Assembly: GCA_965224255.1 (NCBI GenBank) | Contig: CBDCYO010000005.1 | Location: 963,223 to 1,027,222 of the forward strand | DNA: 64,000 nucleotides | Source of the DNA: Dehalococcoidia bacterium | GTDB lineage: Bacteria > Chloroflexota > Dehalococcoidia > UBA6926 | Direction: 5' to 3' | Shown here: one piece after another, positions 1 through 64,000 of the stretch | Position numbering within the stretch: position 1 is the first letter of the stretch | Layout of the letters: every line of letters starts with the position of its first letter | Notes under the pieces: generated by a model | Seen by the model: only the letters and a program-made list of their open reading frames with translations | What the model was told of the DNA's origin: nothing | Databases searched by the model: none | Program-made: the position numbers and the translations under genes

Positions 1-300
1 ATGCCGTGAAACTTATCCACCGCGCCCCGCATAATCGTCTCAACGTCCCCCAGGAAAAAGCGGGAATGGATGTTGTTGGGTCGGAACGTGACGACCTTGT
101 TGCCGTAATCGAGCGTGTTGAACGCCTCCGTAATCGTGTTGCGGGATTGTTCTCCCTTGAACTCGTACGGGCACGCGTCCTCGAGGTCCGCCATCACATG
201 GTCGACAGGCGCAGTCGCCGCGTTCCCATGCATACGCATGTTATGGCCTGGATAGGTCATCTCCGTGCGCGGAACGACGATCCGGCTACCCTGATCAAGA
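1..300 (-). CDS. CitE/HpcH-family CoA-ester lyase (malyl-CoA/citryl-CoA lyase beta-subunit-like); start codon at 300, 3' end runs off the window
   Basis: Minus-strand translation from ATG at 300-298 gives MFVLDQGSRIVVPRTEMTYPGHNMRMHGNAATAPVDHVMADLEDACPYEFKGEQSRNTITEAFNTLDYGNKVVTFRPNN, with the DLEDA motif and layout typical of CitE/malyl-CoA lyase N-termini. Not in the supplied ORF track because truncated. Confidence 0.55.
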
Positions 301-378
301 ACAAACATCTGGAAAGGCCTCCTGAAACGACATCACCCGCCCCACTGCGACGACCCCAAGTGAACGCCGGCCATCTCT

Positions 379-855
379 CTATTCGTCACTCAACGCGTCG
401 AGAAGCACCTGCGCCTCACCCGTGAGAACTATCTCCTGATTCTGGTTCGCGCACGTCGTTGACAGGGCAGCACGCCGCCGTTCCGTATCCAGCGCCGTCA
501 CCTCGAGCGTGGCCGTAATCGTATCGCCCAGAAAAACTGGCCGCTGGAACTGCAAGGTCTGACTGAGGTATATCGCGATACCATCCGGCACAAGCCGCGT
601 GCCGATGGCAGCGGAAAGCACACCGGCGGTCAGGACTCCGTGAGCAACGCGCTTGCCAAAGCGGGAGCGCTGCGCCGTCGCTTCGTCCAGATGCAGTGGC
701 TGATTGTCGCCAGATGCCTCCGCGAAGAGTTCCACATCACGCGCCGTGATCTGCTTCGTAAACGTCACGACACGCCCCACAGACACGCCCAAAACCCCGT
801 CCGCCACGCAGTACCCCCTTGCGCAGGGCGACTCAGTGTTCCCACCTCTGATCAT
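379..855 (-). CDS. MaoC-like (R)-specific enoyl-CoA hydratase/dehydratase, hot-dog fold
   Basis: ORF 379..855 contains ITARDVELFAEASGDNQPLHLDEATA...FGKRVAHGVLTAGVL, the characteristic MaoC dehydratase core. True start may be an internal GTG. Immediately upstream of the CitE-like gene on the same strand. Confidence 0.75.
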   Translation of the reverse strand: MIRGGNTESPCARGYCVADGVLGVSVGRVVTFTKQITARDVELFAEASGDNQPLHLDEATAQRSRFGKRVAHGVLTAGVLSAAIGTRLVPDGIAIYLSQTLQFQRPVFLGDTITATLEVTALDTERRRAALSTTCANQNQEIVLTGEAQVLLDALSDE

Positions 856-1033
856 GCCGCCCCGGCACTTCCGTGCACGCCGTATCCTACCATGCAGGGT
901 ATACCCTCGTCATTTTGACACCCGCGCCACCCGCACGCTGCGCGCTACACTGTAGTGTTAGTCCGGCGGGCGGAGAGCCCACGATGAGTCACACTAGGAC
1001 AACCGCACCCACAGCCAGTCGAAAGGAGGGGGA

Positions 1034-3070
1034 TTGAACACTCTACGTGGCATATCCCTCATGTGCCTGACGTTGTTTGTCCTCCTTGGCATGGCTGACG
1101 GCAGAGTCGGTCAAACCAACTCTACTCGCGGCCTGTGGACTGTCTATACCGTCGCAAACACAAGCATCGCCAGTTGGCACCTCACCGGCATCTACGAGGA
1201 CACCCTCGGCCGTATGTGGTTTGCCGCGTTCGATAACGGCGCATCAATGTATGACGACGGCGCGCTCATCACGTACAACGCCGACAACAGCGCCATCACC
1301 GCTCGCACAACATCATTCATCCACCACCCTTCCGGCGACGTCTGGGTTGGCACCGAAGAGGGAATCGTTGTCCTCGACAATGACCGCTGGTCGCGCCTTG
1401 ATGAAGATGGCGCGCTCGGCCTGGACGATGTCCTTATCTCCGCCCTCTACATCGATAGCAGGGAGCGCATATGGGTCGGCACATGGGGCGAGGGGCTCCA
1501 TGTCGTGGTAAATGGAGAATGGACATCGTACAGGACGGAGGAGGGGCTACCCAACGATCACATCTGGACGTTCTATGAAGACACATCAGGCCACGTCTGG
1601 GTAGGAACACAGGGTGGCATCGTCGTATTCGATAGCGATGATAGCCGCACCGTCTACACGACAAACAACAGCCCCCTTGCGGAGAATGACGTCCGCGTCT
1701 TCCAACAAGACGGAACGGATACCCTCTACATCGGCACCTACGGCGGCGGCATAAACGTCCTTGATGCCGATGGCCAATGGCAAGAGGATCCATTCACAAC
1801 GCAGCAGGGCACACCTTCCAACTTCATCACCTCCATGGCAGTCCAGCCGCAGGCTGAAGACTCGCCGAAGGATCCGGAGCTTCTCTGGGTCGGGACCGAG
1901 GCCGGTCTGGCGAGCTTTGACGGCACAGCTTTTTCAGATCCCATGCGTGTCCGACAAGGCATGCTATCCCACCACTTCATCAAGGGCTTGCATGTCGATG
2001 ACGAAGGCGCGCTATGGATCGTGACATACGGCGGCGGTGTGACGATCTACAACGGGGGTGATGACTCGTACCAGTACCTCTTCCCCACGGAGACCGGCCT
2101 AGCCGCGGATGATGTCTACGCACTGCTTGAGGATCGCCAGGGCAACATTTGGGTCGGGACGTCACGTGGCCTCAGCAAGTTTGACGGGCGCGCCTGGGAG
2201 ACCTTCATTCCAGACAACAGTGGCCTGACCTACCGCTACGTCAACGGGCTTGCAGAGGACAAACACGGCCGCGTCTGGATTTCCACACTGAGCGGAGGTT
2301 CCGTCTACGCGCACGGCGAATGGATCACCTATGACAGGTTCGGCGAGAACGAGGGCGAGCAGCAGCTCCCCAGCAATTCCCTCTTCAACGTCTTCTATGA
2401 CAGCCAGGATCGCGTCTGGTTCGCCACCGGCCTCGGTGCCGCCGTGCTCGAAAACGATAAATGGACACTCTACAATCGCACCGACGGTCTCAGAACCAAC
2501 ATCATTAGCGTCGTCACCGAGGATTCACTGGGGCGCGTCTGGCTGACACATTGGCAGGGCATCAACGTCTTTGACAATGGCGTATGGAACAGCATCAACA
2601 CACAAAACGCCGCCATTCGTACTGATCTCATTCTCGCCTCGCGGGAGGACAGTCAGGGACGCATGTGGTTCGGAACGATTGGGGATGGCGTTGCGATCTA
2701 TGACGGCCAGCAGTGGACCAAGCTCAACCGAGCCAATAACCGCCTCTCAAACGACAATGTCCGCTCCCTCGCGGAAGAGCCGAAGACGGGCCGGCAATGG
2801 GTCGGCACAGACGGCGGCCTCAACGGCCTTATCAACGACGAACTCTGGATGGTGTACACGGCCGAATCAACGCCGCTTCCCGCCAATCGGATCAACGAGT
2901 TGATGATCGATCGTCATGACAACCTGTGGATTGGCACGGCCGCCGGCGTCGCGGTTTTCCACCCGGGCTCGGACTTCCCGCTGCTGGACACCGCCACAAC
3001 TCTCTATCCCTGGCAGGAATCCGCCCGAAAGGACGTCGGCTCTCGCGACCAAGGTGACCTCAACGAGTAG
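1034..3070 (+). CDS. Secreted beta-propeller repeat protein (two-component-regulator-propeller / Reg_prop-like repeats)
   Basis: 678-aa ORF with N-terminal hydrophobic signal. At least 12 repeats of the W(V/I)GTxxG(L/I)xx(F/Y)D type (WVGTEEGIVVLD, WVGTQGGIVVFD, WVGTEAGLASFD and others). RBS-like GAAAGGAGGGGG lies just upstream; the start is TTG/ATG-ambiguous. Confidence 0.7.
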   Translation: MNTLRGISLMCLTLFVLLGMADGRVGQTNSTRGLWTVYTVANTSIASWHLTGIYEDTLGRMWFAAFDNGASMYDDGALITYNADNSAITARTTSFIHHPSGDVWVGTEEGIVVLDNDRWSRLDEDGALGLDDVLISALYIDSRERIWVGTWGEGLHVVVNGEWTSYRTEEGLPNDHIWTFYEDTSGHVWVGTQGGIVVFDSDDSRTVYTTNNSPLAENDVRVFQQDGTDTLYIGTYGGGINVLDADGQWQEDPFTTQQGTPSNFITSMAVQPQAEDSPKDPELLWVGTEAGLASFDGTAFSDPMRVRQGMLSHHFIKGLHVDDEGALWIVTYGGGVTIYNGGDDSYQYLFPTETGLAADDVYALLEDRQGNIWVGTSRGLSKFDGRAWETFIPDNSGLTYRYVNGLAEDKHGRVWISTLSGGSVYAHGEWITYDRFGENEGEQQLPSNSLFNVFYDSQDRVWFATGLGAAVLENDKWTLYNRTDGLRTNIISVVTEDSLGRVWLTHWQGINVFDNGVWNSINTQNAAIRTDLILASREDSQGRMWFGTIGDGVAIYDGQQWTKLNRANNRLSNDNVRSLAEEPKTGRQWVGTDGGLNGLINDELWMVYTAESTPLPANRINELMIDRHDNLWIGTAAGVAVFHPGSDFPLLDTATTLYPWQESARKDVGSRDQGDLNE

Positions 3071-3085
3071 CGCTCGTCGATTCCG

Positions 3086-3766
3086 CTAGTGCGCGGCGGC
3101 CGCGTCTGTCTGGGCGTTCGATGGCGCCCGCGTCCGCGATGATTGCCGGGCCGTCCCGTTCGTCGTCCGACGGCGCCGCTTTCTGGCCGGTTCCTTGTTG
3201 ACCCACAGGCCCTCCTGCGCCAACAAATCCGGGGTGAGAAGAGTGCGGAGGTCCGCCGTCTGCCACAAGTCAGGCGATTGATTCGACTCAAACGTGACGA
3301 CCTGCACGTACTTGCCAAGATTCTTGAGTGTCTGGATGGCGTATGCGAAGTCACCATCGCCGGATACCAGTACCGCCATATCATAGTAGTCCTGCCACGC
3401 GTAGTAGAGCAGGTCCGTGGCGAGCATGATGTCCACACCCTTTTCGACAACCTGCCCGTCACGCATGCGCGTGGTGCCAAATCGCGTCTCCACGTAGGGA
3501 ATGAGATGCAACGCCTGCAAGAATCGCTGCTGCTGCTGGTGTTCTGCGGGGCGGCGCTTCTCGTCCTGGATGACGTTGTAGTAGTAGGTTCGAAAGAGGG
3601 GCCGCTCACCGGCGATCCACTGAATGAACGCCGCAAAATCCAGATCAATCCGGCCACACGATTCCTCGAGCGCATGATACAGATTGCTACCATCGATGAA
3701 GATGGCGATGCGTTCAGCGCCCTCGCGCCATGGGCGCGGCTCGTTCGTCAAACTGGCTGACTGCAT
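3086..3766 (-). CDS. NYN-domain (LabA-like, PIN-like) protein
   Basis: IAIFIDGSNLYHA ... GVDIMLATDLL ... AVLVSGDGDFAYAI motifs typical of the NYN/LabA family; basic C-terminal tail. Confidence 0.75.
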   Translation of the reverse strand: MQSASLTNEPRPWREGAERIAIFIDGSNLYHALEESCGRIDLDFAAFIQWIAGERPLFRTYYYNVIQDEKRRPAEHQQQQRFLQALHLIPYVETRFGTTRMRDGQVVEKGVDIMLATDLLYYAWQDYYDMAVLVSGDGDFAYAIQTLKNLGKYVQVVTFESNQSPDLWQTADLRTLLTPDLLAQEGLWVNKEPARKRRRRTTNGTARQSSRTRAPSNAQTDAAAAH

Positions 3767-3890
3767 ATTCTCGGGGTGCGTGTGGCGCCTCCTCCGTCAA
3801 TGAAGCGGCTCATTGGAACCGTTTCGAAAACCGCTCAAGCACAGTATACCGTATCCAAACAAACCTCCGGCAGGGCGTCGCTGCCCGCAT

Positions 3891-4096
3891 GTCATTCTGA
3901 ACGGAACGTAGTGAAGTGAAGAATCTAAACGTGTGCGTCAGACCGTGCGTGTGCGTTCCGCCCCTGCGGCAGTTGGGAGCATAGATTCTTCGCTGCCCTC
4001 AGAATGACAGCCGCTACGCTCAGAATGACAGCCGCTACGCTCAGAATGACAGCCGCTACGCTCAGAACGACAGCCGCTACGCTCAGAATGACAGCC
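3891..4096. repeat. Composite palindromic intergenic repeat, copy A: core inverted repeat GAAGAATCTA...TAGATTCTTC (3920-3929 / 3982-3991), left arm GTCATTCTGAACGGAACGTAG, right arm five tandem 21-bp units CGCTACGCTCAGAATGACAGC
   Basis: Direct reading of sequence. Same family recurs at 6846-7268, 49766-49905, 57243-57603, 58700-59085 and 62725-63065. Confidence 0.9.
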
Positions 4097-4141
4097 AGCG
4101 CCTCCAGCAAGACACTCGCGGATGTCTACAATGGCAAGGCC

Positions 4142-5098
4142 ATGAGTGAGACACTCCATGTAGGCCCGCCGGAACTTGGGATCCAGACCGCGCCACTGGG
4201 CGTCGGCGCGTGGCCGTGGGGTTCGCGCTGGTATTGGGGCTACGGCAAGTCATTTGGCGCGGAAGACGTGCGCGGCGCGTTCCGAGCTTCCCTTGAAGCG
4301 GGCGTGTCACTATTCGATACGGCGGAGCTGTATGGGCGCGGCGAATCGGAGAGAATTCTCGGTCGACTAATACGGGAATGGACTGAGAACGGAGCCAGCA
4401 ATCAACCCGTCATCGCGACCAAGTTCCTTCCCGTTCCCTGGCGTGTGCGGCCTGGTGATCTACATCGGGCGCTTCGCGGCAGTCTACGTCGTCTGGGCGT
4501 GGAGAGCGTGGGGCTCTATCAAATTCACTGGCCAATTCCACCAGCCCGCCTGCGTCTCCGCCAGTGGATCAGCGGGCTGATCACGGCGCACGGCGAGGGG
4601 TTAGTGAAAGCCGTCGGCGTCTCCAACTTTGATGCAGACCTCATGCGTTACGCCCATGAGTTGTTGTCACGGGCCGGGATTCCGCTCGCGTCAAATCAGC
4701 TGCCGTATAGCCTGCTTGATCGCCACATCGAACGCGAGGGGCTGCTGGGCGCGTGCCGAGAGTTGGGCGTAACGGTCATTTCCTACAGCCCCTTGGCCGA
4801 AGGACTACTCACGGGTACCTACACCCCGGATAACAGGCCGGCGGGATATCGGGGCTGGCGACTCCGCAAGAAGGTGGGGCGTGTGCAGCCCATCATCGGC
4901 GTCTTGCGGGACATCGCTGCGCAACACCATGGCCCGACGCCGGCGCAGGTGGCGCTACGATGGCTCATCCAGAAAGGGACGATTCCCATCCCGGGCGCCA
5001 AGACCGCGCGGCAGGCAACGGACAACGCCGGCGCCCTCGGCTGGAGCCTCACCGGGGAGGATATGGCGGTCCTGGATGAGGCCTCGTCACGAGTGTAG
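4142..5098 (+). CDS. Aldo/keto reductase family oxidoreductase
   Basis: LGVGAWPWG ... AEDVRGAFRASLEAGVSLFDTAELYG ... IHWP ... AVGVSNF ... IPIPGAKT motifs. The track ORF starts at 4004 only because the tandem 21-bp repeat is in frame (MTAATLR x4); MSETLHV at 4142 is the plausible start. Confidence 0.85.
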   Translation: MSETLHVGPPELGIQTAPLGVGAWPWGSRWYWGYGKSFGAEDVRGAFRASLEAGVSLFDTAELYGRGESERILGRLIREWTENGASNQPVIATKFLPVPWRVRPGDLHRALRGSLRRLGVESVGLYQIHWPIPPARLRLRQWISGLITAHGEGLVKAVGVSNFDADLMRYAHELLSRAGIPLASNQLPYSLLDRHIEREGLLGACRELGVTVISYSPLAEGLLTGTYTPDNRPAGYRGWRLRKKVGRVQPIIGVLRDIAAQHHGPTPAQVALRWLIQKGTIPIPGAKTARQATDNAGALGWSLTGEDMAVLDEASSRV

Positions 5099-5188
5099 AC
5101 CGCGGTGCTTTACGCGCATTGCCGCGCGCCCATACGATTTGCCAATGAAGATCCCACGCACGGCCCATCACCGAAAGGAGGCGCGGCT

Positions 5189-5965
5189 ATGACGACGCAG
5201 TTGGACGAGGTGAAGCGGGAGGTTGCCATTGCCAATCGCGTACTGCCGGACATCGGTCTGGCGGCCGGCGTGCTCGGATCTCTCGGCCACGTGAGTATGC
5301 GTGTGCCGGACAACCCGGAGACCTTTGTGGTCAAGGGCCGCGGGTACGCTATCGATGCCCTGGCGCGCGTCGAGCCAGAGGGTATGGTCGTCTGCGACCT
5401 CGATGGCTTCAAAATCGGCGGCCCGCCGGGCATCACCCAGTGCTTCGAGGTCAAGATACACTCCGCCATGTACCGGGCGCGGCCGGATGTGCAGTCCATC
5501 GTCCATGTCCACCCGCGATTCGCCATCGTCATGGGAATCCTCGGCGCCACCCTCGTCCCGATGTGCCGTGAGGGAATGGAGCTTGTCGAACAGCCCGTTC
5601 CGGTCTATCCGCACAGCAAGCTGATACTCACGGAGGAGGATGGCATCGGCGTGGCGGAGACACTCGGTGAGGCGACGGTTCTCATGCTCCAAGGGCATGG
5701 CGCCGTGAGTGTCGGAACATCGACGGGCGACGCCGTGATGAACATGGCACACCTGGAGGAACAGGCGCGCATGAACTGGTACGCCTATGCCGCAGCCGGC
5801 CCGGGACACGCCCGTATCACGGAGGAACACATTGCGGAGAGCGCCGCGCAGCCCCCGACTGCTGAGTTGCCCCACTTCCGTGAGTTGGTGAGCGGCACAA
5901 GAGCACAGGCGGCTGTCGGCGGAGTATGGCGTCACCTGGCCGAGCTGGCGGCCCAGGGCATATAG
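5189..5965 (+). CDS. Class II aldolase/adducin-family protein (fuculose-phosphate-aldolase-like)
   Basis: ATG at 5189 preceded by AAAGGAGG; GSLGHVSMR ... VHVHP ... MLQGHGAVSVG fits the class II aldolase fold. Confidence 0.8.
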   Translation: MTTQLDEVKREVAIANRVLPDIGLAAGVLGSLGHVSMRVPDNPETFVVKGRGYAIDALARVEPEGMVVCDLDGFKIGGPPGITQCFEVKIHSAMYRARPDVQSIVHVHPRFAIVMGILGATLVPMCREGMELVEQPVPVYPHSKLILTEEDGIGVAETLGEATVLMLQGHGAVSVGTSTGDAVMNMAHLEEQARMNWYAYAAAGPGHARITEEHIAESAAQPPTAELPHFRELVSGTRAQAAVGGVWRHLAELAAQGI

Positions 5966-6040
5966 ACAGACGGGGGGCGCCTGCCGCGCCACCTGCCAGG
6001 ACGAGGCGTGTAGTCAGACGCGAGGAGGCTGGATTTAACA

Positions 6041-6817
6041 ATGGATTTAGGAATCGCCGGAAGAGTTGCGCTTGTCACGGGTGGTAGCCGGGGGCTCGGT
6101 CGTCAGGCCGCGCTGAGCCTCGCCGCGGAGGGTGTCAGAATCGCCATCTGCGCGCGCACACAGGAGAATCTGGACGCTATCTTGCCTGAACTCGCGGCGG
6201 CGGGCGCACCCGCCGCCGCCGCCATTGCCGCCGACGTGACCGATCCGCCATCGCTTGAGCGTCTGCATGACTCCATCGTCCACCAACTCGGTGCGATCGA
6301 TATTCTCATCAACAACGCCGGGGCCAGTCGACGCGGTGATGTCCTGGCCATCGGTGAACAGGAATGGGCGGATTTATGGGCGCTGAACGTCATGGCGCCT
6401 GCGCGCCTCAGCCGTCTCGTCCTTCCTGGGATGCAAGAGCGACAATGGGGCCGCATTGTCAACGTCTCCTCAATCTGGGGCCGAGAGCATGGCGGCGGCG
6501 TGGCATACATGACCACAAAGGCCGCCCTCATCGCCTTCACCAAGAGCACGGCGCTGAGTTACGCCAAGGACGGCATCCTCATCAACTCCGTCGCGCCGGG
6601 GTCCGTCGCCTTCCCAACGGGAAGCTGGGATCGGTTCCAAACGCAGAACGAGCCGGACGTCGTCCGCGATTTTGTTGAGCACAACCTGCCGATGGGACGA
6701 TTCGGATGGCCCGAGCCCGTCGGGGACCTCATCGCCTTCCTCTGTTCTGAGCGGGCCGGCTTCCTCACCGGGACGACAATCAACATCGACGGCGGCCAAT
6801 CAAAGACCCTGATCTGA
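6041..6817 (+). CDS. SDR-family short-chain dehydrogenase/reductase
   Basis: VALVTGGSRGLGRQAA (Rossmann TGxxxGxG), NNAG, YxxxK (YMTTKAAL) catalytic motif. Confidence 0.85.
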   Translation: MDLGIAGRVALVTGGSRGLGRQAALSLAAEGVRIAICARTQENLDAILPELAAAGAPAAAAIAADVTDPPSLERLHDSIVHQLGAIDILINNAGASRRGDVLAIGEQEWADLWALNVMAPARLSRLVLPGMQERQWGRIVNVSSIWGREHGGGVAYMTTKAALIAFTKSTALSYAKDGILINSVAPGSVAFPTGSWDRFQTQNEPDVVRDFVEHNLPMGRFGWPEPVGDLIAFLCSERAGFLTGTTINIDGGQSKTLI

Positions 6818-6845
6818 GCCGCCGCCCCTCCGCCATTGTGCACGC

Positions 6846-7268
6846 GCCCCCGCTGTCATTCCTAAGCGCCCCCGCTGTCATTCTGAGCGCCGCTGTCATT
6901 CCTAAGCACCCCCGCTGTCATTCTGAGCGCCCCTCCTGTCATTCCAGAGCGCCCCCTCTGCCATTCTGAGCGCCCCCGCTGTCATTCCTAAGCACCCCCG
7001 CTGTCATTCCGCCCCCCGCTGTCATTCTGAGCGCAGCGAAGAATCTACCTCCCCATTGCCGCAGGGGGGACACCCACCACACACACGGTCTGACACACAC
7101 GTTTGGATTCTTCACTCCACTACGTTCCGTTCAGAATGGCAGGGTGGCCGCTACGTTCCGTTCAGAATGACATGAGTGCCGCTACGTTCCATTCAGAATG
7201 ACATGAGTGCCGCTACGTTCCGTTCAGAATGACAGGGTGGCCGCGTTCCGTCGGGAATGGCGGGGTGG
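6846..7268. repeat. Composite palindromic repeat, copy B (largest, reverse orientation): about nine tandem ~21-bp units (CCCCCGCTGTCATTCTGAGCG-like), core GAAGAATCTA (7039-7048) ... TGGATTCTTC (7104-7113), then four to five tandem ~31-bp units (CGCTACGTTCCGTTCAGAATGACAGGGTGGC)
   Basis: Direct reading; long-core subtype shared with copy A (ACGTGTGTGTCAGACCGTGTGTG segment). Confidence 0.9.
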
Positions 7269-7303
7269 ATGCTGCCCTCCATCGCGTAGGGGCAGACGGC
7301 CTC

Positions 7304-8077
7304 CTACCGAATGAGCCGGGCCTTCATCCGTGCCACCGCCAGGTAGTAGAACGCTACCCCCAGCGCCACCAGGTACAGCAGCGACCACACCATCGTCATA
7401 GAAAGTTCCCCCGTCACCAGCCCTCTGACCACATGCACGTACGGCGTTAGAGGGATGACCCATGCCATCTCACGCACGATGTCCGGGTAGCGCTCCAGCG
7501 GGAAGAACACGCCGCCAAAGAAGTACATCGGCATGACGCCCAGCGTGATCGCGTAGTTGAACGTCCAGAATGATGGCGCATGGGCGGTGACCAACAACGC
7601 CATCGATGAGAACAGGATGCCGGAGAAGAACGCGAGCACCGGAATAAATATCGCCAGCGGTGAATCGACGAATCCCATCACCGTCAGCACGAACAGAATG
7701 ACCGTGGCGCTGAAAAGGGAGCGCGTCGCCCCCCACAGCACCTCCCCCGTGATAACGTCCTCGATGGATAGGGGCGTGGAGATCATCGCCTCATAGAGTC
7801 CACGAATGGCCATGCGCGTGTAGGAGCCGTACGTGCACTCGAAGAATGCCGCAAACAGTGAATAGCCCCCAATGATGCCCGGCCCGATGAATTGCGCATA
7901 GCTGATGTCACCGACAAGCGTGACGTATGCTCCCAGCCCCACTCCCATTGCACCCAAAACGACGAGTGGCTCCACGAAGAGTGGCCCCACCTCCGCCAGT
8001 GCGAATTTCTTGAAGACCGTCCAGTTGCGCCGCCACACGCGGGCGCCGTATGGAACTCTCGCAGGTGTGCGGATCAT
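7304..8077 (-). CDS. ABC-2 type transporter permease
   Basis: 257-aa polytopic membrane protein with six predicted TM segments, immediately downstream of an ABC ATPase on the same strand. Confidence 0.8.
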   Translation of the reverse strand: MIRTPARVPYGARVWRRNWTVFKKFALAEVGPLFVEPLVVLGAMGVGLGAYVTLVGDISYAQFIGPGIIGGYSLFAAFFECTYGSYTRMAIRGLYEAMISTPLSIEDVITGEVLWGATRSLFSATVILFVLTVMGFVDSPLAIFIPVLAFFSGILFSSMALLVTAHAPSFWTFNYAITLGVMPMYFFGGVFFPLERYPDIVREMAWVIPLTPYVHVVRGLVTGELSMTMVWSLLYLVALGVAFYYLAVARMKARLIR

Positions 8078-8079
8078 GG

Positions 8080-9051
8080 CTACTCCTCCAACCCTCGGCC
8101 CGTCAGACGCAGGAAAACGTCCTCGAGGTTGGCGGGGCGGGAGTATGCCCGAGCACCCTGGAGTGGCCCCGCGGTGAGGTCGATCCCATCGAGCCCGAAT
8201 GCGTGCACCGTGTCCGGTGTCTGTTCGATCTCCGCGCCCGCGCTGTGCAGATACTCGGCGACGCGCTCGAGGGCAGCAGGGTTCAATGACTGCGCCTCGA
8301 TGACGGTCTCACCCGCGGTGCGCATGATCAGCTCCGCAGGGGATCCCTCCGCGAGGATGCGGCCCTCGTGCATGACGATCAGCCGATCGCACAACGTCGC
8401 CGCCTCGTCCATGTAGTGCGTCGTGAGGAGCATGGTGACGCCCTGATCCTTAAGGCGACGCAGCGTGCGCCAAACCAGGTGGCGCGCCTGAGGATCCAAT
8501 CCCGTCGTCGGCTCATCCAGCACAAGGATCGATGGCTCGTTGATGAGTCCCCGTGCAATCAGTAACCGCCGCTTCATCCCGCCGGACAGTTCATCCACCT
8601 TCGCTCCCGCGCGATCCGCCAGTTGGAAGAGTTCCAGCGCATGCATGGCTCGGGAGTGCGCCGCTGAGCCATTGATCCCAAAGTAACCCGCGTAGAGGCG
8701 TAGGTTGTCGATCACGGACAGCTCATCGTCCAGGTTGTCGCCCTGCGGCACGATGCCGATCGTAGACTTGATGACCCGCCCCTGTGACTGGACTGGCAGG
8801 CCGTTCACAAGCAGCGTGCCCGCCGTCAGCGGAGAGACGCACGCGATCATGCGCATCGTGCTCGTCTTGCCTGCGCCGTTCGGGCCGAGGAATCCAAAGC
8901 ACTCGCCGGGCCGCACATCAAAACTGATGCCGCGGACGGCGATGAGATCACCAAACTCCTTGATCAGCCCTCGCGCGACAATGGGCATGACGACGCCATC
9001 CGCGGGCGTGTCCTTCGTCGCCACCTGCTGAAGACGATCTATGCGAGCCAT
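8080..9051 (-). CDS. ABC transporter ATP-binding protein
   Basis: Walker A GPNGAGKTS, signature LSGGMKRRL, Walker B ILVLDEPTTGLD, H-loop TTHYM. Start placed at MARIDRL (ATG 9051-9049); the track N-terminal extension to 9513 overlaps the upstream TPR gene and lacks homology. Confidence 0.85.
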   Translation of the reverse strand: MARIDRLQQVATKDTPADGVVMPIVARGLIKEFGDLIAVRGISFDVRPGECFGFLGPNGAGKTSTMRMIACVSPLTAGTLLVNGLPVQSQGRVIKSTIGIVPQGDNLDDELSVIDNLRLYAGYFGINGSAAHSRAMHALELFQLADRAGAKVDELSGGMKRRLLIARGLINEPSILVLDEPTTGLDPQARHLVWRTLRRLKDQGVTMLLTTHYMDEAATLCDRLIVMHEGRILAEGSPAELIMRTAGETVIEAQSLNPAALERVAEYLHSAGAEIEQTPDTVHAFGLDGIDLTAGPLQGARAYSRPANLEDVFLRLTGRGLEE

Positions 9052-9109
9052 GCTATGAAAATCGTAGCACGGCCACATCGGTCGTGAGCGCCCGGGCTGC
9101 TCGGCGTCG

Positions 9110-10084
9110 CTATCCCAACTCCTCCGAAAATGGCGCCATTGCACGCGCCAGATCACTCCGAGCATGAGCGCGCACCAACCCCTCACCCTCCGGCGGATCG
9201 TCCTCATCATCCGATGTATCACGCGCTGGCGGGCCGCCCAGGCCACGGTCAACAAGGTCGTGCGCGTTGCGGACGTACCCTCGGAATTCGGAGCCACCGG
9301 ACGGCGGGAAAGACGGACGCCCCCGCTGGGAGGGATGCTGATACACCTCGCCGATGATGACCTGCACGCCATCGATGGCATGATCGCGCAGGAACGCCGC
9401 CTCGTATCGATTACCCGCGTCCATGAGTGACAGAATCCGTTGAGCAAGCTGAGGATGGACGCGGCCCACCACGTCCCCACGGCAGGAATGCAAAGGCAAC
9501 CTGCTGCCCTCACGGGTCAGTGTCAACAGATCACCACTGCTCAAGCGGCCGACCGCGTCGGGGTCCGGTACGTCAATGAGCGTTGCGATGGTGCGTTTGC
9601 CCGCATCATTCATCAGCAGATGGCCGGAATGGACGTTGCGGTTCAGCGTCTCCGGGCTAACGTGGAGAGTGTTCGGCGTCGGTGCGGTGCCCGTTGCCCC
9701 GGCCTTCCGCGCAGATCTGATTCCTGCCGGTGCGGGCCCGGATGGCACGGCGCCGTTTGCCCTGCGTGTCCCGGACGCAGCCAACTTCCGTGTGCCTTCC
9801 ACTCGCTCAAGCCGATCGCGATTGCGGCGAGCAATCGTGTTTGACGGATCAATCCGAAGAGCGCTCTCGACAGCCTCGCGCGCCTCGTGAAGCTCTTCCA
9901 TCTCAAGCAGCGCCTTGGCGAGTCGATTCAGCGCCTCGATGTTCGAGGGCGCGAGCCGGAGAAGCGCCCTGTTGACCTCAACAGCCAGCCGCCAATCCTG
10001 GCTCAGCGCATAGGCAATGGCTGTTTCTGTCAGTTCCCTGGTTTTGCGGACGCGGGTGCGCTCATCTATTTCTACTGCTGTCAT
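9110..10084 (-). CDS. TPR-repeat protein with an uncharacterised C-terminal domain
   Basis: TPR-like helical repeats (AIAYALSQDWRLAVEVNRALLRLAPSNIEALNRLAKALLEMEELHEAREAVESALRIDPSN), then a ~170-aa domain with no recognisable motifs. Start assigned to MTAVEID (ATG 10084-10082). Confidence 0.5.
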   Translation of the reverse strand: MTAVEIDERTRVRKTRELTETAIAYALSQDWRLAVEVNRALLRLAPSNIEALNRLAKALLEMEELHEAREAVESALRIDPSNTIARRNRDRLERVEGTRKLAASGTRRANGAVPSGPAPAGIRSARKAGATGTAPTPNTLHVSPETLNRNVHSGHLLMNDAGKRTIATLIDVPDPDAVGRLSSGDLLTLTREGSRLPLHSCRGDVVGRVHPQLAQRILSLMDAGNRYEAAFLRDHAIDGVQVIIGEVYQHPSQRGRPSFPPSGGSEFRGYVRNAHDLVDRGLGGPPARDTSDDEDDPPEGEGLVRAHARSDLARAMAPFSEELG

Positions 10085-10351
10085 AGCGGATGCCCTGCCT
10101 CCCATGACCCGAATAACACCTCTTGGCGCAGGGAACACAGAGACGGGACGCAATGAACGCGACAACCTGGCAGGGTCTCCCGTAGGACACCAATTCGACG
10201 CCGCGACACGGGCTGCCACAGCATCAGCCGCCGCCTCATCGTTCCTGCCGCCTCCCCGCGCTAGTGGACGGCAGTTTTCGAACTCAGTCCAAAATCTATT
10301 GTCCGCTATGTGTCAACCCCACAGCGAGCATGGGGGAACGCCCGGTGAGCC

Positions 10352-13300
10352 TCAGACGCGCGCCCCGGCCGGCAGGGACGACAGCTCTGCCAGCGAGGCA
10401 ACGATGTCGGTGGTACGAAGGCTGACCGTCGTCACTCGGTGCAGCAGGTCGATGACGTGTTCCTTATGATCCGCAAAGCGATAGCTGTTGAAGTGCTCCC
10501 GAATCGTTGGGTCGCGAGGCGGCTTTTCTTTGTACTGATCGATGATCCACTCGAGGGCGCTGCGGTTACCCAGGCGATACTCCCAGGCCCCGGACGGCAC
10601 ATCGTGCAACGTCGTCTGCTCATCCAAGCGGATGATGCCCCGCCCCGTGTCCGCCCTCAGCATGGCCTTGGGCGTGGCACCCTCGCCACGACCCGCCAGA
10701 ACCGTGTCGACGCGCCTCAGGGGATACGGGTCCGCCGACTCAAACCCAATGTGCACGTCAAGGAGCTCCTGACCCAGGCGCGCCCACTCATGGAAATCGT
10801 CATGGAACGGGAGCCTGGGAAACCCGCGCGTCAGGTCGATGGCGTATTTCTCACGCCAGACGGGGTCATGCAGGGCGGCATAGGTGTACGCGAATATCTG
10901 CTCCGGCGTGATGGACTCGTCATCATAGCGGTCACGGAACTGGCGCAAACCCCATTCCGTGATGTTGCTCACGCGCGTCCCATCCTCCCGGTAGCGATAG
11001 AGGGGGAGGCATTGGGTATCACCAGTGAGATGGAGGTCTGGAAGCCGATTCGTGGCCAAAGCGCGAAACGGTACCGCCCCGGCGATGTTCAGGAAGCAAA
11101 TAACGCGGTTGTCACTTCGGAGGTCCTGGCCAAACATCTCGTAGTGGTTTGCTGTCAGCCTGTCGCTCATTTCGCGCACCGAGGAATAGTGCTTAGCGAC
11201 GAACGGTCTGTAGGAGGCCATTACAGGTGTGGACTCGGAATAATCAATCTTGCGGGATGCTTGAAGGTGGTTCCTAAGGCCCTCACTCCACTTTATTGCC
11301 AGATCGAGATTCCTGTCCCCATTGTCGACTGAAGTATTGAATCTGGCGGCAAAAAATGACGTCTTCGCCCCAAGCTGCCGCTCATCGAAGTCATATACCC
11401 ATTCGTCCCGTGCAGTGACGACGCCAGGGGAATACAGGCCGAACACCGCATTCTCATCTGCACGACTCTTGGCGAGCTTCGTCTCGCGGTTTGCTACGGG
11501 AATCAATGACTCGAAATCAGAATCCGATTGGTTCAGCCAGTTGGCTTTTGCGTCAGGAACAATCTCTGTGAACGGCGTAGCGGCGAGATTAAGCCCCTTT
11601 ACGAACCTGATCTTATCGGGAGCCTTTGTATAATCCGCGACTCTCCCATAGTGAATGCGAAACAGGGAACTCTCGCCCTTACGTACGAGAAAATAGATGG
11701 CGACTCCAACTCGGATCTTGTCTTCAAAGACATTCCCACCTTCACGCCTGCGTCTCTCACCTGAAGTCCGCGCGTTGCCGGTCATGTCGACAAGCCACAA
11801 TTCATTGAATTCTTGCGCCACGATTTTGCGGAAGCCATCGTCCTGGTGCGACTGTAGAAAGGCGCGGTTGGTGACAAACGCGATGATGCCGTCGTCTGCG
11901 AGCCGGTCTGACGCCCAGCGGATGAAGCGCTTGTACATGTCGTACTGTTTCGACTTCTGTGCGGTACTCTTCTTGACGTATGTCTCCTTGATGCGCTGAT
12001 CAATGGCCGGGTATTTCCTGTTTGGATTCAGATCATTCTCGTTCTGCTGGTTGGCGTTGTACGGCGGGTTGCCGATGATGACGCTGATCGTGCGTTCATT
12101 CTGGGTCTGCACGCGCATCCAGTTGTCGACTGAGAGTCCCCCCAGATTGAACCCCGACTGGCGAGTGACGGCTTCGCCCCCCGCGCCACTCTGTTGCCAG
12201 TCCATGTTGTCCAGTGTGTCGACGAAGGCGAGTCCGGGAAATCTGCTGTACGATCCGGTGCGCTCCTTGTAGGTGTATTCGATGTTGAGATTGGCGATGT
12301 AGTAGGGAAGAATGGCCATCTCATTGGCGTGGATCTCATTGTGGTACTTGTAGTCCAGTCGGTCATGGGGCAGGTGGTTGATGAGGCTGGTGATGAACGT
12401 GCCCGTCCCCGTGGCCGGATCAAGGATCTCGACGTTGTCATCCGCCAGCGAGCGGCCAAAGTGCGTCTTCAGCAGGTAATCCGTTCCTTGAATCATGAAG
12501 TCGACAATTTCGTTGGGCGTGTAGACGATGCCGAGCCTGTCGGCGTCTTTCGGGTTGTACGCCTTGTAAAAATCCTCGTAGATCACCTTGAGGAAGGTCT
12601 GCTTTTCCTGAAAGTCGGAGATGGTGTCGGCGGCACGAGCGATTGCCCCGTAGTAGGCCCGCAGGCGGTCAATGCTGTTGCGCCGAACAGCGCCAGTGAA
12701 GAATGTGCCCTCAAGGTCGTTCAACTGGCTGGCGATTGTGTTCTCGCGGTGAAACTGATCCTCGGCAAAGACGCGCAGGAAGATGTCCTTGGTGAGGATA
12801 TGCTGCAACAGCATCTCGCGAACGTCGCCCTCGGAGACATCGCCACCAATGGTCCCGCGGCAATGCTGGAGGAACGCTGCGGCCTTGCCGCGGTAGGTCG
12901 CGTTAGCGGCCTCTGCCTCGTCGATCGTCTCACGGAGGCCGCTCAACACAGTGGGCAGATCAGTGCTGAATTGCCGTTGCGCCCTGCGAAACTCTTCGAT
13001 CTCAGGAAGTTCATAGTCGAGAAATCTCGTTATGAGGCGATGGAGATCGGGCGCCTCCGCCATGTTGGTGCGCATGGCCTCAGCGCCGTTCTGAAAGAGC
13101 ACGGCAACGCGGCTGTCCTCAAAGATGATGTTGCTTCTCGGGTAGCCGCGATTGAGCTTGTTCTGGATCTCCCTGTCAAGGTCGTCCCTGGTATCCTTAG
13201 CCTCCCAGTACCCGCGAGCAAGGCGCAGGCTGTCCTTCACCGTGCCGTCGGGACGGTTCCTGTTCCCCGACTCCAACTCGGGCACGAGGGCAAGGCGTTC

Positions 13301-13438
13301 AGGATGATTCCGGCAATAGCCGTCAAGGCATACTTCAAACGCACGCCTGGTTGAGGATTCGTTGGCTGACCCACCATAGGTGATGAGCCTGTTCAGTTCC
13401 TCGTGATAGGCATCAATGTGTGGGTAGGCGGAGGCCAT
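10352..13438 (-). CDS. Type IIG restriction-modification enzyme, MmeI-like (N-terminal PD-(D/E)xK endonuclease + gamma-class N6-adenine methyltransferase + C-terminal target-recognition region)
   Basis: 1028 aa. N-terminal D-X9-E-X-K (KDSLRLARGYWEAKD). SAM motif I LDPATGTGTF. Motif IV IIGNPPYNANQ (NPPY). Long C-terminal region without motifs (TRD). No separate M, S or R gene adjacent. Confidence 0.7.
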   Translation of the reverse strand: MASAYPHIDAYHEELNRLITYGGSANESSTRRAFEVCLDGYCRNHPERLALVPELESGNRNRPDGTVKDSLRLARGYWEAKDTRDDLDREIQNKLNRGYPRSNIIFEDSRVAVLFQNGAEAMRTNMAEAPDLHRLITRFLDYELPEIEEFRRAQRQFSTDLPTVLSGLRETIDEAEAANATYRGKAAAFLQHCRGTIGGDVSEGDVREMLLQHILTKDIFLRVFAEDQFHRENTIASQLNDLEGTFFTGAVRRNSIDRLRAYYGAIARAADTISDFQEKQTFLKVIYEDFYKAYNPKDADRLGIVYTPNEIVDFMIQGTDYLLKTHFGRSLADDNVEILDPATGTGTFITSLINHLPHDRLDYKYHNEIHANEMAILPYYIANLNIEYTYKERTGSYSRFPGLAFVDTLDNMDWQQSGAGGEAVTRQSGFNLGGLSVDNWMRVQTQNERTISVIIGNPPYNANQQNENDLNPNRKYPAIDQRIKETYVKKSTAQKSKQYDMYKRFIRWASDRLADDGIIAFVTNRAFLQSHQDDGFRKIVAQEFNELWLVDMTGNARTSGERRRREGGNVFEDKIRVGVAIYFLVRKGESSLFRIHYGRVADYTKAPDKIRFVKGLNLAATPFTEIVPDAKANWLNQSDSDFESLIPVANRETKLAKSRADENAVFGLYSPGVVTARDEWVYDFDERQLGAKTSFFAARFNTSVDNGDRNLDLAIKWSEGLRNHLQASRKIDYSESTPVMASYRPFVAKHYSSVREMSDRLTANHYEMFGQDLRSDNRVICFLNIAGAVPFRALATNRLPDLHLTGDTQCLPLYRYREDGTRVSNITEWGLRQFRDRYDDESITPEQIFAYTYAALHDPVWREKYAIDLTRGFPRLPFHDDFHEWARLGQELLDVHIGFESADPYPLRRVDTVLAGRGEGATPKAMLRADTGRGIIRLDEQTTLHDVPSGAWEYRLGNRSALEWIIDQYKEKPPRDPTIREHFNSYRFADHKEHVIDLLHRVTTVSLRTTDIVASLAELSSLPAGARV

Positions 13439-13483
13439 AGCAACGTCAGTGTAGCAACAATGCGCCCCATTCCCGACGGCGCG

Positions 13484-14200
13484 CTATCGTCCGCCCCGCC
13501 GCAGCCGCACGCGGATGATTTCTGCCAGGGTTTGTGGGCCATGCCGAAGGCGAACGGTGCTCATTTCACCGTATCGCCACGTCACGGGGCGTTCCAGCAC
13601 TCTCATGCCCCATCGCCGTGCCAGATACAGCACCTCGGCATCGAAGCCGAACCCGTCGATGCGCTGCGTCCCAAACAGTCGCTCAGCCGCCTGTGCGCGA
13701 AACGCCTTGAAGCCGCACTGCGTATCGTGGGGTTTCAGCCCCAGGATTGTGCGCGTTGCGAGGCTGATGACCCGACTGCCAATGCGGCGCGTTATGGGTT
13801 CGCCACTTCGCTCTGCGCCGGGCATGGACCGTGAGCCCATCACCACGTCTGCCTCTTGTATGTCCTCCATGAAGTGCGCGATTGTGTCCAGGGGAACGGC
13901 CAAATCCACGTCCATGAAGAGGCGCACAGTCCCGCGCGCCTCGAGCATTCCACGCCGCACGGCATGTCCCTTGCCGCGATGGGGTAATGACAACAGCCGA
14001 ACGCGCTTGGATTGTGCCGCAAACGCACGGGTGATGGCCTCCGTTCGGTCTCTGCTGCCGTCGCTTGCAATAAGCACTTCCGCGTCCGGGAAATGGGAAT
14101 CCAGATAGCGTGTGACGGCCTCAAGCGAGGCGGGCAATCGCGCCTCCTCGTTGTATGCGGGGATGATGACGGATAGCGGAGGGGCGGCCGGTTCTGTCAC
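13484..14200 (-). CDS. Family 2 glycosyltransferase (dolichyl-phosphate/polyprenol sugar transferase-like)
   Basis: LSVIIPAYNEE ... ASDGSRD ... DxD-type motif (MDVDLA). Confidence 0.8.
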   Translation of the reverse strand: MTEPAAPPLSVIIPAYNEEARLPASLEAVTRYLDSHFPDAEVLIASDGSRDRTEAITRAFAAQSKRVRLLSLPHRGKGHAVRRGMLEARGTVRLFMDVDLAVPLDTIAHFMEDIQEADVVMGSRSMPGAERSGEPITRRIGSRVISLATRTILGLKPHDTQCGFKAFRAQAAERLFGTQRIDGFGFDAEVLYLARRWGMRVLERPVTWRYGEMSTVRLRHGPQTLAEIIRVRLRRGGR

Positions 14201-14218
14201 GGGACGCCTCTTCTCAAG

Positions 14219-15451
14219 CTAGAGGGGAATATCGTCCGGCGATTCCAGTCTGAACGCACGGTGAAGGGCACGGACGGCATCCTCCACACGCTCCTGATGC
14301 ACCACGCACGTCAGGCTGATTTCAGCTGTTGTGATCATCTCGATGTTGACGTCGGCGTCACGGAGCGCGCGGAACATTGCACCCGCGTAGCCTGGCGCAT
14401 TGTTTAGCCCCGCGCCAATGATGCTGACCTTTGCCAAATGATCGTCGACTGTCACATCTGCCGCACCAATATCCTCACGAATCACCCGCATCTGGTCCAG
14501 AGTGGCCGGCAGATCTGCCAGCATCACGGTGAAGGAGAGGTCACTGAGACCATGTTGACCGGCGTTTTGCACGATGATGTCGACACTGATACCTGCATCG
14601 GCGAGTGGGGAAAAGACATTGGCCGCGATGCCAGGCCGATCCGGCACGCCCAGCACGGTAACCCGTGCGATACCGGCATCATGCGCAATCCCCCGCACCT
14701 TGTTGCGATTCTCCATCAATTCTCCTCCGTGAATGCGTGTGCCGCCAGACTCATCGGCGAGACGCGAGGCCACCAGGATGGGCACATCGTAGACCCAGCC
14801 GAGTTCGACGGCACGGTTGTGCATGACGCGTGCGCCCGCACTCGCCATCTCCAACATCTCGTTGTACGCGATGTCTGTGAGGCGGCGGGCTTCCGGGACG
14901 ATGCGCGGATCCGCGGAGTAGATGCCGTCAACGTCCGTGTAGATCTCACAGATAGGCGCACGCAGTTCGACGGCAAGCGCCACGGCCGTCGTATCGGACC
15001 CGCCCCGCCCGAGTGTCGTGATCTCCATGTCATCAGTCGTGCCCTGAAAGCCGGCGACAACGACAATGTTGCCCCGGTCGATCTCCTCGCGCAGCCGCTT
15101 TGGTTCAATCTGCGTGATACGGGCACGGGAATAGTCCGTGTCGGTCCGGATGCCCGCCTGAAAGCCGCTGAGGCTGACCGCGCCGAGGCCAAGATCGCGC
15201 AGTGCCATCGCCAACAGCGCACCGGAGACCACCTCACCCGTCGAGAGCAGCAGATCCATCTCCCGCGGCGCGGGGTTGTGTGAGACGCGACGACCCAGTT
15301 CGATGAGCTGATTCGTCGTCTGCCCCATCGCCGAGACGACGATGACAAGGTCATCTCCGGCGTGGCGCTCACCTGCCACGCGCTTGGCGATACGGAGGAT
15401 ATGATCGGCGGACGCAACGGAAGTCCCACCGTATTTCTGTACCCTGAGCAT
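14219..15451 (-). CDS. lysC: Aspartate kinase
   Basis: MLRVQKYGGTSVA N-terminus, amino-acid kinase fold and two C-terminal ACT-like segments. Start chosen at MLRVQKYGG (ATG 15451-15449), 10 nt after the thrB stop. Confidence 0.85.
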   Translation of the reverse strand: MLRVQKYGGTSVASADHILRIAKRVAGERHAGDDLVIVVSAMGQTTNQLIELGRRVSHNPAPREMDLLLSTGEVVSGALLAMALRDLGLGAVSLSGFQAGIRTDTDYSRARITQIEPKRLREEIDRGNIVVVAGFQGTTDDMEITTLGRGGSDTTAVALAVELRAPICEIYTDVDGIYSADPRIVPEARRLTDIAYNEMLEMASAGARVMHNRAVELGWVYDVPILVASRLADESGGTRIHGGELMENRNKVRGIAHDAGIARVTVLGVPDRPGIAANVFSPLADAGISVDIIVQNAGQHGLSDLSFTVMLADLPATLDQMRVIREDIGAADVTVDDHLAKVSIIGAGLNNAPGYAGAMFRALRDADVNIEMITTAEISLTCVVHQERVEDAVRALHRAFRLESPDDIPL

Positions 15452-15461
15452 GGTCGTCTGC

Positions 15462-16391
15462 CTAGTGAACGACGTACGCGCCGCGCTCAGACGGTGCCAG
15501 GACATGCACGCGCCCGGCAAGGTTGAGAGTCCGCGCCGACTCTTTCATGGCAGTCGCGACAGTATCAGTCCGCTCCGGTGGGGACATGGACAGTATCGTG
15601 GGGCCGGCGCCGGAGAGGAACGCCGTGTATGCGCCTGCCGCCTTGGCCGCACGCGTCAGAGGCGAGAGCCCAGGCACGAGCTCCGCACGGTAGGGCTGAT
15701 GCAACCTGTCCTCAGTTGCCAACGCGAGATCAGCCCACTGGTGCGTCATGAAGGCCCGGACGAGTAAGGCCGTGCGCGCCACATTGAATGAGGCATCACG
15801 CAAGGGAACGTGGCGAGGGAGAGCCGCGCGTGCCTTCGCCGTCGGAAGTTCGTCGTCTGGCACGAACGCGATGCACGCCAGATCACCGGGGAAAGCCAGT
15901 TGACGCGCAACAGGATGATCATCCTCCGACATGATGGCGACGCATACGCCGCCCAGAAGGGCCGGCGCGGCGTTGTCCGGATGACCCTCCAAGTGCGTTG
16001 CATCCGCCAACATATCGTCCACGGCGTATTCATGTTTGCTCAGAACGCTGGCGGTGAGTAGTCCCGCGGCGGTCGCGGCGGCGCTGCTGCCTAGCCCACG
16101 CGCCAGCGGAATCGCGTTATCGACAGTGGCGCGCATCGACGGCAACTCCACGCCATGGCGTGATGCCCCGAGCGCGGCAGCGCGAAAGATGAGATTGTCG
16201 TCAGCCGAACCCGCCAGGGCGTCCGCGTCTGGGCCGTTCAGCACGATATCGTTTTCCCCCGCGGACTCAATACGCACATCAAGCCAGAGGTCAAGCGCCA
16301 TGCCGACAGCGTCAAAGGCGGAGCCAAAGTTCGCCGTTGAGGCAGGGGCGCGGACTGAAAAAGGCGGGAATTCCCGGGTCAGAGTCGCCAT
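15462..16391 (-). CDS. thrB: Homoserine kinase (GHMP kinase)
   Basis: PASTANFGSAFD N-terminal motif and GHMP motif PLARGLGSSAAATAAGL. Start placed at MATLTREF (ATG 16391-16389) rather than the longer track ORF. Confidence 0.8.
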   Translation of the reverse strand: MATLTREFPPFSVRAPASTANFGSAFDAVGMALDLWLDVRIESAGENDIVLNGPDADALAGSADDNLIFRAAALGASRHGVELPSMRATVDNAIPLARGLGSSAAATAAGLLTASVLSKHEYAVDDMLADATHLEGHPDNAAPALLGGVCVAIMSEDDHPVARQLAFPGDLACIAFVPDDELPTAKARAALPRHVPLRDASFNVARTALLVRAFMTHQWADLALATEDRLHQPYRAELVPGLSPLTRAAKAAGAYTAFLSGAGPTILSMSPPERTDTVATAMKESARTLNLAGRVHVLAPSERGAYVVH

Positions 16392-16882
16392 GAATCCAGT
16401 ATAAAGACAATCAGGCGGGAACATTCCATGCGCTACACATCGCACACCCGCCCACGTGGACTGTCCGCCGACAGTTTCGGCGACAAATCGCTTTACATCG
16501 ACGCACAGACGTGCTGGATTGTCACTCCCAACGAGAGCGCGTCCGGCTCGCCCATGAGTCATCGCGCCGTCGCAGGCTGCACTCGTTCACGTATATCAAG
16601 AGGGTCAAGAATGTCCAACCCAATAACATCGGCACTGGATTCTGAAGGACAACGAACGCACATAGACAGTGCGGATAGGGGCGCCCGATACTCAGGCTTT
16701 TCGCCTCACGCTGATTGTGAATTGTATCCGGTGTTCAGACGGCAGGGCCAGCGCTCGTCGTTTTCGCATATGCCGAACCGAATGAACTGCTCACCCCCAT
16801 CTGGGGAATCGGACCTGCACAAGAGAAAGAACAGGAATGGCTAGCGTTCTATGAAGATCAGCGAAGCGGCTGTCCTGCATGC

Positions 16883-17368
16883 GTGACGTGGAGGCGGAGT
16901 GAGCCGCATTTCCATAACGAATCCCCAGCCCCGAACGATTCTCCCTTCTTCACAGAAATCCTTTGGCACTGTTCCACATGTCTGCAGCCGCACGTCTTTG
17001 ACCTTCTCAAAAATGCCGCTCGGGTTGCGAGCGAGGTATCCCTCTATGGTCGTGCCATTCGGCCGGACATCACACTGTTCGATGATAAGGACACGCCCGT
17101 GGCCTTTTTCGAATTCAAAAAGACCAACCTGAGCAAGAAAGTGGAACTCATCGCAAAAGAGAAGGGCATTCCGTTGTTTGTTATAGACGTGACCGAAGAT
17201 GGCGCAGAACGCCGAATGCTGCACAATCCTCAGGATAGATGGTGGAAGCACGCGCCGGAGGTGACCGAGGAGACCAGTTCATTCCTTGAAGCTTCGGGTT
17301 CCCTGAAGCTTCGGGTTCCCTGCCAGGTCCAAGCATGGAACGACTCTTCGATGAGAACAGCAAATTGA
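16883..17368 (+). CDS. Hypothetical small protein with a candidate PD-(D/E)xK nuclease motif (lower-GC islet)
   Basis: RPDITLFDDKDTPVAFFEFKKT matches the D ... (hydrophobic)3-E-x-K pattern of restriction-endonuclease-fold proteins; preceded by a Cys/His patch (HCSTCLQPH). Local GC ~50-52% versus ~64% elsewhere. An antisense ORF (16841..17251) competes. Confidence 0.4.
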   Translation: MTWRRSEPHFHNESPAPNDSPFFTEILWHCSTCLQPHVFDLLKNAARVASEVSLYGRAIRPDITLFDDKDTPVAFFEFKKTNLSKKVELIAKEKGIPLFVIDVTEDGAERRMLHNPQDRWWKHAPEVTEETSSFLEASGSLKLRVPCQVQAWNDSSMRTAN

Positions 17369-17494
17369 CGTGGTCAGGAATCACTGACGTGCCGAATCCT
17401 CAGAACGCGTCCGAGTGGGCGACCGTACCCTCCCCAAGGATAGGGCCGTATCTCCTAGCGACGTGGAGCTCGCTGCGCCGCGATTCGCAGAAGG

Positions 17495-17533
17495 CTCAGT
17501 ATCGCCATTGGGGAAATAGCGATACTGAGCCTG
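17495..17533. terminator. Perfect 13-bp inverted repeat GGCTCAGTATCGC-(13 nt)-GCGATACTGAGCC between convergent genes; candidate bidirectional terminator
   Basis: Hairpin lies 11 nt beyond the stop of the minus-strand gene 17544..18326 and 127 nt beyond the stop of 16883..17368; weak U-tract on the minus side. Confidence 0.35.
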
Positions 17534-17543
17534 TCGGCGGAAG

Positions 17544-18326
17544 CTAGATGATAAAGATCTCCGGGTTGTGCGCCGCCACGGCTTCCCATAGTCGCATAGC
17601 CCTTTGTGTTCCTCCCTGCTCAGCCGGATCAATCACCATCCTGCCGGAACGTGTATAGGAGCCGATGGTTTGTAGTTCGGTGCGGTTGGCGCTCCATATC
17701 CATGGGCGATTCTGCGCAGTCAACAGGGTGGCCTCCGTGAATTCACGATCAAGCGGCACTGCTCTGAGCAACCGCAAAGAGGCCCTTGGATCTCCTTTCC
17801 ACACCCAGAACTTGTTGAGCGCGCCTGAATGGTAGGCTGCACGCCGGATATGGGCGTTCGCGCCAAACACTGTGAAGTCGCGTCCCTTGGGGAACTCTGT
17901 CACGTCCCGCAGCACCTCTGTCACACGAAAGAAGCCGATGAGATAGAACCCCGCCGCGTTGTCCTCCGCGACAAGCCGGGCAAGAAAGATCAGGTAATCG
18001 CCGGGGCCACATGACGTCAGGCCCGCTGCCCGTCCCGTCGTCTGCGGGTTGTCGCCGTATGTGAACGTGCGGAACTCCGGGTCATCGTGCAGCCGATCAT
18101 TCCACCGCGAAACGGAGGCATAGTCTGCGAGCGTCCTATCCGGGTCGTTGAAGGCTGTGAGTTTAGGGTACGCTGGGAGGGTGGGTGACCACCATCGTCG
18201 TTCCTCCGGTATGGGCAGAAACTCAAATGTTCCGTCGGCGAAGATGGGACTTCGGAGAGAGCCGTGAGAGGCGTTTACACCGACGTTGACAAGGAAAAGA
18301 CGCGCGGCAGGATCAACAGAAACCAC
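17544..18326 (-). CDS. Hypothetical protein, 260 aa, no recognisable family
   Basis: Long ORF with reasonable codon usage and no motif I can assign. Convergent with the PD-(D/E)xK-like ORF. GC somewhat below flanking genes. Confidence 0.5.
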   Translation of the reverse strand: MVSVDPAARLFLVNVGVNASHGSLRSPIFADGTFEFLPIPEERRWWSPTLPAYPKLTAFNDPDRTLADYASVSRWNDRLHDDPEFRTFTYGDNPQTTGRAAGLTSCGPGDYLIFLARLVAEDNAAGFYLIGFFRVTEVLRDVTEFPKGRDFTVFGANAHIRRAAYHSGALNKFWVWKGDPRASLRLLRAVPLDREFTEATLLTAQNRPWIWSANRTELQTIGSYTRSGRMVIDPAEQGGTQRAMRLWEAVAAHNPEIFII

Positions 18327-18358
18327 GGAGGGCTCCGTTCAGTGGCCTCGGGGGTCGT

Positions 18359-19603
18359 GTGCGGATAGGGGCGGCATTCTGTGAGCAATCACGTATGAAT
18401 GGTAGCAGTGATGCGCAAAGCGCGACGCAGGCCGTGAAGGACGCCGCCACACGGGCTGGGTTCGACGTCGTTGGCATTGCGTCCGCAGATGTCTTTCGTG
18501 AGCGCGGAGAGACCGCGAAGGAGCGCGTATCCGAAGGTTTGATGGACGGCCTGCCCTGGTTCACTGAAGAGCGCGTCGAACGCGGCATGGACCCGGAAAC
18601 CCTGATGCCCAATGCCCGTTCGATCATTTCCCTGGCCTTGAGCCATCACTACGAAGGTTCCGCCGATCCCTCGGACACCCTGCCACGAGGCCGCATCGCA
18701 CGCTATGCCTGGGGAGAGGATTACCATCGCGTATTCGCCCGCCAGGTGCGCTCTTTCATCGCACAGTTGCCCGATGTGACGGGCGAAAAGGACATCGGGA
18801 CGAAGTGGTACACAGATACGGGGCCACTGCTTGACCGTGCCGTCGCGGAACGTGCGGGCGTCGGCTGGTTCGGGAAGAACACCAATATCCTCACCGCGCA
18901 GGGCTCATGGATGCTGTTGGCGCAGATCATCACGACGCTTGACCTCATTCCGGATGAGCCTCTGAAGAAAACGTGCGGCGCGTGTGCCATTTGCATTGAC
19001 GCGTGTCCAACAGCCGCAATCGTTGCGCCCTATGTGGTGGACAACCGCAAGTGCATCTCGTATCTGACAATTGAAAATCGCGGCAGTATTCCACGTGATG
19101 TCCGTGCCCTGATTGGTGACTGGATTTTCGGCTGTGATGTGTGCCAAGACGTGTGCCCCGTAAACCGTAAGGCGCGCGTTGGCGCAGCCTACGCGGATCT
19201 GACGCGGGATGCCGAAAACCGTGCCCGCCCGGAGTTGGTGGAGCTGCTGTCTCTTGATGACGCCGGATTTCGAGAACGCTTCAAGCAGAGTTCGGTCCTT
19301 CGAGCCAAACCTGAAGGAATGCGTCGCAATGTCTGTGTCGCGCTTGGCAACATCGCCGACACCACGACAGTCGTTCCCCTCACCCATGTCATGCGTACGG
19401 ATTCCTCACCCATCGTACGTGGCCACGCCGCGTGGGCCCTTGGACGCATCGCTGACACCGCAGCCGTGACGGCGCTTGAGAACGCGTTTGCAGAAGAGAC
19501 GGATGCCGGAGTTCTGGGAGAGATCAGAGAGGCCCTGCGTGAGGCGAGAGCCCGGCATACTGACTCCCAACAGGACGGCGAGAAACGCTACCTCCCCGTG
19601 TAA
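18359..19603 (+). CDS. queG: tRNA epoxyqueuosine(34) reductase QueG with C-terminal HEAT-repeat extension
   Basis: Two 4Fe-4S ferredoxin motifs (CGACAICIDACP; CDVCQDVCP), CISYLTIE motif, and C-terminal HEAT-like repeats (HAAWALGRIAD). Confidence 0.85.
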   Translation: MRIGAAFCEQSRMNGSSDAQSATQAVKDAATRAGFDVVGIASADVFRERGETAKERVSEGLMDGLPWFTEERVERGMDPETLMPNARSIISLALSHHYEGSADPSDTLPRGRIARYAWGEDYHRVFARQVRSFIAQLPDVTGEKDIGTKWYTDTGPLLDRAVAERAGVGWFGKNTNILTAQGSWMLLAQIITTLDLIPDEPLKKTCGACAICIDACPTAAIVAPYVVDNRKCISYLTIENRGSIPRDVRALIGDWIFGCDVCQDVCPVNRKARVGAAYADLTRDAENRARPELVELLSLDDAGFRERFKQSSVLRAKPEGMRRNVCVALGNIADTTTVVPLTHVMRTDSSPIVRGHAAWALGRIADTAAVTALENAFAEETDAGVLGEIREALREARARHTDSQQDGEKRYLPV

Positions 19604-21159
19604 AGCTCCCCGTCAGGCCGAAAGGATGCATAGCCGAACCAGTACGCGACGTGTCCGGAGACGCGCGTGTACACCGTGCCATTGGGGCCGCGCAGACCGT
19701 CCGCGGCACTCCGCCATTCGTGGCCGGCTCCATCGACAAGTCTTCCATCAGAGTCACGCATGAACGAGAGTTCGCCACGTTGGTAGGCCTGCACACCGCC
19801 GCCGTCATCGCTGACGAGGACTATGCTCGTCTCTCCGAGGGCGTCGTTCAGAACCGGAGTACCACGCAGCAGATCAAGTGGATAGGCCTTGCTTGCACCG
19901 GTCCCTGTCACCGCCACAAACACTTGCGATTTCGGCCCCAAACGGGCGTCTCTGCCACCGGGGCCGCCGGGAAACATGAGATGCGGGCTGGAGAAGTAGT
20001 CAGCGTAGGCCGCGCCGGGTGTGCCCGGCGTGGCGTAGTTTCGGTCATAGCCCGTTTCCAGCGAGAGCACCGTCGTATCCGGGTGTTGCCTACTCCATTC
20101 AGCCCACGTGGTCAGCGTGACAGGCAGGATCGGCAGGGTGACGTTTTCACCAACGTGCTCACCGACAACAGGCTGCCCGGTGAACTGATTCCAGAGATTG
20201 TATATGCCCATGTCATACATGAGCTTGTTTGATCGATAGAGCAGCCCTGACGAGCCGAATGTGTAGGGCTCCTGACCAGCTGGACGCCGAGTGTCATACA
20301 GAATGCCAGAGCCGCACAGGGTGCAGTATGCGAGTGTAAACGGCTGGTCACCAAGGACGTCATTCGCCATCTCATGCCAGTTCATAATCCGCAGCGGGTA
20401 GGCGCGCGCTTCACCGTCGAGGTAGACGCCAAAAACCTGCTCATCTGACTCGAGGTAGTGGGCCTCCTCCAACGGAATCGTCTTGGGTTTGTCGAGCGAG
20501 GGGATGGCGTCCACGTGGACGCCGCCCCAGACGATCTCCTCAAGCCGTATCGTATGCGTGACTCCGTCCTCCGGCAGAAACATGCGGAAACGGGGATCGA
20601 CGGTGCTCAGTACCTCTCCTTTCCACCAGGCGTAAGGAGCCGGCGCCGCGTATTCCGGATGTGCCTCCACCCATTCAACCCACTGGAACCAATCCGTTCC
20701 AATTGCCTCCACGCCCGTCAACTGACGAAGGGAATCACCGATGTGGCGCCGATAGAGCATTCCGTATGGTGGGATGCCCAGCATGTCCACGAGGAAGGGC
20801 GCGCTGTGCGGATCACGCGTCAGACGAATGGAATCGAGGCCTGGGGCGAGAAACGCGTCGATTGCCGAATCCGTCGTTTCGTCCGGCCGCTCGTACAGGA
20901 CGAGTGTTAGGACATCTCTGAGTTGAACGGGCGTGAGCGGACGCGCCTCCTGTGTACCGATGGCTGAAGTTTGCGTCGGAGACGGTGTCGACGTGGTGGT
21001 TGGCTTAGGCGACCTCACGGGGAAGGGCGCGTCGCCAGTGGCTCCTGGTTGCTGGGTCGCGTCCGGTATGCCCGTGGCGGTGTCATCGCCACGGGCGGTG
21101 ACCAGAAGCCCAACCATAGGGAGCAGAAGCGCAATGGACACACTGATGAATCGTCTCAT
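19588..21159 (-). CDS. Secreted DUF3179-family protein
   Basis: N-terminal signal peptide (MRRFISVSIALLLPMVGLLV); Pro/Thr-rich linker; conserved region with AYCTLCGSG typical of DUF3179. Confidence 0.65.
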   Translation of the reverse strand: MRRFISVSIALLLPMVGLLVTARGDDTATGIPDATQQPGATGDAPFPVRSPKPTTTSTPSPTQTSAIGTQEARPLTPVQLRDVLTLVLYERPDETTDSAIDAFLAPGLDSIRLTRDPHSAPFLVDMLGIPPYGMLYRRHIGDSLRQLTGVEAIGTDWFQWVEWVEAHPEYAAPAPYAWWKGEVLSTVDPRFRMFLPEDGVTHTIRLEEIVWGGVHVDAIPSLDKPKTIPLEEAHYLESDEQVFGVYLDGEARAYPLRIMNWHEMANDVLGDQPFTLAYCTLCGSGILYDTRRPAGQEPYTFGSSGLLYRSNKLMYDMGIYNLWNQFTGQPVVGEHVGENVTLPILPVTLTTWAEWSRQHPDTTVLSLETGYDRNYATPGTPGAAYADYFSSPHLMFPGGPGGRDARLGPKSQVFVAVTGTGASKAYPLDLLRGTPVLNDALGETSIVLVSDDGGGVQAYQRGELSFMRDSDGRLVDGAGHEWRSAADGLRGPNGTVYTRVSGHVAYWFGYASFRPDGELYTGR

Positions 21160-21248
21160 GTGAAGGCTAGCTTACCTTGACCGCATTCTTGCGGCGCGCG
21201 TATCATCAAGGCGCACTAGTTCAATAGTCGCAGAGTCGTGAACATACA

Positions 21249-21515
21249 GTGAGGTTTGCGCGGGTGAATCTACTCTACGCAATGTATTGTTTCTTCGTTC
21301 CCGGCCTGGAGGCCAAGCTAAGGCTCTTGGTTGCCGACCTGAGCATTCTGATCTGCACGATGGTGGCGACAATAGTGATCAGACAGTATTCCTTCAGTTC
21401 GCTTGAAGTGGGCGCGGACGTCGTGACAGGTTTTCTCGTGGGATTCACGGCCGTCGTCGCATTCAACTCGATCGTATACGTTGGGTCATTGGCTGCTCCG
21501 GAGGCGGAATCGTAA
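21249..21515 (+). CDS. Possible small hydrophobic protein (88 aa) in a lower-GC intergenic region
   Basis: Two predicted TM segments; no homology recognised; AT-richer than surroundings. Could be non-coding. Confidence 0.25.
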   Translation: MRFARVNLLYAMYCFFVPGLEAKLRLLVADLSILICTMVATIVIRQYSFSSLEVGADVVTGFLVGFTAVVAFNSIVYVGSLAAPEAES

Positions 21516-21604
21516 CCGAGCCACGTCACCGCTCGCAGTCTGCTGCGTGGGACGACGGTCCCCGTTCATCGTGACAGTAGACCCGCAAGGATAAGGTCTG
21601 GGAC

Positions 21605-23020
21605 ATGAACACAGCGGCACGACCGGGTGGCGCGCATTCGGCGCGTGGCGCACTGGACACGTCCGGCCTGAGTCTGGCTCTTTTTACCGCCCTCTATGAG
21701 CTAACAATGGCGCAGGCCTGGTGGCAGAGCGGCAATGCGCAAAGCGCCACCTTCAGCCTCTTCATCAGGCGATATCCGCCAAACCGTTCCTACTTTGTCC
21801 TCGCCGGCATCCACGATATCCTGGACTACCTGTCCACTTTCCGATTTACCAATGCGGATATCGCCTACCTCTCATCCCTGAATCGTTTTGACGAGCGCTT
21901 TCTGGCTTTCCTTTCCGATCTGCGCTTTACAGGCACCGTGCGGGCCATGCAGGAGGGCACGATATTTTTCACGGATGAGCCCGTGGTGGAGATCACGGGG
22001 CCCGTCATCGAGTGCCAAATACTCGAGAATTACGTGATCAACCGCGTTAGCCTGCAGACCATGTTGGCCACGAAGTCCGCCCGCGTCATCCACGCGGCGC
22101 GTGGGCGGCCAGTAACGTACTACGGATCCCGTCGAGCGCCCGGCATCGACGCCGCAGGACAGATGGCTCGCGTTGGCTCCATGACCGGTTTTGTCGGTAC
22201 GGGCAACGTCCTAGCCGCCGCCCAACACGGCCTCACACCGATGGGCACCATGGCGCATTCATTCGTCGGGTCATTCCCCACAGAGCTGGACGCGTTCCGT
22301 GCCTTCGCCACGTCATTCCCGGACACGTCGACGTTTCTGATTGATACCTATGACCCCATCGAAGGGGCGCGAAACGCCATTACCGTTGCGCTGGAGATGA
22401 AGGAGGCCGGGCATCGGCTTGGCGCCGTTCGGTTGGACAGTGGCGATCTGCTGAGCCTCTCACGCCGCGTGCGTGACATGTTTGACGAGGCCGGACTGGA
22501 CGACGTGGATATCGTTGCCAGCGGCGAACTGGACGAGTTCGTCATTGATGAACTCGTCCGAGCCGGTGCCCCGATCGACGGCTTTGGCGTGGGGACCCGT
22601 ATTGGATCATCGTCTGATGCGCCGTGGACCGATTCGGTCTACAAACTGGTTGAATATGGGGGGGTGCCTGTGCTCAAACTCAGCGCTGGCAAGGAGACGC
22701 TCCCCGGGCGCAAACAAGTGTATCGCTACACGGATGAAAACGGCAAATCTGTCCGTGATGCCCTTGCCATCGCGGATGAATCACAACCCGCAGCAGCGAC
22801 GCCTCTCTTGCATGACGTCATGCGGGACGGACGGACGCTGCGCCCTGCCCCGACACTGAGCGAATCCCGCGAGCTTTTCCGGCGTGGGTTTGGCGCACTC
22901 CCAGAAGGCGTGAAGTCCCTGAGCGCTGGCGCAACGTATCCCGTGGATCTCTCTAGGGCACTCGCTGATCTGCAAACGCGCATGACGGAAGCCGTCCACC
23001 CAGGCCAACGGCCGAGCTGA
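21605..23020 (+). CDS. pncB: Nicotinate phosphoribosyltransferase
   Basis: ALYELTMAQAWWQSG, GSRRAPG, MGTMAHSFV motifs of the NAPRTase family. Confidence 0.85.
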   Translation: MNTAARPGGAHSARGALDTSGLSLALFTALYELTMAQAWWQSGNAQSATFSLFIRRYPPNRSYFVLAGIHDILDYLSTFRFTNADIAYLSSLNRFDERFLAFLSDLRFTGTVRAMQEGTIFFTDEPVVEITGPVIECQILENYVINRVSLQTMLATKSARVIHAARGRPVTYYGSRRAPGIDAAGQMARVGSMTGFVGTGNVLAAAQHGLTPMGTMAHSFVGSFPTELDAFRAFATSFPDTSTFLIDTYDPIEGARNAITVALEMKEAGHRLGAVRLDSGDLLSLSRRVRDMFDEAGLDDVDIVASGELDEFVIDELVRAGAPIDGFGVGTRIGSSSDAPWTDSVYKLVEYGGVPVLKLSAGKETLPGRKQVYRYTDENGKSVRDALAIADESQPAAATPLLHDVMRDGRTLRPAPTLSESRELFRRGFGALPEGVKSLSAGATYPVDLSRALADLQTRMTEAVHPGQRPS

Positions 23021-23026
23021 CATACT

Positions 23027-24016
23027 GTGACCGGCGGTCAGGAGGGTAACGGAGGCCTCCCAGCCAATGCAGTATGCCCGGCCTGCGGGCAAGAGAGTGA
23101 CCACGATTGGCTCTTCTGCCCCACGTGCGGGGGCGTACTGCGCATTGCATGCCGAGCATGCAAGCATCCGAATCCGGCGACCGCACGATTTTGTGTTCTG
23201 TGCGGCGCGTCGGTCACCGGCCCAACCTCCTCTGCGGCTCCGCAAGCCAGGATGTGCGAGAGCTGCCTACAACCGAATGCGCTAAACGCGGAGTCCTGCA
23301 CCAACTGCGGCCTTGCCTTTGACCAGAGTGTGCCCCAGACGCTGTCACCCGTGCAGTCGCTGGAACAGGCGGAGACAGCCCAGTCGCCAGCTGAAAACGA
23401 GGGGCTTTCCCCAGAGGAAATTGACGCCAGTCGCCCCTCGGCGGTTATCCCGGTGTCTCAGACGCCGCCAATGATGAGCATCCGCCCATGCCCCCGATGC
23501 AAGTACAGGAACGACGCAACCTCCACATTCTGCGTCAACTGCGGTCTCCCTTTTGAGGGCGAGCCCCCACTGGCACGCGTCGACGAGGCGACTATGGGCC
23601 CAAACGGGACACCATATCAGGGCTTCTGGATACGCCTGGTAGCGCATGCAATTGACGTGGTCATTCTCTTCATCGCCCTGCTCGCCGTAGCAGGATTACT
23701 TGATGCCTACCTGTCAGAAGACGCATCAGAAGGCGTACTTTTCGCAGGCTACGCCATATCCCTGTCTATTTCCCTGCTGTACGAGGTCATTTTCGTGGGA
23801 AGCCTTGGGGCGACTCTTGGGAAATATATCGTTGGCATAAAGATTGTTCGGTATGACGGACGGCGGGTTGGCTACGGCCGTGCCCTGGGCCGTCACCTCA
23901 GCACATATCTTTCCTCACTGTTTTTGTGCATCGGGTATCTTATGATCGCGGCTCGGCCGGACAAGCGTGGGCTCCACGATATCATCGCCGGAACCGTCAT
24001 TGTAAAGAAGCGCTGA
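23027..24016 (+). CDS. Membrane protein with N-terminal tandem zinc ribbons and a C-terminal RDD-family domain
   Basis: Repeated CPxCG...CxxCG zinc-ribbon motifs (CPACGQ...CPTCGG; CRACKH...CVLCGA; CESC...CTNCG; CPRCKY...CVNCG), then RDD-like TM domain (GFWIRLVAHAIDVVIL ... RPDKRGLHDIIAGTVIV). Confidence 0.7.
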   Translation: MTGGQEGNGGLPANAVCPACGQESDHDWLFCPTCGGVLRIACRACKHPNPATARFCVLCGASVTGPTSSAAPQARMCESCLQPNALNAESCTNCGLAFDQSVPQTLSPVQSLEQAETAQSPAENEGLSPEEIDASRPSAVIPVSQTPPMMSIRPCPRCKYRNDATSTFCVNCGLPFEGEPPLARVDEATMGPNGTPYQGFWIRLVAHAIDVVILFIALLAVAGLLDAYLSEDASEGVLFAGYAISLSISLLYEVIFVGSLGATLGKYIVGIKIVRYDGRRVGYGRALGRHLSTYLSSLFLCIGYLMIAARPDKRGLHDIIAGTVIVKKR

Positions 24017-24025
24017 CGTTCTGGC

Positions 24026-24880
24026 GTGGGCTGGCTTACTCTTCCACTCGTTTCCCTTGCACCCGGTCTGTTTTGGCTGTGGTTCTTCACTCGTCTGGAT
24101 CGTTATCATCCAGCTCCCCGCCGCCTCCTCGCGTGGAGCTTTGTCCTGGGAATGCTCTCAACGATCCCCGTCGGAATCATCTACGAGATTGTTGCCCTGG
24201 ATGATCTGTATTCCCCCGGCGCAACGCTCACGCTCTCTGCCCTTGTCATGGTCGGCATCGTTGGGCCGATTGAGGAAGTGTGCAAATTTCTGGCCGTGCG
24301 CTTGTTTGCCTACCGTTCCCGGTGGTTTGACGAACCAATGGATGGACTGGTCTTCGCGGCAGCGGCCAGTCTGGGATTCGCCTCTCTGGAGAATCTGAGC
24401 TACGTCTTGATGTACGGCCCATGGGTGATGATTCTGCGTGCGCCACTCTCCACGGTAGGGCACCTTATCTTTGGCAGTTTATGGGGCCACGCGCTTGGCC
24501 TCCGCCACGAAGGCGCCAGCTCTTTTCATGTTTGGCGTGGGCTCGGGCTGGCTGCACTTCTCCACGGCCTCTACAATGTCTCTGCCGATTTCCCGTTTGG
24601 CCTTCTCTGGGCGACGCTCATCATCCTGATTGGCGGACTCTTTGCGTACAGGCAATTCAAGCGGACGCAAAGCGCGTCACCATTTCGCTATCGTCGGAAC
24701 GTTCCGCTGGTTGTTTGCTCTTCCTGCGCCATTCCGACCCGCGTCTCTAACAGGTTTTGCCATTCCTGCGGAGTTCACGTGGCCGTAACGCAGGCCTCGA
24801 CGTTGGTCTGCGGGAACTGCCGCCATCGCGGTGCGCCGTCGGCCTATTGCGGTGGCTGCGGGGACCGACTCTTGTACTAA
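24026..24880 (+). CDS. PrsW-family intramembrane metalloprotease with C-terminal zinc ribbon
   Basis: Polytopic membrane protein with conserved EExxK (IEEVCKF), FxxxE (GFASLEN) and H-containing (VGHLIFGSLWGH) motifs of the PrsW family; C-terminal CSSC...CHSCG...CGNC...CGGCG. Confidence 0.7.
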   Translation: MGWLTLPLVSLAPGLFWLWFFTRLDRYHPAPRRLLAWSFVLGMLSTIPVGIIYEIVALDDLYSPGATLTLSALVMVGIVGPIEEVCKFLAVRLFAYRSRWFDEPMDGLVFAAAASLGFASLENLSYVLMYGPWVMILRAPLSTVGHLIFGSLWGHALGLRHEGASSFHVWRGLGLAALLHGLYNVSADFPFGLLWATLIILIGGLFAYRQFKRTQSASPFRYRRNVPLVVCSSCAIPTRVSNRFCHSCGVHVAVTQASTLVCGNCRHRGAPSAYCGGCGDRLLY

Positions 24881-24898
24881 GTCCGGCGGTGCCGTGTG

Positions 24899-25609
24899 CT
24901 ATTCCGTCTGACTATCCAGCGTGCGAATATGCGCCACGAGCATCCAGCGCTCCGCCGGTAAGAGCAGTTGCTCAAATGGTGGCATGTTGGTCATGCCCTC
25001 AAAGGCAGCGGGGTTTTCTGCCCACCTGGGGACAGGAAACTCACCGTTCCCACGTGTGACGATGCGATAGAGATCTCCAACCGTCCGCGCCTGCGTATCA
25101 TCTTCCGTCAAATTCTTGGGAACATTGACGCCCGCGGCATCAAACGCAATTCTCACCTGCAGCAGACCCTGCCCGTCTCCCGCCGCTCCGTGGCACATTG
25201 CGCAGTTGCGTGCGAAGAGGAAGCTTCCGTATTCCAGAACCTCCGGCGTGACGACAAAGGGAATGCCGTCGATCGCGTTTAACTCGTCATCGGACATCAA
25301 ATCGTAGTGCTCAAGGCGCAGATCAGCATTCAACTGCTCCTCCGGCGCGCCGCCGCTGTTATACGCGACAGTACCCGGCCTGATGGACATGGATGGGCCT
25401 TCCTGTTTGCGAATGGCCGGCGAGTAGTGCATCTCCTGGAAAAAGTCCACAGGATAGGCGCCCGTTGAGCAGCCCGAAAGCACAATACCAGCAATGGCGA
25501 TGAAGGCAAGCACCAGTACAGCACCGCGCCCCGTCAGTTCCTTCAATTTCACCTGCGTTCTCAGCATTGCCGGCCTATCAATCGTCCCGCTGATCTCGTT
25601 TGAACCCAC
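24899..25609 (-). CDS. actE: Alternative complex III subunit ActE (monohaem cytochrome c lipoprotein)
   Basis: Single CAMCH haem-binding motif; N-terminal TM/lipobox-like LSGCS; last gene of the act cluster. Confidence 0.75.
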   Translation of the reverse strand: MGSNEISGTIDRPAMLRTQVKLKELTGRGAVLVLAFIAIAGIVLSGCSTGAYPVDFFQEMHYSPAIRKQEGPSMSIRPGTVAYNSGGAPEEQLNADLRLEHYDLMSDDELNAIDGIPFVVTPEVLEYGSFLFARNCAMCHGAAGDGQGLLQVRIAFDAAGVNVPKNLTEDDTQARTVGDLYRIVTRGNGEFPVPRWAENPAAFEGMTNMPPFEQLLLPAERWMLVAHIRTLDSQTE

Positions 25610-26146
25610 CTATGCGCCGTCCCCACTGATGATGTCTTCTGCGCCACCGTTCTGGAGGGCGACCTGCGCGTTTCCAATTCTGGACTCGTCCGCCGTAACC
25701 AGGAGTCCGATGTAGCCAAGAGTAATGCGCGTGTCGTAGAGGGGTCCCTCTCCACCTGGGCGGGGGAGACGGCTTTCGAAGATGACGCCGATGACCGTGA
25801 ATATCATCGCGACCAGCAGTGTGAATTCATACATGATGATCATGCTTGCTGGAATGGCGAGGATGGGTTTGCCGCCCGTCACCAGCGGGAAGGCCGCCTG
25901 TGTGGCGAAGACAAAGAGGAATGCCGTGATGAATCCCACAAACGCCCCGAACAAGGAGAATCGGAAGAGCTTGTTCTTCTTGACGTGCTCTCCAAACGCA
26001 CCCTCGGGATACGGATTCCCCGTCATCACCTCATAGTCATCGCTAGTAAACCCGGCCGCCTTGAGGTTAGTAGCCCCCTCTGCGGCGGAGTCCGCGTCAC
26101 TGTACAAACCCAGAATGCTTTGGTTCGCCATTAAATACGCTCCCAA
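25610..26146 (-). CDS. actD: Alternative complex III subunit ActD (DUF3341 membrane protein)
   Basis: ILGLYSDADSAAEGATNLKAAGF N-terminus and two TM helices typical of ActD/DUF3341. Confidence 0.7.
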   Translation of the reverse strand: MGAYLMANQSILGLYSDADSAAEGATNLKAAGFTSDDYEVMTGNPYPEGAFGEHVKKNKLFRFSLFGAFVGFITAFLFVFATQAAFPLVTGGKPILAIPASMIIMYEFTLLVAMIFTVIGVIFESRLPRPGGEGPLYDTRITLGYIGLLVTADESRIGNAQVALQNGGAEDIISGDGA

Positions 26147-26155
26147 CGTGCGTGC

Positions 26156-27547
26156 CTACCAGGCCCGCGGCTCCTCCGATTCCCGTACGATGGCGGGCAC
26201 GGTCACTTGGCCGATCTGAACCTCAGACCGGAAGACCTGTCCCTCCTTTTGCTCCCACGCGGGCACCAACGGCACGAACTTGGCGAAGGTGACAAGCAAC
26301 ATCGCCACCATTCCGAATGATGCGAGAACAACAACGCTCTCCGTCAGGCTCGGGACATAGTTCGCCCATAAGAATGTCAACTCTTGTTTTCGTTCAATGG
26401 CAGGGATGATGAGGAAGAATCTCTCCAACCACATGCCGATGTTCACCAGAATGGATGTCCAGAACATCAAGGCGATATTCCGACGCACTTTCCGGTTCAG
26501 CCATAACGGTATCGGTATCACGTACGAGGTCAGCACCATGATGATGGTGATGGCATTGAACGGCCACTGGAAAAGGCGCCGCTCCATCACCGCAAGTTCC
26601 TGTTCTTCTCGCGAATAGAATGAGAACGCGAAGTCCAAGAAGAAGAAGAAGAGCCAGGCCGTCGCGATAAATATCAACAGTCGGCCAACCGCGTCAAAGT
26701 GGTCTTCCCAGATGAAGTTCTCAAGCTTGAAGATCCAGCGCATTAACGCCATCAGTGTCAGCACCATTGAGACGCCGGAATGGACCGCGCCAATGACGAA
26801 GTACGGCGCATACACCGTCACGTGCCATGCCGGCACCACGGACACCGCGAAGTCCCATGACACGATGCTGTGGACAGAAACAAACACGGGCAGAATCAGG
26901 GCGGACATGAGGATACCGAAGATGCCCTGCAGCTGCCACTGCCTCGGCGTGCCACGCCAGCCCATCGCCAGCATCCCGTATATCGTGCGCCGCATGCCCG
27001 TGCTCTGGTCACGGATAATCGCAAAGTCCGGGATCAGCGCCGTAAAGACGAAGAGGATGCTCCCCGTCAGGTACGTTGTAATCGCGACGGGGTCCCACAC
27101 CAGCGGTGACCGCACATCCGGCCACACACCCCGTGAGAAGTCGTACGGCAGAAGCCAATAGATGATCCGCCATGGCCTCCCCGCGTGGATGACGGGGTGG
27201 ATAAGAGACGTGACGAGCGCGAAGACCGTCATCACCTCAGCAGCCCGTGTAATTGGCCGCTTCCACTCCGCCTGCGTTAACCGCAGGATGGAGGAGATCA
27301 TCGTTCCGGCGTGACTGACACCGATCCAGAACACAAAGTTGACGATGAAGAATCCCCAGAACGCCGGCCGCTGCAGCCCCGTGATCCACAGGCCCTGCCA
27401 GATGAGGATGGTGACGGCGAGCGCGCCAGCCATGACGAGCAGGAACGGTGGCAGGAACGCGAGGACGTGCCGCGTCCGCAGCTCAAAGACCGGCCAGAGC
27501 AACTCCTGGTTGATCTGGTTGGCCGTCAGGACCGGTCGGTCTCGCAT
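26156..27547 (-). CDS. actF: Alternative complex III NrfD/PsrC-like membrane subunit (ActF-like)
   Basis: 463-aa polytopic membrane protein homologous to the adjacent ActC-like protein (NrfD family). Confidence 0.75.
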   Translation of the reverse strand: MRDRPVLTANQINQELLWPVFELRTRHVLAFLPPFLLVMAGALAVTILIWQGLWITGLQRPAFWGFFIVNFVFWIGVSHAGTMISSILRLTQAEWKRPITRAAEVMTVFALVTSLIHPVIHAGRPWRIIYWLLPYDFSRGVWPDVRSPLVWDPVAITTYLTGSILFVFTALIPDFAIIRDQSTGMRRTIYGMLAMGWRGTPRQWQLQGIFGILMSALILPVFVSVHSIVSWDFAVSVVPAWHVTVYAPYFVIGAVHSGVSMVLTLMALMRWIFKLENFIWEDHFDAVGRLLIFIATAWLFFFFLDFAFSFYSREEQELAVMERRLFQWPFNAITIIMVLTSYVIPIPLWLNRKVRRNIALMFWTSILVNIGMWLERFFLIIPAIERKQELTFLWANYVPSLTESVVVLASFGMVAMLLVTFAKFVPLVPAWEQKEGQVFRSEVQIGQVTVPAIVRESEEPRAW

Positions 27548-27562
27548 CTCTCTGTCTCTCCG

Positions 27563-28963
27563 CTAGTCCGGCTTTGCCACAACGTGAGCATGTCCAACGC
27601 CGAATGGCCTCACAACCCGCAGCAACAGAGCCTCTCGTGTCTCCCACAGGGACACGAACGGCACAACGCGAGTGGCCAACAGAATGAATAGCGCAATGGC
27701 TGATAGCATCCCCGCCAGAACCAGAAGCTCCAAGAATCCGGGGAGGCCAACGTGCGGTATCTCATGCAAACCATGCCCGCCGACCTGCTCCACTGACCAG
27801 GAATTGGCGTAGATACGCAACCTGTCAAAGAAGTTCCCAACGATGATCACGCATCCCACAACCGCTGGGCCCACGATGCTTCGCCGCACGGGGTTCCACA
27901 TGATGAGCAGGAACGCGCCGATGAACGACAGTCCGATGGCGCCGGCAAACATCCATAGCTGCGGCCGTGCCAACAGGTTTTCTACCATCGGGTCTCCAAA
28001 GATCATCAATGCGATGATTGATTGCTCATGCGGAAGGCGTCCATACCAGAACAGGATGAAACCACTCCACCAGAAGTAGAACCAGAACAGCGTCAGCGCC
28101 AAGAGCAGCCGCCCGTAACCCCAGAACTGCTCAAGCCCAAAGTACCGCCCAAGCCCACCCCATTTGCGGAGGGCAAATTGCACGACAATGAAGAGTCCGA
28201 GGCCCATCTGCAAGCCGGTCACGGCATGGAACGCCGGGAAGATCGGATCCTTCCATCCAGGCACAAGCACCATCGCAAAGTCAGTTGCAAACACCGTGTG
28301 CGTCATTGCATACGCAGAGATGTACAGCGCGCCCAGTATTCCGAGTGCGGACTTCTGCATGGCCCACTGCTGCGCAGTACCGATCCAGCCATAGGCCAGT
28401 GAGCCTGCGATGCCGCGAGTCCGACCGCTGCCGTGATCGCGAATGGCCGCAAGATCCGGCAGTGCGGAGGTGTAGACGAAAATGAGACCGATGGATACGA
28501 ACGCAGTCAGCATGAGCAAATCAGGCAGCCATGGGCCCAGTCTCCAGTCCATCCAGAGGCTGTTCCGTCCTTCGAGTCCCGGGTGTGCCGCCATGATCGG
28601 GATGAAGAATAGCAACAGAACCGGCCCGGCCAGCGCGAACAACTCCGCCGCGCGGCTCGTCGGCCTCCTCCATTGTGCGCGGGCAAATCGCAGGGCGATG
28701 CTCGCCATGGGAATGCCCATCACCAGCGAGAAGACGTAGAAATATGCGACGGCGTAGTAGTTCCACCGTGTGTGATCATCAGTGCCGCCCAGCATCATGA
28801 TGAGAGCCGCGATCACACCCAACGTTGCGAGTCCGGCAAGAACCCACATCGCCCTGCGCAACATGGGACCGGTCTGCCGCGCCTGATTGATGAGCTCTTC
28901 GGTCAGCTCATCCTGCGTCGCGGGAGGCCCAAGTGCCTCATGGCCGGTTTGGCTAGTCTGCAT
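27563..28963 (-). CDS. actC: Alternative complex III quinol-interacting NrfD/PsrC-like membrane subunit ActC
   Basis: 466-aa polytopic NrfD-like protein directly downstream of the ActB genes. Confidence 0.8.
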   Translation of the reverse strand: MQTSQTGHEALGPPATQDELTEELINQARQTGPMLRRAMWVLAGLATLGVIAALIMMLGGTDDHTRWNYYAVAYFYVFSLVMGIPMASIALRFARAQWRRPTSRAAELFALAGPVLLLFFIPIMAAHPGLEGRNSLWMDWRLGPWLPDLLMLTAFVSIGLIFVYTSALPDLAAIRDHGSGRTRGIAGSLAYGWIGTAQQWAMQKSALGILGALYISAYAMTHTVFATDFAMVLVPGWKDPIFPAFHAVTGLQMGLGLFIVVQFALRKWGGLGRYFGLEQFWGYGRLLLALTLFWFYFWWSGFILFWYGRLPHEQSIIALMIFGDPMVENLLARPQLWMFAGAIGLSFIGAFLLIMWNPVRRSIVGPAVVGCVIIVGNFFDRLRIYANSWSVEQVGGHGLHEIPHVGLPGFLELLVLAGMLSAIALFILLATRVVPFVSLWETREALLLRVVRPFGVGHAHVVAKPD

Positions 28964-29020
28964 CCTCTCCTCGTCGGTGTGTTTCAGGACTGATTCTTGG
29001 CATCGTCGTCGTGGTTTAGC

Positions 29021-29758
29021 CTAGTGAGCCACTGTGACCATCTCATCTGAGGCGGCTTTCGACGTCGCGACGCCTTTGAGATACCGGACGTTGGGCTCGG
29101 TTCCAATGGCTTCCTGCAGCTTGTACGCGCGGGATTCATCGGCAAAAAGTTGAGAGACGCGGCTGTCCGGATCATTCAGGTTGCCAAACGTCAACGCATC
29201 GGCTGGGCAAGCCTGCTCACAGGCCGTCATGAAGTGGTCAGGGGCGTACGTGCCTGTCCGCTTGGCGATGCGAACAGAGGCGTTGATGCGCTGTATGCAG
29301 AAGGTGCACTTCTCCATGATTCCGCGCTCACGGACTGTAACATCCGGGTTCAGATAGTTGTGGAACGTCTCCGGCCAGACAGGGCGGCGGTAGTTGAAGA
29401 ATCGCGCATGGTAGGGGCAGTTGTTGGCGCAATAGCGCGTGCCGACACAGCGGTTGTAGACTTGGACGTTGAGCCCGGCGGGGTTGTGGTACGTCGCGTA
29501 GACAGGGCACACGGGCTCGCACGGGGCATTGCCGCAATGCTGGCAGAGGACCGGCAGGAAATGCGCCTTGACGTTCGGGTACTCACCTTCCCAATAACGC
29601 TCGATCCGTATCCAGGCAATGGCGCGGCGCTCAGTGAAATCACGCTCCAGGTTGATGGGCAGGTTGTTCTCCGCGGCGCAGGCAATCACGCACGCCTGGC
29701 AACCCGTGCAGGCGTCGATATCGACTGCCATGCCCCACTTGTAGTTCCCCATTGTCAT
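29021..29758 (-). CDS. actB: Alternative complex III iron-sulfur subunit ActB2 (4Fe-4S ferredoxin domain), separate ORF
   Basis: CTGCQACVIAC, CNRCVGTRYCANNCP, CTFC ... C cysteine clusters. Start at MTMGNYKWG (ATG 29758) with GGGAGAG RBS; 28 nt after the ActB1 stop, different frame. Confidence 0.8.
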   Translation of the reverse strand: MTMGNYKWGMAVDIDACTGCQACVIACAAENNLPINLERDFTERRAIAWIRIERYWEGEYPNVKAHFLPVLCQHCGNAPCEPVCPVYATYHNPAGLNVQVYNRCVGTRYCANNCPYHARFFNYRRPVWPETFHNYLNPDVTVRERGIMEKCTFCIQRINASVRIAKRTGTYAPDHFMTACEQACPADALTFGNLNDPDSRVSQLFADESRAYKLQEAIGTEPNVRYLKGVATSKAASDEMVTVAH

Positions 29759-29786
29759 CGTGCTACTCTCCCGTCGCCCTTCCAGA

Positions 29787-32039
29787 CTAGGTGTGCTCCA
29801 GTTGGATGATTGATGTGCCCTCAAGTTGCTGACCAGTGAAACCGCCTTCCATGCGTGCCATCCGCATACGGCGGCCAAGCGGGCGAATGGTCACCGTTGT
29901 GGCGCCCCACGCCTGCGCCCCTGTGCCTTCAACCTCAACGTCGTCCAGCACCGTCATGACGTTGCCGCTGGCATTATCGCCATACCGTCCTGAGAGCGCC
30001 CGTCCACGTCCGAACGGCACGGCAACGACGTTTGGCGGGATGCCGGGGTGGAAATAAACCGGAACCTCGACCGCTCCGTTCTCAGACTCCAGCTCCACCA
30101 GATCCCCGTCACGCAGGCCACGGCGTGCCGCCTCACGGCTGTTCACTTCAACCCAGCTGTGCCAGACCACTGACGTAACCGGGTCAGGCGCGGACTGTGC
30201 CCATGGCAGATGGCCAAGGCTTCCGTCCCCGACTGTCGAGCTTGCAAAGGGAATCAGATGATAGCGGTCTGTGTGCTCGGCGATCCTCTCCGGCAGCTCA
30301 GCCAGCCCTGGACTGAGGTCGAATTCTCCCCGCTCCCAAAGGGTGACACCGCGTCCCCCGATATTCCACCATCCGCCGCGCTGAAGGACGCCGGTCGTCA
30401 GTGCCGCCGTCGTTGAGCCCTGCACTGACCCGCGGCCGCGATGTGTGGCGTGCAAATCCGCAAGCGCATTGAGGACGACCTGCTCCATCGTGTCGCCACG
30501 CGTCCTGCGGCTGATGCCACGGGATTGCATGATGGAGATCAGAACGTCTCCAAGGGCGCGTGAATCGTACACTGCCCGGCGTGAGTCATCCAGCAAGGGC
30601 GCTGCCACAGGCTGCTGTACAGTTAGTACCTCGTAGCCAGGACCGGGGTCCGGAACGTCGGTGTTCCAGGATTCCAAATAGTGTTGGCCAGGCAGCACCA
30701 GATTCGCCATCGCCGTTGTTTCGTTTGGTTCACATGAGAAGCTCACCACGTTTCGAGCACGGCTGAGCGCTTGGCCAAACGTGATATTCGCAAGCGCGTG
30801 CACCGGGTTCGCGCCGTCAACGAGGACGAGGTCGATATCGCCCTGGGCAAGCAGGTTGCGCACCGCACGCCACTCTGCATACGTGGTCACCCCCGGCAAT
30901 CCGCTCAGCTCCGGCAGTGTTGGCCGCGTATTGAACTGCACGCCGCCGCGCCGCCCCACGCTACCGAAGACGCCATTCAGAACAAAGCCGGCCCGCGCGT
31001 TGAACAGGCCGTTGGGCTGGGCCGCGGCGGAGCCGCCAACCAAGACGACAGTCGGGCCATGTGCCGCGAGGTCCCGCGCGATGTCCGTGATCATCTGGCC
31101 AGTGATGACTCCGGGCGTTGCGCCGAGCTGATCGGCAATAGCCTCGGGACGGTAGGCTGCGAGAGCAACTTCTCCCTGGCCGCCGGTCATTGCGTCGACC
31201 GTTGTCGCGTCGGCCAGCCCCTCGTGCGCAAGCACGTAGGCAATGCTGAGCGCCAACACGCCCTCACGCCCCGGTGCAATGGGGAGCCACGTATCCGCAT
31301 TTGCCGCGGTCATGGAGTAGCGGGTGCTGGCATGGACGTGCGTTCCACGGCTCCTATCTGCGCCACGCCGGAAATGGCCGTAGGCACGGCTGTAGTGAAT
31401 CGGCGCGAGCCAGGATTCAAGGAAGTCTGCACCAATTGAGAGCACCGAGCCAGCATTCGCAATATCGAAGAAGGGGAACCGTTCCTGCCCGAAGACATCT
31501 CCGGCGGCCTGCCGTACCACGGTGTTCTCCAGTGGCTCCAGTTGGAGGTGACGTATACCCAGGCCCTGCGCAAAATCGTTAATGACAACCCCGAGATGGC
31601 CTCGGTTCGGCCGCGTGATGAGCAAGGTTCTCGCCCGATCCGAGCCGTCTAGCAACCCGTTCAGGCGTGCCAGACCATCGGCCCACGAAATACTTTGACC
31701 ATTTGCCATTGGACCGCCGTACCTGTCCGGGTGATAGAGCGACTGCACGCCCGCGAGGCACCCGGGTAGGAGACGCCCACGATTGAGGGGGTGATCCGGG
31801 TTGCCTTCTATCTTCTTGGCGCGGCCCTCAGCAACACGCACGAGAATGCCGTGTCCCTCACCGCACGCGGCGCACGCCGTGGCGTACATGTCCTCAAGTC
31901 CCTGAGCGAGATCCTCCGGCAGGTCACGCGGGCTCTGCTTGATGATTTCCCGTTCCGGGATGGCGCATCCAGCAAAGAGCACACCGGCCACGGATGTGGC
32001 TCCCGCTACCCGCAGAAAGTCCCGTCTCGTCAGATCCAT
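29787..32039 (-). CDS. actB: Alternative complex III molybdopterin-oxidoreductase-like subunit ActB1 with Tat signal
   Basis: Twin-arginine signal MDLTRRDFLRVAGATSVAGVLFAG; large molybdopterin-oxidoreductase-like domain. Start placed at MDLTRRDF (ATG 32039-32037) rather than the overlapping track start at 32327. Confidence 0.8.
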   Translation of the reverse strand: MDLTRRDFLRVAGATSVAGVLFAGCAIPEREIIKQSPRDLPEDLAQGLEDMYATACAACGEGHGILVRVAEGRAKKIEGNPDHPLNRGRLLPGCLAGVQSLYHPDRYGGPMANGQSISWADGLARLNGLLDGSDRARTLLITRPNRGHLGVVINDFAQGLGIRHLQLEPLENTVVRQAAGDVFGQERFPFFDIANAGSVLSIGADFLESWLAPIHYSRAYGHFRRGADRSRGTHVHASTRYSMTAANADTWLPIAPGREGVLALSIAYVLAHEGLADATTVDAMTGGQGEVALAAYRPEAIADQLGATPGVITGQMITDIARDLAAHGPTVVLVGGSAAAQPNGLFNARAGFVLNGVFGSVGRRGGVQFNTRPTLPELSGLPGVTTYAEWRAVRNLLAQGDIDLVLVDGANPVHALANITFGQALSRARNVVSFSCEPNETTAMANLVLPGQHYLESWNTDVPDPGPGYEVLTVQQPVAAPLLDDSRRAVYDSRALGDVLISIMQSRGISRRTRGDTMEQVVLNALADLHATHRGRGSVQGSTTAALTTGVLQRGGWWNIGGRGVTLWERGEFDLSPGLAELPERIAEHTDRYHLIPFASSTVGDGSLGHLPWAQSAPDPVTSVVWHSWVEVNSREAARRGLRDGDLVELESENGAVEVPVYFHPGIPPNVVAVPFGRGRALSGRYGDNASGNVMTVLDDVEVEGTGAQAWGATTVTIRPLGRRMRMARMEGGFTGQQLEGTSIIQLEHT

Positions 32040-32070
32040 CCGTATTGTCCGTCCCGATTCCTCTCCACCT

Positions 32071-32613
32071 TCATGAGTGACACGTAGAGCATGTCGTGGG
32101 CGCGCTGTTTTCTTTGTGACAACCGACGCAGTCGCCCATCCTGAGTATCCGAACTTGCTCAACCTGCTGCATGCTCCCCACGTCACCATGGCACTCTGAG
32201 CAATCGAATCCCGCCGTGATATGGGGCTCATGGCGAAACTGTGTGTGGTCAGGAAGGCGATGCTGCCGCACCCAGTTGAGCGGCTGGCCAGACTCCCATG
32301 CTGCCCGCAGTGGAGCAAGTCGTTCATTCGATGTCGCGACGGCCTTGTGGCAGAACATGCATTGCTCCACAGACGGCACGCTCGCCGTCCGTGATATATC
32401 GGCCGCGCGGTGGCAGAACGTGCATTCCATGCCCAGCGATGTCACGTGCTGCGCGTGCGGGAACTCCATCTCATTCTCCGGCATTGGGTACACTGCGCCG
32501 AACACGGCCGTTCCGCCGGAAAAGGCGACGACTCCGAGAACAACCAACAAGAGCGGAATGGCAATAAGGACTCCGATGAGTCGCAGTGGGAGTGTCCCTA
32601 CACGCTGTCGCAT
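32071..32613 (-). CDS. actA: Alternative complex III pentahaem cytochrome c subunit ActA
   Basis: Five CxxCH motifs (CTFCH, CMFCH, CSECH, CVGCH, CSTCH) after an N-terminal TM anchor. Confidence 0.85.
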   Translation of the reverse strand: MRQRVGTLPLRLIGVLIAIPLLLVVLGVVAFSGGTAVFGAVYPMPENEMEFPHAQHVTSLGMECTFCHRAADISRTASVPSVEQCMFCHKAVATSNERLAPLRAAWESGQPLNWVRQHRLPDHTQFRHEPHITAGFDCSECHGDVGSMQQVEQVRILRMGDCVGCHKENSAPTTCSTCHS

Positions 32614-32631
32614 GTCCCGCCAATCCCCGTC

Positions 32632-32931
32632 CTAGATCCAGACCTTCGTATAGATGGTCCGGAGGACCTCAGACTCGGTCAGAAATCCATAGAAGGCAAA
32701 GAAAGCTATCGCTGCGGCCACGGCTGCCGCCCCGTAGAAAATCGGCCGAAAACGTACGACTTGCGGCCCGATGTGGCCGGTGGTAGCGAGTGACGGAATA
32801 ATGGCATGCGCAACCAGAAGGGAAAGTGCCATGGTGATGACAGCCAGCCACAGGAGCCACAGGTACCCCAGAGTGGCCTGAACCTGGTCCCAATCGGCAG
32901 ACGTCAACGGCTGCGGATCGATTTCAGTCAC
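32632..32931 (-). CDS. Small two-TM membrane protein, first gene of the act cluster (function unknown)
   Basis: 99 aa with two hydrophobic helices; stop 19 nt upstream of the actA start on the same strand; preceded by a ~150-bp intergenic region. Confidence 0.45.
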   Translation of the reverse strand: MTEIDPQPLTSADWDQVQATLGYLWLLWLAVITMALSLLVAHAIIPSLATTGHIGPQVVRFRPIFYGAAAVAAAIAFFAFYGFLTESEVLRTIYTKVWI

Positions 32932-33088
32932 GAATCGGGCGCTCCTTTGAGAGGAGAGTAGCGATCATATCAATTGGAAACGGTACACTCCGCCGAGAGG
33001 GACTGTCAATCCCCTTTTCGGGAGTTTCAAGAGCCGTGAATGACGTGCCCTCCATGTGAATGGCCATCACTGCGATTTGTGCCTTAAA

Positions 33089-33427
33089 TCACACATAGAC
33101 ACCCATCGCCGTGCCGCCCAGGAGATGAAGATGTCCATGCGCGACGGTTTGCAGCGCGTCATGACCAAAATTGGAAAGCAGGCGGAATCCGCCCGGCGCG
33201 TGCTGGTTGCCGAGCTCGACTGCCAGCGCAGCCGCGCGGCCCATATCCTCCAGCCAGAACTCCTCCTGTGTCTTGTGCGCCTTCGGGACGATGAGCAGCA
33301 TCACAGGAAGCCACCGCAGACGATTGCGGAAGGCGACGAAGTGCTCATCCTCATGCCACACGTCCGCGGGCTCACGGCCAGCAATGATTTCGCAGAAAAT
33401 GCAGGGGGATCGGAGGGGATTCGTCAT
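33089..33427 (-). CDS. HIT-family (histidine triad) nucleotide hydrolase
   Basis: HGHLHLLGG histidine-triad motif near C-terminus; N-terminal CIFCEII. Start overlaps upstream stop (ATGA). Confidence 0.8.
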   Translation of the reverse strand: MTNPLRSPCIFCEIIAGREPADVWHEDEHFVAFRNRLRWLPVMLLIVPKAHKTQEEFWLEDMGRAAALAVELGNQHAPGGFRLLSNFGHDALQTVAHGHLHLLGGTAMGVYV

Positions 33428-34884
33428 TGGCCACGGTAGCCGCGGCCCCGGCGGGGCTCCTCGAGGGGCTGTGTCATGCCGCGACGGAGCAGATAGTTGG
33501 GAACGTCAATGTGGAAGGCAATGCTGAATCGCGGATCGGCGAGGCGTGATGCGACGCGCGGCTCATCTTGCGCCAGCTCATCCAGCGAAATATTCATCGT
33601 CACGACGGTTGGAAGCCGTGCGTTGTACCGATAGTTGATGATCTGGAACAGCTTTTCCTGCGCCCAAGGCGTCGTCGCATGCGCGGCCAGATCGTCCAGC
33701 GCCAACAGCGGCACCGTGCGCACGCCCTCAAACAACTCATCGTATGAGACGTCACTTTGTGGACCGAATGTATATCGCAGATGGTCAAGCAGGTCCGGCA
33801 CGACAACGAAGAGTGTTTCCAGTCCGTTGGCACGGCAGTGGTTGGCGATGGCGACGGCAAGGTGGGTTTTGCCAACGCCATTGTCCCCCGTGAAGACCAA
33901 CCAGCCGTCCGGTTGCTGCGCGAATGCCTGTGCCGTTTTGAGGGCTCCCTGGACGCTCTGCCGTTGATGACCTGTCAACTTGTCATACGGTCGGGAATCA
34001 AAGCTCTCAAAAGTCATTTCATTGAAGCGGGGTAGATCAAGCGCGTCTGTCGCGTGGAGACTGCTGGTCATTGTCCCCGTCGTGAGCACCGTCGCCAGGC
34101 CCGGATCCGTGAGCCTGCTGAGGACGTGTGGCTCCATTTCCCCCAGCGGTTTGCTCAACGTGACGATGGTCGGCCGGCGCTCGACGAAGCGTTGATTCAG
34201 AACCTGGAACAGCTTTTCCTGTGCCCATTGCGTGGATGCATGAGCGCCGAGATCGTCGAGAATGAGAAGAGGCGCCCCCTTCACCTGTTCGAAGAGGGAA
34301 TCAAAGGGGGCTTCGGCATCGGGCGCGTAGGCAGCACGAAGGTAGTCGAGGAAGTCCGGCACGGATACGAGCAGGGCCGGATCTCCGCGGTTAATAACCG
34401 CATTGGCAACGGCCGCGGCTATTCGGGTCTTGCCGCTTCCAGACGGCCCGTGCAGGACGAGCCAGCCGTCCGGATCGGCGGCGTATTGTTGCGCATACGC
34501 AAGCGCCTCCCTGTACGAACTTTGGCCGGACATGGCAGGCGATTCACCGAGTGTGGCCTCGATAGACTCAAATGTGATGCGCGCGTACGGCTCAAGCTGC
34601 CCGTACCGCTGTAGCCGCTGGAATCGTTCCCGCGTGAGGTCCTCCCGACGACAGACGCACGGAACGAGTTTGCCGAACTCAGGGTCACTAAGCGGCAGTT
34701 CATGGCTAACCCACCCGAGGCCGTCGCACACGGCGCACCGTGCACCGCCCGGAGCAGGATTGGCTGCGGAAGTGCCGACCGGGGGCGCCTCCGTGCGTAC
34801 AGCGGCATCAGCGCCAGCGGACGATTTTGCCGTACTTTCCCTCACGGTAGCGATCCTTTGCAGGGCGTCGCTGAGTCGTTCCAT
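33424..34884 (-). CDS. Helicase-loader-like protein with tandemly duplicated DnaC/DnaI (IstB-like) AAA+ domains and N-terminal Cys cluster
   Basis: Two complete AAA+ modules, each with Walker A (GPSGSGKT; GDNGVGKT) and Walker B (LLILDDLG; LLALDDLA), each followed by WAQEKLFQ. N-terminal CAVCDGLGW ... PCVCRR zinc-binding-like region. Start possibly downstream; the track ORF overlaps the upstream gene by 77 nt. Confidence 0.65.
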   Translation of the reverse strand: MERLSDALQRIATVRESTAKSSAGADAAVRTEAPPVGTSAANPAPGGARCAVCDGLGWVSHELPLSDPEFGKLVPCVCRREDLTRERFQRLQRYGQLEPYARITFESIEATLGESPAMSGQSSYREALAYAQQYAADPDGWLVLHGPSGSGKTRIAAAVANAVINRGDPALLVSVPDFLDYLRAAYAPDAEAPFDSLFEQVKGAPLLILDDLGAHASTQWAQEKLFQVLNQRFVERRPTIVTLSKPLGEMEPHVLSRLTDPGLATVLTTGTMTSSLHATDALDLPRFNEMTFESFDSRPYDKLTGHQRQSVQGALKTAQAFAQQPDGWLVFTGDNGVGKTHLAVAIANHCRANGLETLFVVVPDLLDHLRYTFGPQSDVSYDELFEGVRTVPLLALDDLAAHATTPWAQEKLFQIINYRYNARLPTVVTMNISLDELAQDEPRVASRLADPRFSIAFHIDVPNYLLRRGMTQPLEEPRRGRGYRGQ

Positions 34885-35563
34885 CCCCTACTCCCCTATC
34901 CCTCCGGTTTCGGAGGATTGCGCGGACATACGCCCACCGCCGCACGTTCTGCGCAGCGGCCTCATGAAAGGCTTCACGAATCAAGGAGGCCGGGTACTCC
35001 ACCTCCGCCTCTTTGAGCTCCTCTGCGATGCCCGCCCCCGGCAGCGGCCCGATGGTGTCCTCGTACAGGCGAAAGATCTCGCCCGGTTGGGTTACGGGCT
35101 CTTCCGTGTCGCTGCGTGACGGCACCGGTGAGAGTTCAGTGCCTCCCGCGCTGACGCGTTCGGCAGCCCGTCTCCCCTCCGCATCGTTCATAAAATATGC
35201 CACGTTGTCGTCGGCAAGCGATACCTCCACGCAGACACCCGCTTTCACGAATGCAGCCATCACACGCTCGATGATCTCTTGCCGGCTCTCAGGTGATTCA
35301 GGCTCCTGGCCATTCACGGACTCGGTGAGCGTGCCAAGTTCCGGCGCGGCGGCGAGATCACGAGCGGTGACGGATCTGATGGCGCCTTTGCGGTGACGGA
35401 TGCGTCTGAGCGCGACAAGAAAGAGCTTAATTTCCGCGAGGCGTGTCAGGTGCGGCAAGATCTCAGCAAAGAACGCCTCAGGCACTGGGGTTGCCTGCGT
35501 TGACGTGGGGAATCCTGCAAACGTCTCGTGCTCACGCATCGTCACAGATCCCGTCCGCCGCAT
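34808..35563 (-). CDS. DnaD-like replication initiation/helicase-loading protein (DnaD C-terminal domain)
   Basis: C-terminal IFRLYEDTIGPLPGAGIAEELKEAEVEYPASLIREAFHEAAAQNVRRWAYVRAILRNR resembles the DnaD domain (xRxWxYVxxIL motif); N-terminal winged-helix-like region. Confidence 0.6.
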   Translation of the reverse strand: MRRTGSVTMREHETFAGFPTSTQATPVPEAFFAEILPHLTRLAEIKLFLVALRRIRHRKGAIRSVTARDLAAAPELGTLTESVNGQEPESPESRQEIIERVMAAFVKAGVCVEVSLADDNVAYFMNDAEGRRAAERVSAGGTELSPVPSRSDTEEPVTQPGEIFRLYEDTIGPLPGAGIAEELKEAEVEYPASLIREAFHEAAAQNVRRWAYVRAILRNRRDRGVGDGTTQRRPAKDRYREGKYGKIVRWR

Positions 35564-35603
35564 GGAGGATGTGTGTCTCTTTCATCTTGGCCATAGCCGT
35601 CCG

Positions 35604-36995
35604 CTAGTAGCCGTCAGAGACGGCGCTGCCGCCCGCTCGTGCCGCGCTGCGAAACGTCGTCGTCTGTTCTTCAAAGACGACCTGCATTCGGCCGGTCGGA
35701 CCATTGCGGTGCTTTGCAATGATGATGTCCGCGATTCCGCGGGGGTATTCCTGGTCCGGATGCTGTCGTTCCCATTCCTCGCCGGTGTAAATCATGTCTG
35801 CGCGATAGAGGAAGAGGACGACGTCCGCATCCTGTTCAATGGCGCCGCTCTCGCGAAGGTCAGAGAGGAAGGGTTCATGGCGGGGGCGGTTCTCCACCGC
35901 GCGAGACAGCTGGGAAAGCGCGAGAACGGGGACGTTCAGATCGCGCGCGAGCGCCTTGAGTGAGCGCGAGATTTCGCTGATTTCCTGCACGCGGTTACCA
36001 GGAAAGTTTGCCCCCGTCATCAACTGGAGATAATCGACGACGATGAGATCGAGCCCTTCGTCCAGAGAAAGCCGCCTCGCTTTCGAGCGCAGCTCGATAA
36101 TCCCAAGAGTGACCGAGTCATCTATGTACAATGGCAGGTCCGCGAGACGCCCGACGGCGTTCATGATTGCGCTCTCTTCATAATCGGTCCAGATCCGACT
36201 GCGAATCCGTGTGGAGTTGATGCCGGACTCGCCGGCCAGTAGGCGCTCAATGACCTGCTCCGCTGCCATTTCCAGACTGAAGAGCGCGACGATGCGGCGA
36301 CGCCCATCGTCGCGGGACGTTCTGGCAGCCTGCTTGGCGACATTGAGCGCAAAGGCGCTCTTGCCGACACCCGGTCGCGCCGCAAGGATGAGCAGGTCAG
36401 AGGGCTGAAAGCCGCCGCCAAGCTGCCGATCCAGATCAACAAACCCACTTGCGACACCCGCACTGGCGCCCGTGAGGGCCTGTTCACTCTCTTCAATGTA
36501 TCTCCCCAGCACATCGCGCAGGGGCTCAAGATCGCGCGTCGATTGACCAAGCCGCATGCGATAGAGGAGCTCTTCCGCCTTGCGGAGGGCTTCCTCTTCA
36601 TCTTCTTCTGCGCGTGTGCCAATATCCGCGATCTGTGCGCCCGCCGCGATGAGTTGCCGATGGATGGAGAGGCGACGGACGACACGCGCGAAGTTATCGA
36701 CGTAGACCGATGTGGGGACGACTGCGATCAGGTGACTGAGGAAGGGCAGCCCGCCAACCTCATCCAGTCGCTGATGACGGGCCAGTTCATCTGCGACGCT
36801 AATTTGGCTGATGGGGTCGTTGCGAAGAAAAAGGGCAACGCAGGCCTCATAGACCCACGCGTGCTTTTGGCGGAAGAAATCAGATTCCTGCAGAATAATC
36901 TGCACACCGGAGACGGCCTCGCCGTCAATCAGCATGGAACCGAGGACGGCCTCCTCAGCTTCGTCATCGTGCGGTGGTAGCTGTTCGGTGTACAC
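35604..36995 (-). CDS. dnaB: Replicative DNA helicase DnaB
   Basis: LPPHDDEAEEAVLGSMLID N-terminus, Walker A GARPGVGKSAFALN, RecA-like C-terminal domain. Confidence 0.9.
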   Translation of the reverse strand: MYTEQLPPHDDEAEEAVLGSMLIDGEAVSGVQIILQESDFFRQKHAWVYEACVALFLRNDPISQISVADELARHQRLDEVGGLPFLSHLIAVVPTSVYVDNFARVVRRLSIHRQLIAAGAQIADIGTRAEEDEEEALRKAEELLYRMRLGQSTRDLEPLRDVLGRYIEESEQALTGASAGVASGFVDLDRQLGGGFQPSDLLILAARPGVGKSAFALNVAKQAARTSRDDGRRRIVALFSLEMAAEQVIERLLAGESGINSTRIRSRIWTDYEESAIMNAVGRLADLPLYIDDSVTLGIIELRSKARRLSLDEGLDLIVVDYLQLMTGANFPGNRVQEISEISRSLKALARDLNVPVLALSQLSRAVENRPRHEPFLSDLRESGAIEQDADVVLFLYRADMIYTGEEWERQHPDQEYPRGIADIIIAKHRNGPTGRMQVVFEEQTTTFRSAARAGGSAVSDGY

Positions 36996-37058
36996 AAACC
37001 ACCCGGGGTTCGTCCGTATTGGGGGACAGTGCTCCCCACAGACGGATTCCCGAGAATC

Positions 37059-37721
37059 CTACTCCTGCTTGTCATCCTCTTCCGATACGTCGGCGTCTCC
37101 GTCGGTCTCAACAGCGGCGGTGGTCGCTTCCTCTTCTTCGGTCTCTTCGGGCTCGGTCTCTTCGGGCGTCGTGTCCACGGTGAGCCCCGTATCAGCTTCC
37201 GCGAGTGTCTCGCCCTCGCCCCCAGCCTCAGCGTCCTCCGCAGCGATTTCCTCGTCGGGGGACGGCGGTTCCGTGCCCTCGGCGTAGATGGTAATCGTTA
37301 TGGTCGGGATGATATCCGGCGCGAGGCGCACCGTTGTGCGATGGTGACCAAGTTCACGAATGGGTTGTGCCAATGGGATGGCGCGGCGGTCGATCTCAAT
37401 ACCCATCGCCTCATTGACAGCCGCCGCGATCTCCGTGGCCGTTATGCTGCCGTACAGACGGCCACCTGGCCCAACGCGGACTGGGAAGAGCATGCGCTCG
37501 CCATCAAGCCGCTCGCCGACGCTCTCCATCTCAAGGTTTAGTTTGGTCCGCCTGTCAATCTCAGCGCGCTTGCGGGCGTCGGCCCGTGCCAACTCATGCG
37601 GCGTCGCTAAGACTGCCAACCCTTTGGGAATTAGATAGTTGCGGGCGTATCCATCCTTGACATCGCGCACGTCGCCGGTGATGCCCAGCCCCGGCGCCTC
37701 ATCGATCAGGACTACTTTCAT
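37059..37721 (-). CDS. rplI: 50S ribosomal protein L9 with long acidic C-terminal extension
   Basis: MKVVLIDEAPGLGITGDVRDVKDGYARNYLIPKGLA is the canonical L9 N-terminus; Glu/Asp/Thr-rich tail. Confidence 0.85.
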   Translation of the reverse strand: MKVVLIDEAPGLGITGDVRDVKDGYARNYLIPKGLAVLATPHELARADARKRAEIDRRTKLNLEMESVGERLDGERMLFPVRVGPGGRLYGSITATEIAAAVNEAMGIEIDRRAIPLAQPIRELGHHRTTVRLAPDIIPTITITIYAEGTEPPSPDEEIAAEDAEAGGEGETLAEADTGLTVDTTPEETEPEETEEEEATTAAVETDGDADVSEEDDKQE

Positions 37722-37920
37722 TACACTCCCCTATTTGTCAGAATAGAACGCGTGTTCCATTACGTCAAGTTGCATTGTGAACCCGGTGCGTTGAAGCATC
37801 CCCCCTCACGGCCGGACAGTTCAGAGTAGCGGGCTCATAACAGCGTTCGCAAGAGGCAGACAGTTGAGCCTGTGGGGACGGCTCCGGAGGGTTGGCACGC
37901 TGTAAATGGGACTTGCGGCT

Positions 37921-40158
37921 TCACCAGACAGGAGCTGAGTCCCCATGGCCTCCGCCAAGTAGCGCGCCACTCCACGCTTCAGCAATTGTCGTGAGTGGAA
38001 CGCCCATCACATCTGCGATGCTGAGGATGTCGCCGCCGACAACACCAATCTCACACAGGGGAACGCCGCGTTTCTCGGCGAGAGAGCGAAGGGCGGGTCG
38101 TTGCTCCGGCGCAATGGAGACGATGACGCGTGCCGGCGCCTCACCGAAGAGAGTGGCATCACGTCGCGCATTCTCGGGAAGGCCCACGTCAAGCCGCGCC
38201 CCGATGCCGCCAATAACGCACGACTCGGCAACCGTGACAGCGAGCCCCCCCTCTGACACATCGTGCGCCGATCTGAGAATGTGGCCGGCGATGGCGTCTC
38301 GCACAAGGGCCTGGGTCTTCACCTCTGCCTCAAGATCAATGACAGGCTTTCCCGCCACCATGCCATGCGCACGCGATACGTACGCGCTGCCGCCAAGAGC
38401 CTCGACACCCAGCTCTGCGGTCGAGGCTCCGAGAAGGACAATTCGGTCCCCGTCCGCACGAAATCCTGCACCAGCCCGCGCGGAAATGTCATCGAGCACG
38501 CCGATCATTCCCACTGTCGGAGTGGGATCAATTGCCCCCTCAGCCGATTCGTTGTAGAGGCTGACGTTGCCACTGATGACGGGAATGGTGAGGGCCCGGC
38601 ACGCCTCCGCCATGCCGCGGATGGCCTGCTCAAGCTGCCAGGCGATCGCTGGCCGCTCAGGATTTCCGAAGTTGAGACAATCCGTGATGGCCAATGGCCG
38701 CGCCCCGACGCAGGAGAGGTTGCGCGCCGCTTCGATGACGGCCAGCGCTCCCCCTGTGTATGGATCCAAATAGCACGCGCGCGAATTCACGTCGATACTG
38801 AGGGCGATTCCCTTGTTCGTACCCTTGACTCGCAGGACGGCAGCATCTGCCTCACCGGGCGCGAGCACGGTGTTGTTCCCCACTTGGTGGTCGTACTGCT
38901 GATACACGGGGCGCTTACTGGCGAGAGAGGGCATCGCGAGCATGTGGATGAGCAGCGTGTCCCAGCCTGCTGGTTCCGGCAGCTGTGACAGGTCCCACCC
39001 ACGGAGCTCGGTGATGTGCGGGTCTTCCTCCCCGGAGAGTTCATACGCAGGCGGTTCCGTCAGGGCGGCGATGGACATATCGCCGACGATGCCATCTGTG
39101 TCACGGATGACCGTGCGGTTGCCATCTGTGACGACACCGATTTCGTCGCAGGCCAACTCCCACTTCTCGCAGACGGCACGGACTGTGGACACGTTCTCAG
39201 GTGGGACGACGAGGAGCATTCTCTCTTGGGATTCGGACAGCATGACCTCGTAGGGGGTCATGCCTTCTTCTCGCCGCGGAACGCGGGATACGTCCACCTC
39301 AACGCCCGTATTGGCGCGCGCGGCACATTCGACGACGGCGCTTGTCAGTCCGCCCGCGCCGAGGTCCTGCATTCCGACCAGAAGGCCTTCTGCAGCTATC
39401 TCAAGACAGGCTTCGAGCACGAGCTTTTCGAGGAACGGGTTGCCCACCTGTACGGCGGGCCGACGCTCCGCAGACTGCTCGGAAAGGTCGACGGAGGCAA
39501 ACGTCGCGCCGTGGATGCCATCACGTCCGGTGTCAGCGCCGACGAGGAGGAGCACGTTTCCTGCTCCGCCGGTGCGTGCGCGGATGATCTGGTCTTCACG
39601 CGTGATGCCGACGCACATGGCATTGACAAGCGGATTGACGGAATAGGACGGCGCGAAGGTCACCTGTCCGGCGACGTCCGGAATGCCGATACAGTTGCCA
39701 TACCCACCGATGCCGGCAACGATGCCGTCAAACAGGTAGCGGTTACGTGCGCGCTCCTCAAGCGGACCGAAGAACAGGGCGTTGAGGAGGGCAATGGGTC
39801 GCGCACCCATACTGACGATATCGCGGATAATTCCGCCAACGCCCGTGGCCGCACCCTGGTATGGCTCCACAGCGGATGGGTGATTATGGGATTCAATCTT
39901 CATGACAACCGCCAGGCCATCGCCGATGGACACGGCGCCGGCGTTCTCCTCGCCTGGTCCTATACGAACCCACGGCGCGTCAGAGGGTAATTGGCGCAGC
40001 AGCAGGCGGGAATGCTTGTATCCGCAGTGCTCGCTCCACAGGATGCCAAACATACCAAGCTCAAGATGATTCGGCTCGCGCCCCATCCGGCGGACGATCT
40101 CATCGTATTCGTCGCGTGAAAGCGAAAGTTCGGCAAGCGTTTCTTGGGAGACGGGCAT
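37921..40158 (-). CDS. purL: Phosphoribosylformylglycinamidine synthase II
   Basis: 745 aa; EPNHLELGMFGILWSEHCGYKHS N-terminal motif and duplicated AIR-synthase-related domains. Confidence 0.9.
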   Translation of the reverse strand: MPVSQETLAELSLSRDEYDEIVRRMGREPNHLELGMFGILWSEHCGYKHSRLLLRQLPSDAPWVRIGPGEENAGAVSIGDGLAVVMKIESHNHPSAVEPYQGAATGVGGIIRDIVSMGARPIALLNALFFGPLEERARNRYLFDGIVAGIGGYGNCIGIPDVAGQVTFAPSYSVNPLVNAMCVGITREDQIIRARTGGAGNVLLLVGADTGRDGIHGATFASVDLSEQSAERRPAVQVGNPFLEKLVLEACLEIAAEGLLVGMQDLGAGGLTSAVVECAARANTGVEVDVSRVPRREEGMTPYEVMLSESQERMLLVVPPENVSTVRAVCEKWELACDEIGVVTDGNRTVIRDTDGIVGDMSIAALTEPPAYELSGEEDPHITELRGWDLSQLPEPAGWDTLLIHMLAMPSLASKRPVYQQYDHQVGNNTVLAPGEADAAVLRVKGTNKGIALSIDVNSRACYLDPYTGGALAVIEAARNLSCVGARPLAITDCLNFGNPERPAIAWQLEQAIRGMAEACRALTIPVISGNVSLYNESAEGAIDPTPTVGMIGVLDDISARAGAGFRADGDRIVLLGASTAELGVEALGGSAYVSRAHGMVAGKPVIDLEAEVKTQALVRDAIAGHILRSAHDVSEGGLAVTVAESCVIGGIGARLDVGLPENARRDATLFGEAPARVIVSIAPEQRPALRSLAEKRGVPLCEIGVVGGDILSIADVMGVPLTTIAEAWSGALLGGGHGDSAPVW

Positions 40159-40230
40159 GTCACATCACGCGGGTGGCGGGGTCGGGGTCATGGTTGGGGG
40201 TTCGTGTCTGGCTAGGCTGCCGTGCCGTTC

Positions 40231-41163
40231 TCATGGCAGTTCTGCGAAGTCCTCTTCCCATTCCTCGGCCATACCGATGAGATCCGGAAGCGGAGTGCCG
40301 CCCTGTTCGCTATCCAGGCTTGGTGGCGCCAACCGCGTCGGTGGTTGCGCGCCTTCGCCGACGGCGAGCAGCAGGAGGGAATCGATCAAGGCCTCGCGCG
40401 CGTCCCACTTCCTGCCAGGACGCCGAATCACAAGCGCCGGCCTGAGCGCGGCAATAACGGCAGCGCGGAGAACATCTTCCTGCATCCACATGGGCTGCTC
40501 CCTGATGTCTGCCTCCTGGCGGTTGTCACACTCAGCACAGTGGAACTGCGCACGATCCCAGTCCGCGTCATACTCCGTGGTCCCTTGCATGGCCCCGCAG
40601 ACGCGGCACGCGGCGCCTGCAAAAGCGAGGGGGGCCTCGCCAATCTCAACGCCTTGCATTGTCTCGCGGATGGCCTCTGCAATTTGCGATGGCGAGCGTA
40701 ACGCCAGACGCAGCATGGAGTGAAAGCCCGGCTCTCTGACAAGGGCTGACGCATGTGTGACTTCCACGTTTGCAGCATGCGCGGCGTCCCGGAGCTCCTG
40801 CGTATGGGCTTCAAAGAGCGCCTCCCAGTGCTGGGCGCGCGATTCGTCACACGACTCCGGATCCGGCTGGCACGCGTACGTGCGGCCGTGTGGCGTCAGG
40901 TTGAATGGGCGGCGCGGGTCTGCGGTCATACCGTCTGTGTCCCAATCCGGCACGACAAACACAACCCGAAGGCGCGCAGAAGGGTCGCTTTCCCGGACGC
41001 GTCTAGCCAGAGAGGCGGGATACGCCAGCAGACGCAGTCGATCCGCCTCCGTCAGCGCCGCCATTGGAATCTCGCCCGCCAGTATCGCCTCGCCCGGCTG
41101 CAAGATTCCCCCGACGTGGGCGAGGCCGGCAGAGTTGCGGTAATGGTGCAGGGCGGCTACCAC
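40231..41163 (-). CDS. Hypothetical protein with C4-type zinc-ribbon-like cysteine pairs
   Basis: 310 aa; CRVCG ... CAECD cysteine pairs; no family recognised; immediately upstream of purL on the same strand. Confidence 0.5.
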   Translation of the reverse strand: MVAALHHYRNSAGLAHVGGILQPGEAILAGEIPMAALTEADRLRLLAYPASLARRVRESDPSARLRVVFVVPDWDTDGMTADPRRPFNLTPHGRTYACQPDPESCDESRAQHWEALFEAHTQELRDAAHAANVEVTHASALVREPGFHSMLRLALRSPSQIAEAIRETMQGVEIGEAPLAFAGAACRVCGAMQGTTEYDADWDRAQFHCAECDNRQEADIREQPMWMQEDVLRAAVIAALRPALVIRRPGRKWDAREALIDSLLLLAVGEGAQPPTRLAPPSLDSEQGGTPLPDLIGMAEEWEEDFAELP

Positions 41164-41255
41164 GTGTTCCGGCCCGCTATGGCGAGACGAGATACTGCAC
41201 GGGGACGGGATGAGTCTCCCGGCGGCACGGCAGGTTGTGAAGGCGCGTCAATGGA

Positions 41256-42092
41256 TTAGCGTTCGATGGGGAGGCCAACGCCGCTGCCCCACTCCGTCCA
41301 CGAGCCGTCGTAATTCCGAATGTTCGGGTATCCGAGCAGTTCCCTGAGGACGAACCAGGTATGCGAAGACCGCTCGCCGATACGGCAGTAGGCGATGACG
41401 TCCTTGTCCGCAGTCACGCCACGCCCACCGTAGATGTCGTTGAGTTCATCCACGGACTTAAATGTGCCGTCGTCGTTGACGGCCTGCGCCCAACCGATGT
41501 TCAGGGCGCCGGGAATGTGTCCGCCCCGCTGTGAGCCCTCTTGAGGAAGGTTCGCGGGTGCAAGCAACTCGCCGCTGAACTCCGCGGGGGACCGGACGTC
41601 CACGAGCACTGCTGAGCCGAGGCTGGCACGGACATCGTCACGCAGAGCGCGTATAGATATGTTCGGCTCCTTGGCCGTGTAGGACTGTGGAGAATGTGCG
41701 GGCACATCGGTCGTCGTCGGTCTCCCCTCGGCCAGCCATTTCGCGCGGCCGCCGTTCATGATCTGGACGTTGGCGTGGCCGTAGTACTTCATCTGCCAGT
41801 ACGCCCATGCGGCGAACCAATTATTGTTGTCGCCGTAGAGAATGACTCGCGAGTCGTTGCCGATGCCGGATCCACCGAGGAGTCGCTCGAACTCGCCTTT
41901 CTCAACGACATCACGCACGATGGCCTGCTGAAGTTGAGACTTCCAGTTCCAGCCCACCGCGCCGGGGGCGTGTCCCTGGTCATACGCCGCCGTATCAACA
42001 TCCACCTCAACAAGCCGCACCCCCTGCGTGTCCAGGTTCTGCGCGACCCACTCCGTATCGACTAATGCGTCTGGATTTGCGTAGTCAGCCAT
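41256..42092 (-). CDS. sseA: Thiosulfate/3-mercaptopyruvate sulfurtransferase (tandem rhodanese domains)
   Basis: Two rhodanese domains; active-site CRIGERSS in the second. Confidence 0.85.
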
Positions 42093-42258
42093 GGTGCCCC
42101 CCCACTTATCTGTGCCGTATCCCTGCGGCCGAACCTGTGCTAGATTCGCAGCAATTGCAATTCATCGTCAAGTGGCACGGAGGCATTTGCGCAAGCGCCA
42201 TGCAACGATATCGGCATCATCGCGGGGCCACGGGACACTGAACAGGAGGAACACGGCG

Positions 42259-42372
42259 ATGCGGGTCATGGTGCTGGTCAAGGCCACTACTGAGAGCGAG
42301 TTGGGGATCATGCCCTCCGCGGAACTGAAGGAACTGCGCGAGCGGGTGGACAAATCCTTTTCGGAAGTCTAA
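42259..42372 (+). CDS. Small 37-codon ORF with strong RBS, stop overlapping the gcvT start (TAATG)
   Basis: AGGAGG 8 nt upstream of ATG 42259; peptide MRVMVLVKATTESELGIMPSAELKELRERVDKSFSEV resembles the N-terminus of YciI-like proteins but ends after 37 aa. Confidence 0.3.
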   Translation: MRVMVLVKATTESELGIMPSAELKELRERVDKSFSEV

Positions 42373-43451
42373 TGTCTCTCCTCCGCACGCCGCTTTATGG
42401 CGCCCACGATTCCCTTGGGGCGCGGATTGTCGAGTTTGGTGGTTGGGAGATGCCTGTTCAGTACCCGAGTGGCGTCCTTGCTGAGCATGCGGCGGTCCGG
42501 CGAGCGGTTGGCATGTTTGATATCTCGCACATGGGGCGTCTCCGTCTGAGCGGGCACAACGCGGCGGAGGCCCTTGACCGCCTCGTGAGCAGCAACATCG
42601 GCAAACTTCGGGCCCAGCGTGCCCGCTATGGCCTCATCTGTAACGAGTCAGGCGGCATTCTCGATGATGTGGTCGTCATGCGCCTCGCCGATGAGGAGTT
42701 CCTGCTGGTCTGTAACGCTGCCAGCTGGGATCGCATTCTCCACTGGGTCACTCTGCACGCAGGGGACATATCCATCACACCGCAACGAGATGAAACGTCC
42801 ATGATTGCGGTACAAGGCCCTCTCGCAGTCGATGCCCTCACGGAACTGTGTGATGAGCCCATCGCCGCATTGGGGCGCTTTGCGTGCCAGTCCACAACGA
42901 TGGCCGGCGTTCCATCTCTTCTATCCCGCACTGGCTATACAGGTGAAGACGGGTTTGAACTGATCGTATCGGCTGCGGATGCTGAGCGCGTATGGGGAAC
43001 GCTGGCGAGAGAACGTGGTGTCGCGCCGTGTGGTCTCGCCGCCCGTGACATCCTTCGGCTGGAGTCCGGCTTGATGCTCTACGGGCAGGATATGGACGAC
43101 AGCGTGACTCCGCTTGAGGCGGGACTCGGTCGATTTGTGGATCTCGAAAAGAACTTCATCGGCGCTGAACGGCTGCGCAAGCAGGCGCTGGAGGGACTTC
43201 AGCAGCGGATAACGGGCCTATCCGTGCCGGGGCGCTCTGCGCCCCGGCACGGATACTCGGTGAGGACAACGGATGGCCGTGAATCTGTCATCACAAGCGG
43301 CACATATTCGCCTGAACTGAAATCGTCCATTGCCTTGGCATACCTTCCAATAGACGTGGCTGAGCCCGGCAGTGAGGTTGAGGTGGATATCAGGGGCCGC
43401 CCTACCCGGGCCACAACGACGGCCCTGCCGTTCATCCAGCCCCGGCGCTAG
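42372..43451 (+). CDS. gcvT: Glycine cleavage system aminomethyltransferase T protein
   Basis: GARIVEFGGWEMPVQY, DISHMG, folate-binding aminomethyltransferase fold. Confidence 0.9.
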   Translation: MSLLRTPLYGAHDSLGARIVEFGGWEMPVQYPSGVLAEHAAVRRAVGMFDISHMGRLRLSGHNAAEALDRLVSSNIGKLRAQRARYGLICNESGGILDDVVVMRLADEEFLLVCNAASWDRILHWVTLHAGDISITPQRDETSMIAVQGPLAVDALTELCDEPIAALGRFACQSTTMAGVPSLLSRTGYTGEDGFELIVSAADAERVWGTLARERGVAPCGLAARDILRLESGLMLYGQDMDDSVTPLEAGLGRFVDLEKNFIGAERLRKQALEGLQQRITGLSVPGRSAPRHGYSVRTTDGRESVITSGTYSPELKSSIALAYLPIDVAEPGSEVEVDIRGRPTRATTTALPFIQPRR

Positions 43452-43573
43452 TGGAGAAATGTCCGGCTGGGCACCGACGCCGATGGTAGCGCCGCGGCAC
43501 CGCTCATCCGTAGAATAGACTGGCAATTTCGCACCCCGCCGTCCCGCGGGGTTGCAGTGTGGAGGGTTGTGAT

Positions 43574-43981
43574 ATGCCACGTGATCCGGCGACGCTGCGC
43601 TTCAGTCGCGAGCATGAGTGGGTCGTGCAGGACGAGGCCGATCCGACGTCGGCCACGATTGGTGTCACGGACTACGCGCAGGGCGAACTCGGTGACGTCG
43701 TCTACGTTGCTCTACCGGCTCAGGGCGTATCACTGACACAATTCGAGACGTTTGGTGAGATCGAGTCAGTCAAGTCCGTTTCAGACCTCTTCGCGCCTGT
43801 TGGCGGCACCGTGACGGAAGTCAATTCCGCGCTGGAAGACCACCCTGAACTCGTCAATGATGACCCGTACGGCGAGGGATGGATGGTACGTGTAACGCTC
43901 ACCGATATCCGCGAGGTGCAGCGTCTCATTTCTCACACGGCGTATCAGGAATTCCTGACAGAGCTTGGCGGCAGTGACTAA
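43574..43981 (+). CDS. gcvH: Glycine cleavage system H protein (lipoyl carrier)
   Basis: FSREHEWV ... lipoyl-lysine motif EIESVKSVSDLFAPVGG; GGAGGG RBS before ATG 43574. Confidence 0.85.
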   Translation: MPRDPATLRFSREHEWVVQDEADPTSATIGVTDYAQGELGDVVYVALPAQGVSLTQFETFGEIESVKSVSDLFAPVGGTVTEVNSALEDHPELVNDDPYGEGWMVRVTLTDIREVQRLISHTAYQEFLTELGGSD

Positions 43982-46868
43982 TCAGCGCTCGCCCGCCCCC
44001 TTCGTGCCACTGACGGCCGCGGATCGAGAGCACATGCTTGATGCCATCGGCCTGAATGATGTCGATGACCTGTTCACTGACATCCCTGCTGACTATCGCA
44101 ATCCATCTCTCAACCTGCCGCCTGCGCTTTCTGAACACGATGTCGTCAGCCATATGCGAGATCTGGCCGCCAAGAACGTATCGTCAGATGCTGCGCCGTC
44201 GTTTCTGGGCGGAGGATTCGCGCGTCATTTTGTGCCGAGTGTGGTTGGCGCCATCACATCACGTGGTGAATTCCTGACGCCCTACACGCCCTACCAGCCA
44301 GAAGCCAGCCAGGGCATCCTTCAGGCGCTCTTTGAGTATCAGACCGTTGTGTGTGACCTCACGGGCATGGATGCCTCCAACACCGGCATGTATGACGGAG
44401 CGAGTGCCCTGGCGGAAGCCGCCCTCATGGCGTGTCGGCTCACGCGCCGCCATGTCGTCGCCGTGCATGCGAGTGTCTCCCCCATCTATCGCGCCGCGCT
44501 TGAGACGTATGCGGGTGCACAGGAGATTGCCATCACCGATGGACTCGATACCGCCGCTGAGGGTGAGCTAGCCTGCCTGCTCGTCCAGCAGCCGTCATAT
44601 GACGGCGTCATCGATGACGCCGTCGACGATCTGGCCGAGGCGATTCACACGCGGGGAGGGCTGCTCATCATGGCCGTGGAGCCAGTTTCCCTTGCTGTGC
44701 TCAGGCCGCCCGGCGACTACGGCGCGGACATCGTTGTCGCAGAGGGCCAACCGCTGGGTATCGCGCTGGGATTTGGCGGACCGGGAGTTGGATTCTTCGC
44801 ATGTCGGAACGAGTACCTGCGACAGATGCCCGGCCGCATCGTCGGACGAAGCGTTGATGCCGCCGGGCGCGACGCGTTCGTGCTGACGCTTCAGACGCGT
44901 GAGCAACACATTAGACGCGAGAAGGCGACGTCCAATATCTGCACGGCCGAGACGCTTGCGGCGATTGCCGTTGCCGTTCACACTGCCGTCCTGGGGCCAC
45001 ATGGCCTGCGCGAAATCGCCTTCACCTGCTATCAGGCAGCGCACCACGTGGCACGACGCATCACCACCCTGCCCGGGTATGCCCGTCACGGCGGCGATAG
45101 CGCGCGCTTCGTCAAAGAATTCGTCGTCGAATGCCCCATCCCACCTGCTGAGGTGAATCGGCGGCTGTGGGAAGACTACGGAGTCATCGGCGGCATCGAC
45201 GTGTCAGACCGTGTCCCGAACGGCCTTCTGCTGTGCGTAACGGAGACAAACTCCGCCGCAGATAGTGATCGCCTTGTTTCCGCTCTCGCGGACATCGCGG
45301 GCGTATCCGAACACGCGACGGCCGTTTCCTCAGCTGATCGCACACTGGCAGACTGGCACAGCATCACCACGCCCCCGGCCGGCAGAGGGGGCATCCTCGC
45401 CGGCGAGGATGCCCCCTCTGGTCAGACCCCGCTGTTATTGGACATCTCGCGGCCGGGGCGACGTGGCGTTACGACGCCTGCACCCGTCGTTCCGCCAACT
45501 GAGCCACCATTGCCGTCCACCCTGTTGCGCCGCGAATTACGGCTGCCGGAGGTGAGTGAGCTGGACGTCATGCGCTATTTCACCCGCATCAGCCAGTCCA
45601 ACTACTCCGTTGATACGACTTTCTATCCGCTGGGCTCATGCACGATGAAGTACAACCCACGCGTGAATGAAACCGTCGCCGCCATGCCCGGCTTCGCCAA
45701 CGCGCACCCCTACCAACCGGCCGAAACCTCGCAGGGAACGCTGGAGGCGCTCCATGGCCTGCAAGAGATGTTGGCCACCGTCGTTGGGATGGATGCAACG
45801 AGTCTTGCGCCGTCCGCCGGAGCGCATGGCGAACTCACCGGAATGCTCCTCTTTCGCGCCTACCACCGCAGTCGAGGAGATGACGCCCGCGCCGTCATTC
45901 TCTCCCCTGATTCGTCACACGGAACCAACCCGGCCTCTGCCACAATGGCCGGGTTCACACTCGTGACCGTGCCGACGGACAACGTCGGCAACATTGATAT
46001 GGACGTGCTGCGCTCTCTACTCGGGCCGGACGTGGCCGGCATCATGCTGACAATGCCGACGACGCTCGGGCTCTTCGATCCACAGACGCCGGAGATTTGC
46101 CGTCTCGTGCATGAGGCGGGCGGCCTTGTCTATGGAGACGGAGCCAATCTGAATGCCCTGCTGGGACGTGCGCGGCTTGGCGATCTCGGTTTTGACATCG
46201 TTCACATCAACGTTCACAAAACGTTTTCCACACCACATGGTGGTGGTGGCCCCGGCGCCGGCCCCATCTGCGTGACTGAGCGCCTCGCGGAGTTCCTCCC
46301 CACGCCGCACATTGCACGACGGGCCGATGGTCTGTTTCACCTCGTGAATCCGTCCGGCACGGTCGGCCGCATCGGCTCCGCGGCGGGCAACGTCGGCGTT
46401 CTTCTTCGCGCGTATACATACATCCGCATGCACGGCGCGGACGGCCTGAGAGCGGTCAGCGGCGCTGCCGTCCTGAACGCCAACTACCTTCGTGCCCAGC
46501 TCAGCGAGCACTACGATTTGCCCTATGATCGCGTCTGCATGCATGAGGCGGTGTTTTCCGCCACGCGGCAGCGCCGTGGACGAGGCGTGCGCGCCGGCGA
46601 CATCTGCAAACGGCTCCTCGATTACGGATTCTATGCGCCGACCGTGTATTTCCCGCTGATCGTGGACGAGGCGTTGATGATCGAACCGACGGAAACGGAG
46701 AGTCTGGAGACACTGGACGCATTCGTCGAGGCGATGGCGTCCATCGCGCAAGAGGCATCGGAAAATCCGGACCTGGTGCGCGGGGCGCCGCACACGACAC
46801 CCGTCCGCCGCATCGATGAAACGCTCGCCGCTCGCCGCCCCGTGTTGCGGTGGGCACCGAGAGAGTGA
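43965..46868 (+). CDS. gcvP: Glycine dehydrogenase (decarboxylating), single-chain fusion of subunit-1-like (PA) and subunit-2-like (PB) halves joined by a Pro/Thr/Arg-rich linker
   Basis: 967 aa. N-terminal half begins like GcvPA (LTAADREHMLDAIGLNDVDDLF). After the linker the second half begins like GcvPB (LLLDISRPGRRG ... LPEVSELDVMRYFTRISQSN ... GSCTMKYNP). Confidence 0.85.
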   Translation: MAAVTNQRSPAPFVPLTAADREHMLDAIGLNDVDDLFTDIPADYRNPSLNLPPALSEHDVVSHMRDLAAKNVSSDAAPSFLGGGFARHFVPSVVGAITSRGEFLTPYTPYQPEASQGILQALFEYQTVVCDLTGMDASNTGMYDGASALAEAALMACRLTRRHVVAVHASVSPIYRAALETYAGAQEIAITDGLDTAAEGELACLLVQQPSYDGVIDDAVDDLAEAIHTRGGLLIMAVEPVSLAVLRPPGDYGADIVVAEGQPLGIALGFGGPGVGFFACRNEYLRQMPGRIVGRSVDAAGRDAFVLTLQTREQHIRREKATSNICTAETLAAIAVAVHTAVLGPHGLREIAFTCYQAAHHVARRITTLPGYARHGGDSARFVKEFVVECPIPPAEVNRRLWEDYGVIGGIDVSDRVPNGLLLCVTETNSAADSDRLVSALADIAGVSEHATAVSSADRTLADWHSITTPPAGRGGILAGEDAPSGQTPLLLDISRPGRRGVTTPAPVVPPTEPPLPSTLLRRELRLPEVSELDVMRYFTRISQSNYSVDTTFYPLGSCTMKYNPRVNETVAAMPGFANAHPYQPAETSQGTLEALHGLQEMLATVVGMDATSLAPSAGAHGELTGMLLFRAYHRSRGDDARAVILSPDSSHGTNPASATMAGFTLVTVPTDNVGNIDMDVLRSLLGPDVAGIMLTMPTTLGLFDPQTPEICRLVHEAGGLVYGDGANLNALLGRARLGDLGFDIVHINVHKTFSTPHGGGGPGAGPICVTERLAEFLPTPHIARRADGLFHLVNPSGTVGRIGSAAGNVGVLLRAYTYIRMHGADGLRAVSGAAVLNANYLRAQLSEHYDLPYDRVCMHEAVFSATRQRRGRGVRAGDICKRLLDYGFYAPTVYFPLIVDEALMIEPTETESLETLDAFVEAMASIAQEASENPDLVRGAPHTTPVRRIDETLAARRPVLRWAPRE

Positions 46869-46899
46869 CCGCAGGCACAGAGCAGGGGTAGGTGGGAAC

Positions 46900-49722
46900 A
46901 TGGCCATGCCGCAACCAGGTCCGGATGTCGTGCGAGAGGAGGTCTACAACGTTTCCCTTGCGGAATTGCTGCGAGAGAGGGGCGTTCCTGCACGGGCGGA
47001 ACGGCGGGAACAGCGGGGAACTCCAGACGTGCTGGTGCAGCTATCCCGACACGATCAGATTCTCCTTGAGTGCAAATATGAGGGCGGGCGCGCCACCCTA
47101 GAACGCCAACTCGATGAGCGACTGAAGGCCTACCCAGAAAAGCTGGGCATTGTTGGTGTTATCTACCCGGATCGATTTCGCTATGCGGATGATCCGGCGC
47201 AGGCGCTCGCGGACGCCGATGATCTGGAGTGGTGGCTGCACAGTTCCCAGGGCACGTTTCAGGCGCTGAAGCAACCACGCCGTGGCGGCGTGGCGGATTT
47301 GGCAACGCACATCCCCGGCCTCCCACTTGAGATTGAAGGGACCGACCGTGTTATTGCAGCGACGGCCGCGGTGGGATACGCGCTACAACAATCATCCAAG
47401 ACCATTGGCGCCCACGCGCGCATCGCCTCCCGCATCGCGGCGGTCATCACAGAATCGGATCGCGAGACGAACATGTCTGCCGCGCTGCATATTGGCACGC
47501 TTGTCGTATTCAACGCGTTGGCCTTTCAGGACCGTCTGGCGGAAATAAACGGCAACGTCGAAACCGTTGAGGAGTCGCTGGGCGGCAGCGTGTCGAACCT
47601 CCGCGCCGTGTGGAAGCGCATTTGCGATACCATCGACTATGTGCCGGTCTTTGACCTTGCTGAGCGGATTCTGGCGATTCTAGAGGACGCGCCCAGACCC
47701 GTCGCGCAGGACGCCATTACGCCGTTGCACTGGGCCGTGCGGCAGACGCGCACCATGCAAGGCCATGACCTCTCCGGCCGCCTCTTTCACACCCTGCTGA
47801 GTGATGCCAAGTTTACCGGCGCCTACTACACGTCCATCCCCGCGGCCACCATGCTCGCTCACCTGGTCTTCACCAATTGGCCGCGCGGCGCGGACTGGTC
47901 CGACTATGAATGGCCGGGATCCCTGACGATTGCCGATATCGCCTGTGGCACCGGCACTCTGCTCATGGCCGTCGCCCAGGAGGCGGAGCGGCGTCACCTG
48001 CAGGCCGGCGGCACCAATGCCGCCCTGCTTCACAAAACCCTCGTCGAAAAATCCCTCCACGGGTATGACGTGCAACTCTCCGCGATTCACTTCGCCGCCA
48101 CCAGCCTCGCCATGCTCAACCCGCACATTGAGTTCGACCGCATGAACCTGACTGTGATGCCGTATGAGGTTGACGCCGAGACCGTGCATTTGGGCTCGTT
48201 GGACTTCCTGCTTGATGTGGAGTCCGTGCCGGCGCAGTTCGCGCTGTCACCGGAAATCGCCCCCTCCCCCCCCCCAGATATGGGTGGGCAACGCCTTACC
48301 GGTCAAGGTGTAGGGGCACGGGACGAACGGCGCGCCACTCTGCCGACCCTGGACCTCGCCATCATGAACCCGCCGTTTACGCGGGCAAACAACCTCTTTG
48401 GCGGCCAACCTCCGGTTGAGCGCAAGGTGATACAACAGGAACTCGGGAGAAGGCTGCGTTCCAGAGGCGCATCATCGACCGCGGGGCTGGGCTCCGCCTT
48501 CGTGGCCACTGCCATTCCCAAGCTGCGGGAAGGTGAGGGTCGCCTCGCACTCGTCCTGCCCCTGACCGTCTGCACAGGCCCCTCATGGGCGCAAACGCGA
48601 GAGCTTATCGAGCGCGAATTCACCATCGACTACGTCGTCACGTCACACGATCCCCTTCGGCCGAATTTCTCCGATAGCACCGACCTGTCCGAGGCGCTGT
48701 TGGTCGCGACGCGGCGGCGTGGGGACGCATCGGACGATGAGCACCGGATAACGTTCATCAACCTCTGGCACAACCCGGAAGGTGTGTTCGACGCGCAGCA
48801 GGCGATACGCGCAGCGAGTAACACACCTGCTGCGCACATCGAAGGGCGCGGCTCCACGCTCGTCCGAACGAATACTGAGGACGTGGGCGAAGTCTTCTCG
48901 ATGGCGCAAAAAGAACTGGAAGGCCGCAAGTGGTTCGGCGTTCAGTTCGCGCGGGCGGACGTTGCGCGCATCGCGCTGCGGCTCCTGCGCGACGGTGACG
49001 TGTGGATACCCGGCTCGTTGGGCGTCGGCCACGTCGCGATGGCGCCGCTAGCTGAATTAGGAGATTTGGGCCCGGACGGCAGAAGACTGATGGACGGGTT
49101 TACTCGCACCGATTCAGTCACGGCCTATCCGATGGTCGAAGAGCACGACACGGAGTCTCGAAAGACGCTTGGCACGAGTCCAAACAAGTATTTTGTTCCT
49201 CTTCCGGTTCCTAGAGGTGGTCAGCGGCCTGGGTATGGCGACCACCTGTGGCAGCAGGCGGCACAGCTACTACTCGCGGAGCGGCTACGGCTCAATACCG
49301 CGCGCATCGTGAGCATGTACTGCGACCGACGCGTGCTGTCCAACGTTTTTTGGGAGGTAATAACGGAGAACCCTGCGCAGGACATGGCTCTCTGCCTCTG
49401 GCTCAATAGCTCCTTGGGCGTCCTCGGGATCCTTGCAACGAGAAATACCACAATGGCGAGTTGGGCTAAGTTCAAGAAAGCGGATCTTCAGCAGATGCCC
49501 GTGCTTGATGTGCGCACACTGTCTGAGGGGCAGTTGGCGGAGTTGTCCGCGTTGTTTGATGAGATTGCGGAGATGGAGTTTGAGCGTTTGCCGGCCATGG
49601 TGCACTGTCCGGCGCGGCGCGCAGTGGATGACGGCCTCTCACGGATTCTCGGCCTGCCGGATCTGGCGCCCCTGCGTGAGCTGCTCGCCACGGAGCCGGT
49701 GGTCTCCGGCAAGCGCCTGTAG
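46900..49722 (+). CDS. Second fused endonuclease-methyltransferase (Type IIG-like): N-terminal PD-(D/E)xK, gamma-class N6-adenine MTase, C-terminal recognition region
   Basis: ~940 aa. N-terminal TPDVLVQLSRHDQILLECKYE (D ... E-C-K). Motif I IADIACGTGTL. Motif IV LDLAIMNPPFTRAN (NPPF). Contains an in-frame C10 homopolymer at 48266-48275. Start at ATG 46900 just after the gcvP stop. Confidence 0.65.
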   Translation: MAMPQPGPDVVREEVYNVSLAELLRERGVPARAERREQRGTPDVLVQLSRHDQILLECKYEGGRATLERQLDERLKAYPEKLGIVGVIYPDRFRYADDPAQALADADDLEWWLHSSQGTFQALKQPRRGGVADLATHIPGLPLEIEGTDRVIAATAAVGYALQQSSKTIGAHARIASRIAAVITESDRETNMSAALHIGTLVVFNALAFQDRLAEINGNVETVEESLGGSVSNLRAVWKRICDTIDYVPVFDLAERILAILEDAPRPVAQDAITPLHWAVRQTRTMQGHDLSGRLFHTLLSDAKFTGAYYTSIPAATMLAHLVFTNWPRGADWSDYEWPGSLTIADIACGTGTLLMAVAQEAERRHLQAGGTNAALLHKTLVEKSLHGYDVQLSAIHFAATSLAMLNPHIEFDRMNLTVMPYEVDAETVHLGSLDFLLDVESVPAQFALSPEIAPSPPPDMGGQRLTGQGVGARDERRATLPTLDLAIMNPPFTRANNLFGGQPPVERKVIQQELGRRLRSRGASSTAGLGSAFVATAIPKLREGEGRLALVLPLTVCTGPSWAQTRELIEREFTIDYVVTSHDPLRPNFSDSTDLSEALLVATRRRGDASDDEHRITFINLWHNPEGVFDAQQAIRAASNTPAAHIEGRGSTLVRTNTEDVGEVFSMAQKELEGRKWFGVQFARADVARIALRLLRDGDVWIPGSLGVGHVAMAPLAELGDLGPDGRRLMDGFTRTDSVTAYPMVEEHDTESRKTLGTSPNKYFVPLPVPRGGQRPGYGDHLWQQAAQLLLAERLRLNTARIVSMYCDRRVLSNVFWEVITENPAQDMALCLWLNSSLGVLGILATRNTTMASWAKFKKADLQQMPVLDVRTLSEGQLAELSALFDEIAEMEFERLPAMVHCPARRAVDDGLSRILGLPDLAPLRELLATEPVVSGKRL

Positions 49723-49765
49723 CGTTCCCCACGCGTCTATTCGCTCACACAGAACGCCGCCACTC

Positions 49766-49905
49766 CCATGTCATTCTGAACGGAACGTAGCCCCCTCTGT
49801 CATTCTGAACGGAGCGTAGTGGAGTGAAGAATCTAACCCGCCTTTGCCGCAATGAAGACGTAGATTCTTCGCTACGCTCAGAATGACAGGAAGGCGGCTC
49901 AGAAC
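49766..49905. repeat. Composite palindromic repeat, copy C (short-core subtype), immediately after the Type IIG-like gene
   Basis: GTCATTCTGAACGGAACGTAG x2, GTGGAGTGAAGAATCTAAC-CCGCCTTTGCCGCAATGAAGACG-TAGATTCTTCGCTACGCTCAGAATGACAG. Confidence 0.9.
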
Positions 49906-49986
49906 GGCAGGGGGGCCGACCGGTAGAGGAGCGGCGCCGGGCGGCGCGGCAGCATGAACGGGAGCGTAGCGCGAGAGGATGAAAAA

Positions 49987-50484
49987 CTATGATTCGCCGT
50001 AGGGGCGTGGTCCGCCGGCCTGTTCAATCCCATAGATAACGCGGGTTTGGCGGTCAAACGTGGCCTTGACCCACATGCCTTCCTGCATCCAGTCGTAGCC
50101 GCCGCGACGCAGCGGAGTCGGATCGAGGCGATAACGGATACCGCTGATGATGATGACAAAGATGGAATTGTACTGCGGTTGGGACAGGGGCCCCGCGCCT
50201 GAACCCTCGATCTCGATATCCTCAATAGCCATGCGATCGATACGGCCCTCAAGTTCAGCGGGTTCGAGGAGTGGCGGGGCCGGTAGAGGGATGGGCGGGC
50301 GGTCCGGCTGCGTCTTTCGAAAGAGGACAATCAGCCCGATGGCAAACGCTATGGGCAGGCCAATGAGCAACATGATATAGAGTTGCCCGGCAAGGACCAG
50401 GACGAAGAACGCGACGATGACAACGGTCGCAAATACCCAGGATCCAAATGTCCGCTGCACCTTAACGATCCCCCGGACGCACAC
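49987..50484 (-). CDS. Hypothetical membrane protein (two TM helices)
   Basis: 165 aa with two adjacent hydrophobic helices and a Pro-rich linker; no family recognised. Confidence 0.45.
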   Translation of the reverse strand: MCVRGIVKVQRTFGSWVFATVVIVAFFVLVLAGQLYIMLLIGLPIAFAIGLIVLFRKTQPDRPPIPLPAPPLLEPAELEGRIDRMAIEDIEIEGSGAGPLSQPQYNSIFVIIISGIRYRLDPTPLRRGGYDWMQEGMWVKATFDRQTRVIYGIEQAGGPRPYGES

Positions 50485-50528
50485 CGCGGACCACCCATGC
50501 GGGGCATGGCCACGCTATAGTTGCACCT

Positions 50529-51782
50529 ATGGTTGACTCCGGCGGCGCCGTGGGGCCAGTTCGCGCGGCACCCGCGTATCGATTCATCATCTACGCACTC
50601 GTTGCTCTCATGAACTTCACGCTGGGCGTCACGTTCCTTGGCCCAGCCTCCGTCCTCCCACTCATCACTGACGCGTACGATCTGACGCGATCCGCGGGGG
50701 GATTCGTCGTCACAAGCGTCACCCTGATCTTCACCATCGCGAGTCTCCCCGCAGCAATCATTGTTGCACGGTGGAACATCCGCGCAGTGTACGGCATCGG
50801 CTGGGCCGTGATGGGGTTCTCCGCTGTTACACCATTCGTTGAGGGTTTCTGGGCACTCATCGGCATCCGCGCCCTGCAGGGGCTTGGCGCGTCCGTCCTG
50901 ACGCCACTGGCTGCGGCGATCATCATGCGATGGGCGCCGCAGCGTGAGGTGCCCATTGTCAACGCAATCACCCTGGCCTCTCTCACAGTCGGGCTTGGCG
51001 TGGCGCAGAATCTGGGGCCCGTTCTCGCGAACTGGTTCGGATGGGAATGGGCCATCGGGATCGAGGGGCTAATCACACTGGCCGGCGCAGTGCTCTTCGT
51101 CGTTCTCTGGCGAGAACGCAAGACGCGCGGCGAGCCGGTATCAGAGCCCGTGACGATGGCAGCCATCATGACCGTCTTCCGCCGTCGCGAAACATGGCTG
51201 CTGGCATTTGCCGTGATCGGCCCGTGGGCGCAGTTCATCACACTGAGTGCGTGGCTGCCGACGTATTACGAGGAGGTGCGCGGGCTGAGCCTGGAGGTGG
51301 CGGGATTCACGGCGGCGGTCTTTGCCTTTGCAGGGATACCGGCAAACATTGTGGGAGGGCTGATTGCGACACGGACGGGCCGCAGACGTCCCATTCTGAT
51401 GTGGTCAGGAATGCTCATCGGCGCGGCAGGGATGACCGCCGTCTTTGCGCCCGCGGGGCTGTTGCTCTATCTGGCCGTGATCGCAGCCGGATTCCTTCAG
51501 TGGGTGTACGAACCTTCATTGTTCACAGTGCCGATTGAGCTGCCAGGCTCATCGCCGGAGCGGGCGGGTGCCATTTGGGCGGCCATCCTCACGGCAGGTA
51601 ATGCCTCCAGCTTCATCGCGCCGATTCTCGCCGGGGCGATCACAGACGTGACAGGCAGTTTCATCCCCGGCTTCACAGCGATCGCAGCGCTGTCATTCAC
51701 CATGTTCGTTGCGACCCTCTTCCTGCCGGAGACGGGGCCAGGACGGCTGAACGCGCCACGGCGTTCACACGCTGAGAACTGA
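50529..51782 (+). CDS. MFS-family transporter
   Basis: 417 aa, ~12 TM segments, two-fold internal symmetry typical of MFS. Confidence 0.8.
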   Translation: MVDSGGAVGPVRAAPAYRFIIYALVALMNFTLGVTFLGPASVLPLITDAYDLTRSAGGFVVTSVTLIFTIASLPAAIIVARWNIRAVYGIGWAVMGFSAVTPFVEGFWALIGIRALQGLGASVLTPLAAAIIMRWAPQREVPIVNAITLASLTVGLGVAQNLGPVLANWFGWEWAIGIEGLITLAGAVLFVVLWRERKTRGEPVSEPVTMAAIMTVFRRRETWLLAFAVIGPWAQFITLSAWLPTYYEEVRGLSLEVAGFTAAVFAFAGIPANIVGGLIATRTGRRRPILMWSGMLIGAAGMTAVFAPAGLLLYLAVIAAGFLQWVYEPSLFTVPIELPGSSPERAGAIWAAILTAGNASSFIAPILAGAITDVTGSFIPGFTAIAALSFTMFVATLFLPETGPGRLNAPRRSHAEN

Positions 51783-51814
51783 CTGGGCACAGTGCTACAC
51801 TACACACGTTCAGA

Positions 51815-52516
51815 TTGCAGGTGCCACCGAATGCCCGTGGGGTTCATTACATGACGTCATCGTCACGTTCCGCGTTGCCGGGCCCGACGCCCGCCGCGCG
51901 ACGCTATTTTCAGCAGTTCCTCGGCGAACCGGCCGCGCTGTCAGCCGATGATTTGCGCATCGTCTCCGCCATTGAGCCATTGGACAAGAGCGCGCTTCTG
52001 GAACTGGGCACGGCAGTGTACGTGGCCATTAGTTCAGGCAACGAGACACCCCCCCCTGACGACGCATTGGCGACCGTGCCGGTGAGCCTAGATGGCACAG
52101 GGCTCCGCACCGCTCTCTATGTCACACTTGTCACCGCCGCTGCCCGGGAGTTGGACATTGAGACCCCACTGGAAGCGCGAGCGGCCCAGGGTGTCGCCAT
52201 CGAGGGCACTGTCCTGCCCCGCCTTGGGCACGACCACCTCGTACTCGTTGCGCGATTCTCACTGGACACACTCCAGGCGCCCAAACCACCCGACACGTTC
52301 CAAGGGCTTGTCGATCTCACAGTCGAACGGCTGTCATCGCTGGTCGAGTTGGCCTCGCAGGCAATGATGGGCGCGGACGTGGATCCGTTTGAGACGTTCG
52401 AGCACCGTGACTGTGAGAAATGCGGACACCTGCTTCAACTGCATGTCGGCTTTGAAAGCTGGGAGGACGTGCAGGCCGAGCACGACGCCTGGTGCCCAGG
52501 GCATCGCGAGGCCTGA
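51815..52516 (+). CDS. Hypothetical protein with C-terminal Cys/His cluster
   Basis: 233-aa ORF; C-terminal HRDCEKCGH ... H ... H ... WCPGH. Contains a C8 homopolymer (52049-52056) in frame. Start could be the internal ATG at 51851. Confidence 0.45.
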   Translation: MQVPPNARGVHYMTSSSRSALPGPTPAARRYFQQFLGEPAALSADDLRIVSAIEPLDKSALLELGTAVYVAISSGNETPPPDDALATVPVSLDGTGLRTALYVTLVTAAARELDIETPLEARAAQGVAIEGTVLPRLGHDHLVLVARFSLDTLQAPKPPDTFQGLVDLTVERLSSLVELASQAMMGADVDPFETFEHRDCEKCGHLLQLHVGFESWEDVQAEHDAWCPGHREA

Positions 52517-52539
52517 CGGCTGCCACGGAATACGCTGCG

Positions 52540-52977
52540 CCAATGGTTGAACCCTCCACGATCCGCGTCACCGCCCTTCTCCTGGGGCAGGACTCCTTTC
52601 GTGATGAGCGTGGTCGGGCGCACGTTATCGGCATCTTTGACACCGTCGGCTCTCAGCAGTTTCCGATGGCTTTCCAATTCTCCATCTACTGCCGGCTTCA
52701 CGGGGAGGGTTCACATGAGCTGCTATTGCGTGTCCTGGATCCACAGGGGATGGAGATTGTCCGCAGTGAGCCCATCACGGCACATTTGCTACCAATCCAA
52801 GGGCATCAGTTCTTCATGAGCATTGGCATCCAGGCGGAGAGCGACGGACTCTTTCTGGTGCAGGCAGTCGTGGACGGGCGCGTTGAGCAGGAGGCGCCGT
52901 TGCTGATCGAGCCCGGGCAGGATGAATGGCACCAGGGTCACGAGCCGTTGTCGCTCGGCGCCCCACCGCTGAGCTAA
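52540..52977 (+). CDS. Hypothetical protein (145 aa)
   Basis: ORF with typical codon usage; start placed at MVEPSTIRV; no family recognised. Confidence 0.4.
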   Translation, partial: PMVEPSTIRVTALLLGQDSFRDERGRAHVIGIFDTVGSQQFPMAFQFSIYCRLHGEGSHELLLRVLDPQGMEIVRSEPITAHLLPIQGHQFFMSIGIQAESDGLFLVQAVVDGRVEQEAPLLIEPGQDEWHQGHEPLSLGAPPLS

Positions 52978-52992
52978 CCTCAGCACCCGCCC

Positions 52993-54987
52993 ATGATCGG
53001 TATCGACACCGGCGGCACATTCACTGACCTCATACGCCTCGAACCGGATGGCTCAGTCCGGATGATCAAGACGCCATCCACTCCCGTCGATCCGGCCCAG
53101 TCCTTTCTCCAGGCCCTGGCTGATCTCTCCAGCATCGCTCCGGACGAGGATATTGTGCATGGCTGCACTGTCGGCACGAATGCGGTACTGGAGCATCGCG
53201 GCGCGCGGACCGCGCTTGTCACGACACGTGGCATGGCGGACGTGATCGAGATCGGCAGACAGTCCCGCAACGATCTCTATAGCCTCACCGTCAGTCGCCC
53301 CATCCCACTCGTTCCGCGCGAGTTGCGCTTTGAAGTGGATGAGCGGGTGACGGCAGATGGGAGAGTAGTGCGGGCGCCAGACGATGCTGACCTGGACGCG
53401 CTCGCAGAGAAAATCATGGCGGCGGCCGTGGATTCCATCGCCATCGTCCTTCTCTTTTCTTTCCTGCGCCCCGAACATGAGCGGCGCGTGAGAGATGCGT
53501 TGCAGCGGCAGCTTCCCGCTGATATCCCCATCTCGATCTCATACGACATCGTGCCGGAGTTTCGAGAGTTCGAGCGGACGACGACGACCGTCCTCAACAC
53601 GTATGTCTCGCCCATCATGCGCACGTACCTGTCCCGCATCGACGCGTCTGCGCCCAGCGCACTACGCATCATGTCATCGGTTGGCGGGAGTATGACAATC
53701 GGCCAGGCGCGTGCGTTCCCCGTTCAGACGCTATTGAGCGGACCGGCGGGAGGCGTTGTCGGCGCGTTCACGGTGGCGCACAGAGCGGGATTTGATCGGA
53801 TCATCACACTCGATATGGGCGGAACGTCCACGGATGTTTCGTTGTGTGATGGCGGCATTCAGCGCACGTCTGAGGGAAGCATCGGCGGCTATCCAATTCG
53901 TGTACCGATCATAGATATTCACACCATTGGCGCGGGCGGTGGTTCGCTCGCGGCAGTGGATGCGGGCGGCGCGCTGACAGTCGGGCCACAATCCGCCGGC
54001 GCAGACCCCGGGCCGGCGGCATACGGGCGCGGCGGCGGACCCACGGTGACGGACGCGAACATCGTACTTGGCAGACTACCTGCGGATAGGCCCCTTGCCG
54101 GTCAACTGCGTTTGGACGGTGAGGCAGCAACGACGGCTTTGGCACGCATCGGAGCAGAACTGCGCCTACCTATCGGTCAGGCAGCGCTGGGACTCGTACG
54201 TGTCACCAACGCGAACATGGAGCAGGCGCTGCGTGTCGTATCTCTGGAACGCGGCCATGACCCACGGGATTTCTCACTCGTTGCCTTCGGTGGAGCAGGG
54301 CCGCTTCACGCGTGCGAACTCGCGGACGGGCTCGGAATTCGACGCATCCTCATCCCCCCACTCCCCGGTGCCCTCTCAGCATGGGGCATGGTGAACGTCG
54401 ACATCACGCGTGACTATTCACGCACAGTCATGCTGAAGATGGAATCCGTGCCGCCAGACGAGCGGTCTCGCGTGCTGAGTGAACTGGAGGCTGACGCACG
54501 GCAGGATTTGCGCGACGCGGGCCTGCGCGTGGACAGTGCCACGTTCACGGCCTCGGCAGATCTCCGCTATCGCGGGCAGGGCTACGAGTTGTCCATTCCT
54601 CTGGAGGCTGAGGACGGACTTACACTGCAAGAGCGGTTCCACGCCGAGCATCAGCGTCGGTTTGACTTCAGCCATCCTGGTTGGCCGACTGAGCTTGTTA
54701 CATTGCGCCTTCACGCCACCATCCCTGTCCCTCACCCACAGGGTGCCACAGAGTCACAGGACGGTGACCCAGATGCGGGTCACGCATTGGTTGGGGAAAC
54801 AACGCTCGTGACAGACAGTGGGAGCATCCCGGCGCGCCTCTACGATCGGGAGGCGTTGTTGGCAGGTAATCACGTCGTCGGACCTGCCATCCTGGCGCAA
54901 ACAGACTCGACGACATATCTGCCACCGGGATGGGCCGCCCGCGTTGATTCCCACCTCAACCTCATTTTGGAGCGTGAGTCGGAATGA
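52993..54987 (+). CDS. hyuA: Hydantoinase A / N-methylhydantoinase A (HyuA family, ATP-hydrolysing)
   Basis: MIGIDTGGTFTDL N-terminal ATPase motif and DMGGTSTDV motif of the hydantoinase/oxoprolinase A family. Confidence 0.85.
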   Translation: MIGIDTGGTFTDLIRLEPDGSVRMIKTPSTPVDPAQSFLQALADLSSIAPDEDIVHGCTVGTNAVLEHRGARTALVTTRGMADVIEIGRQSRNDLYSLTVSRPIPLVPRELRFEVDERVTADGRVVRAPDDADLDALAEKIMAAAVDSIAIVLLFSFLRPEHERRVRDALQRQLPADIPISISYDIVPEFREFERTTTTVLNTYVSPIMRTYLSRIDASAPSALRIMSSVGGSMTIGQARAFPVQTLLSGPAGGVVGAFTVAHRAGFDRIITLDMGGTSTDVSLCDGGIQRTSEGSIGGYPIRVPIIDIHTIGAGGGSLAAVDAGGALTVGPQSAGADPGPAAYGRGGGPTVTDANIVLGRLPADRPLAGQLRLDGEAATTALARIGAELRLPIGQAALGLVRVTNANMEQALRVVSLERGHDPRDFSLVAFGGAGPLHACELADGLGIRRILIPPLPGALSAWGMVNVDITRDYSRTVMLKMESVPPDERSRVLSELEADARQDLRDAGLRVDSATFTASADLRYRGQGYELSIPLEAEDGLTLQERFHAEHQRRFDFSHPGWPTELVTLRLHATIPVPHPQGATESQDGDPDAGHALVGETTLVTDSGSIPARLYDREALLAGNHVVGPAILAQTDSTTYLPPGWAARVDSHLNLILERESE

Positions 54988-56624
54988 GCGTGGACGCAAT
55001 ATCCCTGGAGGTCTTTCGCCGTCTCTTCGCGTCGATTGCGGAAGAGATGGGGGCTGTGTTAGGACGCACGGCGTGGTCACCCAACATCAAGGAGCGGCGC
55101 GATTTCTCCTGCGCTGTGTTCACTACTGCCGGTCACATCCTGGCGCAAGCTGAGCATATCCCCGTGCACCTGGGAGCGATGCCCGCCTCTGTTCAGGCCG
55201 CGATCACACAGTTCGATTCCTTCGCACCGGGCGATCTCATCGCCCTCAATGATCCTTACCTTGGTGGCACACACCTGCCAGACCTGACCCTGATTTCACC
55301 CGTGTTTGTTCCCATTCATGACCAGCATGGCGAATCGGATGACCTTGCCGGATTTGTGGCGACGCGGGCGCACCATGCGGACATCGGCGGCATTGCCCCC
55401 GGCTCAATGCCCACCTCAACCTCCCTATACCAAGAGGGGTTCATCATTCCTCCAATCAGGCTTGCACGAGCGGGTGTGCTCAATGAGGAGGTCATAGATG
55501 TCTTCATGCGTAACGTCCGTACGCCTGAGGAACGACGCGGCGATCTTGCCGCGCAGATCGCAGCCAATCGCATCGGGGAGGGGCGATATCACCACCTCAT
55601 CACGCGCTATGGGTGGGAGGTTGTGCAGGAACATGGGAGTGCGCTCATCGCCTATGCTGAGCGGTTCGTGCGGAGTGCCTTGCGGGAGATTCCCGCCGGG
55701 CACTACACATTCGAAGATGATATGGAGCCTCTGACGCCAGGGGCAGAGCGCCCGCGTATCGTAGTCACGGTGACGAGCGATGGTGCGGGCACGCTGACCG
55801 TTGATTTCACCGGCACCTCACCGGAGCAGCCGCTGAGCAACATCAACGCCGTTCGGGCTGTGACGGTCTCTGCCGTGCACTACTGCGTCCGATGCCTGGC
55901 GGGGGAGCGCGCGCCAGCGAACCACGGCGCGTTTGCATCGGTTGAGGTCATCACGCCTGAGGGCTCACTGGTGAATCCGCGCCCGCCCAGCGCAGTTGCG
56001 GCCGGTAACGTCGAAACGTCCCAACGCATCGTGGATGCGGTCTTTGGTGCACTCGCTCCGGCTCTGCCGGACAGAATCCCCGCCGCGAGCCAGGGGACGA
56101 TGAACAACATCACCATCGGCGGAGTGGATCCGCGCACGAATGAGCCCTTCGCCTACTACGAAACGCTGGCAGGGGGCGTCGGCGCCAGCCCCGATGGTCA
56201 CGGCGAATCCGCCATTCACAGCCATATGACCAACACACTGAACACGCCCATTGAGGCTCTTGAATTTCAATACCCGTTCCGCGTGCTGGAATACAGCGTT
56301 CGGCGCAACTCCGGCGGGGCCGGCCATTTCCACGGCGGCGACGGCCTCATCCGCACCGTGGAGTTCCTGGGCGACGCAACGGTATCGCTTCTGACGCAGC
56401 GGCGTTCCCGCGGTGCATGGGGACTTTTCGGCGGCCGGGACGGCGCACCGGGCAAGAACATTCTGCGTCGACGAAATGGGCATATCGAGGAAACCCTGCC
56501 ACCAAACATCACCGTTGACGTGCACCATGGCGACAGACTTACCATTGAGACCCCCGGCGGCGGCGGTTGGGGCACTCCAGAAACACACGCGGGCGAGACG
56601 AGCAAAGAGGAGACGAAGCCCTGA
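54984..56624 (+). CDS. hyuB: Hydantoinase B / N-methylhydantoinase B (HyuB family)
   Basis: Start overlaps the hyuA stop (ATGA). LEVFRRLFASIAEEMG N-terminus and downstream HyuB-typical regions. Confidence 0.85.
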   Translation: MSVDAISLEVFRRLFASIAEEMGAVLGRTAWSPNIKERRDFSCAVFTTAGHILAQAEHIPVHLGAMPASVQAAITQFDSFAPGDLIALNDPYLGGTHLPDLTLISPVFVPIHDQHGESDDLAGFVATRAHHADIGGIAPGSMPTSTSLYQEGFIIPPIRLARAGVLNEEVIDVFMRNVRTPEERRGDLAAQIAANRIGEGRYHHLITRYGWEVVQEHGSALIAYAERFVRSALREIPAGHYTFEDDMEPLTPGAERPRIVVTVTSDGAGTLTVDFTGTSPEQPLSNINAVRAVTVSAVHYCVRCLAGERAPANHGAFASVEVITPEGSLVNPRPPSAVAAGNVETSQRIVDAVFGALAPALPDRIPAASQGTMNNITIGGVDPRTNEPFAYYETLAGGVGASPDGHGESAIHSHMTNTLNTPIEALEFQYPFRVLEYSVRRNSGGAGHFHGGDGLIRTVEFLGDATVSLLTQRRSRGAWGLFGGRDGAPGKNILRRRNGHIEETLPPNITVDVHHGDRLTIETPGGGGWGTPETHAGETSKEETKP

Positions 56625-56632
56625 CCATCCGG

Positions 56633-57205
56633 ATGCGGTTGATCCCCGGCTTGCTGATGACAGCGTTGCTGCTTGGAATGCTGCTGCTCGCGGTTGGGTG
56701 CAGCTCAACCGCGCCGGATGAATCGCCCGCTCAGAAGCCGGCAACCGCGCCCGCGGATACGTCACCACCACTCGGTAATCGCGTTGGTGAGCGCGCCCTT
56801 GATTTTACCGTTACGACAACGTCCGGTGAGATGCGCTCCCTCACTGATTTCATGGCGGCCAATCAGCCCGTTATCGTCTATTTCTTTGCAACCTGGTGAC
56901 CATCGTGTCGGTCCGAGTTGCGGACCCTCAAGAGTGTTTACCCCGACTACCAGGATGATATCGGCTTCATTGCGGTTGACGTCGATCCGTCTGAGGACGC
57001 TGAGCATATCGCGACGTACGCCGCACAACAGGCCTATCCATGGGAGATGGCCACGTATGACGGCGGCATTCTCGTTGACTACGCAATCACGAGTCAGGCA
57101 TCCAAAATCGTGATTGATGCCGATGGAATTATCACGCTGCGCGGAACGTACGGGACACTATCCGAACGTGCATGGCGGGACGCGCTAGACGCAGTGACGG
57201 CATGA
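56633..57205 (+). CDS. TlpA/ResA-like thiol:disulfide oxidoreductase lipoprotein with in-frame TGA (56897-56899) at the first Cys of the CxxC motif; candidate selenoprotein (UxxC), or a pseudogene
   Basis: Lipoprotein signal MRLIPGLLMTALLLGMLLLAVGCSS. Both flanks of the TGA are in the same frame and give QPVIVYFFATW-[TGA]-PSCRSELRTLKSVYPDYQDDIGFIAVDVD, the canonical thioredoxin-fold WCxxC context. Hairpin GGTCCG-AGTTG-CGGACC begins 11 nt after the TGA. Confidence 0.55.
56910..56926 (+). promoter_or_regulatory. Candidate bacterial SECIS-like stem-loop (GGUCCG AGUUG CGGACC) 11 nt downstream of the in-frame UGA
   Basis: 6-bp perfect stem with 5-nt loop containing GU, positioned at the distance expected for bacterial SECIS elements. 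Confidence 0.4.
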
Positions 57206-57242
57206 TGCATCTCACCGTTTGGGCGACACGCAGCGACTCCCA

Positions 57243-57603
57243 CACGCCATTCTGAACCACGCTCCTCACACGTCGCTTGGGTGACGCTGCGCGTCACCCT
57301 GCCGTTCTCACCGGAACATAGCGACTCATCATGTCATTCCCAACGGAGCACAGCCGTCCCATGATCCTGAGCGGAACGTGGCCGCCCAGCGTGTCATTCT
57401 GAACGGAACGTAGCCCCACCCTGTCATTCTGAACGGAACGTAGTGGAGTGAAGAATCTAACACGCCTCTGCCGCAGTAGGGACATAGATTCTTCGCTGCG
57501 CTCAGAATGACAGAGAGGACGCTCAACAATGACAGAGAGGACGCTCAACAATGACACAGGGGGCGCTTCAGAATGACACAGGAGGCGCTTCAGAATGACA
57601 ACG
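57243..57603. repeat. Composite palindromic repeat, copy D (short-core), with degenerate left-arm units and four right-arm 24-bp units (GGACGCTCAACAATGACAGAGA-like)
   Basis: Core GAAGAATCTA (57451-57460) ... TAGATTCTTC (57485-57494). A separate 9-bp stem hairpin GGGTGACGC-TGC-GCGTCACCC at 57278-57298 lies at the 5' edge. Confidence 0.9.
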
Positions 57604-57686
57604 GGCGCCATGCCCGAACTGGCGCACGCCATCACCGTGCCTGCTACAATCGCGGTTGCGATGAGATGACGTGAGAGGACGACCCC

Positions 57687-58592
57687 ATGACGACTGAGAA
57701 CCGGCCCAGCGGCCCACCCGAGCCCGTCGACGATGAGAGCGGCGGGACTCCTGTCCTGTATGAAAAGACGGACGACGGCATCGCGATTGTGACGCTGCAC
57801 CGCCCCGGCGTGCTCAACGCCATCAACGGGGATATGACGCAGGCACTTCGTGAGGCGCTTACCACCGCAGACACGGACGATGATATTCGTGTCGTCATTC
57901 TGCGTGGCGCGGGCCGTGCATTTTCCGCCGGCGGCGATATCACGGAATCGTCGCGCCGGATTCTAGCGAACGATGAATCGCAGGAGCGCGGGACGCCCGG
58001 CGCGGCGCACATCGCGGTATGGGAGCTGGGAAAGCCGGTCATCGCAGCAGTACACGGATACGCAATCGGGCTGGCCTTTGAGCTGGCCGGGGTGTGCGAT
58101 TTCACGGTGTTGGCGGAGGACGCGAAGGTGGGCGAGATTCAGATTCGGCACGGCTACGGCCCCCCGGTCCTCATGACGCCATACATTGTCACGCTCAAGC
58201 GCGCAAAGGAAATTCTGCTTCTGGGGGATATGGTCGACGCGCGTGAGGCTCTGGCGATGGGATTAGTAAATCGCGTGGTGCCCGCAGAGGGTGTGATGGA
58301 TGAGGCGATGTCCATCGCGCGGCGCATCGCGGCACTGCCGGCGGCGACGGTCAGAATGAACAAGGCGTTGATCAATCGAGCATATGAGGTCGGGGGATTC
58401 CGATCCGCGCTGAATTATCGAGATGAGCCCGCCTTCGCAGACCTGTGGGCGTCATCGCAGCAGGATGAGGAGACGCGGGAGCGTTTGCAGGTTCTGCAGG
58501 AGCGCGGCTGGGAAGCGTTTCGCAATGAGCGCGACGCGCGGTACCACGGCCGCACGACGGAGGAAGAGGCCGCCGCCCGAGACCGGAGATAG
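57687..58592 (+). CDS. Enoyl-CoA hydratase/isomerase (crotonase) family protein
   Basis: IAIVTLHRPGVLNAING ... GAGRAFSAGGDI ... AAVHGYAIGLAFELAGVCDF crotonase-fold motifs. Confidence 0.85.
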   Translation: MTTENRPSGPPEPVDDESGGTPVLYEKTDDGIAIVTLHRPGVLNAINGDMTQALREALTTADTDDDIRVVILRGAGRAFSAGGDITESSRRILANDESQERGTPGAAHIAVWELGKPVIAAVHGYAIGLAFELAGVCDFTVLAEDAKVGEIQIRHGYGPPVLMTPYIVTLKRAKEILLLGDMVDAREALAMGLVNRVVPAEGVMDEAMSIARRIAALPAATVRMNKALINRAYEVGGFRSALNYRDEPAFADLWASSQQDEETRERLQVLQERGWEAFRNERDARYHGRTTEEEAAARDRR

Positions 58593-58699
58593 TTTACATC
58601 CCGGTCTTCGGTGACAACGCTACATAAAGGCCTCCGCCCGCGAAGGGGGATAGCCGGCCCGTGCCGAGCACCCTGTGGTTCCTCGCGCGACGTCAGCAC

Positions 58700-59085
58700 C
58701 ATACCGTTCTGAACCCCGCTCCCCACATGCCATTCCGGACAGGACGGCCCCGCTCTCCTCCATATCTGCTACCGCCGGAGCGTAGCGACTCCCCCGTCAT
58801 TCCGAACGGAACGACGCGACGCTCCCACCATGCCATTTGAACGACGCGCAGCGGCACCATGTTAGTCCGAATGGCGCGCCCCACTTCGTCATCCTGAACA
58901 GCGCGTTCCCCCTTTTGCCATTCTGAACGGAACGGCGCCTTCCTCATGTCATTCTGAACGGAACGAAGTGGAGTGAAGAATCTAACGCGCCGTATGCCGC
59001 AGTGGGAACGTAGATTCTTCGCTACGCTCAGAATGACAGAAGGGCGCGTCAGGACTGACAGTGAGGCGCTCAGGACTGAACAGTG
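58700..59085. repeat. Composite palindromic repeat, copy E (short-core), same orientation as copy D
   Basis: Degenerate left-arm units (CCATTCCGGACAGG, CGTCATTCCGAACGGAACG, GCCATTCTGAACGGAACGG, GTCATTCTGAACGGAACGAAG), core GAAGAATCTA (58974-58983) ... TAGATTCTTC (59011-59020), right-arm units GCGTCAGGACTGACAG. Confidence 0.9.
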
Positions 59086-59126
59086 CAGCACCAGGGGTGT
59101 TCGTGTCTGCTGTCGGTGCCTGAAAA

Positions 59127-59858
59127 CTACGGCGAGACAGGGAAAGGTGTGACGGAGATGGAGCGCGCGCCATCCGGGTCAGAGAATTCGACGATTGAGG
59201 ATAGCCCGACCCACGTCGGTGAGCCCGGGTAGTAGGCCACGACGCCACCCTCACTGATGTTCATGTGCGCGTCCCAGTGCCCCAGTGCCACGTAATCGCG
59301 TCCGCAGTTGGCGATTTCTTCAGGGAAGATGGGGTATGAGCGCCCCGCGTCCGCCGTGTCGCGGACGTAGTGGCCATGTCCGATGGCAATCTGCCATGGC
59401 TCCGGTCCGGGCGGAGGCGGTTCTTTGAGGGGGTAGAGCGCCACATCGTCATAACTGATGTGGGGCTTGCCCCACACCGCCAGCCCAAGCTCCGGATACG
59501 TCACCGTCTCGCCCTTCGGATCCTTGATCAAGTGAACGTTCGGCGTGCGTCCATCCAGATCCATGCGCCAATAGACGGAGTTCTGCTCCAGAGGATCGTG
59601 ATTGCCCGGCAGGATAATCGTCGGCATCGGCAGCCGTTCAAGTTGCTCGAGTACATAGTCTGCGATTTCTGCCTTGATGCGGTTATGGTCGAAGAAATCC
59701 CCCGCGATGAGAACAGCGTCCACGCGTTCCTCAAGAGCGCGATCGACAACGATTTTAAAGGCGTGTAGACACTTACGCGGCTGCGGCGACCATCGTTCTG
59801 TGAACGCGCCGATATGCACGTCTGAGGTGTGGAGAATGCGTACGAGGTCTCGTGACAT
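59127..59858 (-). CDS. Calcineurin-like metallophosphoesterase
   Basis: ILHTSDVHIG ... IAGDFFDHN ... GNHD motifs of the metallophosphatase superfamily. Confidence 0.75.
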   Translation of the reverse strand: MSRDLVRILHTSDVHIGAFTERWSPQPRKCLHAFKIVVDRALEERVDAVLIAGDFFDHNRIKAEIADYVLEQLERLPMPTIILPGNHDPLEQNSVYWRMDLDGRTPNVHLIKDPKGETVTYPELGLAVWGKPHISYDDVALYPLKEPPPPGPEPWQIAIGHGHYVRDTADAGRSYPIFPEEIANCGRDYVALGHWDAHMNISEGGVVAYYPGSPTWVGLSSIVEFSDPDGARSISVTPFPVSP

Positions 59859-59907
59859 CGTCTTTTGGAGCGGGCCGCCCTACGGTGGCGTGAGGACTCT
59901 GGGGGAG

Positions 59908-59994
59908 TGGTGCCGGGGGAGGGACTCGAACCCACACTCCTTTTTGGGGAAGCGGATTTTAAGTCCGCCGCGTCTGCCATTCCGCCACCCCGGC
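59908..59994 (-). tRNA. tRNA-Leu (anticodon UAA), type II with long variable arm, CCA encoded
   Basis: Minus-strand sequence GCCGGGGTGGCGGAATGGCAGACGCGGCGGACTTAAAATCCGCTTCCCCAAAAAGGAGTGTGGGTTCGAGTCCCTCCCCCGGCACCA. 7-bp acceptor stem, anticodon stem GCGGA/TCCGC with loop CTTAAAA, GGTTCGAGTCC T-loop region. Confidence 0.8.
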
Positions 59995-60067
59995 GCGTGA
60001 TTTAACTCACATAACCGAGGGCACTCGTCGACGCGATGTGACATCCTGTTACTCGGCCTCACTCAGA

Positions 60068-60334
60068 TCAGGCCGCCGGCGCCTTGTTCAGCAGTCGCGC
60101 CAAGCGACTCTTGCGCCGGTCCACATTCTTCCCGTGCAGCGTCCCCTTGCCCTTTGCGCGATCAAGCTCAATCATCGCGCTCCGTACAGCCTCCTGCGCA
60201 CCCTGTGAGCCTTCGGCGATGGATTCACGGGCACGGCGAATCAGTGTCCTGACTGTCCGATTGCGATGGCGGTTCACGTCGCGCCGCCTGTCCGACTGCC
60301 GATGTGCCTTCGCCGCCGAGATTCCCTTTGCCAC
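60068..60334 (-). CDS. rpsT: 30S ribosomal protein S20
   Basis: Small basic protein MAKGISAAKAHRQSDRRRDVNRHRNRTVRTLIRRA ... matches S20. Confidence 0.85.
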   Translation of the reverse strand: MAKGISAAKAHRQSDRRRDVNRHRNRTVRTLIRRARESIAEGSQGAQEAVRSAMIELDRAKGKGTLHGKNVDRRKSRLARLLNKAPAA

Positions 60335-60340
60335 GTTCTC

Positions 60341-62689
60341 TTACTCCTCGTCTTTGTACGCTTTTTGTTCGGCAGCCCTCGCACGCAGTACCGCCCCTGC
60401 CATTTCTTGTCCAGAGCCCCGCCCGCCACGCGGGCTATGCGTCGATGTCCGGTAGACGGTGATCACTCCAGGGAGGTCCTCAAGCCGTGACATCATCCGA
60501 CTTACCTCTGAAAGACCACTTGCCTCAACCGTGAGCGTTATCGTAACCGTGCGATCCGCATTGTGTCTATCACGCACGCCTGTAATGTTGATGTGATCGG
60601 CGGACACCAAGGTCGTGATATCGCGCAAGAGCCCGACGCGATCCTGTGACGAGATGACGACACTCGCCGGGTATTTCTGTTCGAAGTCCGGCCAGGTTAC
60701 CTGCATCAGGCGCTCTGGTTCATCTTCATTCACGACGTTGTTGCAGTCACGCCGATGAACGGTGACCCCACGGTTGCGGGTAATGAATCCGATGATTTCT
60801 TCGCCCGGCATGGGCCGGCAGCATGGCGCAGAGCGCGCTGGTGTCGCCCCGAGGCCGTGCACGTTGACGGAAAGTTCACCGCTTGATGGCCGCACATGAA
60901 TCGTCTCCGCCTTTTCATTAGGAGGCGCAAGCCGCGCTGCGATCTGGTTAACACCAACCTGTCCGGTGCCAAGAGACAGGATGAAATCATCCGCCGTTTG
61001 ATAGCCAAACAGTGTCGCAAGATGGCGCGGGTCAAGGTGCACGCCCAGGCGCCGCGCCTCTCGCTCAAGTAATTGACGCCCACGTGCGACGCTCTCAGAC
61101 CGTTCCTGCACACGGAACCAGTAGCGAACTTTGGAGCGCGCCAACTCCGTGCGTACATATCCCCGGTCAGGATTCAGCCAATCCAGGCTCGGCCCCTTTT
61201 GATTCTTGGATTGGATGATCTCAACGGTGTCGCCGTTATGAAGGGTGTAGCTGAGGGACACCATCCGCCCATTCACCTTTGCTCCCACCGCTCCGTATCC
61301 GATGTCCGTGTGGATTCGGAAAGCGAAATCCAGCGGCGTTGAGCCTGCTGGCAGCTCACGTATCTCACCCCGCGGCGTGTACACATACACCTGGTCAACA
61401 AGAATCTCACGCTTGAGCTGATCCACAAACTCCTGTGCGCCGACGACGTCTCGCTGCCAATCAAGTAATTGCCGGAGCCACGTGATGCGCTCATCGAACT
61501 GGCTATCAACTGCACCTTCCTTGTAGCGCCAGTGTGCTGCGATGCCGTACTCCGCCGTCTGATGCATGCCCACCGTCCGTATCTGGACCTCCAGCGGGTT
61601 GCCATCCGGCGTCATCACCGTCGTGTGGAGTGATTGATAGCCCGTCTCACGCGGGTTGGCGATGTAATCATCAAACTGGCCGGGAAGTGGCCGCCAGAGT
61701 CCGTGAACGACTCCCAGCACTGCGTAGCAGGCGTGCACATCTCGCGCCACGATGCGAACAGCTTGCAGGTCGTTGATATCCTCGAATTCCCGTCCCATCT
61801 CGCGGTACCGATCCATCTTCTGCGCGATGCTGTAGATGCTCTTTGTCCTTCCGGTAATCTCGACGTCCTTCAAATCCTGCGCCGCAAGTGTCTCTCGCAG
61901 AACGCGCAGCGCCTCTTCCACACCCGTCTCACGCTCCGTCAAGCGTGTGGCCGCTTGCGCGGCCACACGCTGATGCCGGGCGGGCTCCAAGTGGAGAAAC
62001 GCTAGGTCATTCAGTTCAGACTCGATACTGTCAATACCCAACCGATGCGCTAGGGGCGCGTAGATGTCTCGCGTTTCCACCGATATTCGATATCGCTGGT
62101 CGGACGACAGCGCGTCCAATGTCCGCATGTTATGTAAACGATCCGCTAACTTGATGAGGACGACGCGCACATCCTGCGCCATTGCCAGCAGCATCTTGCG
62201 CAGGCTCTCCGCCTGAAACCCACTCGCCTGTTCGGGCTGCGCTGCCGCTCCGTTCGCGTCCTGTCGCGTTTGTCCGGACAGGCGTGACAGTTTCGTCACG
62301 CCGTCCACCAGCCCCGCTACCTCCGCTCCAAATTGCTCGCGTATTTCATCGAGCGTGATGGGCGAATCTTCAACGACGTCATGCAATAGCGCCGCTTGCA
62401 GCGTCGGCGCATCAAGCATCTCGACGTCTGTCAAAATGAGTGCCGTCCCGAGCGGATGGCAGATGAACGGCTCGCCGGATTTTCGGAACTGTCCATCATG
62501 GGCACGCTCCGCCGTCCCATACGCCTGGCGTATGGCAGCAATACGCTCCGGCGTGAGTCTCTGCGCTAAAAGTCGCGCCTCAAGCTCAGGATAGCCCAGG
62601 CGACTAGGATCAGCTGATGTAGATCTGGCCGTGTTGCTCACAGCATTCACAGCAGCGCCATCGTCAGTAGCCGACCGTCTGGTGTCCAT
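60341..62689 (-). CDS. relA: Bifunctional (p)ppGpp synthetase/hydrolase RelA/SpoT (Rel)
   Basis: HD hydrolase domain (HPLGTALIL ... HDVVED), RelA/SpoT synthetase domain, TGS and C-terminal ACT domains; 782 aa. Confidence 0.9.
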   Translation of the reverse strand: MDTRRSATDDGAAVNAVSNTARSTSADPSRLGYPELEARLLAQRLTPERIAAIRQAYGTAERAHDGQFRKSGEPFICHPLGTALILTDVEMLDAPTLQAALLHDVVEDSPITLDEIREQFGAEVAGLVDGVTKLSRLSGQTRQDANGAAAQPEQASGFQAESLRKMLLAMAQDVRVVLIKLADRLHNMRTLDALSSDQRYRISVETRDIYAPLAHRLGIDSIESELNDLAFLHLEPARHQRVAAQAATRLTERETGVEEALRVLRETLAAQDLKDVEITGRTKSIYSIAQKMDRYREMGREFEDINDLQAVRIVARDVHACYAVLGVVHGLWRPLPGQFDDYIANPRETGYQSLHTTVMTPDGNPLEVQIRTVGMHQTAEYGIAAHWRYKEGAVDSQFDERITWLRQLLDWQRDVVGAQEFVDQLKREILVDQVYVYTPRGEIRELPAGSTPLDFAFRIHTDIGYGAVGAKVNGRMVSLSYTLHNGDTVEIIQSKNQKGPSLDWLNPDRGYVRTELARSKVRYWFRVQERSESVARGRQLLEREARRLGVHLDPRHLATLFGYQTADDFILSLGTGQVGVNQIAARLAPPNEKAETIHVRPSSGELSVNVHGLGATPARSAPCCRPMPGEEIIGFITRNRGVTVHRRDCNNVVNEDEPERLMQVTWPDFEQKYPASVVISSQDRVGLLRDITTLVSADHINITGVRDRHNADRTVTITLTVEASGLSEVSRMMSRLEDLPGVITVYRTSTHSPRGGRGSGQEMAGAVLRARAAEQKAYKDEE

Positions 62690-62724
62690 GACTGCTACAG
62701 TTTACCGCGTACCTGATCACGTAC

Positions 62725-63065
62725 GTCATTCCAGCCTGCCCGTCGTCAATCCGGGGGGCTGTCCACACGCCCCTCTGTCATTCGTGAGCCTCACGCCGTC
62801 TGCCATTCGTCTGCCCCTCCTCTGTCATTCTGAGCGTAGCGAAGAATCTATGTCCCCATTGCCGCAGATACGCGTTAGATTCTTCACTCCACTTCGTTCC
62901 GTTCAGAATGACATGGTGGGGCTACACTCCATCAGGAATGACGGGCGCGGCGCGGACGTTCCATCAGGAATGACGGGCGCGGCGCGGACGTTCCATCAGG
63001 AATGACGTGCGCGGGGCGGGCACCCTGCCCGGAATGACGTGTGAGGGGCGTCCGCCCCGTTCGGA
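62725..63065. repeat. Composite palindromic repeat, copy F (short-core, reverse orientation) with 32-bp tandem units CATCAGGAATGACGGGCGCGGCGCGGACGTTC
   Basis: Core GCGAAGAATCTA (62838-62849) ... TTAGATTCTTCAC (62875-62887); flanking GTCATTCG/GTCATTCTGAGCG units and three or four right-side units ending in CCGGAATGACG. Confidence 0.9.
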
Positions 63066-63077
63066 AAGGCGCGCTGT

Positions 63078-63650
63078 TTATCGGTTGCGGCCCCGCGAGT
63101 AGCGGTTGCGTCCGTCGGTGCCATCGATAGAGTGGGCGGTCAGCTCGATGATGTGGGCCTCGGGTTCCTTGCCGCGTTCGACGTCCAAGATGACGACGTG
63201 GCCAAGGCGTGCTTCTTGATTGTGGGGGTATGTGGCGCTGCCACCATTGATAATGAGCATCCCATCCTCATGGCGCACGAACTCGAAGTGGCTGTCACCG
63301 CAGACGACGATGTCCGGCAGTTCGCCCAGGTAGATTTTGACTAACTCGCTCGCGCTCCTAACCCCCCACCCATCGATGATATGGACAAGACCGAGCCGAT
63401 AGCCTTCGATATCCAGGAACCATTTCGGCCTGATCCGTTCATCAATTTCGCTGAGGCCGTAGTCATGGTTCCCTTCCGCCGCGTATGTGGGGGCAATGCG
63501 CTCCAGCCAGTCAATGACGGATGGCGTTACCAGGTCACCGGCGTGGAGGATCATGTCAACGTCCTTGAAGACAATCTCAACTTCCGGCCACAGCTCTGGA
63601 ATAGAGCCTGGGATATGGGTGTCCGAGATGATGCCGATACGTGTGGCCAT
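63078..63650 (-). CDS. YfcE/MJ0936-type metallophosphoesterase
   Basis: RIGIISDTHI ... HAGDL ... GNHD ... GHSH-like metallophosphatase motifs, 190 aa. Confidence 0.8.
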   Translation of the reverse strand: MATRIGIISDTHIPGSIPELWPEVEIVFKDVDMILHAGDLVTPSVIDWLERIAPTYAAEGNHDYGLSEIDERIRPKWFLDIEGYRLGLVHIIDGWGVRSASELVKIYLGELPDIVVCGDSHFEFVRHEDGMLIINGGSATYPHNQEARLGHVVILDVERGKEPEAHIIELTAHSIDGTDGRNRYSRGRNR

Positions 63651-63661
63651 GGGCGTGAAGG

Positions 63662-64000
63662 TTACTCGGCGCGGTCGCCAGCCATGCCGGAGCCGCGAAT
63701 CCGCGCCTTGACTCGATCCAGTGTCTCCGTCGGCGTTGGATCGATTCCATTGACCAGCGCGAGGTAATAGCTCACGTAGTCGCCCAGCAGCACGGCCTCC
63801 AGAAGTCGTGCCAGCGCGGTGTCCGTGATCAGGACAGGCCAGTAAACAGGCACGCCAAGTGGCGACAGGAAATCTCGGCTGATGGCGTACCGATCATGAA
63901 GCGAGCTCTCATCAGCCGTTGGCGGGCCCAACAAGATGACAGCGAGGTTGTCACGGAATCCCGGCTGCTCAAATCCAACAACTGCGTTGTGATGCATCTC
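63662..64000 (-). CDS. C-terminal part of a SIS-domain sugar isomerase (bifunctional phosphoglucose/phosphomannose isomerase-like); 5' end beyond the window
   Basis: C-terminal LGDYVSYYLALVNGIDPTPTETLDRVKARI resembles the conserved C-terminus of archaeal-type PGI/PMI; the track start codon is probably internal. Confidence 0.45.
   Translation of the reverse strand, partial: EMHHNAVVGFEQPGFRDNLAVILLGPPTADESSLHDRYAISRDFLSPLGVPVYWPVLITDTALARLLEAVLLGDYVSYYLALVNGIDPTPTETLDRVKARIRGSGMAGDRAE

Follow-up and report, generated by a model that had tools for sequence, protein, structure and literature searches.

The closest described counterparts of the repeats analysed here are the hairpins recognised by SsnA of Neisseria, a single-stranded DNA nuclease that binds NTS hairpins (CGTCATTCCCGCG..GCGGGAATC) and does not bind RNA, and for whose cleavage a GTC(A/T)Y head located directly 5' of the palindrome is critical (Chenal 2025, Nat Commun 16:2388, PMC11893778). 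Ssn-related motifs (SRMs) are imperfect, hairpin-forming palindromes of 20-50 nt with a C after them that is critical for binding; characteristically they flank a gene (ssn) for a single-domain GIY-YIG protein of the cd10448 type, and the cognate Ssn binds and cuts them as ssDNA but not as dsDNA or RNA. The sequence used to search for them, HGTCWYN(0-2)YYVSBRHN(0-5)WNVSBRGN(0-2)RNCYNB, was built from 29 genomes, and an SsnA homologue is missing from 19% of the genomes that carry more than 200 repeats (PMC11893778).

Here we describe composite repeats in a stretch of 64 kb from a Dehalococcoidia bacterium, referred to in its entirety as the window. We conclude, with a probability of roughly 0.7, that they are Ssn-related (NTS-like) ssDNA hairpin clusters lacking a nuclease gene of their own.

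Results

Six composite elements in the window

An earlier note on this DNA had proposed six composite palindromic elements between genes, and direct reading confirmed all of them (A-F) at the positions listed below. Each core half gave six matches at three or fewer mismatches, at these six places, with zero expected from shuffled sequence. With one mismatch allowed, 30 copies of the head GTCATTCTGA fall within the six elements, whose spans were extended by 120 bp on either side for this count, and 5 in the remaining window. The centre of an element consists of two convergent hairpin motifs, a long one (L, 35 nt) on one strand and a short one (S, 25 nt) on the opposite strand, which face each other across a variable spacer of 25-56 nt and are flanked by arms of tandem half-units, every unit being directed inwards. 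The parts are as follows.

3891-3925, + strand: element A, L hairpin motif GTCATTCTGAACGGAACGTAGTGAAGTGAAGAATC
3926-3983: element A, long spacer with ACGTGTGCGTCAGACCGTGCGTGTG insert and CTGCGGCAG
3984-4008, - strand: element A, S hairpin motif GTCATTCTGAGGGCAGCGAAGAATC
4009-4096, - strand: element A, right arm, four half-units of 21 bp (GTCATTCTGAGCGTAGCGGCT) that are 95% alike
6846-7020, + strand: element B, arm on the S side, about 7-8 half-units, each about 22 bp long (GTCATTCTGAGCG / GTCATTCCTAAGC plus C-rich spacer)
7021-7045, + strand: element B, S hairpin motif GTCATTCTGAGCGCAGCGAAGAATC
7046-7105: element B, long spacer in the reverse orientation of that of A
7106-7140, - strand: element B, degenerate L hairpin motif (GCCATTCTGAACGGAACGTAGTGGAGTGAAGAATCC)
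7141-7268, - strand: element B, arm on the L side, three half-units of 31 bp and one degenerate
49766-49798, + strand: element C, single left half-unit
49799-49833, + strand: element C, L hairpin motif
49834-49862: element C, short spacer (TTGCCGCAA)
49863-49887, - strand: element C, S hairpin motif
49888-49908, - strand: element C, single degenerate right half-unit
57243-57422, + strand: element D, left arm, decaying half-units, each about 30 bp long
57423-57457, + strand: element D, L hairpin motif
57458-57486: element D, short spacer (CTGCCGCAG)
57487-57511, - strand: element D, S hairpin motif
57512-57603, - strand: element D, right arm of four 22-bp half-units
58700-58947, + strand: element E, left arm with about 8 half-units, decaying
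58948-58982, + strand: element E, L hairpin motif
58983-59012: element E, short spacer
59013-59037, - strand: element E, S hairpin motif
59038-59085, - strand: element E, right arm, degenerate units of 21-22 bp
62725-62823, + strand: element F, S-side arm of degenerate half-units
62824-62848, + strand: element F, S hairpin motif
62849-62877: element F, short spacer
62878-62912, - strand: element F, L hairpin motif
62913-63065, - strand: element F, arm on the L side, units of 32 bp that are 96% alike

Together the elements amount to 1,857 bp, or 2.9% of the window, and not the approximately 1.6 kb (2.5%) given previously. All six are intergenic: A sits between the divergent starts of two genes, B, C and E between the ends of convergent genes, and D and F between tandem genes. 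The AKR gene adjoining element A has its true start at 4142, with the Pfam domain beginning at residue 18. As a side observation, the repeats of the window give rise to spurious ORFs in annotation (e.g. MTAATLRMTAATLRM...) and to false N-terminal extensions.

Both motifs follow the frame GTC-ATTCT-GA-[insert]-GA-AGAAT-C. The GTCATTC head is present in 11 of the 12 central motifs, the exception being GCCATTC in the L motif of B. The 10-bp inverted repeat, formerly described as perfect in every core, is so in five copies, while B retains 9 of 10 positions (TGGATTCTTC); its halves lie 25-26 nt apart in C-F and 54-56 nt apart in A and B, which replaces the 5-40 nt proposed earlier. Within the core, TGCCGCAG corresponds to the near-palindrome CTGC(C/G)GCAG. 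When every copy is read from L to S, it is TGCCGCA for C, D and E, and TGCGGCA for A, B and F.

The arm half-units measure 21-32 bp (tandem arrays have periods of 21, 22, 31 and 32 bp), and each corresponds to the 5' half of a motif, i.e. the head plus the mini-hairpin, rather than to a whole core arm. They lack the 3' half of the motif and are therefore not complete substrates by themselves. Some arrays are 95-96% homogeneous and outer arm units are visibly decayed; the central L and S motifs are near-invariant in the six window copies and identical to copies in other Chloroflexota.

Folding and covariation

Covariation supports local hairpins for the L and S motifs, as judged from sequence comparison. 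The outer stem occurs in six Watson-Crick variants, at positions where complementarity was not forced, and in the same count pair 1-7 of the inner mini-hairpin is GC in 32 cases and AT in 15. The mini-hairpin loop is GNA in 44 of 49 cases, and the inner 7-mer of the S motif reads GCGCAGC, GCGTAGC, ACGAAGT or GCGAAGC. Under nearest-neighbour DNA parameters the isolated L and S motifs have no predicted stability (z about 0); the whole core is predicted to fold through long-range L/S pairing (-21 kcal/mol, z = -5). Hirao and co-workers have reportedly described d(GCGNAGC) mini-hairpins of DNA, in which the triloop is GNA and the G.A pairs are sheared. The S inner 7-mer with its GNA loop resembles these as a structural analogy only, and their behaviour is not captured by the nearest-neighbour model applied here.

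Occurrence in other genomes

The published SRM pattern, which is a search tool and not a functional definition, has 0 matches in the 64-kb window; it does find 9 gonococcal NTS and 7 repeats in Dehalococcoidia loci. Of the 12 central motifs of the window, 11 carry the oriented GTC(A/T)Y head of NTS/SRM repeats, and the frame ATTCT...AGAAT-C is present.

The family had been thought distinct in sequence, a view contradicted both by its distribution and by the GTCATTC...GAATC frame, which is that of the Neisseria NTS/dRS3 (PMC11893778). Among 94 matches to a 19-mer, the L hairpin was found at about 62 loci in Bacteroidota, Ignavibacteriota, Chloroflexota and other phyla, with genome GC from 0.29 to 0.65, several of the cross-phylum loci being MAGs in which binning errors are possible. 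The 35-nt hairpin is near-identical from Chloroflexota to Bacteroidota, and the 20 nt upstream, which lay outside the search pattern, are conserved as well. At least 12 other Chloroflexota genomes contain the L-spacer-S module; its arms are near-invariant among them, whereas the spacers are unrelated. Dehalococcoidia loci contain canonical NTS-like repeats alongside L/S modules, and a close relative of the source carries a single-mismatch NTS-like repeat as well as an S-type variant standing alone; the composites are absent from three relatives of the source. A direct duplication of 2 bp or more, indicative of target-site duplication, was not seen in 36 of 37 modules.

Gene-bearing copies

At five loci in other genomes (L028, L040, L045, L095 and L138) the L/S hairpin subtype flanks a single-domain GIY-YIG gene, and in such gene-bearing copies the gene replaces the spacer. 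The L hairpin lies upstream of the gene in Chryseobacterium (L028, L045), while in Melioribacter (L040) a related (+) hairpin precedes the gene and one of the L type follows it on the other strand. The unit of Mangrovimonas (L095) comprises tandem (+) hairpins, L, about 20 nt, the ATG and gene, and a (-) hairpin; it is repeated four times within 6.3 kb, and three gene copies are identical. In Planktothrix (L138), the gene has tandem arrays of half-units and convergent pairs of S/L-like hairpins on its flanks, with the same frame in related hairpin variants.

The product is about 100 aa long (94-103), with a single GIY-YIG domain (Pfam 1e-15), and is 41% identical (tblastn E=3e-11) to a 94-aa ORF of N. 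gonorrhoeae that has 9 exact NTS repeats around it and contains Y6, Y17 and E64, as described for SsnA (PMC11893778). In every case seen, the gene between such hairpins encodes a GIY-YIG nuclease homologous to SsnA, and not the IS200/IS605 TnpA/RAYT that the earlier note had suggested as the cognate enzyme. Some ssn units are placed inside operons (sufB/sufC, trpD/trpC, MmeI/DrmA); the ssn genes of Echinicola and P0076 occupy a single fixed locus across all assemblies. Arrays beside ssn are polymorphic at strain level in these other genomes: two assemblies with 98-99.5% identity differ there by about 260-300 bp. A Chloroflexota Ssn was searched for and none was located: the 64-kb window, 66 kb of sequence from three relatives and the sampled Chloroflexota loci all gave no ssn homologue.

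Discussion

The sequence frame places the window repeats in the Ssn-related family, and their architecture and the association with ssn in other genomes accord with this. Window-type hairpins flank an SsnA-homologous gene elsewhere, and the window modules therefore look like gene-less, MITE-like derivatives of hairpin-ssn-hairpin units, which is the best reading that the sequences allow. We propose that, when replication, repair or DNA uptake generates single-stranded DNA, each strand would fold its motif, and that a cognate Ssn nuclease, with its gene at another place in the genome, would bind this motif by sequence and shape and nick a few bases 5' of GTC. Such nicking could limit or redirect recombination at the motif sites, and the resulting breaks, together with slippage, may expand and contract the arms, which are locally amplified tandem copies of motif 5' halves. 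We infer both that Ssn is present in the source genome and acts on the window motifs and that the arms grow in this manner.

A bolder possibility, which we regard as tentative and rather doubtful, is that hairpin-ssn-hairpin units are autonomous mobile elements with the GIY-YIG protein of about 100 aa as their sole enzyme, spread over at least 5-6 phyla by horizontal transfer, with L-spacer-S modules as non-autonomous derivatives and arms as scars of nicking and repair. Hints of mobility are seen in the near-identity of L across phyla, the ssn units within operons, the four Mangrovimonas copies, the lack of target duplication and the composites missing in three relatives; the fixed locus of the Echinicola and P0076 ssn genes speaks against it.

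Alternatively, the elements could be orphan relics that descend from Ssn-associated hairpins, the nuclease having been lost or never present, and that persist and change only through replication slippage and recombination, perhaps with cruciform formation or transcript-end stabilisation as side effects. The lack of an ssn gene in the window and in the relatives' loci, the decay of outer arm units, the missing composites in the three relatives and the 19% of repeat-rich genomes (>200 repeats) without an SsnA homologue (PMC11893778) are all consistent with this. We nevertheless consider it unlikely, as the near-invariance of the central L and S motifs in six copies, and their identity to those of other Chloroflexota, argue for recent activity or ongoing constraint, and the 95-96% homogeneity of some arm arrays indicates recent amplification.

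An RNA-level role, whether as transcription terminators, stabilisers of mRNA 3' ends or small RNAs, would agree with the placement of three of the six elements between convergent genes and with the strong fold of the whole core, but is very unlikely. The terminator function suggested earlier is not supported: T-tracts and terminator-like sites are missing from the elements, the one site of this kind nearby being a separate GC stem (57602-57616) adjoining the right arm of D, and element A lies between divergent promoters. Moreover, equivalent motifs occur on both strands, and sequence is conserved across phyla beyond pairing alone. An Rfam search of the window returned tRNA-Leu alone at the gathering score and nothing over elements D and E even at E=1, and SsnA itself does not bind RNA (PMC11893778).

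The organisation into structured, multi-copy, strictly intergenic palindromic mosaics in both orientations, likened earlier to REP/BIME clusters, is supported, and mobilisation by a RAYT (an IS200/IS605-like Y1 transposase) would also fit the lack of target-site duplication and the GTAG that precedes part of the window's L motif. That GTAG, however, lies internally and becomes GNAG in other genomes, the stems are rich in AT and not in GC, the gene between hairpins elsewhere is in no case seen a Y1 transposase, and the conserved head is GTCATTC, as in NTS (PMC11893778), which makes mobilisation by a RAYT highly improbable. A MITE-like nature was also suggested before, but that these are classical MITEs from a DDE-transposase insertion sequence is scarcely credible: inverted arms, small size and multiple copies would suit it, as would the additional outer inverted repeats of some Ignavibacteria-like copies, but 36 of 37 modules show no target-site duplication and the full-length counterparts encode a 100-aa GIY-YIG protein and no transposase.

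Ssn nucleases were reportedly described only in 2025, mainly in Proteobacteria. The Ssn-related clusters of the window represent a divergent hairpin subtype, marked by a mini-hairpin bracketed by GA, a fixed convergent pair of long and short motifs, and VNTR arms made of half-motifs, which is widespread in Chloroflexota, Bacteroidota, Ignavibacteriota and Cyanobacteria; the published pattern misses this subtype, and the reach of the Ssn system is therefore probably underestimated. Oligonucleotides of L and S constitute concrete candidate Ssn substrates, and the series of gene-less and gene-bearing copies bears on the mobility of Ssn units. An autonomous ssn element, if real, would add a new class to the transposable elements of prokaryotes.

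Comparison with known systems

The oriented frame GTCATTC-[palindrome]-GAATC is common to the window repeats and the NTS/dRS3 of the SsnA system, and both are multi-copy and intergenic with alternating orientations; a flanked GIY-YIG gene of about 94-103 aa is a further shared feature, which the L/S subtype shows in other phyla. Inside the stem, the window motif has a GNA mini-hairpin bracketed by GA where NTS has a continuous GC stem, and the window repeats differ further in their 35-nt long form, the fixed convergent L/S pair, the tandem arms of half-motifs, the Chloroflexota host and the lack of ssn within the 64 kb.

Parkhill et al. are said to have described, in 2000, the NIMEs of Neisseria as repeat units bounded by dRS3. 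The local picture is alike, in that clusters of many hairpin repeats of alternating orientation fill intergenic regions, but NIME units are RS sequences of 50-150 bp between full dRS3/NTS copies, while the window arms are made of 21-32 bp half-motifs in one orientation per arm.

With REP/BIME sequences and their RAYTs (Nunvar 2010, PMC2817692; Ton-Hoang 2012), the repeats share the arrangement of hairpin-forming extragenic palindromes in mosaics, and both REP/BIME and Ssn-type repeats are linked to a domesticated enzyme acting on ssDNA and leave no target duplication. The enzyme is of the GIY-YIG type for Ssn-type repeats and of the HUH/Y1 type for REP/BIME, the conserved head is GTCATTC in the window repeats and GTAG in REPs, and, while REPs are species-specific, repeats of the window type are conserved across phyla.

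Six intergenic elements in the window

In this Chloroflexota genome, elements A to F are best read as divergent Ssn-related ssDNA hairpin repeats, built as convergent L/S modules that carry no gene and are flanked by half-motif VNTR arms. The earlier note had reported, with only small errors of detail, six repeats with a shared core, and this is confirmed by direct reading as well as by a search with the core halves, each of which has six matches with at most 3 mismatches in the 64-kb window and none in shuffled sequence. The 10-mer head GTCATTCTGA, with at most 1 mismatch, occurs 30 times within the elements (spans extended by 120 bp on each side) and 5 times elsewhere in the 64 kb, and Tandem Repeats Finder arrays with periods of 21, 22, 31 and 32 bp coincide exactly with the arms. 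Placement is strictly intergenic in 6 of 6 cases, as had been proposed, while coverage is 2.9% of the window instead of about 2.5%.

Elements A to F and their gene context
A, 3891-4096: between two divergent gene starts, one of a NYN-domain gene and one of an aldo/keto reductase gene
B, 6846-7268: between convergent gene ends
C, 49766-49905: between convergent gene ends
D, 57243-57603: between tandem genes
E, 58700-59085: between convergent gene ends
F, 62725-63065: between tandem genes

The repeats themselves give rise to spurious ORFs and N-terminal extensions (4004-4141; 57294-57800, minus strand; 58693-59091, minus strand; 62631-63005, plus strand), with peptides of the type MTAATLRMTAATLRM... 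and ...CHSERSEES..., which could enter annotations wrongly as genes. For the aldo/keto reductase beside A, the true start is at 4142 and the apparent extension, MTAATLRMTAATLRM..., comes from the repeat sequence. Adjoining C, a 968-aa ORF (46816-49722, plus strand) has SAM-methyltransferase-like motifs (DIACGTGTLL, NPPF) but matches nothing in Pfam at 1e-5; its product may be a DNA methyltransferase or restriction-like enzyme of an unusual kind. Some 620 bp upstream of D (56625-57243) hold no convincing gene, the sole ORF there (56673-57113) looking spurious. A 17-bp tandem repeat at 17282-17322, TTCCCTGAAGCTTCGGG (2.4 copies), forms a small palindrome of its own and has no relation to the A-F family.

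Two hairpin motifs on one frame

The core resolves into two motifs with a common frame: L, of 35 nt, reads GTC-ATTCT-GA-ACGGAACGTAGTGGAGT-GA-AGAAT-C, and S, of 25 nt and on the opposite strand, reads GTC-ATTCT-GA-GCG(T/C)AGC-GA-AGAAT-C. Because both end in GAAGAATCTA and face each other, a 10-bp inverted repeat follows automatically; it had been described as perfect in every core, and so it is except in B, where 9 of 10 positions match. The spacer, put earlier at 5-40 nt, measures 25-26 or 54-56 nt, and the central motif given as "TGCCGCAG" is actually a near-palindrome, CTGC(C/G)GCAG, on which account an invertible spacer was dropped. An integron attC site was also considered and rejected: ATCTAAC conforms to RYYYAAC, but its GTT partner lacks conservation and the majority of genomes carry TCTAAA.

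The arms repeat in tandem only the 5' half of the motifs (GTCATTCTGAACGGAACGTAG followed by 8-10 nt in the L-side arm, GTCATTCTGAGCG(TAGCG) followed by a spacer in the S-side arm), and in all arms the heads are directed to the centre. Units are more alike within one arm than across arms, reaching 95-96% in A-right and F, which indicates that the arms arose by local amplification rather than by independent insertions.

The earlier note had proposed RNA folding of the core; in nearest-neighbour DNA folding the core as a whole is strongly structured, L pairing with S at -21 kcal/mol (z = -5), whereas isolated L or S hairpins are not predicted to be stable (z about 0). In DNA, mini-hairpins of the type d(GCGNAGC) and tandem sheared G.A pairs have an unusually high stability that standard parameters miss. 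Frames of the form GTCA-N4-GA...GA-N4-TC were gathered with no requirement for complementarity, and the four variable outer-stem positions proved to be Watson-Crick in 167 of 250, in several combinations (TTCT/AGAA 132, TTTC/GAAA 11, TGCC/GGCA 9 and, more rarely, TTCC/GGAA 6, TCCT/AGGA 4, TCCC/GGGA 2); the single lineage-specific exception is TTCA/AGAA, with 33 cases in Flavobacteriia. Within the inner 7-mer of S, pair 1-7 is GC in 32 and AT in 15 cases, pair 2-6 is CG in 38 and TA in 4, and 44 of 49 have a GNA loop. This covariation supports, but does not prove, a local fold of L and S.

Distribution across genomes

A one-genome-per-species scan for the 19-mer GTGRAGTGAAGAATCYAAM gave at least 93 loci, where we estimate about 35 by chance in 596 Gb; in agreement with this estimate, about 30 of the 94 listed matches are chance or coding matches. 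The complete L motif is present in about 62 of the 94, where the 20 nt upstream, outside the search pattern, read GTCATTCTGAACGnAACGnA. Its hosts have a GC content from 0.29 to 0.65 and comprise Bacteroidota (Chryseobacterium, Flavobacterium, Myroides and others), Ignavibacteriota and Melioribacter, Calditrichia, Nitrospinota, Chloroflexota (many of them Dehalococcoidia), and also a few MAGs with doubtful binning. The L(+)-spacer-S(-) module recurs in at least 12 Chloroflexota genomes, and alignment with four of these shows nearly invariant arms and unrelated spacers. The family is thus not distinct in sequence, contrary to the earlier note. Searching the literature for the repeat strings themselves yielded unrelated primer matches only, and a core 19-mer scan of viral contigs (IMG/VR) returned 17 matches, none an element: 16 fall in one phage coding gene and 1 in an unrelated sequence.

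The next relatives of the window RelA are 76-84% identical, more distant named matches being Chloroflexota, Dehalococcoidia and SAR202. Composites are absent from three of these relatives (66 kb in all, around relA); one of them has a solitary S-type variant, GTCATTCCGAGCGCAGCGAGGAATC, with compensatory stem changes, and also CGTCATTCCCGCGAAAGTGGGAATCCAG, which is one mismatch away from the NTS consensus of Neisseria.

The same hairpins occur in other composites. Four Dehalococcoidia loci (L010, L031, L060, L062) have an insert of about 24 nt, CCCTTCGGCTATGCTCAGGGTAAACT, in the inner part of L-type hairpins, and canonical NTS-like repeats beside their L/S modules. On low-GC, Ignavibacteria-like JGI metagenome contigs (L108-L111, L115, L119) the L/S module is nested in a larger element whose outer inverted repeats are CACCTTACGCAAGGT ... 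TTGCGTAA(C/G)GTGAG. In the Bacteroidales MAG AS10tlH2TH_145 (L001, L004, L046, L076, L079, L082) and in L013, L is followed by a conserved 33-nt AACCAATATTATTAATTTAATCGGACAGTAGTG and there is no S arm, a different composite from the same hairpin, found on at least 6 contigs.

Hairpin-flanked GIY-YIG genes are ssn homologues

Elsewhere, the hairpins flank a gene. In Chryseobacterium sp. (L028), 15 nt separate the L motif from a downstream 111-aa ORF that has a GIY-YIG domain (Pfam 1e-15), and behind this ORF lies a complete short element, reversed in orientation; the same hairpin(+)-gene-hairpin(-) design is seen in C. formosus and a Melioribacter MAG. Mangrovimonas cancribranchiae has four gene copies within 6.3 kb, all of 101 aa and three identical, each preceded by 2-4 tandem (+) hairpins and then by L, which ends up about 20 nt ahead of the ATG, with a (-) hairpin after the gene. 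On Planktothrix agardhii plasmid p1, the gene is flanked by tandem arrays of half-units (GTCATTCTGAG and a further 12 nt, with a period of 23) that run into convergent S/L-like pairs, which is the layout of the window composites. In Azospirillum, the flanking repeats are canonical NTS-like.

Loci with an ssn homologue and hairpins, inside operons or defence loci
L028, 2037-2372: trpD/ssn/trpC, Chryseobacterium
L138, 1195-1479: MmeI/ssn/DrmA (DISARM), Planktothrix agardhii p1
L139, 1189-1482: sufB/ssn/sufC, Azospirillum lipoferum 4B plasmid

The SsnA protein of N. meningitidis, which has 94 aa and a single GIY-YIG domain (CDD cd10448), binds the hairpin repeat NTS (CGTCATTCCCGCGMAVGCGGGAATCYRG) as ssDNA only and cuts a few nt upstream of it; the bases immediately 5' of the palindrome and the C immediately 3' of it are critical, and in many phyla ssn genes are flanked by related "SRM" repeats (Chenal et al. 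2025, PMC11893778). With the Mangrovimonas protein as query, tblastn against PLSDB found a gonococcal chromosome (E=3e-11, 41% identity) whose 94-aa ORF has Y6, Y17 and E64, just as described for SsnA, and is surrounded by nine exact NTS copies within 3.2 kb. This ORF matched the hairpin-flanked GIY-YIG ORFs in phmmer with E from 1e-11 to 6e-15, and a seven-sequence alignment from four phyla keeps the catalytic residues. Judged by these similarities, the hairpin-flanked protein is an SsnA homologue; a PDB search gave a weak match only, to the UPF0213 protein 1zg2, and NCBIfam only sub-threshold matches to group I intron endonucleases. Of note, two 2.17-Mb N. gonorrhoeae chromosomes, NZ_CP119140.1 (L104) and NZ_CP119142.1, are misfiled as plasmids in PLSDB, which is how the ssnA locus and its NTS cluster come to be represented there.

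Two assemblies of one flavobacterial species encode an identical Ssn with flanks 98-99.5% identical, and yet the array behind ssn differs by about 260-300 bp, with 9 versus 5 motifs (L096, 3300-4000, versus L098, 3300-3700); such arrays are therefore truly number-variable. This array interleaves three hairpin subtypes, ATTCT long, ATTCT short and ATGCC GTCATGCCGACGAAAGGAGGCATC.

Alternative readings

The NTS-ssnA-NTS layout has been likened to an insertion sequence (Chenal et al. 2025, PMC11893778), and hairpin-ssn-hairpin units could be true mobile elements with L/S modules as MITE-like derivatives. We consider this rather unlikely. A dispersal test of one ssn protein in Echinicola found a single conserved locus. 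Target-site duplications are absent around 36 of 37 L-S modules, which led us to reject a DDE-type MITE. A RAYT-type REP fails because the gene associated with the hairpins in other genomes is GIY-YIG and GTAG is not conserved, and a terminator role because a terminator search found no intrinsic terminator and A lies between divergent promoters. An Rfam RNA is likewise rejected: at gathering score the window gives a tRNA alone, and D and E give no match at E<=1. The earlier reading, a new family distinct in sequence and with a role as RAYT-associated repeat or terminator, is largely superseded by that of divergent Ssn-related repeats.

Comparison with the Neisseria system

No ssn gene was found in the window or the Chloroflexota loci examined (HMM and regex over all loci), and for this reason we can only infer that an Ssn acts on the window motifs in the source organism; nick-induced slippage might have produced the arms. 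A metagenome pattern of L hairpin, ATG and VYI had no match, 15 metagenome loci with Chloroflexota-type L hairpins are mostly low in GC and lack ssn, and the best 120 matches of an Ssn profile search were Flavobacteriia-like proteins only. The published SRM pattern has no match in the window although it does find canonical repeats in Neisseria and Dehalococcoidia loci. By that pattern the window motifs are not strict SRM members, and they therefore represent a divergent subtype. With the Neisseria NTS they share the frame GTCATTC...GAATC, but they differ in the stem interior. Ssn-related hairpin repeats have recently been described; the gene-less L/S form with half-motif VNTR arms is new.

What the first reader, a model, noticed from the sequence alone, without database searches (positions are those of the whole stretch)
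10352..13438. Solitary MmeI-like Type IIG restriction-modification gene with a low-GC target-recognition region
Single 1028-aa polypeptide with N-terminal D-X9-E-X-K (KDSLRLARGYWEAKD, same spacing as MmeI), FxGxG (DPATGTGTF) and NPPY. No separate methyltransferase or specificity gene is adjacent. The C-terminal ~300 codons (coordinates ~11200-12100) are distinctly AT-richer (~48-50% GC versus ~64%) than the catalytic part. That pattern is expected if the target-recognition domain was acquired or swapped by recombination (specificity switching in MmeI-family enzymes occurs through TRD changes).
Basis: partly seen in the sequence, partly recalled or inferred. Interest (0 to 1): 0.5.

Follow-up and report, generated by a model that had tools for sequence, protein, structure and literature searches.

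The report
DrdV-type single-chain restriction-modification enzyme gene
This is an intact gene for a one-protein restriction-and-methylation defence enzyme of the already solved DrdV type (not the MmeI family), and its AT-richer stretch is the DNA-reading cassette, which is AT-richer and swapped by recombination in every relative examined, so the gene is an ordinary new member of a known kind.

Summary
The 1028-aa ORF at 10352-13438 (-) is real and intact. It is a full-length homologue (about 50% identity, E=0) of DrdV, a structurally solved single-chain Type IIL/IIG restriction-modification enzyme. [quoted passage not shown] It is not an MmeI-family member: no MmeI Pfam domain hits, and MmeI (5HR4) is not found even with a family profile. 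All DrdV nuclease residues (D64, E79, K81, K94, E27) and methylase residues are kept. All five recognition-domain base-contact positions differ from DrdV, so a target other than CATGNAC is likely.

The GC dip is real: 52.6% at 11200-12100, the lowest 900-bp stretch in the window. It is shallower than claimed and lies mid-gene (aa 447-746), not in the last 300 codons. The true block is aa 526-800 (11039-11863), with GC3 0.61 versus about 0.77.

The same dip occurs in 54/54 relatives from Dehalococcoidia and 7/7 plasmid relatives, so it marks the family's recognition cassette rather than a one-off import. Cassette replacement is shown directly in relatives. A syntenic orthologue differs from this gene specifically at aa 685-807. 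Verdict: new member of a known kind, with modest interest.

The parts
10352..13438 (-). Complete gene for a 1028-aa DrdV-type single-chain restriction-modification enzyme (Type IIL/IIG), including the stop codon
   Evidence: ORF list and translation. Full-length match to DrdV 7lo5/7lvv, E=0, 1020 bits. PADLOC REase_MTase_IIG E=0.
12989..13438 (-). N-terminal PD-ExK endonuclease domain (aa 1-150)
   Evidence: Aligns to the DrdV nuclease domain. DrdV E25, D64, E79, K81 and K94 correspond to E27, D64, E79, K81 and K94 here, all conserved and invariant in the family alignment.
13196..13252 (-). PD...ExK catalytic motif, P63-D64 ... E79-A-K81
   Evidence: Coordinates checked by translation. Residue roles taken from the DrdV cryo-EM paper.
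12557..12988 (-). Helical connector / coupler (aa 151-294)
   Evidence: Pfam ISP_coupler PF22240, aa 156-275, E=4e-11. Corresponds to the DrdV helical connector that forms the dimer interface.
11522..12556 (-). Gamma-class N6-adenine methyltransferase domain (aa 295-639). Motif I DPATGTGTF is at 12395-12421 and motif IV NPPY at 12059-12070.
   Evidence: Pfam N6_Mtase and Eco57I. DrdV methylase spans residues 295-635. Motif coordinates.
10355..11521 (-). Target recognition domain (aa 640-1028)
   Evidence: Pfam Type_ISP_C PF18135, aa 665-998, E=2e-81. DrdV recognition domain spans residues 636-1029.
11039..11863 (-). Variable, low-GC3 recognition cassette (aa 526-800). It covers methylase loop III plus the first ~160 residues of the recognition domain (up to aa 800), and carries the equivalents of DrdV base-contact residues N548, R554, D564, N673, R721 and Y764. 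D803 and K807 lie at its edge.
   Evidence: GC 53.0% and GC3 0.61, against GC3 of 0.79-0.80 in the flanking parts. Lowest conservation in the family. Contact residues.
11018..11386 (-). Sub-block (aa 685-807) that differs specifically from the syntenic orthologue
   Evidence: blastn between the window and syntenic L079 aligns 16355-11385 and 11017-10391 but not 11018-11384. Identity is 47% to syntenic P0003 and 63% to non-syntenic P0002.

Best explanation
The gene encodes an intact DrdV-type, ATP-independent, single-polypeptide restriction-modification enzyme (Type IIL in the DrdV authors' terms, Type IIG by architecture). From N to C terminus it has a PD-ExK nuclease, a helical connector, a gamma-class N6-adenine methylase and a recognition domain of the Type ISP kind.

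By homology with DrdV (inferred, not shown here), the methylase and recognition domains clamp a short asymmetric target and flip one adenine. On isolated host sites the enzyme slowly methylates that adenine on one strand. When several unmethylated sites are present, DNA-bound monomers join through the connector and nuclease domains and cut both strands a fixed short distance downstream.

The AT-richer stretch is the enzyme's specificity cassette (aa ~526-807), made of methylase loop III plus the first ~160 residues of the recognition domain (up to aa ~807). Across this protein family the cassette is the least conserved part. It is replaced as a unit or in two sub-units by homologous recombination between the conserved flanks. 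It is always poorer in GC at synonymous sites than the rest of the gene.

This gene is a long-term resident of its chromosomal site. Its cassette has no close relative in the databases, and its base-contact residues in the recognition domain differ from DrdV. It therefore most likely recognises a sequence other than CATGNAC.
For: Identity of the gene:
- Full-length homology to DrdV: phmmer E=0 over aa 10-1016; family profile scores 1278 bits.
- LlaGI and LlaBIII match aa 189-1019 only.
- Pfam domains are ISP_coupler, N6_Mtase/Eco57I and Type_ISP_C.
- More than 8000 homologues were found, the 120 listed being 995-1120 aa long.

Activity residues:
- Nuclease residues D64, E79, K81, K94 and E27 are conserved, as are methylase residues N457, Y460 and F571.
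- Among DrdV base contacts, Q494, K495, K497, R563 and D573 are kept. R557, A676, E719, A763, H803 and D807 differ.

Composition of the cassette:
- GC3 of aa 526-800 is 0.61 against about 0.77 elsewhere in this gene.
- In 54/54 species-level relatives GC3 is 0.589 in the block against 0.812 elsewhere.
- Total GC in 51 relatives: flanks 0.603, gene core 0.603, block 0.499, with the block lower in 51/51.
- The dip is regional, not tied to fast-evolving codons. Columns at least 90% conserved have GC3 0.61 inside the block and 0.83 outside.
- The block is also lower in 7/7 plasmid-borne relatives from other phyla.

Recombination:
- Pairs with at least 95% core identity have block identity anywhere from 40-50% to above 90%.
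- P0009 and P0012 are identical outside aa 461-800.
- L001 and L077 are syntenic, with the block dissimilar at DNA level.
- P0068 and P0103 have block identity 0.99 against core 0.91.

Residency:
- L079 has the same gene order: QueG, Nmad3, GHMP kinase, aspartate kinase, glycosyltransferase, RM, TPR.
- The RM protein is 78% identical between the two loci, against 50-79% for the neighbours.

Precedent:
- LlaGI and LlaBIII are more than 95% identical in the first three domains and less than 50% in the methyl-transfer/recognition third, with the last ~100 aa again similar (PMC3553950).
Against: - No experiment or methylome is available, so activity, target and cleavage distance are inferred from about 50% identity to DrdV.
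- Residues of the DrdV nuclease-nuclease interface (K8, R12, D15, E41) are not conserved. The oligomerisation details may therefore differ.
- For this gene itself no donor or alternative allele at the same locus with near-identical flanks was found. The evidence for replacement rests on one syntenic orthologue that is about 74% identical in DNA. Very fast divergence of aa 685-807 cannot be fully separated from replacement, and which lineage changed is undetermined.
- The cause of the family-wide low GC3 is not established.
Confidence: 0.82

Rival explanations
1. One reading: an MmeI-family Type IIG enzyme whose recognition domain was recently imported from a lower-GC donor, leaving a compositional scar in this particular gene.
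For: - The architecture is the same as MmeI (nuclease, methylase, recognition domain in one chain), and a D-X9-E-X-K string is present.
- The region is the lowest-GC 900 bp in the window.
- The closest core relatives (P0004, P0006, P0008; 85-88% identical) are only 42-52% identical in the block.
Against: - No MmeI Pfam domains hit, and MmeI 5HR4 is not hit at E<=10 with a family profile although it is present in the library.
- The catalytic Asp is D64, not D69.
- The dip is present in 54/54 and 7/7 relatives with mean size -0.22 GC3, against -0.16 here.
- No donor was found: best block identity is 68% in the top hits and 50% full-length among 1.84 billion representatives.
- The gene sits at a conserved chromosomal position.
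Confidence: 0.05
2. The low GC is not historical but compositional. It would reflect an amino-acid bias (Asn/Lys/Tyr/Ile-rich motifs) or relaxed codon selection at fast-evolving codons, with no recombination needed.
For:
- Block GC3 correlates with core GC3 across relatives (r=0.62), so the block partly tracks host composition.
Against: - In aa 526-800 the GC at positions 1 and 2 is similar to the rest, and the deficit is at position 3.
- Highly conserved columns inside the block have the same low GC3 (0.61) as variable ones, while poorly conserved columns outside keep 0.76.
- Clean cassette replacements are seen directly.
Confidence: 0.08
3. The gene is a decayed or methylase-only derivative of a Type ISP enzyme that lost its helicase, acting as an orphan methyltransferase or being non-functional.
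For: - The methylase and recognition half is homologous to LlaGI and LlaBIII (E about 1e-116 to 1e-118), and PGAP names such genes 'type ISP restriction/modification enzyme'.
- No helicase domain is present.
- Some relatives are disrupted (L045, L061, L066, L069, L072).
Against: - The N-terminal 188 aa are not a leftover. They align to the DrdV nuclease and connector with every catalytic residue conserved and invariant across 21 relatives.
- DrdV itself, with the same 1029-aa layout, is an active endonuclease.
- The ORF is uninterrupted and has no repeats or frameshifts.
- A full-length PADLOC model exists for this architecture.
Confidence: 0.05

Closest known systems
DrdV (PDB 7LO5/7LVV), Type IIL restriction-modification enzyme recognising CATGNAC (Shen et al. 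2021, bioRxiv 10.1101/2021.01.06.425610)
   Same: - Same length (1029 versus 1028 aa), same four-domain order and colinear alignment over aa 10-1016, E=0.
- Nuclease residues D64, E79, K81, K94 and E25 are conserved, as are the NPPY motif, the aromatic residues around the flipped base and the methylase-side base contacts Q, K, K, R and D.
- No ATPase domain.
   Different: - Identity is about 43-61% depending on the segment.
- All five recognition-domain base contacts (N673, R721, Y764, D803, K807) and methylase N548 are replaced, so a different target is expected.
- Residues of the DrdV nuclease-nuclease interface are not conserved.
- The target sequence and cut distance of this enzyme are unknown.
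[quoted passage not shown]
   Same: - The coupler, methylase and recognition domain are homologous (aa 189-1019, E about 1e-116 to 1e-118) with the same Pfam domains.
- Same mosaic pattern. LlaGI and LlaBIII are more than 95% identical up to the AdoMet-binding part, less than 50% in the methyl-transfer/recognition third, and similar again in the last ~100 aa (PMC3553950).
- The recognition loops I-VI described for LlaGI (PMC4872093) fall partly in the variable block; by a hand estimate from the alignment these are loops III-VI.
   Different: - There is no SF2 helicase-like ATPase and no Mrr-type nuclease, and the N terminus does not align.
- The protein therefore cannot translocate, and cannot use the collision mechanism that requires head-to-head sites.
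MmeI family (PDB 5HR4; Morgan et al. 2009, PMC2731913)
   Same: - Works alike in outline: one chain with an N-terminal PD-ExK nuclease, a gamma-class m6A methylase and a recognition domain.
- No separate methylase.
- One-strand modification and a need for several sites are shared between MmeI and DrdV.
   Different: - No detectable sequence similarity and no MmeI Pfam domains.
- Catalytic Asp spacing is X14, not X9.
- MmeI enzymes cut 20 bases from the site, whereas DrdV cuts at 10/8.
Type I hsdS specificity subunits (recognition-domain shuffling)
   Same: Specificity changes by recombinational exchange of recognition domains between conserved flanking sequences (titles and abstracts listed).
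   Different: - Here the exchanged block lies inside a single catalytic polypeptide and includes part of the methylase domain.
- No silent cassettes or inverted repeats are nearby: there are no extra copies in the window. This looks like allelic replacement rather than a phase-variable shufflon.

Membership tests
DrdV-type Type IIL/IIG single-chain RM enzymes | Colinear full-length sequence similarity to DrdV | tested here: met
   phmmer E=0, 1020 bits, query 10-1016 against chain 8-1024. Family profile scores 1278 bits.
DrdV-type Type IIL/IIG single-chain RM enzymes | N-terminal PD-ExK nuclease with DrdV catalytic residues D64, E79, K81 (plus E25 and K94) | tested here: met
   D64, E79, K81, K94 and E27 are conserved and invariant in 21 relatives.
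DrdV-type Type IIL/IIG single-chain RM enzymes | Helical connector, gamma-class N6-adenine methylase (motif I, NPPY) and a C-terminal recognition domain of the Type ISP kind, with no ATPase | tested here: met
   Pfam ISP_coupler, N6_Mtase/Eco57I and Type_ISP_C, with no helicase family hit. Motifs located.
DrdV-type Type IIL/IIG single-chain RM enzymes | Methylates one adenine on one strand of an asymmetric site, and cuts at a fixed short distance only when several sites are bound | not testable with these tools
   Needs a methylome or biochemistry. Inferred from DrdV.
MmeI family | BLAST-level similarity (E<1e-20) along the whole length of MmeI (criterion of Morgan et al. 2009, PMC2731913) | tested here: not met
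   MmeI 5hr4 is present in the library but absent from the hits of the protein at E<=1 and of the family profile at E<=10. No MmeI Pfam domain hits at E<=0.1.
MmeI family | Catalytic D70-X9-E80-X-K82 nuclease motif | tested here: not met
   A D69-X9-E79-X-K81 string exists, but the residue homologous to the DrdV metal ligand is D64, giving D-X14-E-X-K.
MmeI family | Cleavage 20 bases from the site | not testable with these tools
   Needs biochemistry. The closest characterised relative, DrdV, cuts at 10/8.
Type ISP (LlaGI/LlaBIII) | Homologous methylase-recognition unit (coupler, methylase, Type_ISP_C) | tested here: met
   E=3e-118 and 4e-116 over aa 189-1019; Pfam domains.
Type ISP (LlaGI/LlaBIII) | SF2 helicase-like ATPase and Mrr-family nuclease in the same chain | tested here: not met
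   The protein is 1028 aa, and the LlaGI alignment starts at chain residue 588 against query residue 189. No helicase or Mrr Pfam hit.
Type IIG (R and M activities in one polypeptide) | Nuclease and methylase domains fused, with no separate M or S gene needed | tested here: met
   PADLOC REase_MTase_IIG PDLC03621, E=0, aa 8-1022. The neighbours are housekeeping genes.

The most novel reading that the evidence does not exclude
The recognition cassette of the whole DrdV / Type ISP superfamily (methylase loop III plus the adjoining ~160 residues of the recognition domain) may be a compositionally distinct module.
- It is about 10 points lower in GC and about 0.2 lower in GC3 than its own gene and host in 54/54 + 7/7 genes examined, even at invariant codons.
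- It appears to be built from two sub-modules (aa 526-650 and 651-800) that assort almost independently (rho 0.14).
- It is exchanged between conserved flanks.

If this signature reflects a horizontally circulating cassette pool, these genes would be a natural system for studying how restriction specificity diversifies and how recombination shapes base composition. The same would hold if it reflects the absence of GC-biased gene conversion in a segment too divergent to recombine internally. This window's gene would carry a previously unseen cassette, and so a new specificity.
Probability: 0.3. Interest if true: 0.5.

Novelty: new member of a known kind. Interest (0 to 1): 0.3.

Why it matters
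For this window it mainly corrects the label. The gene is a DrdV-type enzyme rather than an MmeI-type one, and it probably has a new, still unknown recognition sequence. That could interest enzyme hunters and anyone trying to transform or read methylomes of Dehalococcoidia.

The wider point is that the low-GC stretch should not be read as a scar of one horizontal event. It is a constant feature of the family's specificity cassette. The cassette boundaries seen here lie at aa ~460-540 on the left and aa ~800-814, at the conserved TQCLPLYRY motif, on the right. They give natural junctions for engineering chimeric specificities.

Tried and rejected
- A second homologous-protein search with the block alone returned only short fragment proteins and none of the full-length relatives. 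It could not name a donor.
- The exhaustive representative search with the block found nothing above 50% identity over the full block, or 63% over part of it.
- The look-up of encoding contigs found no record for P0001 or P0006. The listing of cluster members gave no names or accessions.
- I looked for silent or partial cassettes that could drive phase-variable switching. tblastn of 174 family proteins against the window hit only the gene itself.
- No tandem repeats lie in or next to the gene. Promoter-like and terminator-like matches are at or below shuffle expectation, so no regulatory claim is made.
- No synteny was seen with 76 GTDB loci, which at first suggested a mobile gene. This was overturned by the syntenic locus L079.
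- Structure prediction and fold search were not run. A solved structure of a homologue about 50% identical makes them unnecessary.
- The target sequence was not predicted from contact residues, because no validated code exists for this family.
Full report
**The observation.** The ORF 10352..13438 on the minus strand is real: 1028 codons with an ATG start.
DPATGTGTF is at aa 340-348 and NPPY at aa 457-460.
- The GC dip is also real. 11200-12100 is 52.6% GC and is the lowest 900-bp stretch of the 64-kb window (mean 60.9%, sd 2.3%).
- The numbers and the location need correcting. The dip is not 48-50%, and the rest of the gene is 58-61% GC, not 64%.
- Because the gene is on the minus strand, these coordinates encode aa 447-746, which is the middle of the protein, not its last 300 codons.
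- Codon-position analysis separates two effects. At aa 447-525 the third codon position is normal (GC3 0.76-0.88), and the low GC comes from an Asn/Lys/Tyr-rich amino-acid composition.
- The real synonymous-site dip is a sharply bounded block, aa 526-800 = 11039-11863, with GC3 0.61 against 0.79-0.80 on either side.

**What the gene is.**
- Pfam finds ISP_coupler (aa 156-275), N6_Mtase/Eco57I (284-552) and Type_ISP_C (665-998). It finds no MmeI domain.
- Against solved structures the best match is colinear and full length to DrdV (7LO5/7LVV; E=0, 1020 bits, aa 10-1016). LlaGI and LlaBIII follow, over aa 189-1019 only.
- A profile of 21 relatives gives the same three hits and nothing else of note at E<=10.
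- MmeI (5HR4) is in that library but is never hit.
- PADLOC has a full-length model for this architecture, REase_MTase_IIG, E=0.
- DrdV is a 1029-aa Type IIL enzyme with a nuclease, a helical connector, a methylase (295-635) and a recognition domain (636-1029). It recognises CATGNAC, methylates one adenine, and cuts 10/8 downstream once several DNA-bound molecules assemble.
- I transferred residues from the printed alignment by script. The nuclease site (D64, E79, K81, K94, with DrdV E25 corresponding to E27 here) and the methylase site (N457, Y460, F571) are intact. They are invariant in relatives.
- Of the twelve DrdV base contacts, the methylase-side ones are kept (Q494, K495, K497, R563, D573). 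N548 and all five recognition-domain contacts are replaced (R557, A676, E719, A763, H803, D807). A different target is therefore likely.

**Context.**
- The neighbours are housekeeping genes: ABC transporter, TPR protein, GT2 glycosyltransferase, aspartate kinase and GHMP kinase. There is no methylase, specificity, integrase or transposase gene, and the only tRNA is 46 kb away. 'Solitary' is correct, as expected for this enzyme class.
- Relatives in the genome collection are nearly all from Dehalococcoidia/Chloroflexota MAGs, and none of those 76 loci shares flanking genes with the window.
- The locus of P0003 (L079) does share the window's gene order: QueG, Nmad3, GHMP kinase, aspartate kinase, GT2, RM, TPR. 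The RM protein is 78% identical between the two loci, and the neighbours are 50-79% identical.
- The gene is therefore an old resident of this chromosomal site, not a recent arrival.

**The low-GC block is a family property.**
- I extracted 54 full-length genes from different species and aligned them by codon. The block aligned to aa 551-800 has GC3 0.589 against 0.812 for the rest, and it is lower in 54/54 genes.
- Total GC in 51 relatives with enough flanking DNA is 0.603 in flanking DNA, 0.603 in the gene core and 0.499 in the block (here aa 526-800). The block is lower in 51/51.
- This gene's dip (-0.16 GC3) is ordinary for the family.
- The dip is regional. Columns at least 90% conserved have GC3 0.61 inside the block and 0.83 outside, while poorly conserved columns outside keep 0.76.
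- The dip also appears in 7/7 plasmid-borne DrdV-like and Type ISP genes from Rhizobium, Devosia, Dermacoccus, Xanthomonas, Kitasatospora, Klebsiella and Arthrobacter (-0.04 to -0.18).

**The block is the specificity cassette and it is exchanged.**
- The block is the least conserved part of the protein.
- It contains the equivalents of DrdV contacts N548, R554, D564, N673, R721 and Y764, with D803 and K807 at its edge.
- By a hand estimate from the LlaGI alignment, it corresponds to recognition loops III-VI of LlaGI (loop positions from PMC4872093). The conserved C-terminal part would then correspond to the 'guide' subdomain, which that paper says does not read bases.
- Core and block identities are poorly correlated across 174 sequences (rho 0.37). 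For comparison, two non-variable parts of the protein (aa 51-525 and 801-1000) correlate at 0.60.
- Pairs with at least 95% core identity have block identity from 40-50% up to above 90%.
- P0009 and P0012 are 100% identical over aa 1-460 and 801-1028 but only 20-80% identical between.
- Their loci (L001, L077) are syntenic and 96-99% identical in DNA, except for about 900 bp (aa 514-814) with no blastn similarity. That is a clean allelic replacement.
- The reverse case also occurs: P0068 and P0103 have block identity 0.99 against core 0.91.
- The two halves of the block assort almost independently (rho 0.14).
- The same mosaic is published for LlaGI and LlaBIII (PMC3553950).

**This gene's own cassette.**
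- Its closest core relatives (P0004, P0006, P0008; 85-88% identical) are only 42-52% identical in the block.
- The best block match is P0002 at 68%. No sequence reaches 70%.
- An exhaustive search of 1.84 billion representatives gave at most 50% identity over the whole block.
- Against the syntenic orthologue, DNA aligns on both sides but not across 11018-11384 (aa 685-807).
- That sub-block is 47% identical to syntenic P0003 but 63% identical to non-syntenic P0002, which also shares this gene's contact residues (A676, H803, D807).
- P0003 carries the DrdV-like 'PSLDLLEKTQC' loop.
- This supports replacement of a sub-cassette in one of the two lineages. Which lineage changed, and how recently, cannot be told.

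**Verdict.**
- The gene is a new member of a known, very large family, and its exact protein sequence is already in public databases.
- The family-wide compositional signature of the cassette is the only mildly unexpected result, and its cause is not established.

Noticed in passing
L001:11542-12442 versus L077:7542-8439: Two syntenic Dehalococcoidia loci are 96-99% identical in DNA, yet carry unrelated ~900-bp recognition cassettes (aa 514-814) inside otherwise identical RM genes. Both cassettes are 51.4% GC against about 60% for the rest of the gene.
   Followed up: yes
L045:12277-13500 and L061:11950-13301: In two relatives the RM gene is interrupted by a 1.2-1.35 kb insertion inside the variable block (near aa 650-764). 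The nature of the insert (IS element, intron or other) was not examined.
   Followed up: no
L066:~11375, L069:~11329, L072:~11286-11338: Three relatives change reading frame at about aa 449-459, just before or at the NPPY motif. This could be pseudogenisation, a recurrent switch point or long-read assembly error.
   Followed up: no
window 17544-18326 (-) and 18359-19603 (+): A gene with an Nmad3 domain (nucleotide modification associated domain 3, E=1e-20) lies divergently next to an epoxyqueuosine reductase QueG-like gene. The pair is conserved in the syntenic locus L079, and an Nmad2 gene lies near the RM gene in L077.
   Followed up: partly
L079:10001-13087 (protein P0003): The syntenic orthologue carries 'PSLDLLEKTQC' and 'NRD', identical to the DrdV contact loops (D803/K807, N673). 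It may read part of its site as DrdV does, unlike the window's enzyme.
   Followed up: partly
window 8080-9513 (-) versus 9110-10219 (-): The ORF of the ABC-transporter ATPase overlaps the TPR gene by about 400 bp. The ABC domain only starts at aa 194, so the true start is probably much further downstream than the first GTG.
   Followed up: no
window 3086-3766 (-): A gene for a NYN-domain (predicted RNase) protein lies among housekeeping genes. It has no obvious link to the RM gene.
   Followed up: no
L080, L082, L084-L087 (plasmid relatives): NCBI annotation names both helicase-containing (~1600 aa) and helicase-less (~1030 aa, DrdV-like) proteins 'type ISP restriction/modification enzyme'. 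The label is therefore misleading for the short form.
   Followed up: partly

Follow-up and report, generated by a model that had tools for sequence, protein, structure and literature searches.

The region between thrB and queG very probably consists of two unrelated items, a conserved gene of the Nmad3 family that is linked to queG and a broken CoiA-like gene. To the overall explanation, in which a queG-linked Nmad3 gene stands next to a separate CoiA-like pseudogene, we assign a probability of roughly 70%. The link between Nmad3 and queG is a modest but testable lead, and the pseudogene is ordinary. The features of the locus, which lies in a window of 64 kb (the whole stretch of DNA that was analyzed), are collected in Table 1.

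Table 1. Features between thrB and queG (positions are those of the window)
Feature	Position	Strand	Description or basis
thrB (homoserine kinase)	15462..16391	-	GHMP_kinases_N and GHMP_kinases_C domains
TATACT -10-like box	16398..16403	-	6 nt upstream of thrB ATG
Frameshifted gene (probable pseudogene), ∼306 codons when repaired	16611..17547	+	contains the 161-aa ORF; relatives collinear over three frames
Pseudogene segment 1, frame 0, N-terminal domain, MSNPITSALDSEGQRTHID...GESDLHKRK	16611..16829	+	tblastn
Frameshift 1, 1-nt deletion in purine-rich run	16821..16838	+	codon-by-codon reading of two frames
Pseudogene segment 2, frame 2, Cys/His patch and PD-(D/E)xK-like core (RPDIT ... EFKK)	16832..17298	+	tblastn
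Frameshift 2, 17-nt tandem duplication TTCCTTGAAGCTTCGGG / TTCCCTGAAGCTTCGGG	17282..17315	+	repeat search; frame switch maps here
Pseudogene segment 3, frame 1, C-terminal region with VPSPRIGPYLLA	17316..17547	+	tblastn; profile alignment
Strong hairpin	17492..17532	.	inverted repeat; RNA fold
Nmad3-family gene, 260 aa	17544..18326	-	PF18754; GTG start; GGAG ribosome-binding site 6 nt upstream
Intergenic region, Nmad3 / queG, divergent	18327..18394	.	68 nt
queG, tRNA epoxyqueuosine(34) reductase	18395..19603	+	TIGR00276 equivalog; QueG_DUF1730, Fer4_16, and HEAT_2 domains

Organization of the thrB–queG region

The two flanking genes were correctly named in the first-pass annotation of the window: ThrB carries the domains of GHMP kinases, and QueG matches TIGR00276 with 336 bits (cutoff, 200). 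The N terminus of ThrB aligns with that of its relatives, and the true start is the ATG that reads MATLTREF..., not the further-upstream ATG at position 16562. The ATG at 18395 is the true start of queG, whose start region is conserved. Both ORFs described between these genes are also present (16883–17368, plus strand, 161 aa; 17544–18326, minus strand, 260 aa), and the translation of the shorter one contains the motifs PDITLFDD and VAFFEFKK downstream of a Cys/His patch (WHCSTCLQPH). Homologs back the plus strand at this position, so that an antisense ORF (16841–17251) is not the real gene instead. A search of Rfam with positions 15400–19700 gave no match at E ≤ 1.

A reduced GC content had been ascribed to both ORFs. 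This holds for positions 16392–17543, whose GC of 0.553 falls into the lowest 2% of equal-size windows within the 64 kb, but not for the 260-aa gene, whose GC of 0.589 corresponds to the 18th percentile (window mean, 0.609). The suggested horizontal acquisition divides along the same line. The nuclease-like ORF lies in lineage-specific DNA of lower GC, whereas the 260-aa gene is conserved and syntenic, with no housekeeping function assigned to it.

It had also been proposed that the convergent ORFs were acquired horizontally as one module (a toxin–antitoxin or miniature defense system) and share a terminator hairpin. Such a module would fit the convergent orientation, the overlap of the stop codons, the strong hairpin, the lower GC of the nuclease-like part, and the toxin–antitoxin pairs that relatives carry in the same slot. 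However, the nuclease-like gene is missing from 81 of 81 other Nmad3 loci and is twice frameshifted, Nmad3 is syntenic, linked to queG, and ordinary in GC, and neither protein matches any PADLOC model at E ≤ 1, which makes a common module extremely unlikely. A type II toxin–antitoxin system in particular would comprise two small genes that are co-oriented and co-occur, whereas the two genes found here are convergent and do not co-occur in the other Nmad3 loci. Among the options that had been listed, a nuclease remnant fits the 161-aa ORF.

The hairpin is a real inverted repeat, with arms of 18 nt (17492–17509 and 17515–17532; 94% complementary) around a 5-nt loop, but it is not intergenic as first described and sits inside the 3′ tail of the broken gene. 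Its stem consists of 14 perfect pairs, one mismatch, and three further pairs. The minus-strand RNA folds with −41 kcal/mol, compared with −21.5 ± 2.8 for shuffled sequences (z = −7.05). The hairpin begins 11 nt past the stop codon of Nmad3, or 14 nt past it if the stem of the RNA fold is taken, and probably provides a 3′-end or terminator structure for this gene; no clear U-tract follows the stem, and the hairpin is absent from the list of the terminator scan. Possibly, it also serves the convergent CoiA-like gene.

Family and predicted fold of the Nmad3 protein

The 260-aa protein, which had been called unrecognizable, is a member of the Pfam family Nmad3 (PF18754). Residues 10–178 match profile positions 2–177 with 74.9 bits (cutoff, 27; E = 1e-20). 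We collected 414 homologs, mostly from Dehalococcoidia/SAR202 and most of them with 94–100% coverage, and the precomputed Nmad3 domain is present in 120 of 120 homologs among the matches listed. Depending on the alignment, 23–34 columns are invariant, and the window protein retains all of them, including Asn-14, Gly-16, Asn-18, Pro-27, Glu-35, Asp-82, Pro-83, Phe-85, and Gly-91 as well as Asn-157, Ala-158, Arg-185, Arg-226, and Arg-229. Because many of the invariant residues are polar, an enzymatic role of Nmad3 appears plausible.

The window protein lies above the gathering threshold of PF18754 and shows full-length homology to its members, whereas the Chloroflexota subfamily differs from the family at large by ∼80 C-terminal residues with a conservation of their own (IGSYTRSxR and others) and by a linkage to queG that is not mentioned in the literature searched. 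The Nmad names are said to originate from Iyer et al. in 2013. Our literature search found no paper on the Nmad3 family and no characterized member. The matches listed by a second profile search were close homologs only. Three long Nmad3 proteins considered as candidate fusions (P0037, P0076, and P0078) possess an N-terminal extension without a Pfam match or similarity to QueG.

The AF2 model of Nmad3 (pLDDT 97) was compared with EVE domains (the N-terminal domain of VcaM4I, PDB code 6yex; PH1033, 1wmm; THYN1, 5j3e), ASCH domains (ZmASCH, 5guq; YqfB, 9kyf), YTH domains, and McrB-N. In this comparison the predicted structure exhibits a PUA-like β-barrel core. The similarity is distant, with ∼130 of 260 residues aligned at 9–18% identity and Foldseek E values no better than 0.003. 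Nmad3 differs from the PUA-like readers in being about twice their size, in its large family-specific additions, and in lacking a match to them at the sequence level (no EVE, ASCH, or YTH Pfam match at E ≤ 1). A sequence search of the PDB with Nmad3 likewise gave no match. In known PUA-like members of the EVE, ASCH, and YTH type, a pocket accommodates a modified base that is flipped out.

Linkage of Nmad3 to queG

In 66 of 77 informative loci, queG is the next gene upstream of Nmad3. The pair occurs in two arrangements. It is co-directional in 40 loci, with gaps of mostly 33–90 nt and one overlap, and divergent in 26 loci, with gaps of mostly 66–71 nt. Most of the 25 relatives of the divergent type keep the spacing of 66–71 nt. 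The leader of queG and the GGAG of Nmad3 are conserved. The other neighbors are thrB, aspartokinase, and DUF3179 in one arrangement and guaB-like, prmC, prfA, and hisS genes in the other. Both arrangements contain a queG that qualifies as a TIGR00276 equivalog. Adjacency to queG at this frequency and in two arrangements is the linkage sought in a component of the queuosine pathway. Searches with approximate E. coli query sequences placed no tgt or queA gene close to Nmad3, neither in the window nor in the other loci, and no experiment or paper that ties Nmad3 to queuosine emerged from the literature search. On balance, we lean slightly toward a functional tie of Nmad3 to queuosine or QueG.

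Alternatively, the adjacency could be inherited synteny without function, and Nmad3 could read or modify another target, such as modified DNA bases, as the phage-derived family name suggests. This would account for the 11 informative loci in which no queG is adjacent; the neighbors there are housekeeping or unannotated genes without a pattern. Synteny without function would also agree with the match of Nmad3 to the phage family phrog_34025 (E = 1.8e-12), with the phage base-modification or anti-defense settings in which other Nmad families have been described, and with the many PUA-like readers that act on DNA. Yet the adjacency outlasts a full turnover of the other neighbors as well as an inversion between the divergent and the co-directional arrangement, at Nmad3 identities of 38–77%. 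Moreover, genes for restriction enzymes, methylases, or other DNA modification are missing from the conserved neighbors, and neither tblastn of the phage collection nor a pattern scan of viral contigs yielded a phage relative. We therefore consider synteny without function rather unlikely.

Another explanation for the tight and often operonic pairing would be that Nmad3 is an accessory in the maturation or cofactor supply of QueG (cobalamin or Fe-S loading, or electron delivery) and does not bind a nucleoside. QueG is a cobalamin and Fe-S enzyme akin to reductive dehalogenases (it matches an RDH subfamily), and reductive dehalogenases have dedicated accessory proteins. However, Nmad3 has the predicted fold of modified-base readers rather than that of known corrinoid chaperones or ferredoxins. 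The window protein contains one Cys only, and a Cys-rich motif of the metal-cluster type is absent from both family alignments. An accessory of this type seems quite improbable.

Possible role of Nmad3

We infer a candidate ligand and role of Nmad3. As a partner of queG, divergent over the shared 68 nt in the window and joined with it in a queG–Nmad3 operon in more distant relatives, Nmad3 may bind the modified wobble nucleoside of tRNA, with epoxyqueuosine, queuosine, and related 7-deazaguanine compounds as candidates. In that case, it would aid QueG, by recognition or handover of the substrate or product, or perform an extra step on this nucleoside. With a median pI of 7.8, the family is not strongly basic and thus lends no support to tRNA binding.

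In its most specific form, which we put forward tentatively, Nmad3 would be an unrecognized, PUA-like component of queuosine metabolism in Chloroflexota that specifically binds epoxyqueuosine or queuosine in tRNA or as the free nucleoside and is either required for QueG in these lineages or converts Q/oQ further. The final step of the pathway would in this case have its first protein partner in Nmad3. If the linkage is functional, an uncharacterized Pfam family would gain a first testable role, and the end of queuosine synthesis would be a candidate for lineage-specific biology in the marine and subsurface Chloroflexota (SAR202 and Dehalococcoidia), which are abundant and mostly uncultured. 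The PUA-like reader fold would also be extended to 7-deazaguanine modifications of tRNA.

The frameshifted CoiA-like gene, a probable pseudogene

The 161-aa ORF had been taken for a complete gene but turned out to be the middle part of a longer gene (∼306 codons) that is interrupted by frameshifts. Segment 1 of this gene matches residues 1–74 of three relatives (P0175, P0177, and P0182) at 50–55% identity in tblastn, segment 2, which includes the ORF, matches family residues ∼73–240, and segment 3 matches family residues ∼237–299. At frameshift 1, the spacing from the conserved His to the conserved Trp is 20 nt instead of the 21 nt given by the family motif GESxxHRxxKxxW. At frameshift 2, removal of one copy of the 17-nt duplication restores the reading frame. 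The stop codon of the gene (TAG, 17545–17547) overlaps that of Nmad3. The repaired product aligns with a profile of 10 relatives from end to end, with 322.7 bits (E = 1e-100) and no internal stop.

These stop-free frames, together with the position of frameshift 1 in a purine-rich run, a type of sequence prone to indel errors, make an assembly error or a very recent inactivation conceivable. The gene could accordingly be intact and functional, with the frameshifts representing assembly or consensus errors or population variants in a metagenome-assembled genome. This is unlikely, as a 17-nt tandem duplication is atypical of sequencing errors and the remaining window is covered to 91% by long intact ORFs, one of them of 1028 aa. 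In addition, the profile alignment shows that the C-terminal segment of the window copy has lost a Gly and a Cys, at two positions where the family alignment is invariant, to other residues. The CoiA-like gene is most likely a recent pseudogene without present function, and we hold it to be truly dead with good confidence. It would have been inserted into the slot between Nmad3 and thrB and later disabled by the 1-nt deletion and the 17-nt tandem duplication.

An exhaustive phmmer search yielded 36 relatives, mostly of ∼250–326 aa and with a best E value of 6e-28. With the protein of the window itself counted in, the family accounts for 37 of 1.84 billion cluster representatives. By this measure the family is rare. 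A homology search based on a word index had found the 161-aa ORF alone, and the status of an orphan that this suggested was overturned by the exhaustive search; word-index searches may thus label a protein an orphan although relatives can be uncovered. Tblastn of plasmids and scans of metagenomes and viral sequences, in which the genomic context of the family was sought, gave no match.

In the family alignment, Asp-159 and Glu-174 are invariant and Lys-177 is nearly invariant. This D...E-x-(x)-K motif and a weak match to HSDR_N below the cutoff (E = 0.0023 for the ORF; 0.002–0.007 overall) fit a PD-(D/E)xK-like core. The single-sequence AF2 model of the 161-aa ORF is unusable (pLDDT 41.8), and the order of its secondary structure elements fits such a core as well. 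In searches of the PDB, the ORF gave no match and the family profile a single one at chance level (E = 0.2). The ancestral protein would have combined a Zn-ribbon-like N terminus with the PD-(D/E)xK-like core, and judging from its sequence it may have been a nuclease.

The family layout consists of an N-terminal Cys/His region with GESxxH, followed by RPD(I/L)T ... (I/F)E(F/I)xKSNLS ... IPLFV, which we take to resemble the nuclease core of CoiA. CoiA competence nucleases combine CoiA_N with a nuclease domain of the PD-(D/E)xK type. Two distant relatives of the pseudogene carry CoiA_N (PF25164; 37.6 bits in P0204 and 28.9 bits in P0208; cutoff, 26.3). In contrast, the repaired window protein and its close relatives match no CoiA model at E ≤ 1, and the window copy differs from CoiA also in being frameshifted. 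The pseudogene family thus appears distantly related to CoiA, a kinship that is seen through CoiA_N in distant members only.

The variable slot between Nmad3 and thrB

Positions 16392–17543 show no DNA similarity to any of the 81 related loci. In close relatives the slot is either empty (30–55 nt) or filled with other accessory cargo, which in some cases consists of a Gp49/HigB-type toxin and an HI1420-type antitoxin. These pairs and other cargo share with the window cargo the position in the slot and a lowered GC (0.48–0.56 versus ∼0.61). They differ from it in that they show no sequence kinship to the window cargo, which is a single broken nuclease-like gene. No relation was found between the 161-aa ORF and a cargo protein of ∼380 aa in the slots of L004, L006, and L010.

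An exact direct repeat of 15 nt (16669–16683 and 18359–18373) was considered as an insertion scar or att site and rejected. Its two copies enclose the conserved Nmad3 gene as well, the repeat is not preserved in relatives, and its blastn E value across the window is 0.21.

The pseudogene is by itself of little importance, and the slot would represent a small insertion hot spot that collects toxin–antitoxin and nuclease-type cargo. Its edge on the side of thrB is marked by the TATACT box. The same box, TATACT(TAA), precedes thrB in seven relatives with an empty slot (L003, L008, L009, L015, L016, L019, and L020), and the empty-slot relative L012 carries the variant TATAAT.

The Nmad3 Family Protein and Its Linkage to queG

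The 260-amino acid protein encoded between thrB and queG, which the first-pass annotation had regarded as unassignable, scores 74.9 bits against Pfam PF18754 (Nmad3; cutoff 27) and is by this profile match a conserved member of the Nmad3 family. At E ≤ 0.001, 414 homologs were found, the named ones all from Chloroflexi, Dehalococcoidia, or SAR202. Depending on the alignment, 23–34 columns are invariant; motifs include NVGxNASH, HxDPEF, YGD, GANAHxRR, and IGSYTRSxR. No NCBIfam model matches the protein, and by sequence it falls outside the EVE, ASCH, and YTH families. A Foldseek comparison with the PDB and BFVD ranked ASCH proteins at the top, weakly, with about half of the 260 residues aligned at 9–18% identity. 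The predicted structure is that of a distant, elaborated member of the PUA-like fold. Three longer homologs (P0037, P0076, and P0078; 426–450 amino acids) possess an additional N-terminal region of ∼160–190 residues, which matches no Pfam family and contains a motif (YRYLLFVTRYKG...YYVVGYYDL) resembling a second PUA-like unit.

A relative with 77% identity has the same order of queG, Nmad3, a differing small gene, thrB, and aspartokinase. We placed QueG, ThrB, and aspartokinase by tblastn in 80 further Nmad3-encoding loci. Upstream sequence was sufficient to be informative at 77 loci, and queG lies directly upstream of Nmad3 in 66 of these 77. Both genes are divergent in 26 of the 66, as in the window (gaps mostly 66–71 nt), and co-directional, queG preceding Nmad3, in 40 (gaps mostly 33–90 nt, an overlap in one). 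The neighbors are thrB, aspartokinase, and DUF3179 in one arrangement and a guaB-like gene, prmC, prfA, and hisS in the other, so that only the queG–Nmad3 pair is common to both, the remaining genes being entirely different. Across these loci, Nmad3 identity to the window protein ranges from 77% down to ∼38%. The queG genes of both arrangement types are TIGR00276 equivalogs (336 and 375 bits, cutoff 200) and not paralogs of the reductive dehalogenase type. The neighbors at the 11 informative loci without adjacent queG form no coherent alternative context. Judged from gene order, such persistent pairing is a classical signature of a functional link, and we consider the linkage a solid comparative-genomic result for an uncharacterised family. 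The literature searched mentions neither Nmad3, PF18754, nor a PUA–queuosine connection; an earlier bioinformatic note of the linkage may exist.

Upstream of queG, ∼20 nt before the ATG are nearly invariant in 14 relatives (consensus ATTCGTGCAACAATCACGT-ATG; ATTCTGTGAGCAATCACGT-ATG in the window). The bases of the consensus can pair into a 4-bp hairpin (CGUG-N7-CACG) immediately before the start codon; it has no Rfam match, and no Rfam family matches the thrB–queG region. At its 3′ end, queG overlaps by 16 nt with a convergent DUF3179-family gene, a conserved neighbor in close relatives.

Proposed Role of Nmad3

Known PUA-like proteins hold a flipped-out modified base, which EVE, YTH, and McrB-N read and ASCH/YqfB hydrolyze. 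The combination of this fold with the queG linkage suggests that Nmad3 would bind, at position 34 of the tRNA, the 7-deazaguanine nucleoside, or else a related compound in free form, and would then either assist QueG or carry out a further step. Catalysis is plausible in view of how densely invariant residues (His, Asp, Glu, Asn, and Arg) occur. Proteins of the family are not markedly basic, and neither tgt nor queA lies near the Nmad3 locus. In α-proteobacteria, EVE genes are linked to the tRNA modification gene tsaD (PMC7641849), and ASCH proteins are reported to be tRNA ac4C erasers in a 2026 preprint. We assign a probability of roughly 0.3 to Nmad3 being a new component of queuosine metabolism; the linkage provides a testable hypothesis and is a lead, not a surprise.

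The Frameshifted CoiA-like Gene

A word-index homology search with the 161-amino acid ORF returned no homologs; phmmer, run exhaustively over 1.84 billion cluster representatives, recovered 36 relatives (best E = 6e-28), mostly of 250–326 amino acids, of which the ORF covers just the middle part. By this comparison, the ORF represents one part of a longer, frameshifted gene. The N termini of the relatives (xDIITSA...GxRYxG...CxLYPV...KRSSFAHxPNR...GESxxHR) fit the frame-0 reading from the ATG, and their C termini (PxPxxGxYLxA...) fit the frame-1 reading to the stop at 17545–17547. The reading frame first switches at a 1-nt deletion within a purine-rich run and does so again at a 17-nt tandem duplication. 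Repair of both yields a 306-amino acid product without internal stop that aligns end-to-end with a ten-relative profile (322.7 bits, E = 1e-100). Because 91% of the remaining window lies under long intact ORFs, both frameshifts are probably real mutations, and an assembly artefact is an improbable source. The antisense ORF (16841–17251) is ruled out as a real gene, as the homologs fit the plus-strand frames.

Close relatives of the pseudogene reach no Pfam cutoff, distant relatives match CoiA_N (PF25164) above cutoff, and several relatives match HSDR_N weakly, as does the window ORF. The sole NCBIfam match of the 161-amino acid ORF is at chance level, far under cutoff, and PADLOC models match neither this ORF nor Nmad3 at E ≤ 1. 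Conserved elements of the family are GESxxH, a Cys/His cluster, RPD(I/L)T, and E-F-x-K, which are consistent with a CoiA-type protein combining a Zn-ribbon with a PD-(D/E)xK-type nuclease. The earlier nuclease motif call was thus reasonable, although PD-(D/E)xK/CoiA membership is putative. The pseudogene itself is ordinary.

The Slot between Nmad3 and thrB

The first-pass annotation had proposed an acquired, low-GC two-gene module. Both ORFs were found as described. The GC does drop, over a shorter span than claimed: the stretch between thrB and Nmad3 (GC 0.553) is among the lowest 2% of same-size windows, whereas the Nmad3 gene (0.589; window mean 0.609) stands at the 18th percentile. As a single acquired two-gene module, this reading is wrong; the CoiA-like gene occurs in 0 of 81 other Nmad3 loci and is therefore no partner of Nmad3. 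The part of the reading that stands is the acquired nuclease remnant.

At the DNA level, the window's slot (1.15 kb from the Nmad3 stop to the −10-like box of thrB) resembles none of the related loci. In close relatives, the slot measures 30–55 nt in L003, L008, L009, L012, L015, L016, L019, and L020; these short-slot relatives share a conserved TATACT-type box before thrB, which the window has kept. Other loci carry different cargoes (see table), all of lowered GC. As slot forms vary and all cargoes are low in GC, the slot is a small hot spot for insertions, of which the window's cargo is a further example that has since become defective. Toxin–antitoxin remnants are present in L001 and L010, the antitoxin being the sole called gene left in L001. 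The ∼380-amino acid slot protein, without Pfam or PHROG matches above reporting threshold, combines an EVE/PUA-like N terminus (GDIFVCYLTRVSRWCGIL) with a nuclease-like C-terminal AFEIEHT motif and may be a modification-dependent nuclease.

Features of the window and slot cargoes of related loci
Feature	Position	Strand	Remark
1028-aa ORF	10352–13438	-	NPPY motif
thrB start	16391		MATLTREF...; alignment with relatives
Low-GC stretch	16392–17543		
TATACT-type box	16398–16403		
CoiA-like pseudogene	16611–17547	+	ATG at 16611
15-nt repeat, copy 1	16669–16683		in pseudogene
Purine-rich run	16821–16838		frame switch 1
161-aa ORF	16883–17368	+	
17-nt tandem duplication	17282–17315		frame switch 2
Hairpin arms	17492–17509, 17515–17532		
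Overlapping stop codons	17544–17547		CTAG
Nmad3	17544–18326	-	260 aa
15-nt repeat, copy 2	18359–18373		queG/Nmad3 intergenic region
queG leader	18376–18397		
queG	18395–19603		ATG by alignment with relatives
queG/DUF3179 overlap	19588–19603		
DUF3179-family gene	19588–21159	-	
∼967-aa ORFs	43965–46868, 46816–49722	+	
Gp49/HigB-type toxin, HI1420-type antitoxin	L007, L013, L017, L018		slot cargo
∼380-aa protein, unannotated	L004 8817–9974, L006 8806–9936, L010 9162–10328	-	slot cargo
Putative membrane protein	L005		slot cargo

The hairpin reported earlier is real, with 14 perfect pairs, one mismatch, and three further pairs (−41 kcal/mol as RNA; z = −7.05 against shuffles). It begins 11 nt past the stop codon of Nmad3 (the predicted RNA stem, 14 nt past it) and sits inside the pseudogene's 3′ tail, which is not conserved; the stop codons of the pseudogene and Nmad3 overlap. 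Most likely, it is a 3′-end or terminator structure of Nmad3, the insertion now parting Nmad3 from thrB; we only infer this role, as the hairpin has no clear U-tract and was missed by the terminator scan. An exact 15-nt direct repeat (GTGCGGATAGGGGCG) is probably due to chance, because relatives do not conserve it and its window-wide blastn E is 0.21.

Elsewhere in the window, the lowest-GC patch (GC ∼0.535) holds a 1028-amino acid ORF (GNPPYNANQ), which looks like a type IIG/YeeA-like N6-adenine DNA methyltransferase-restriction protein and was possibly acquired. The two adjacent ∼967-amino acid ORFs overlap by ∼50 nt.
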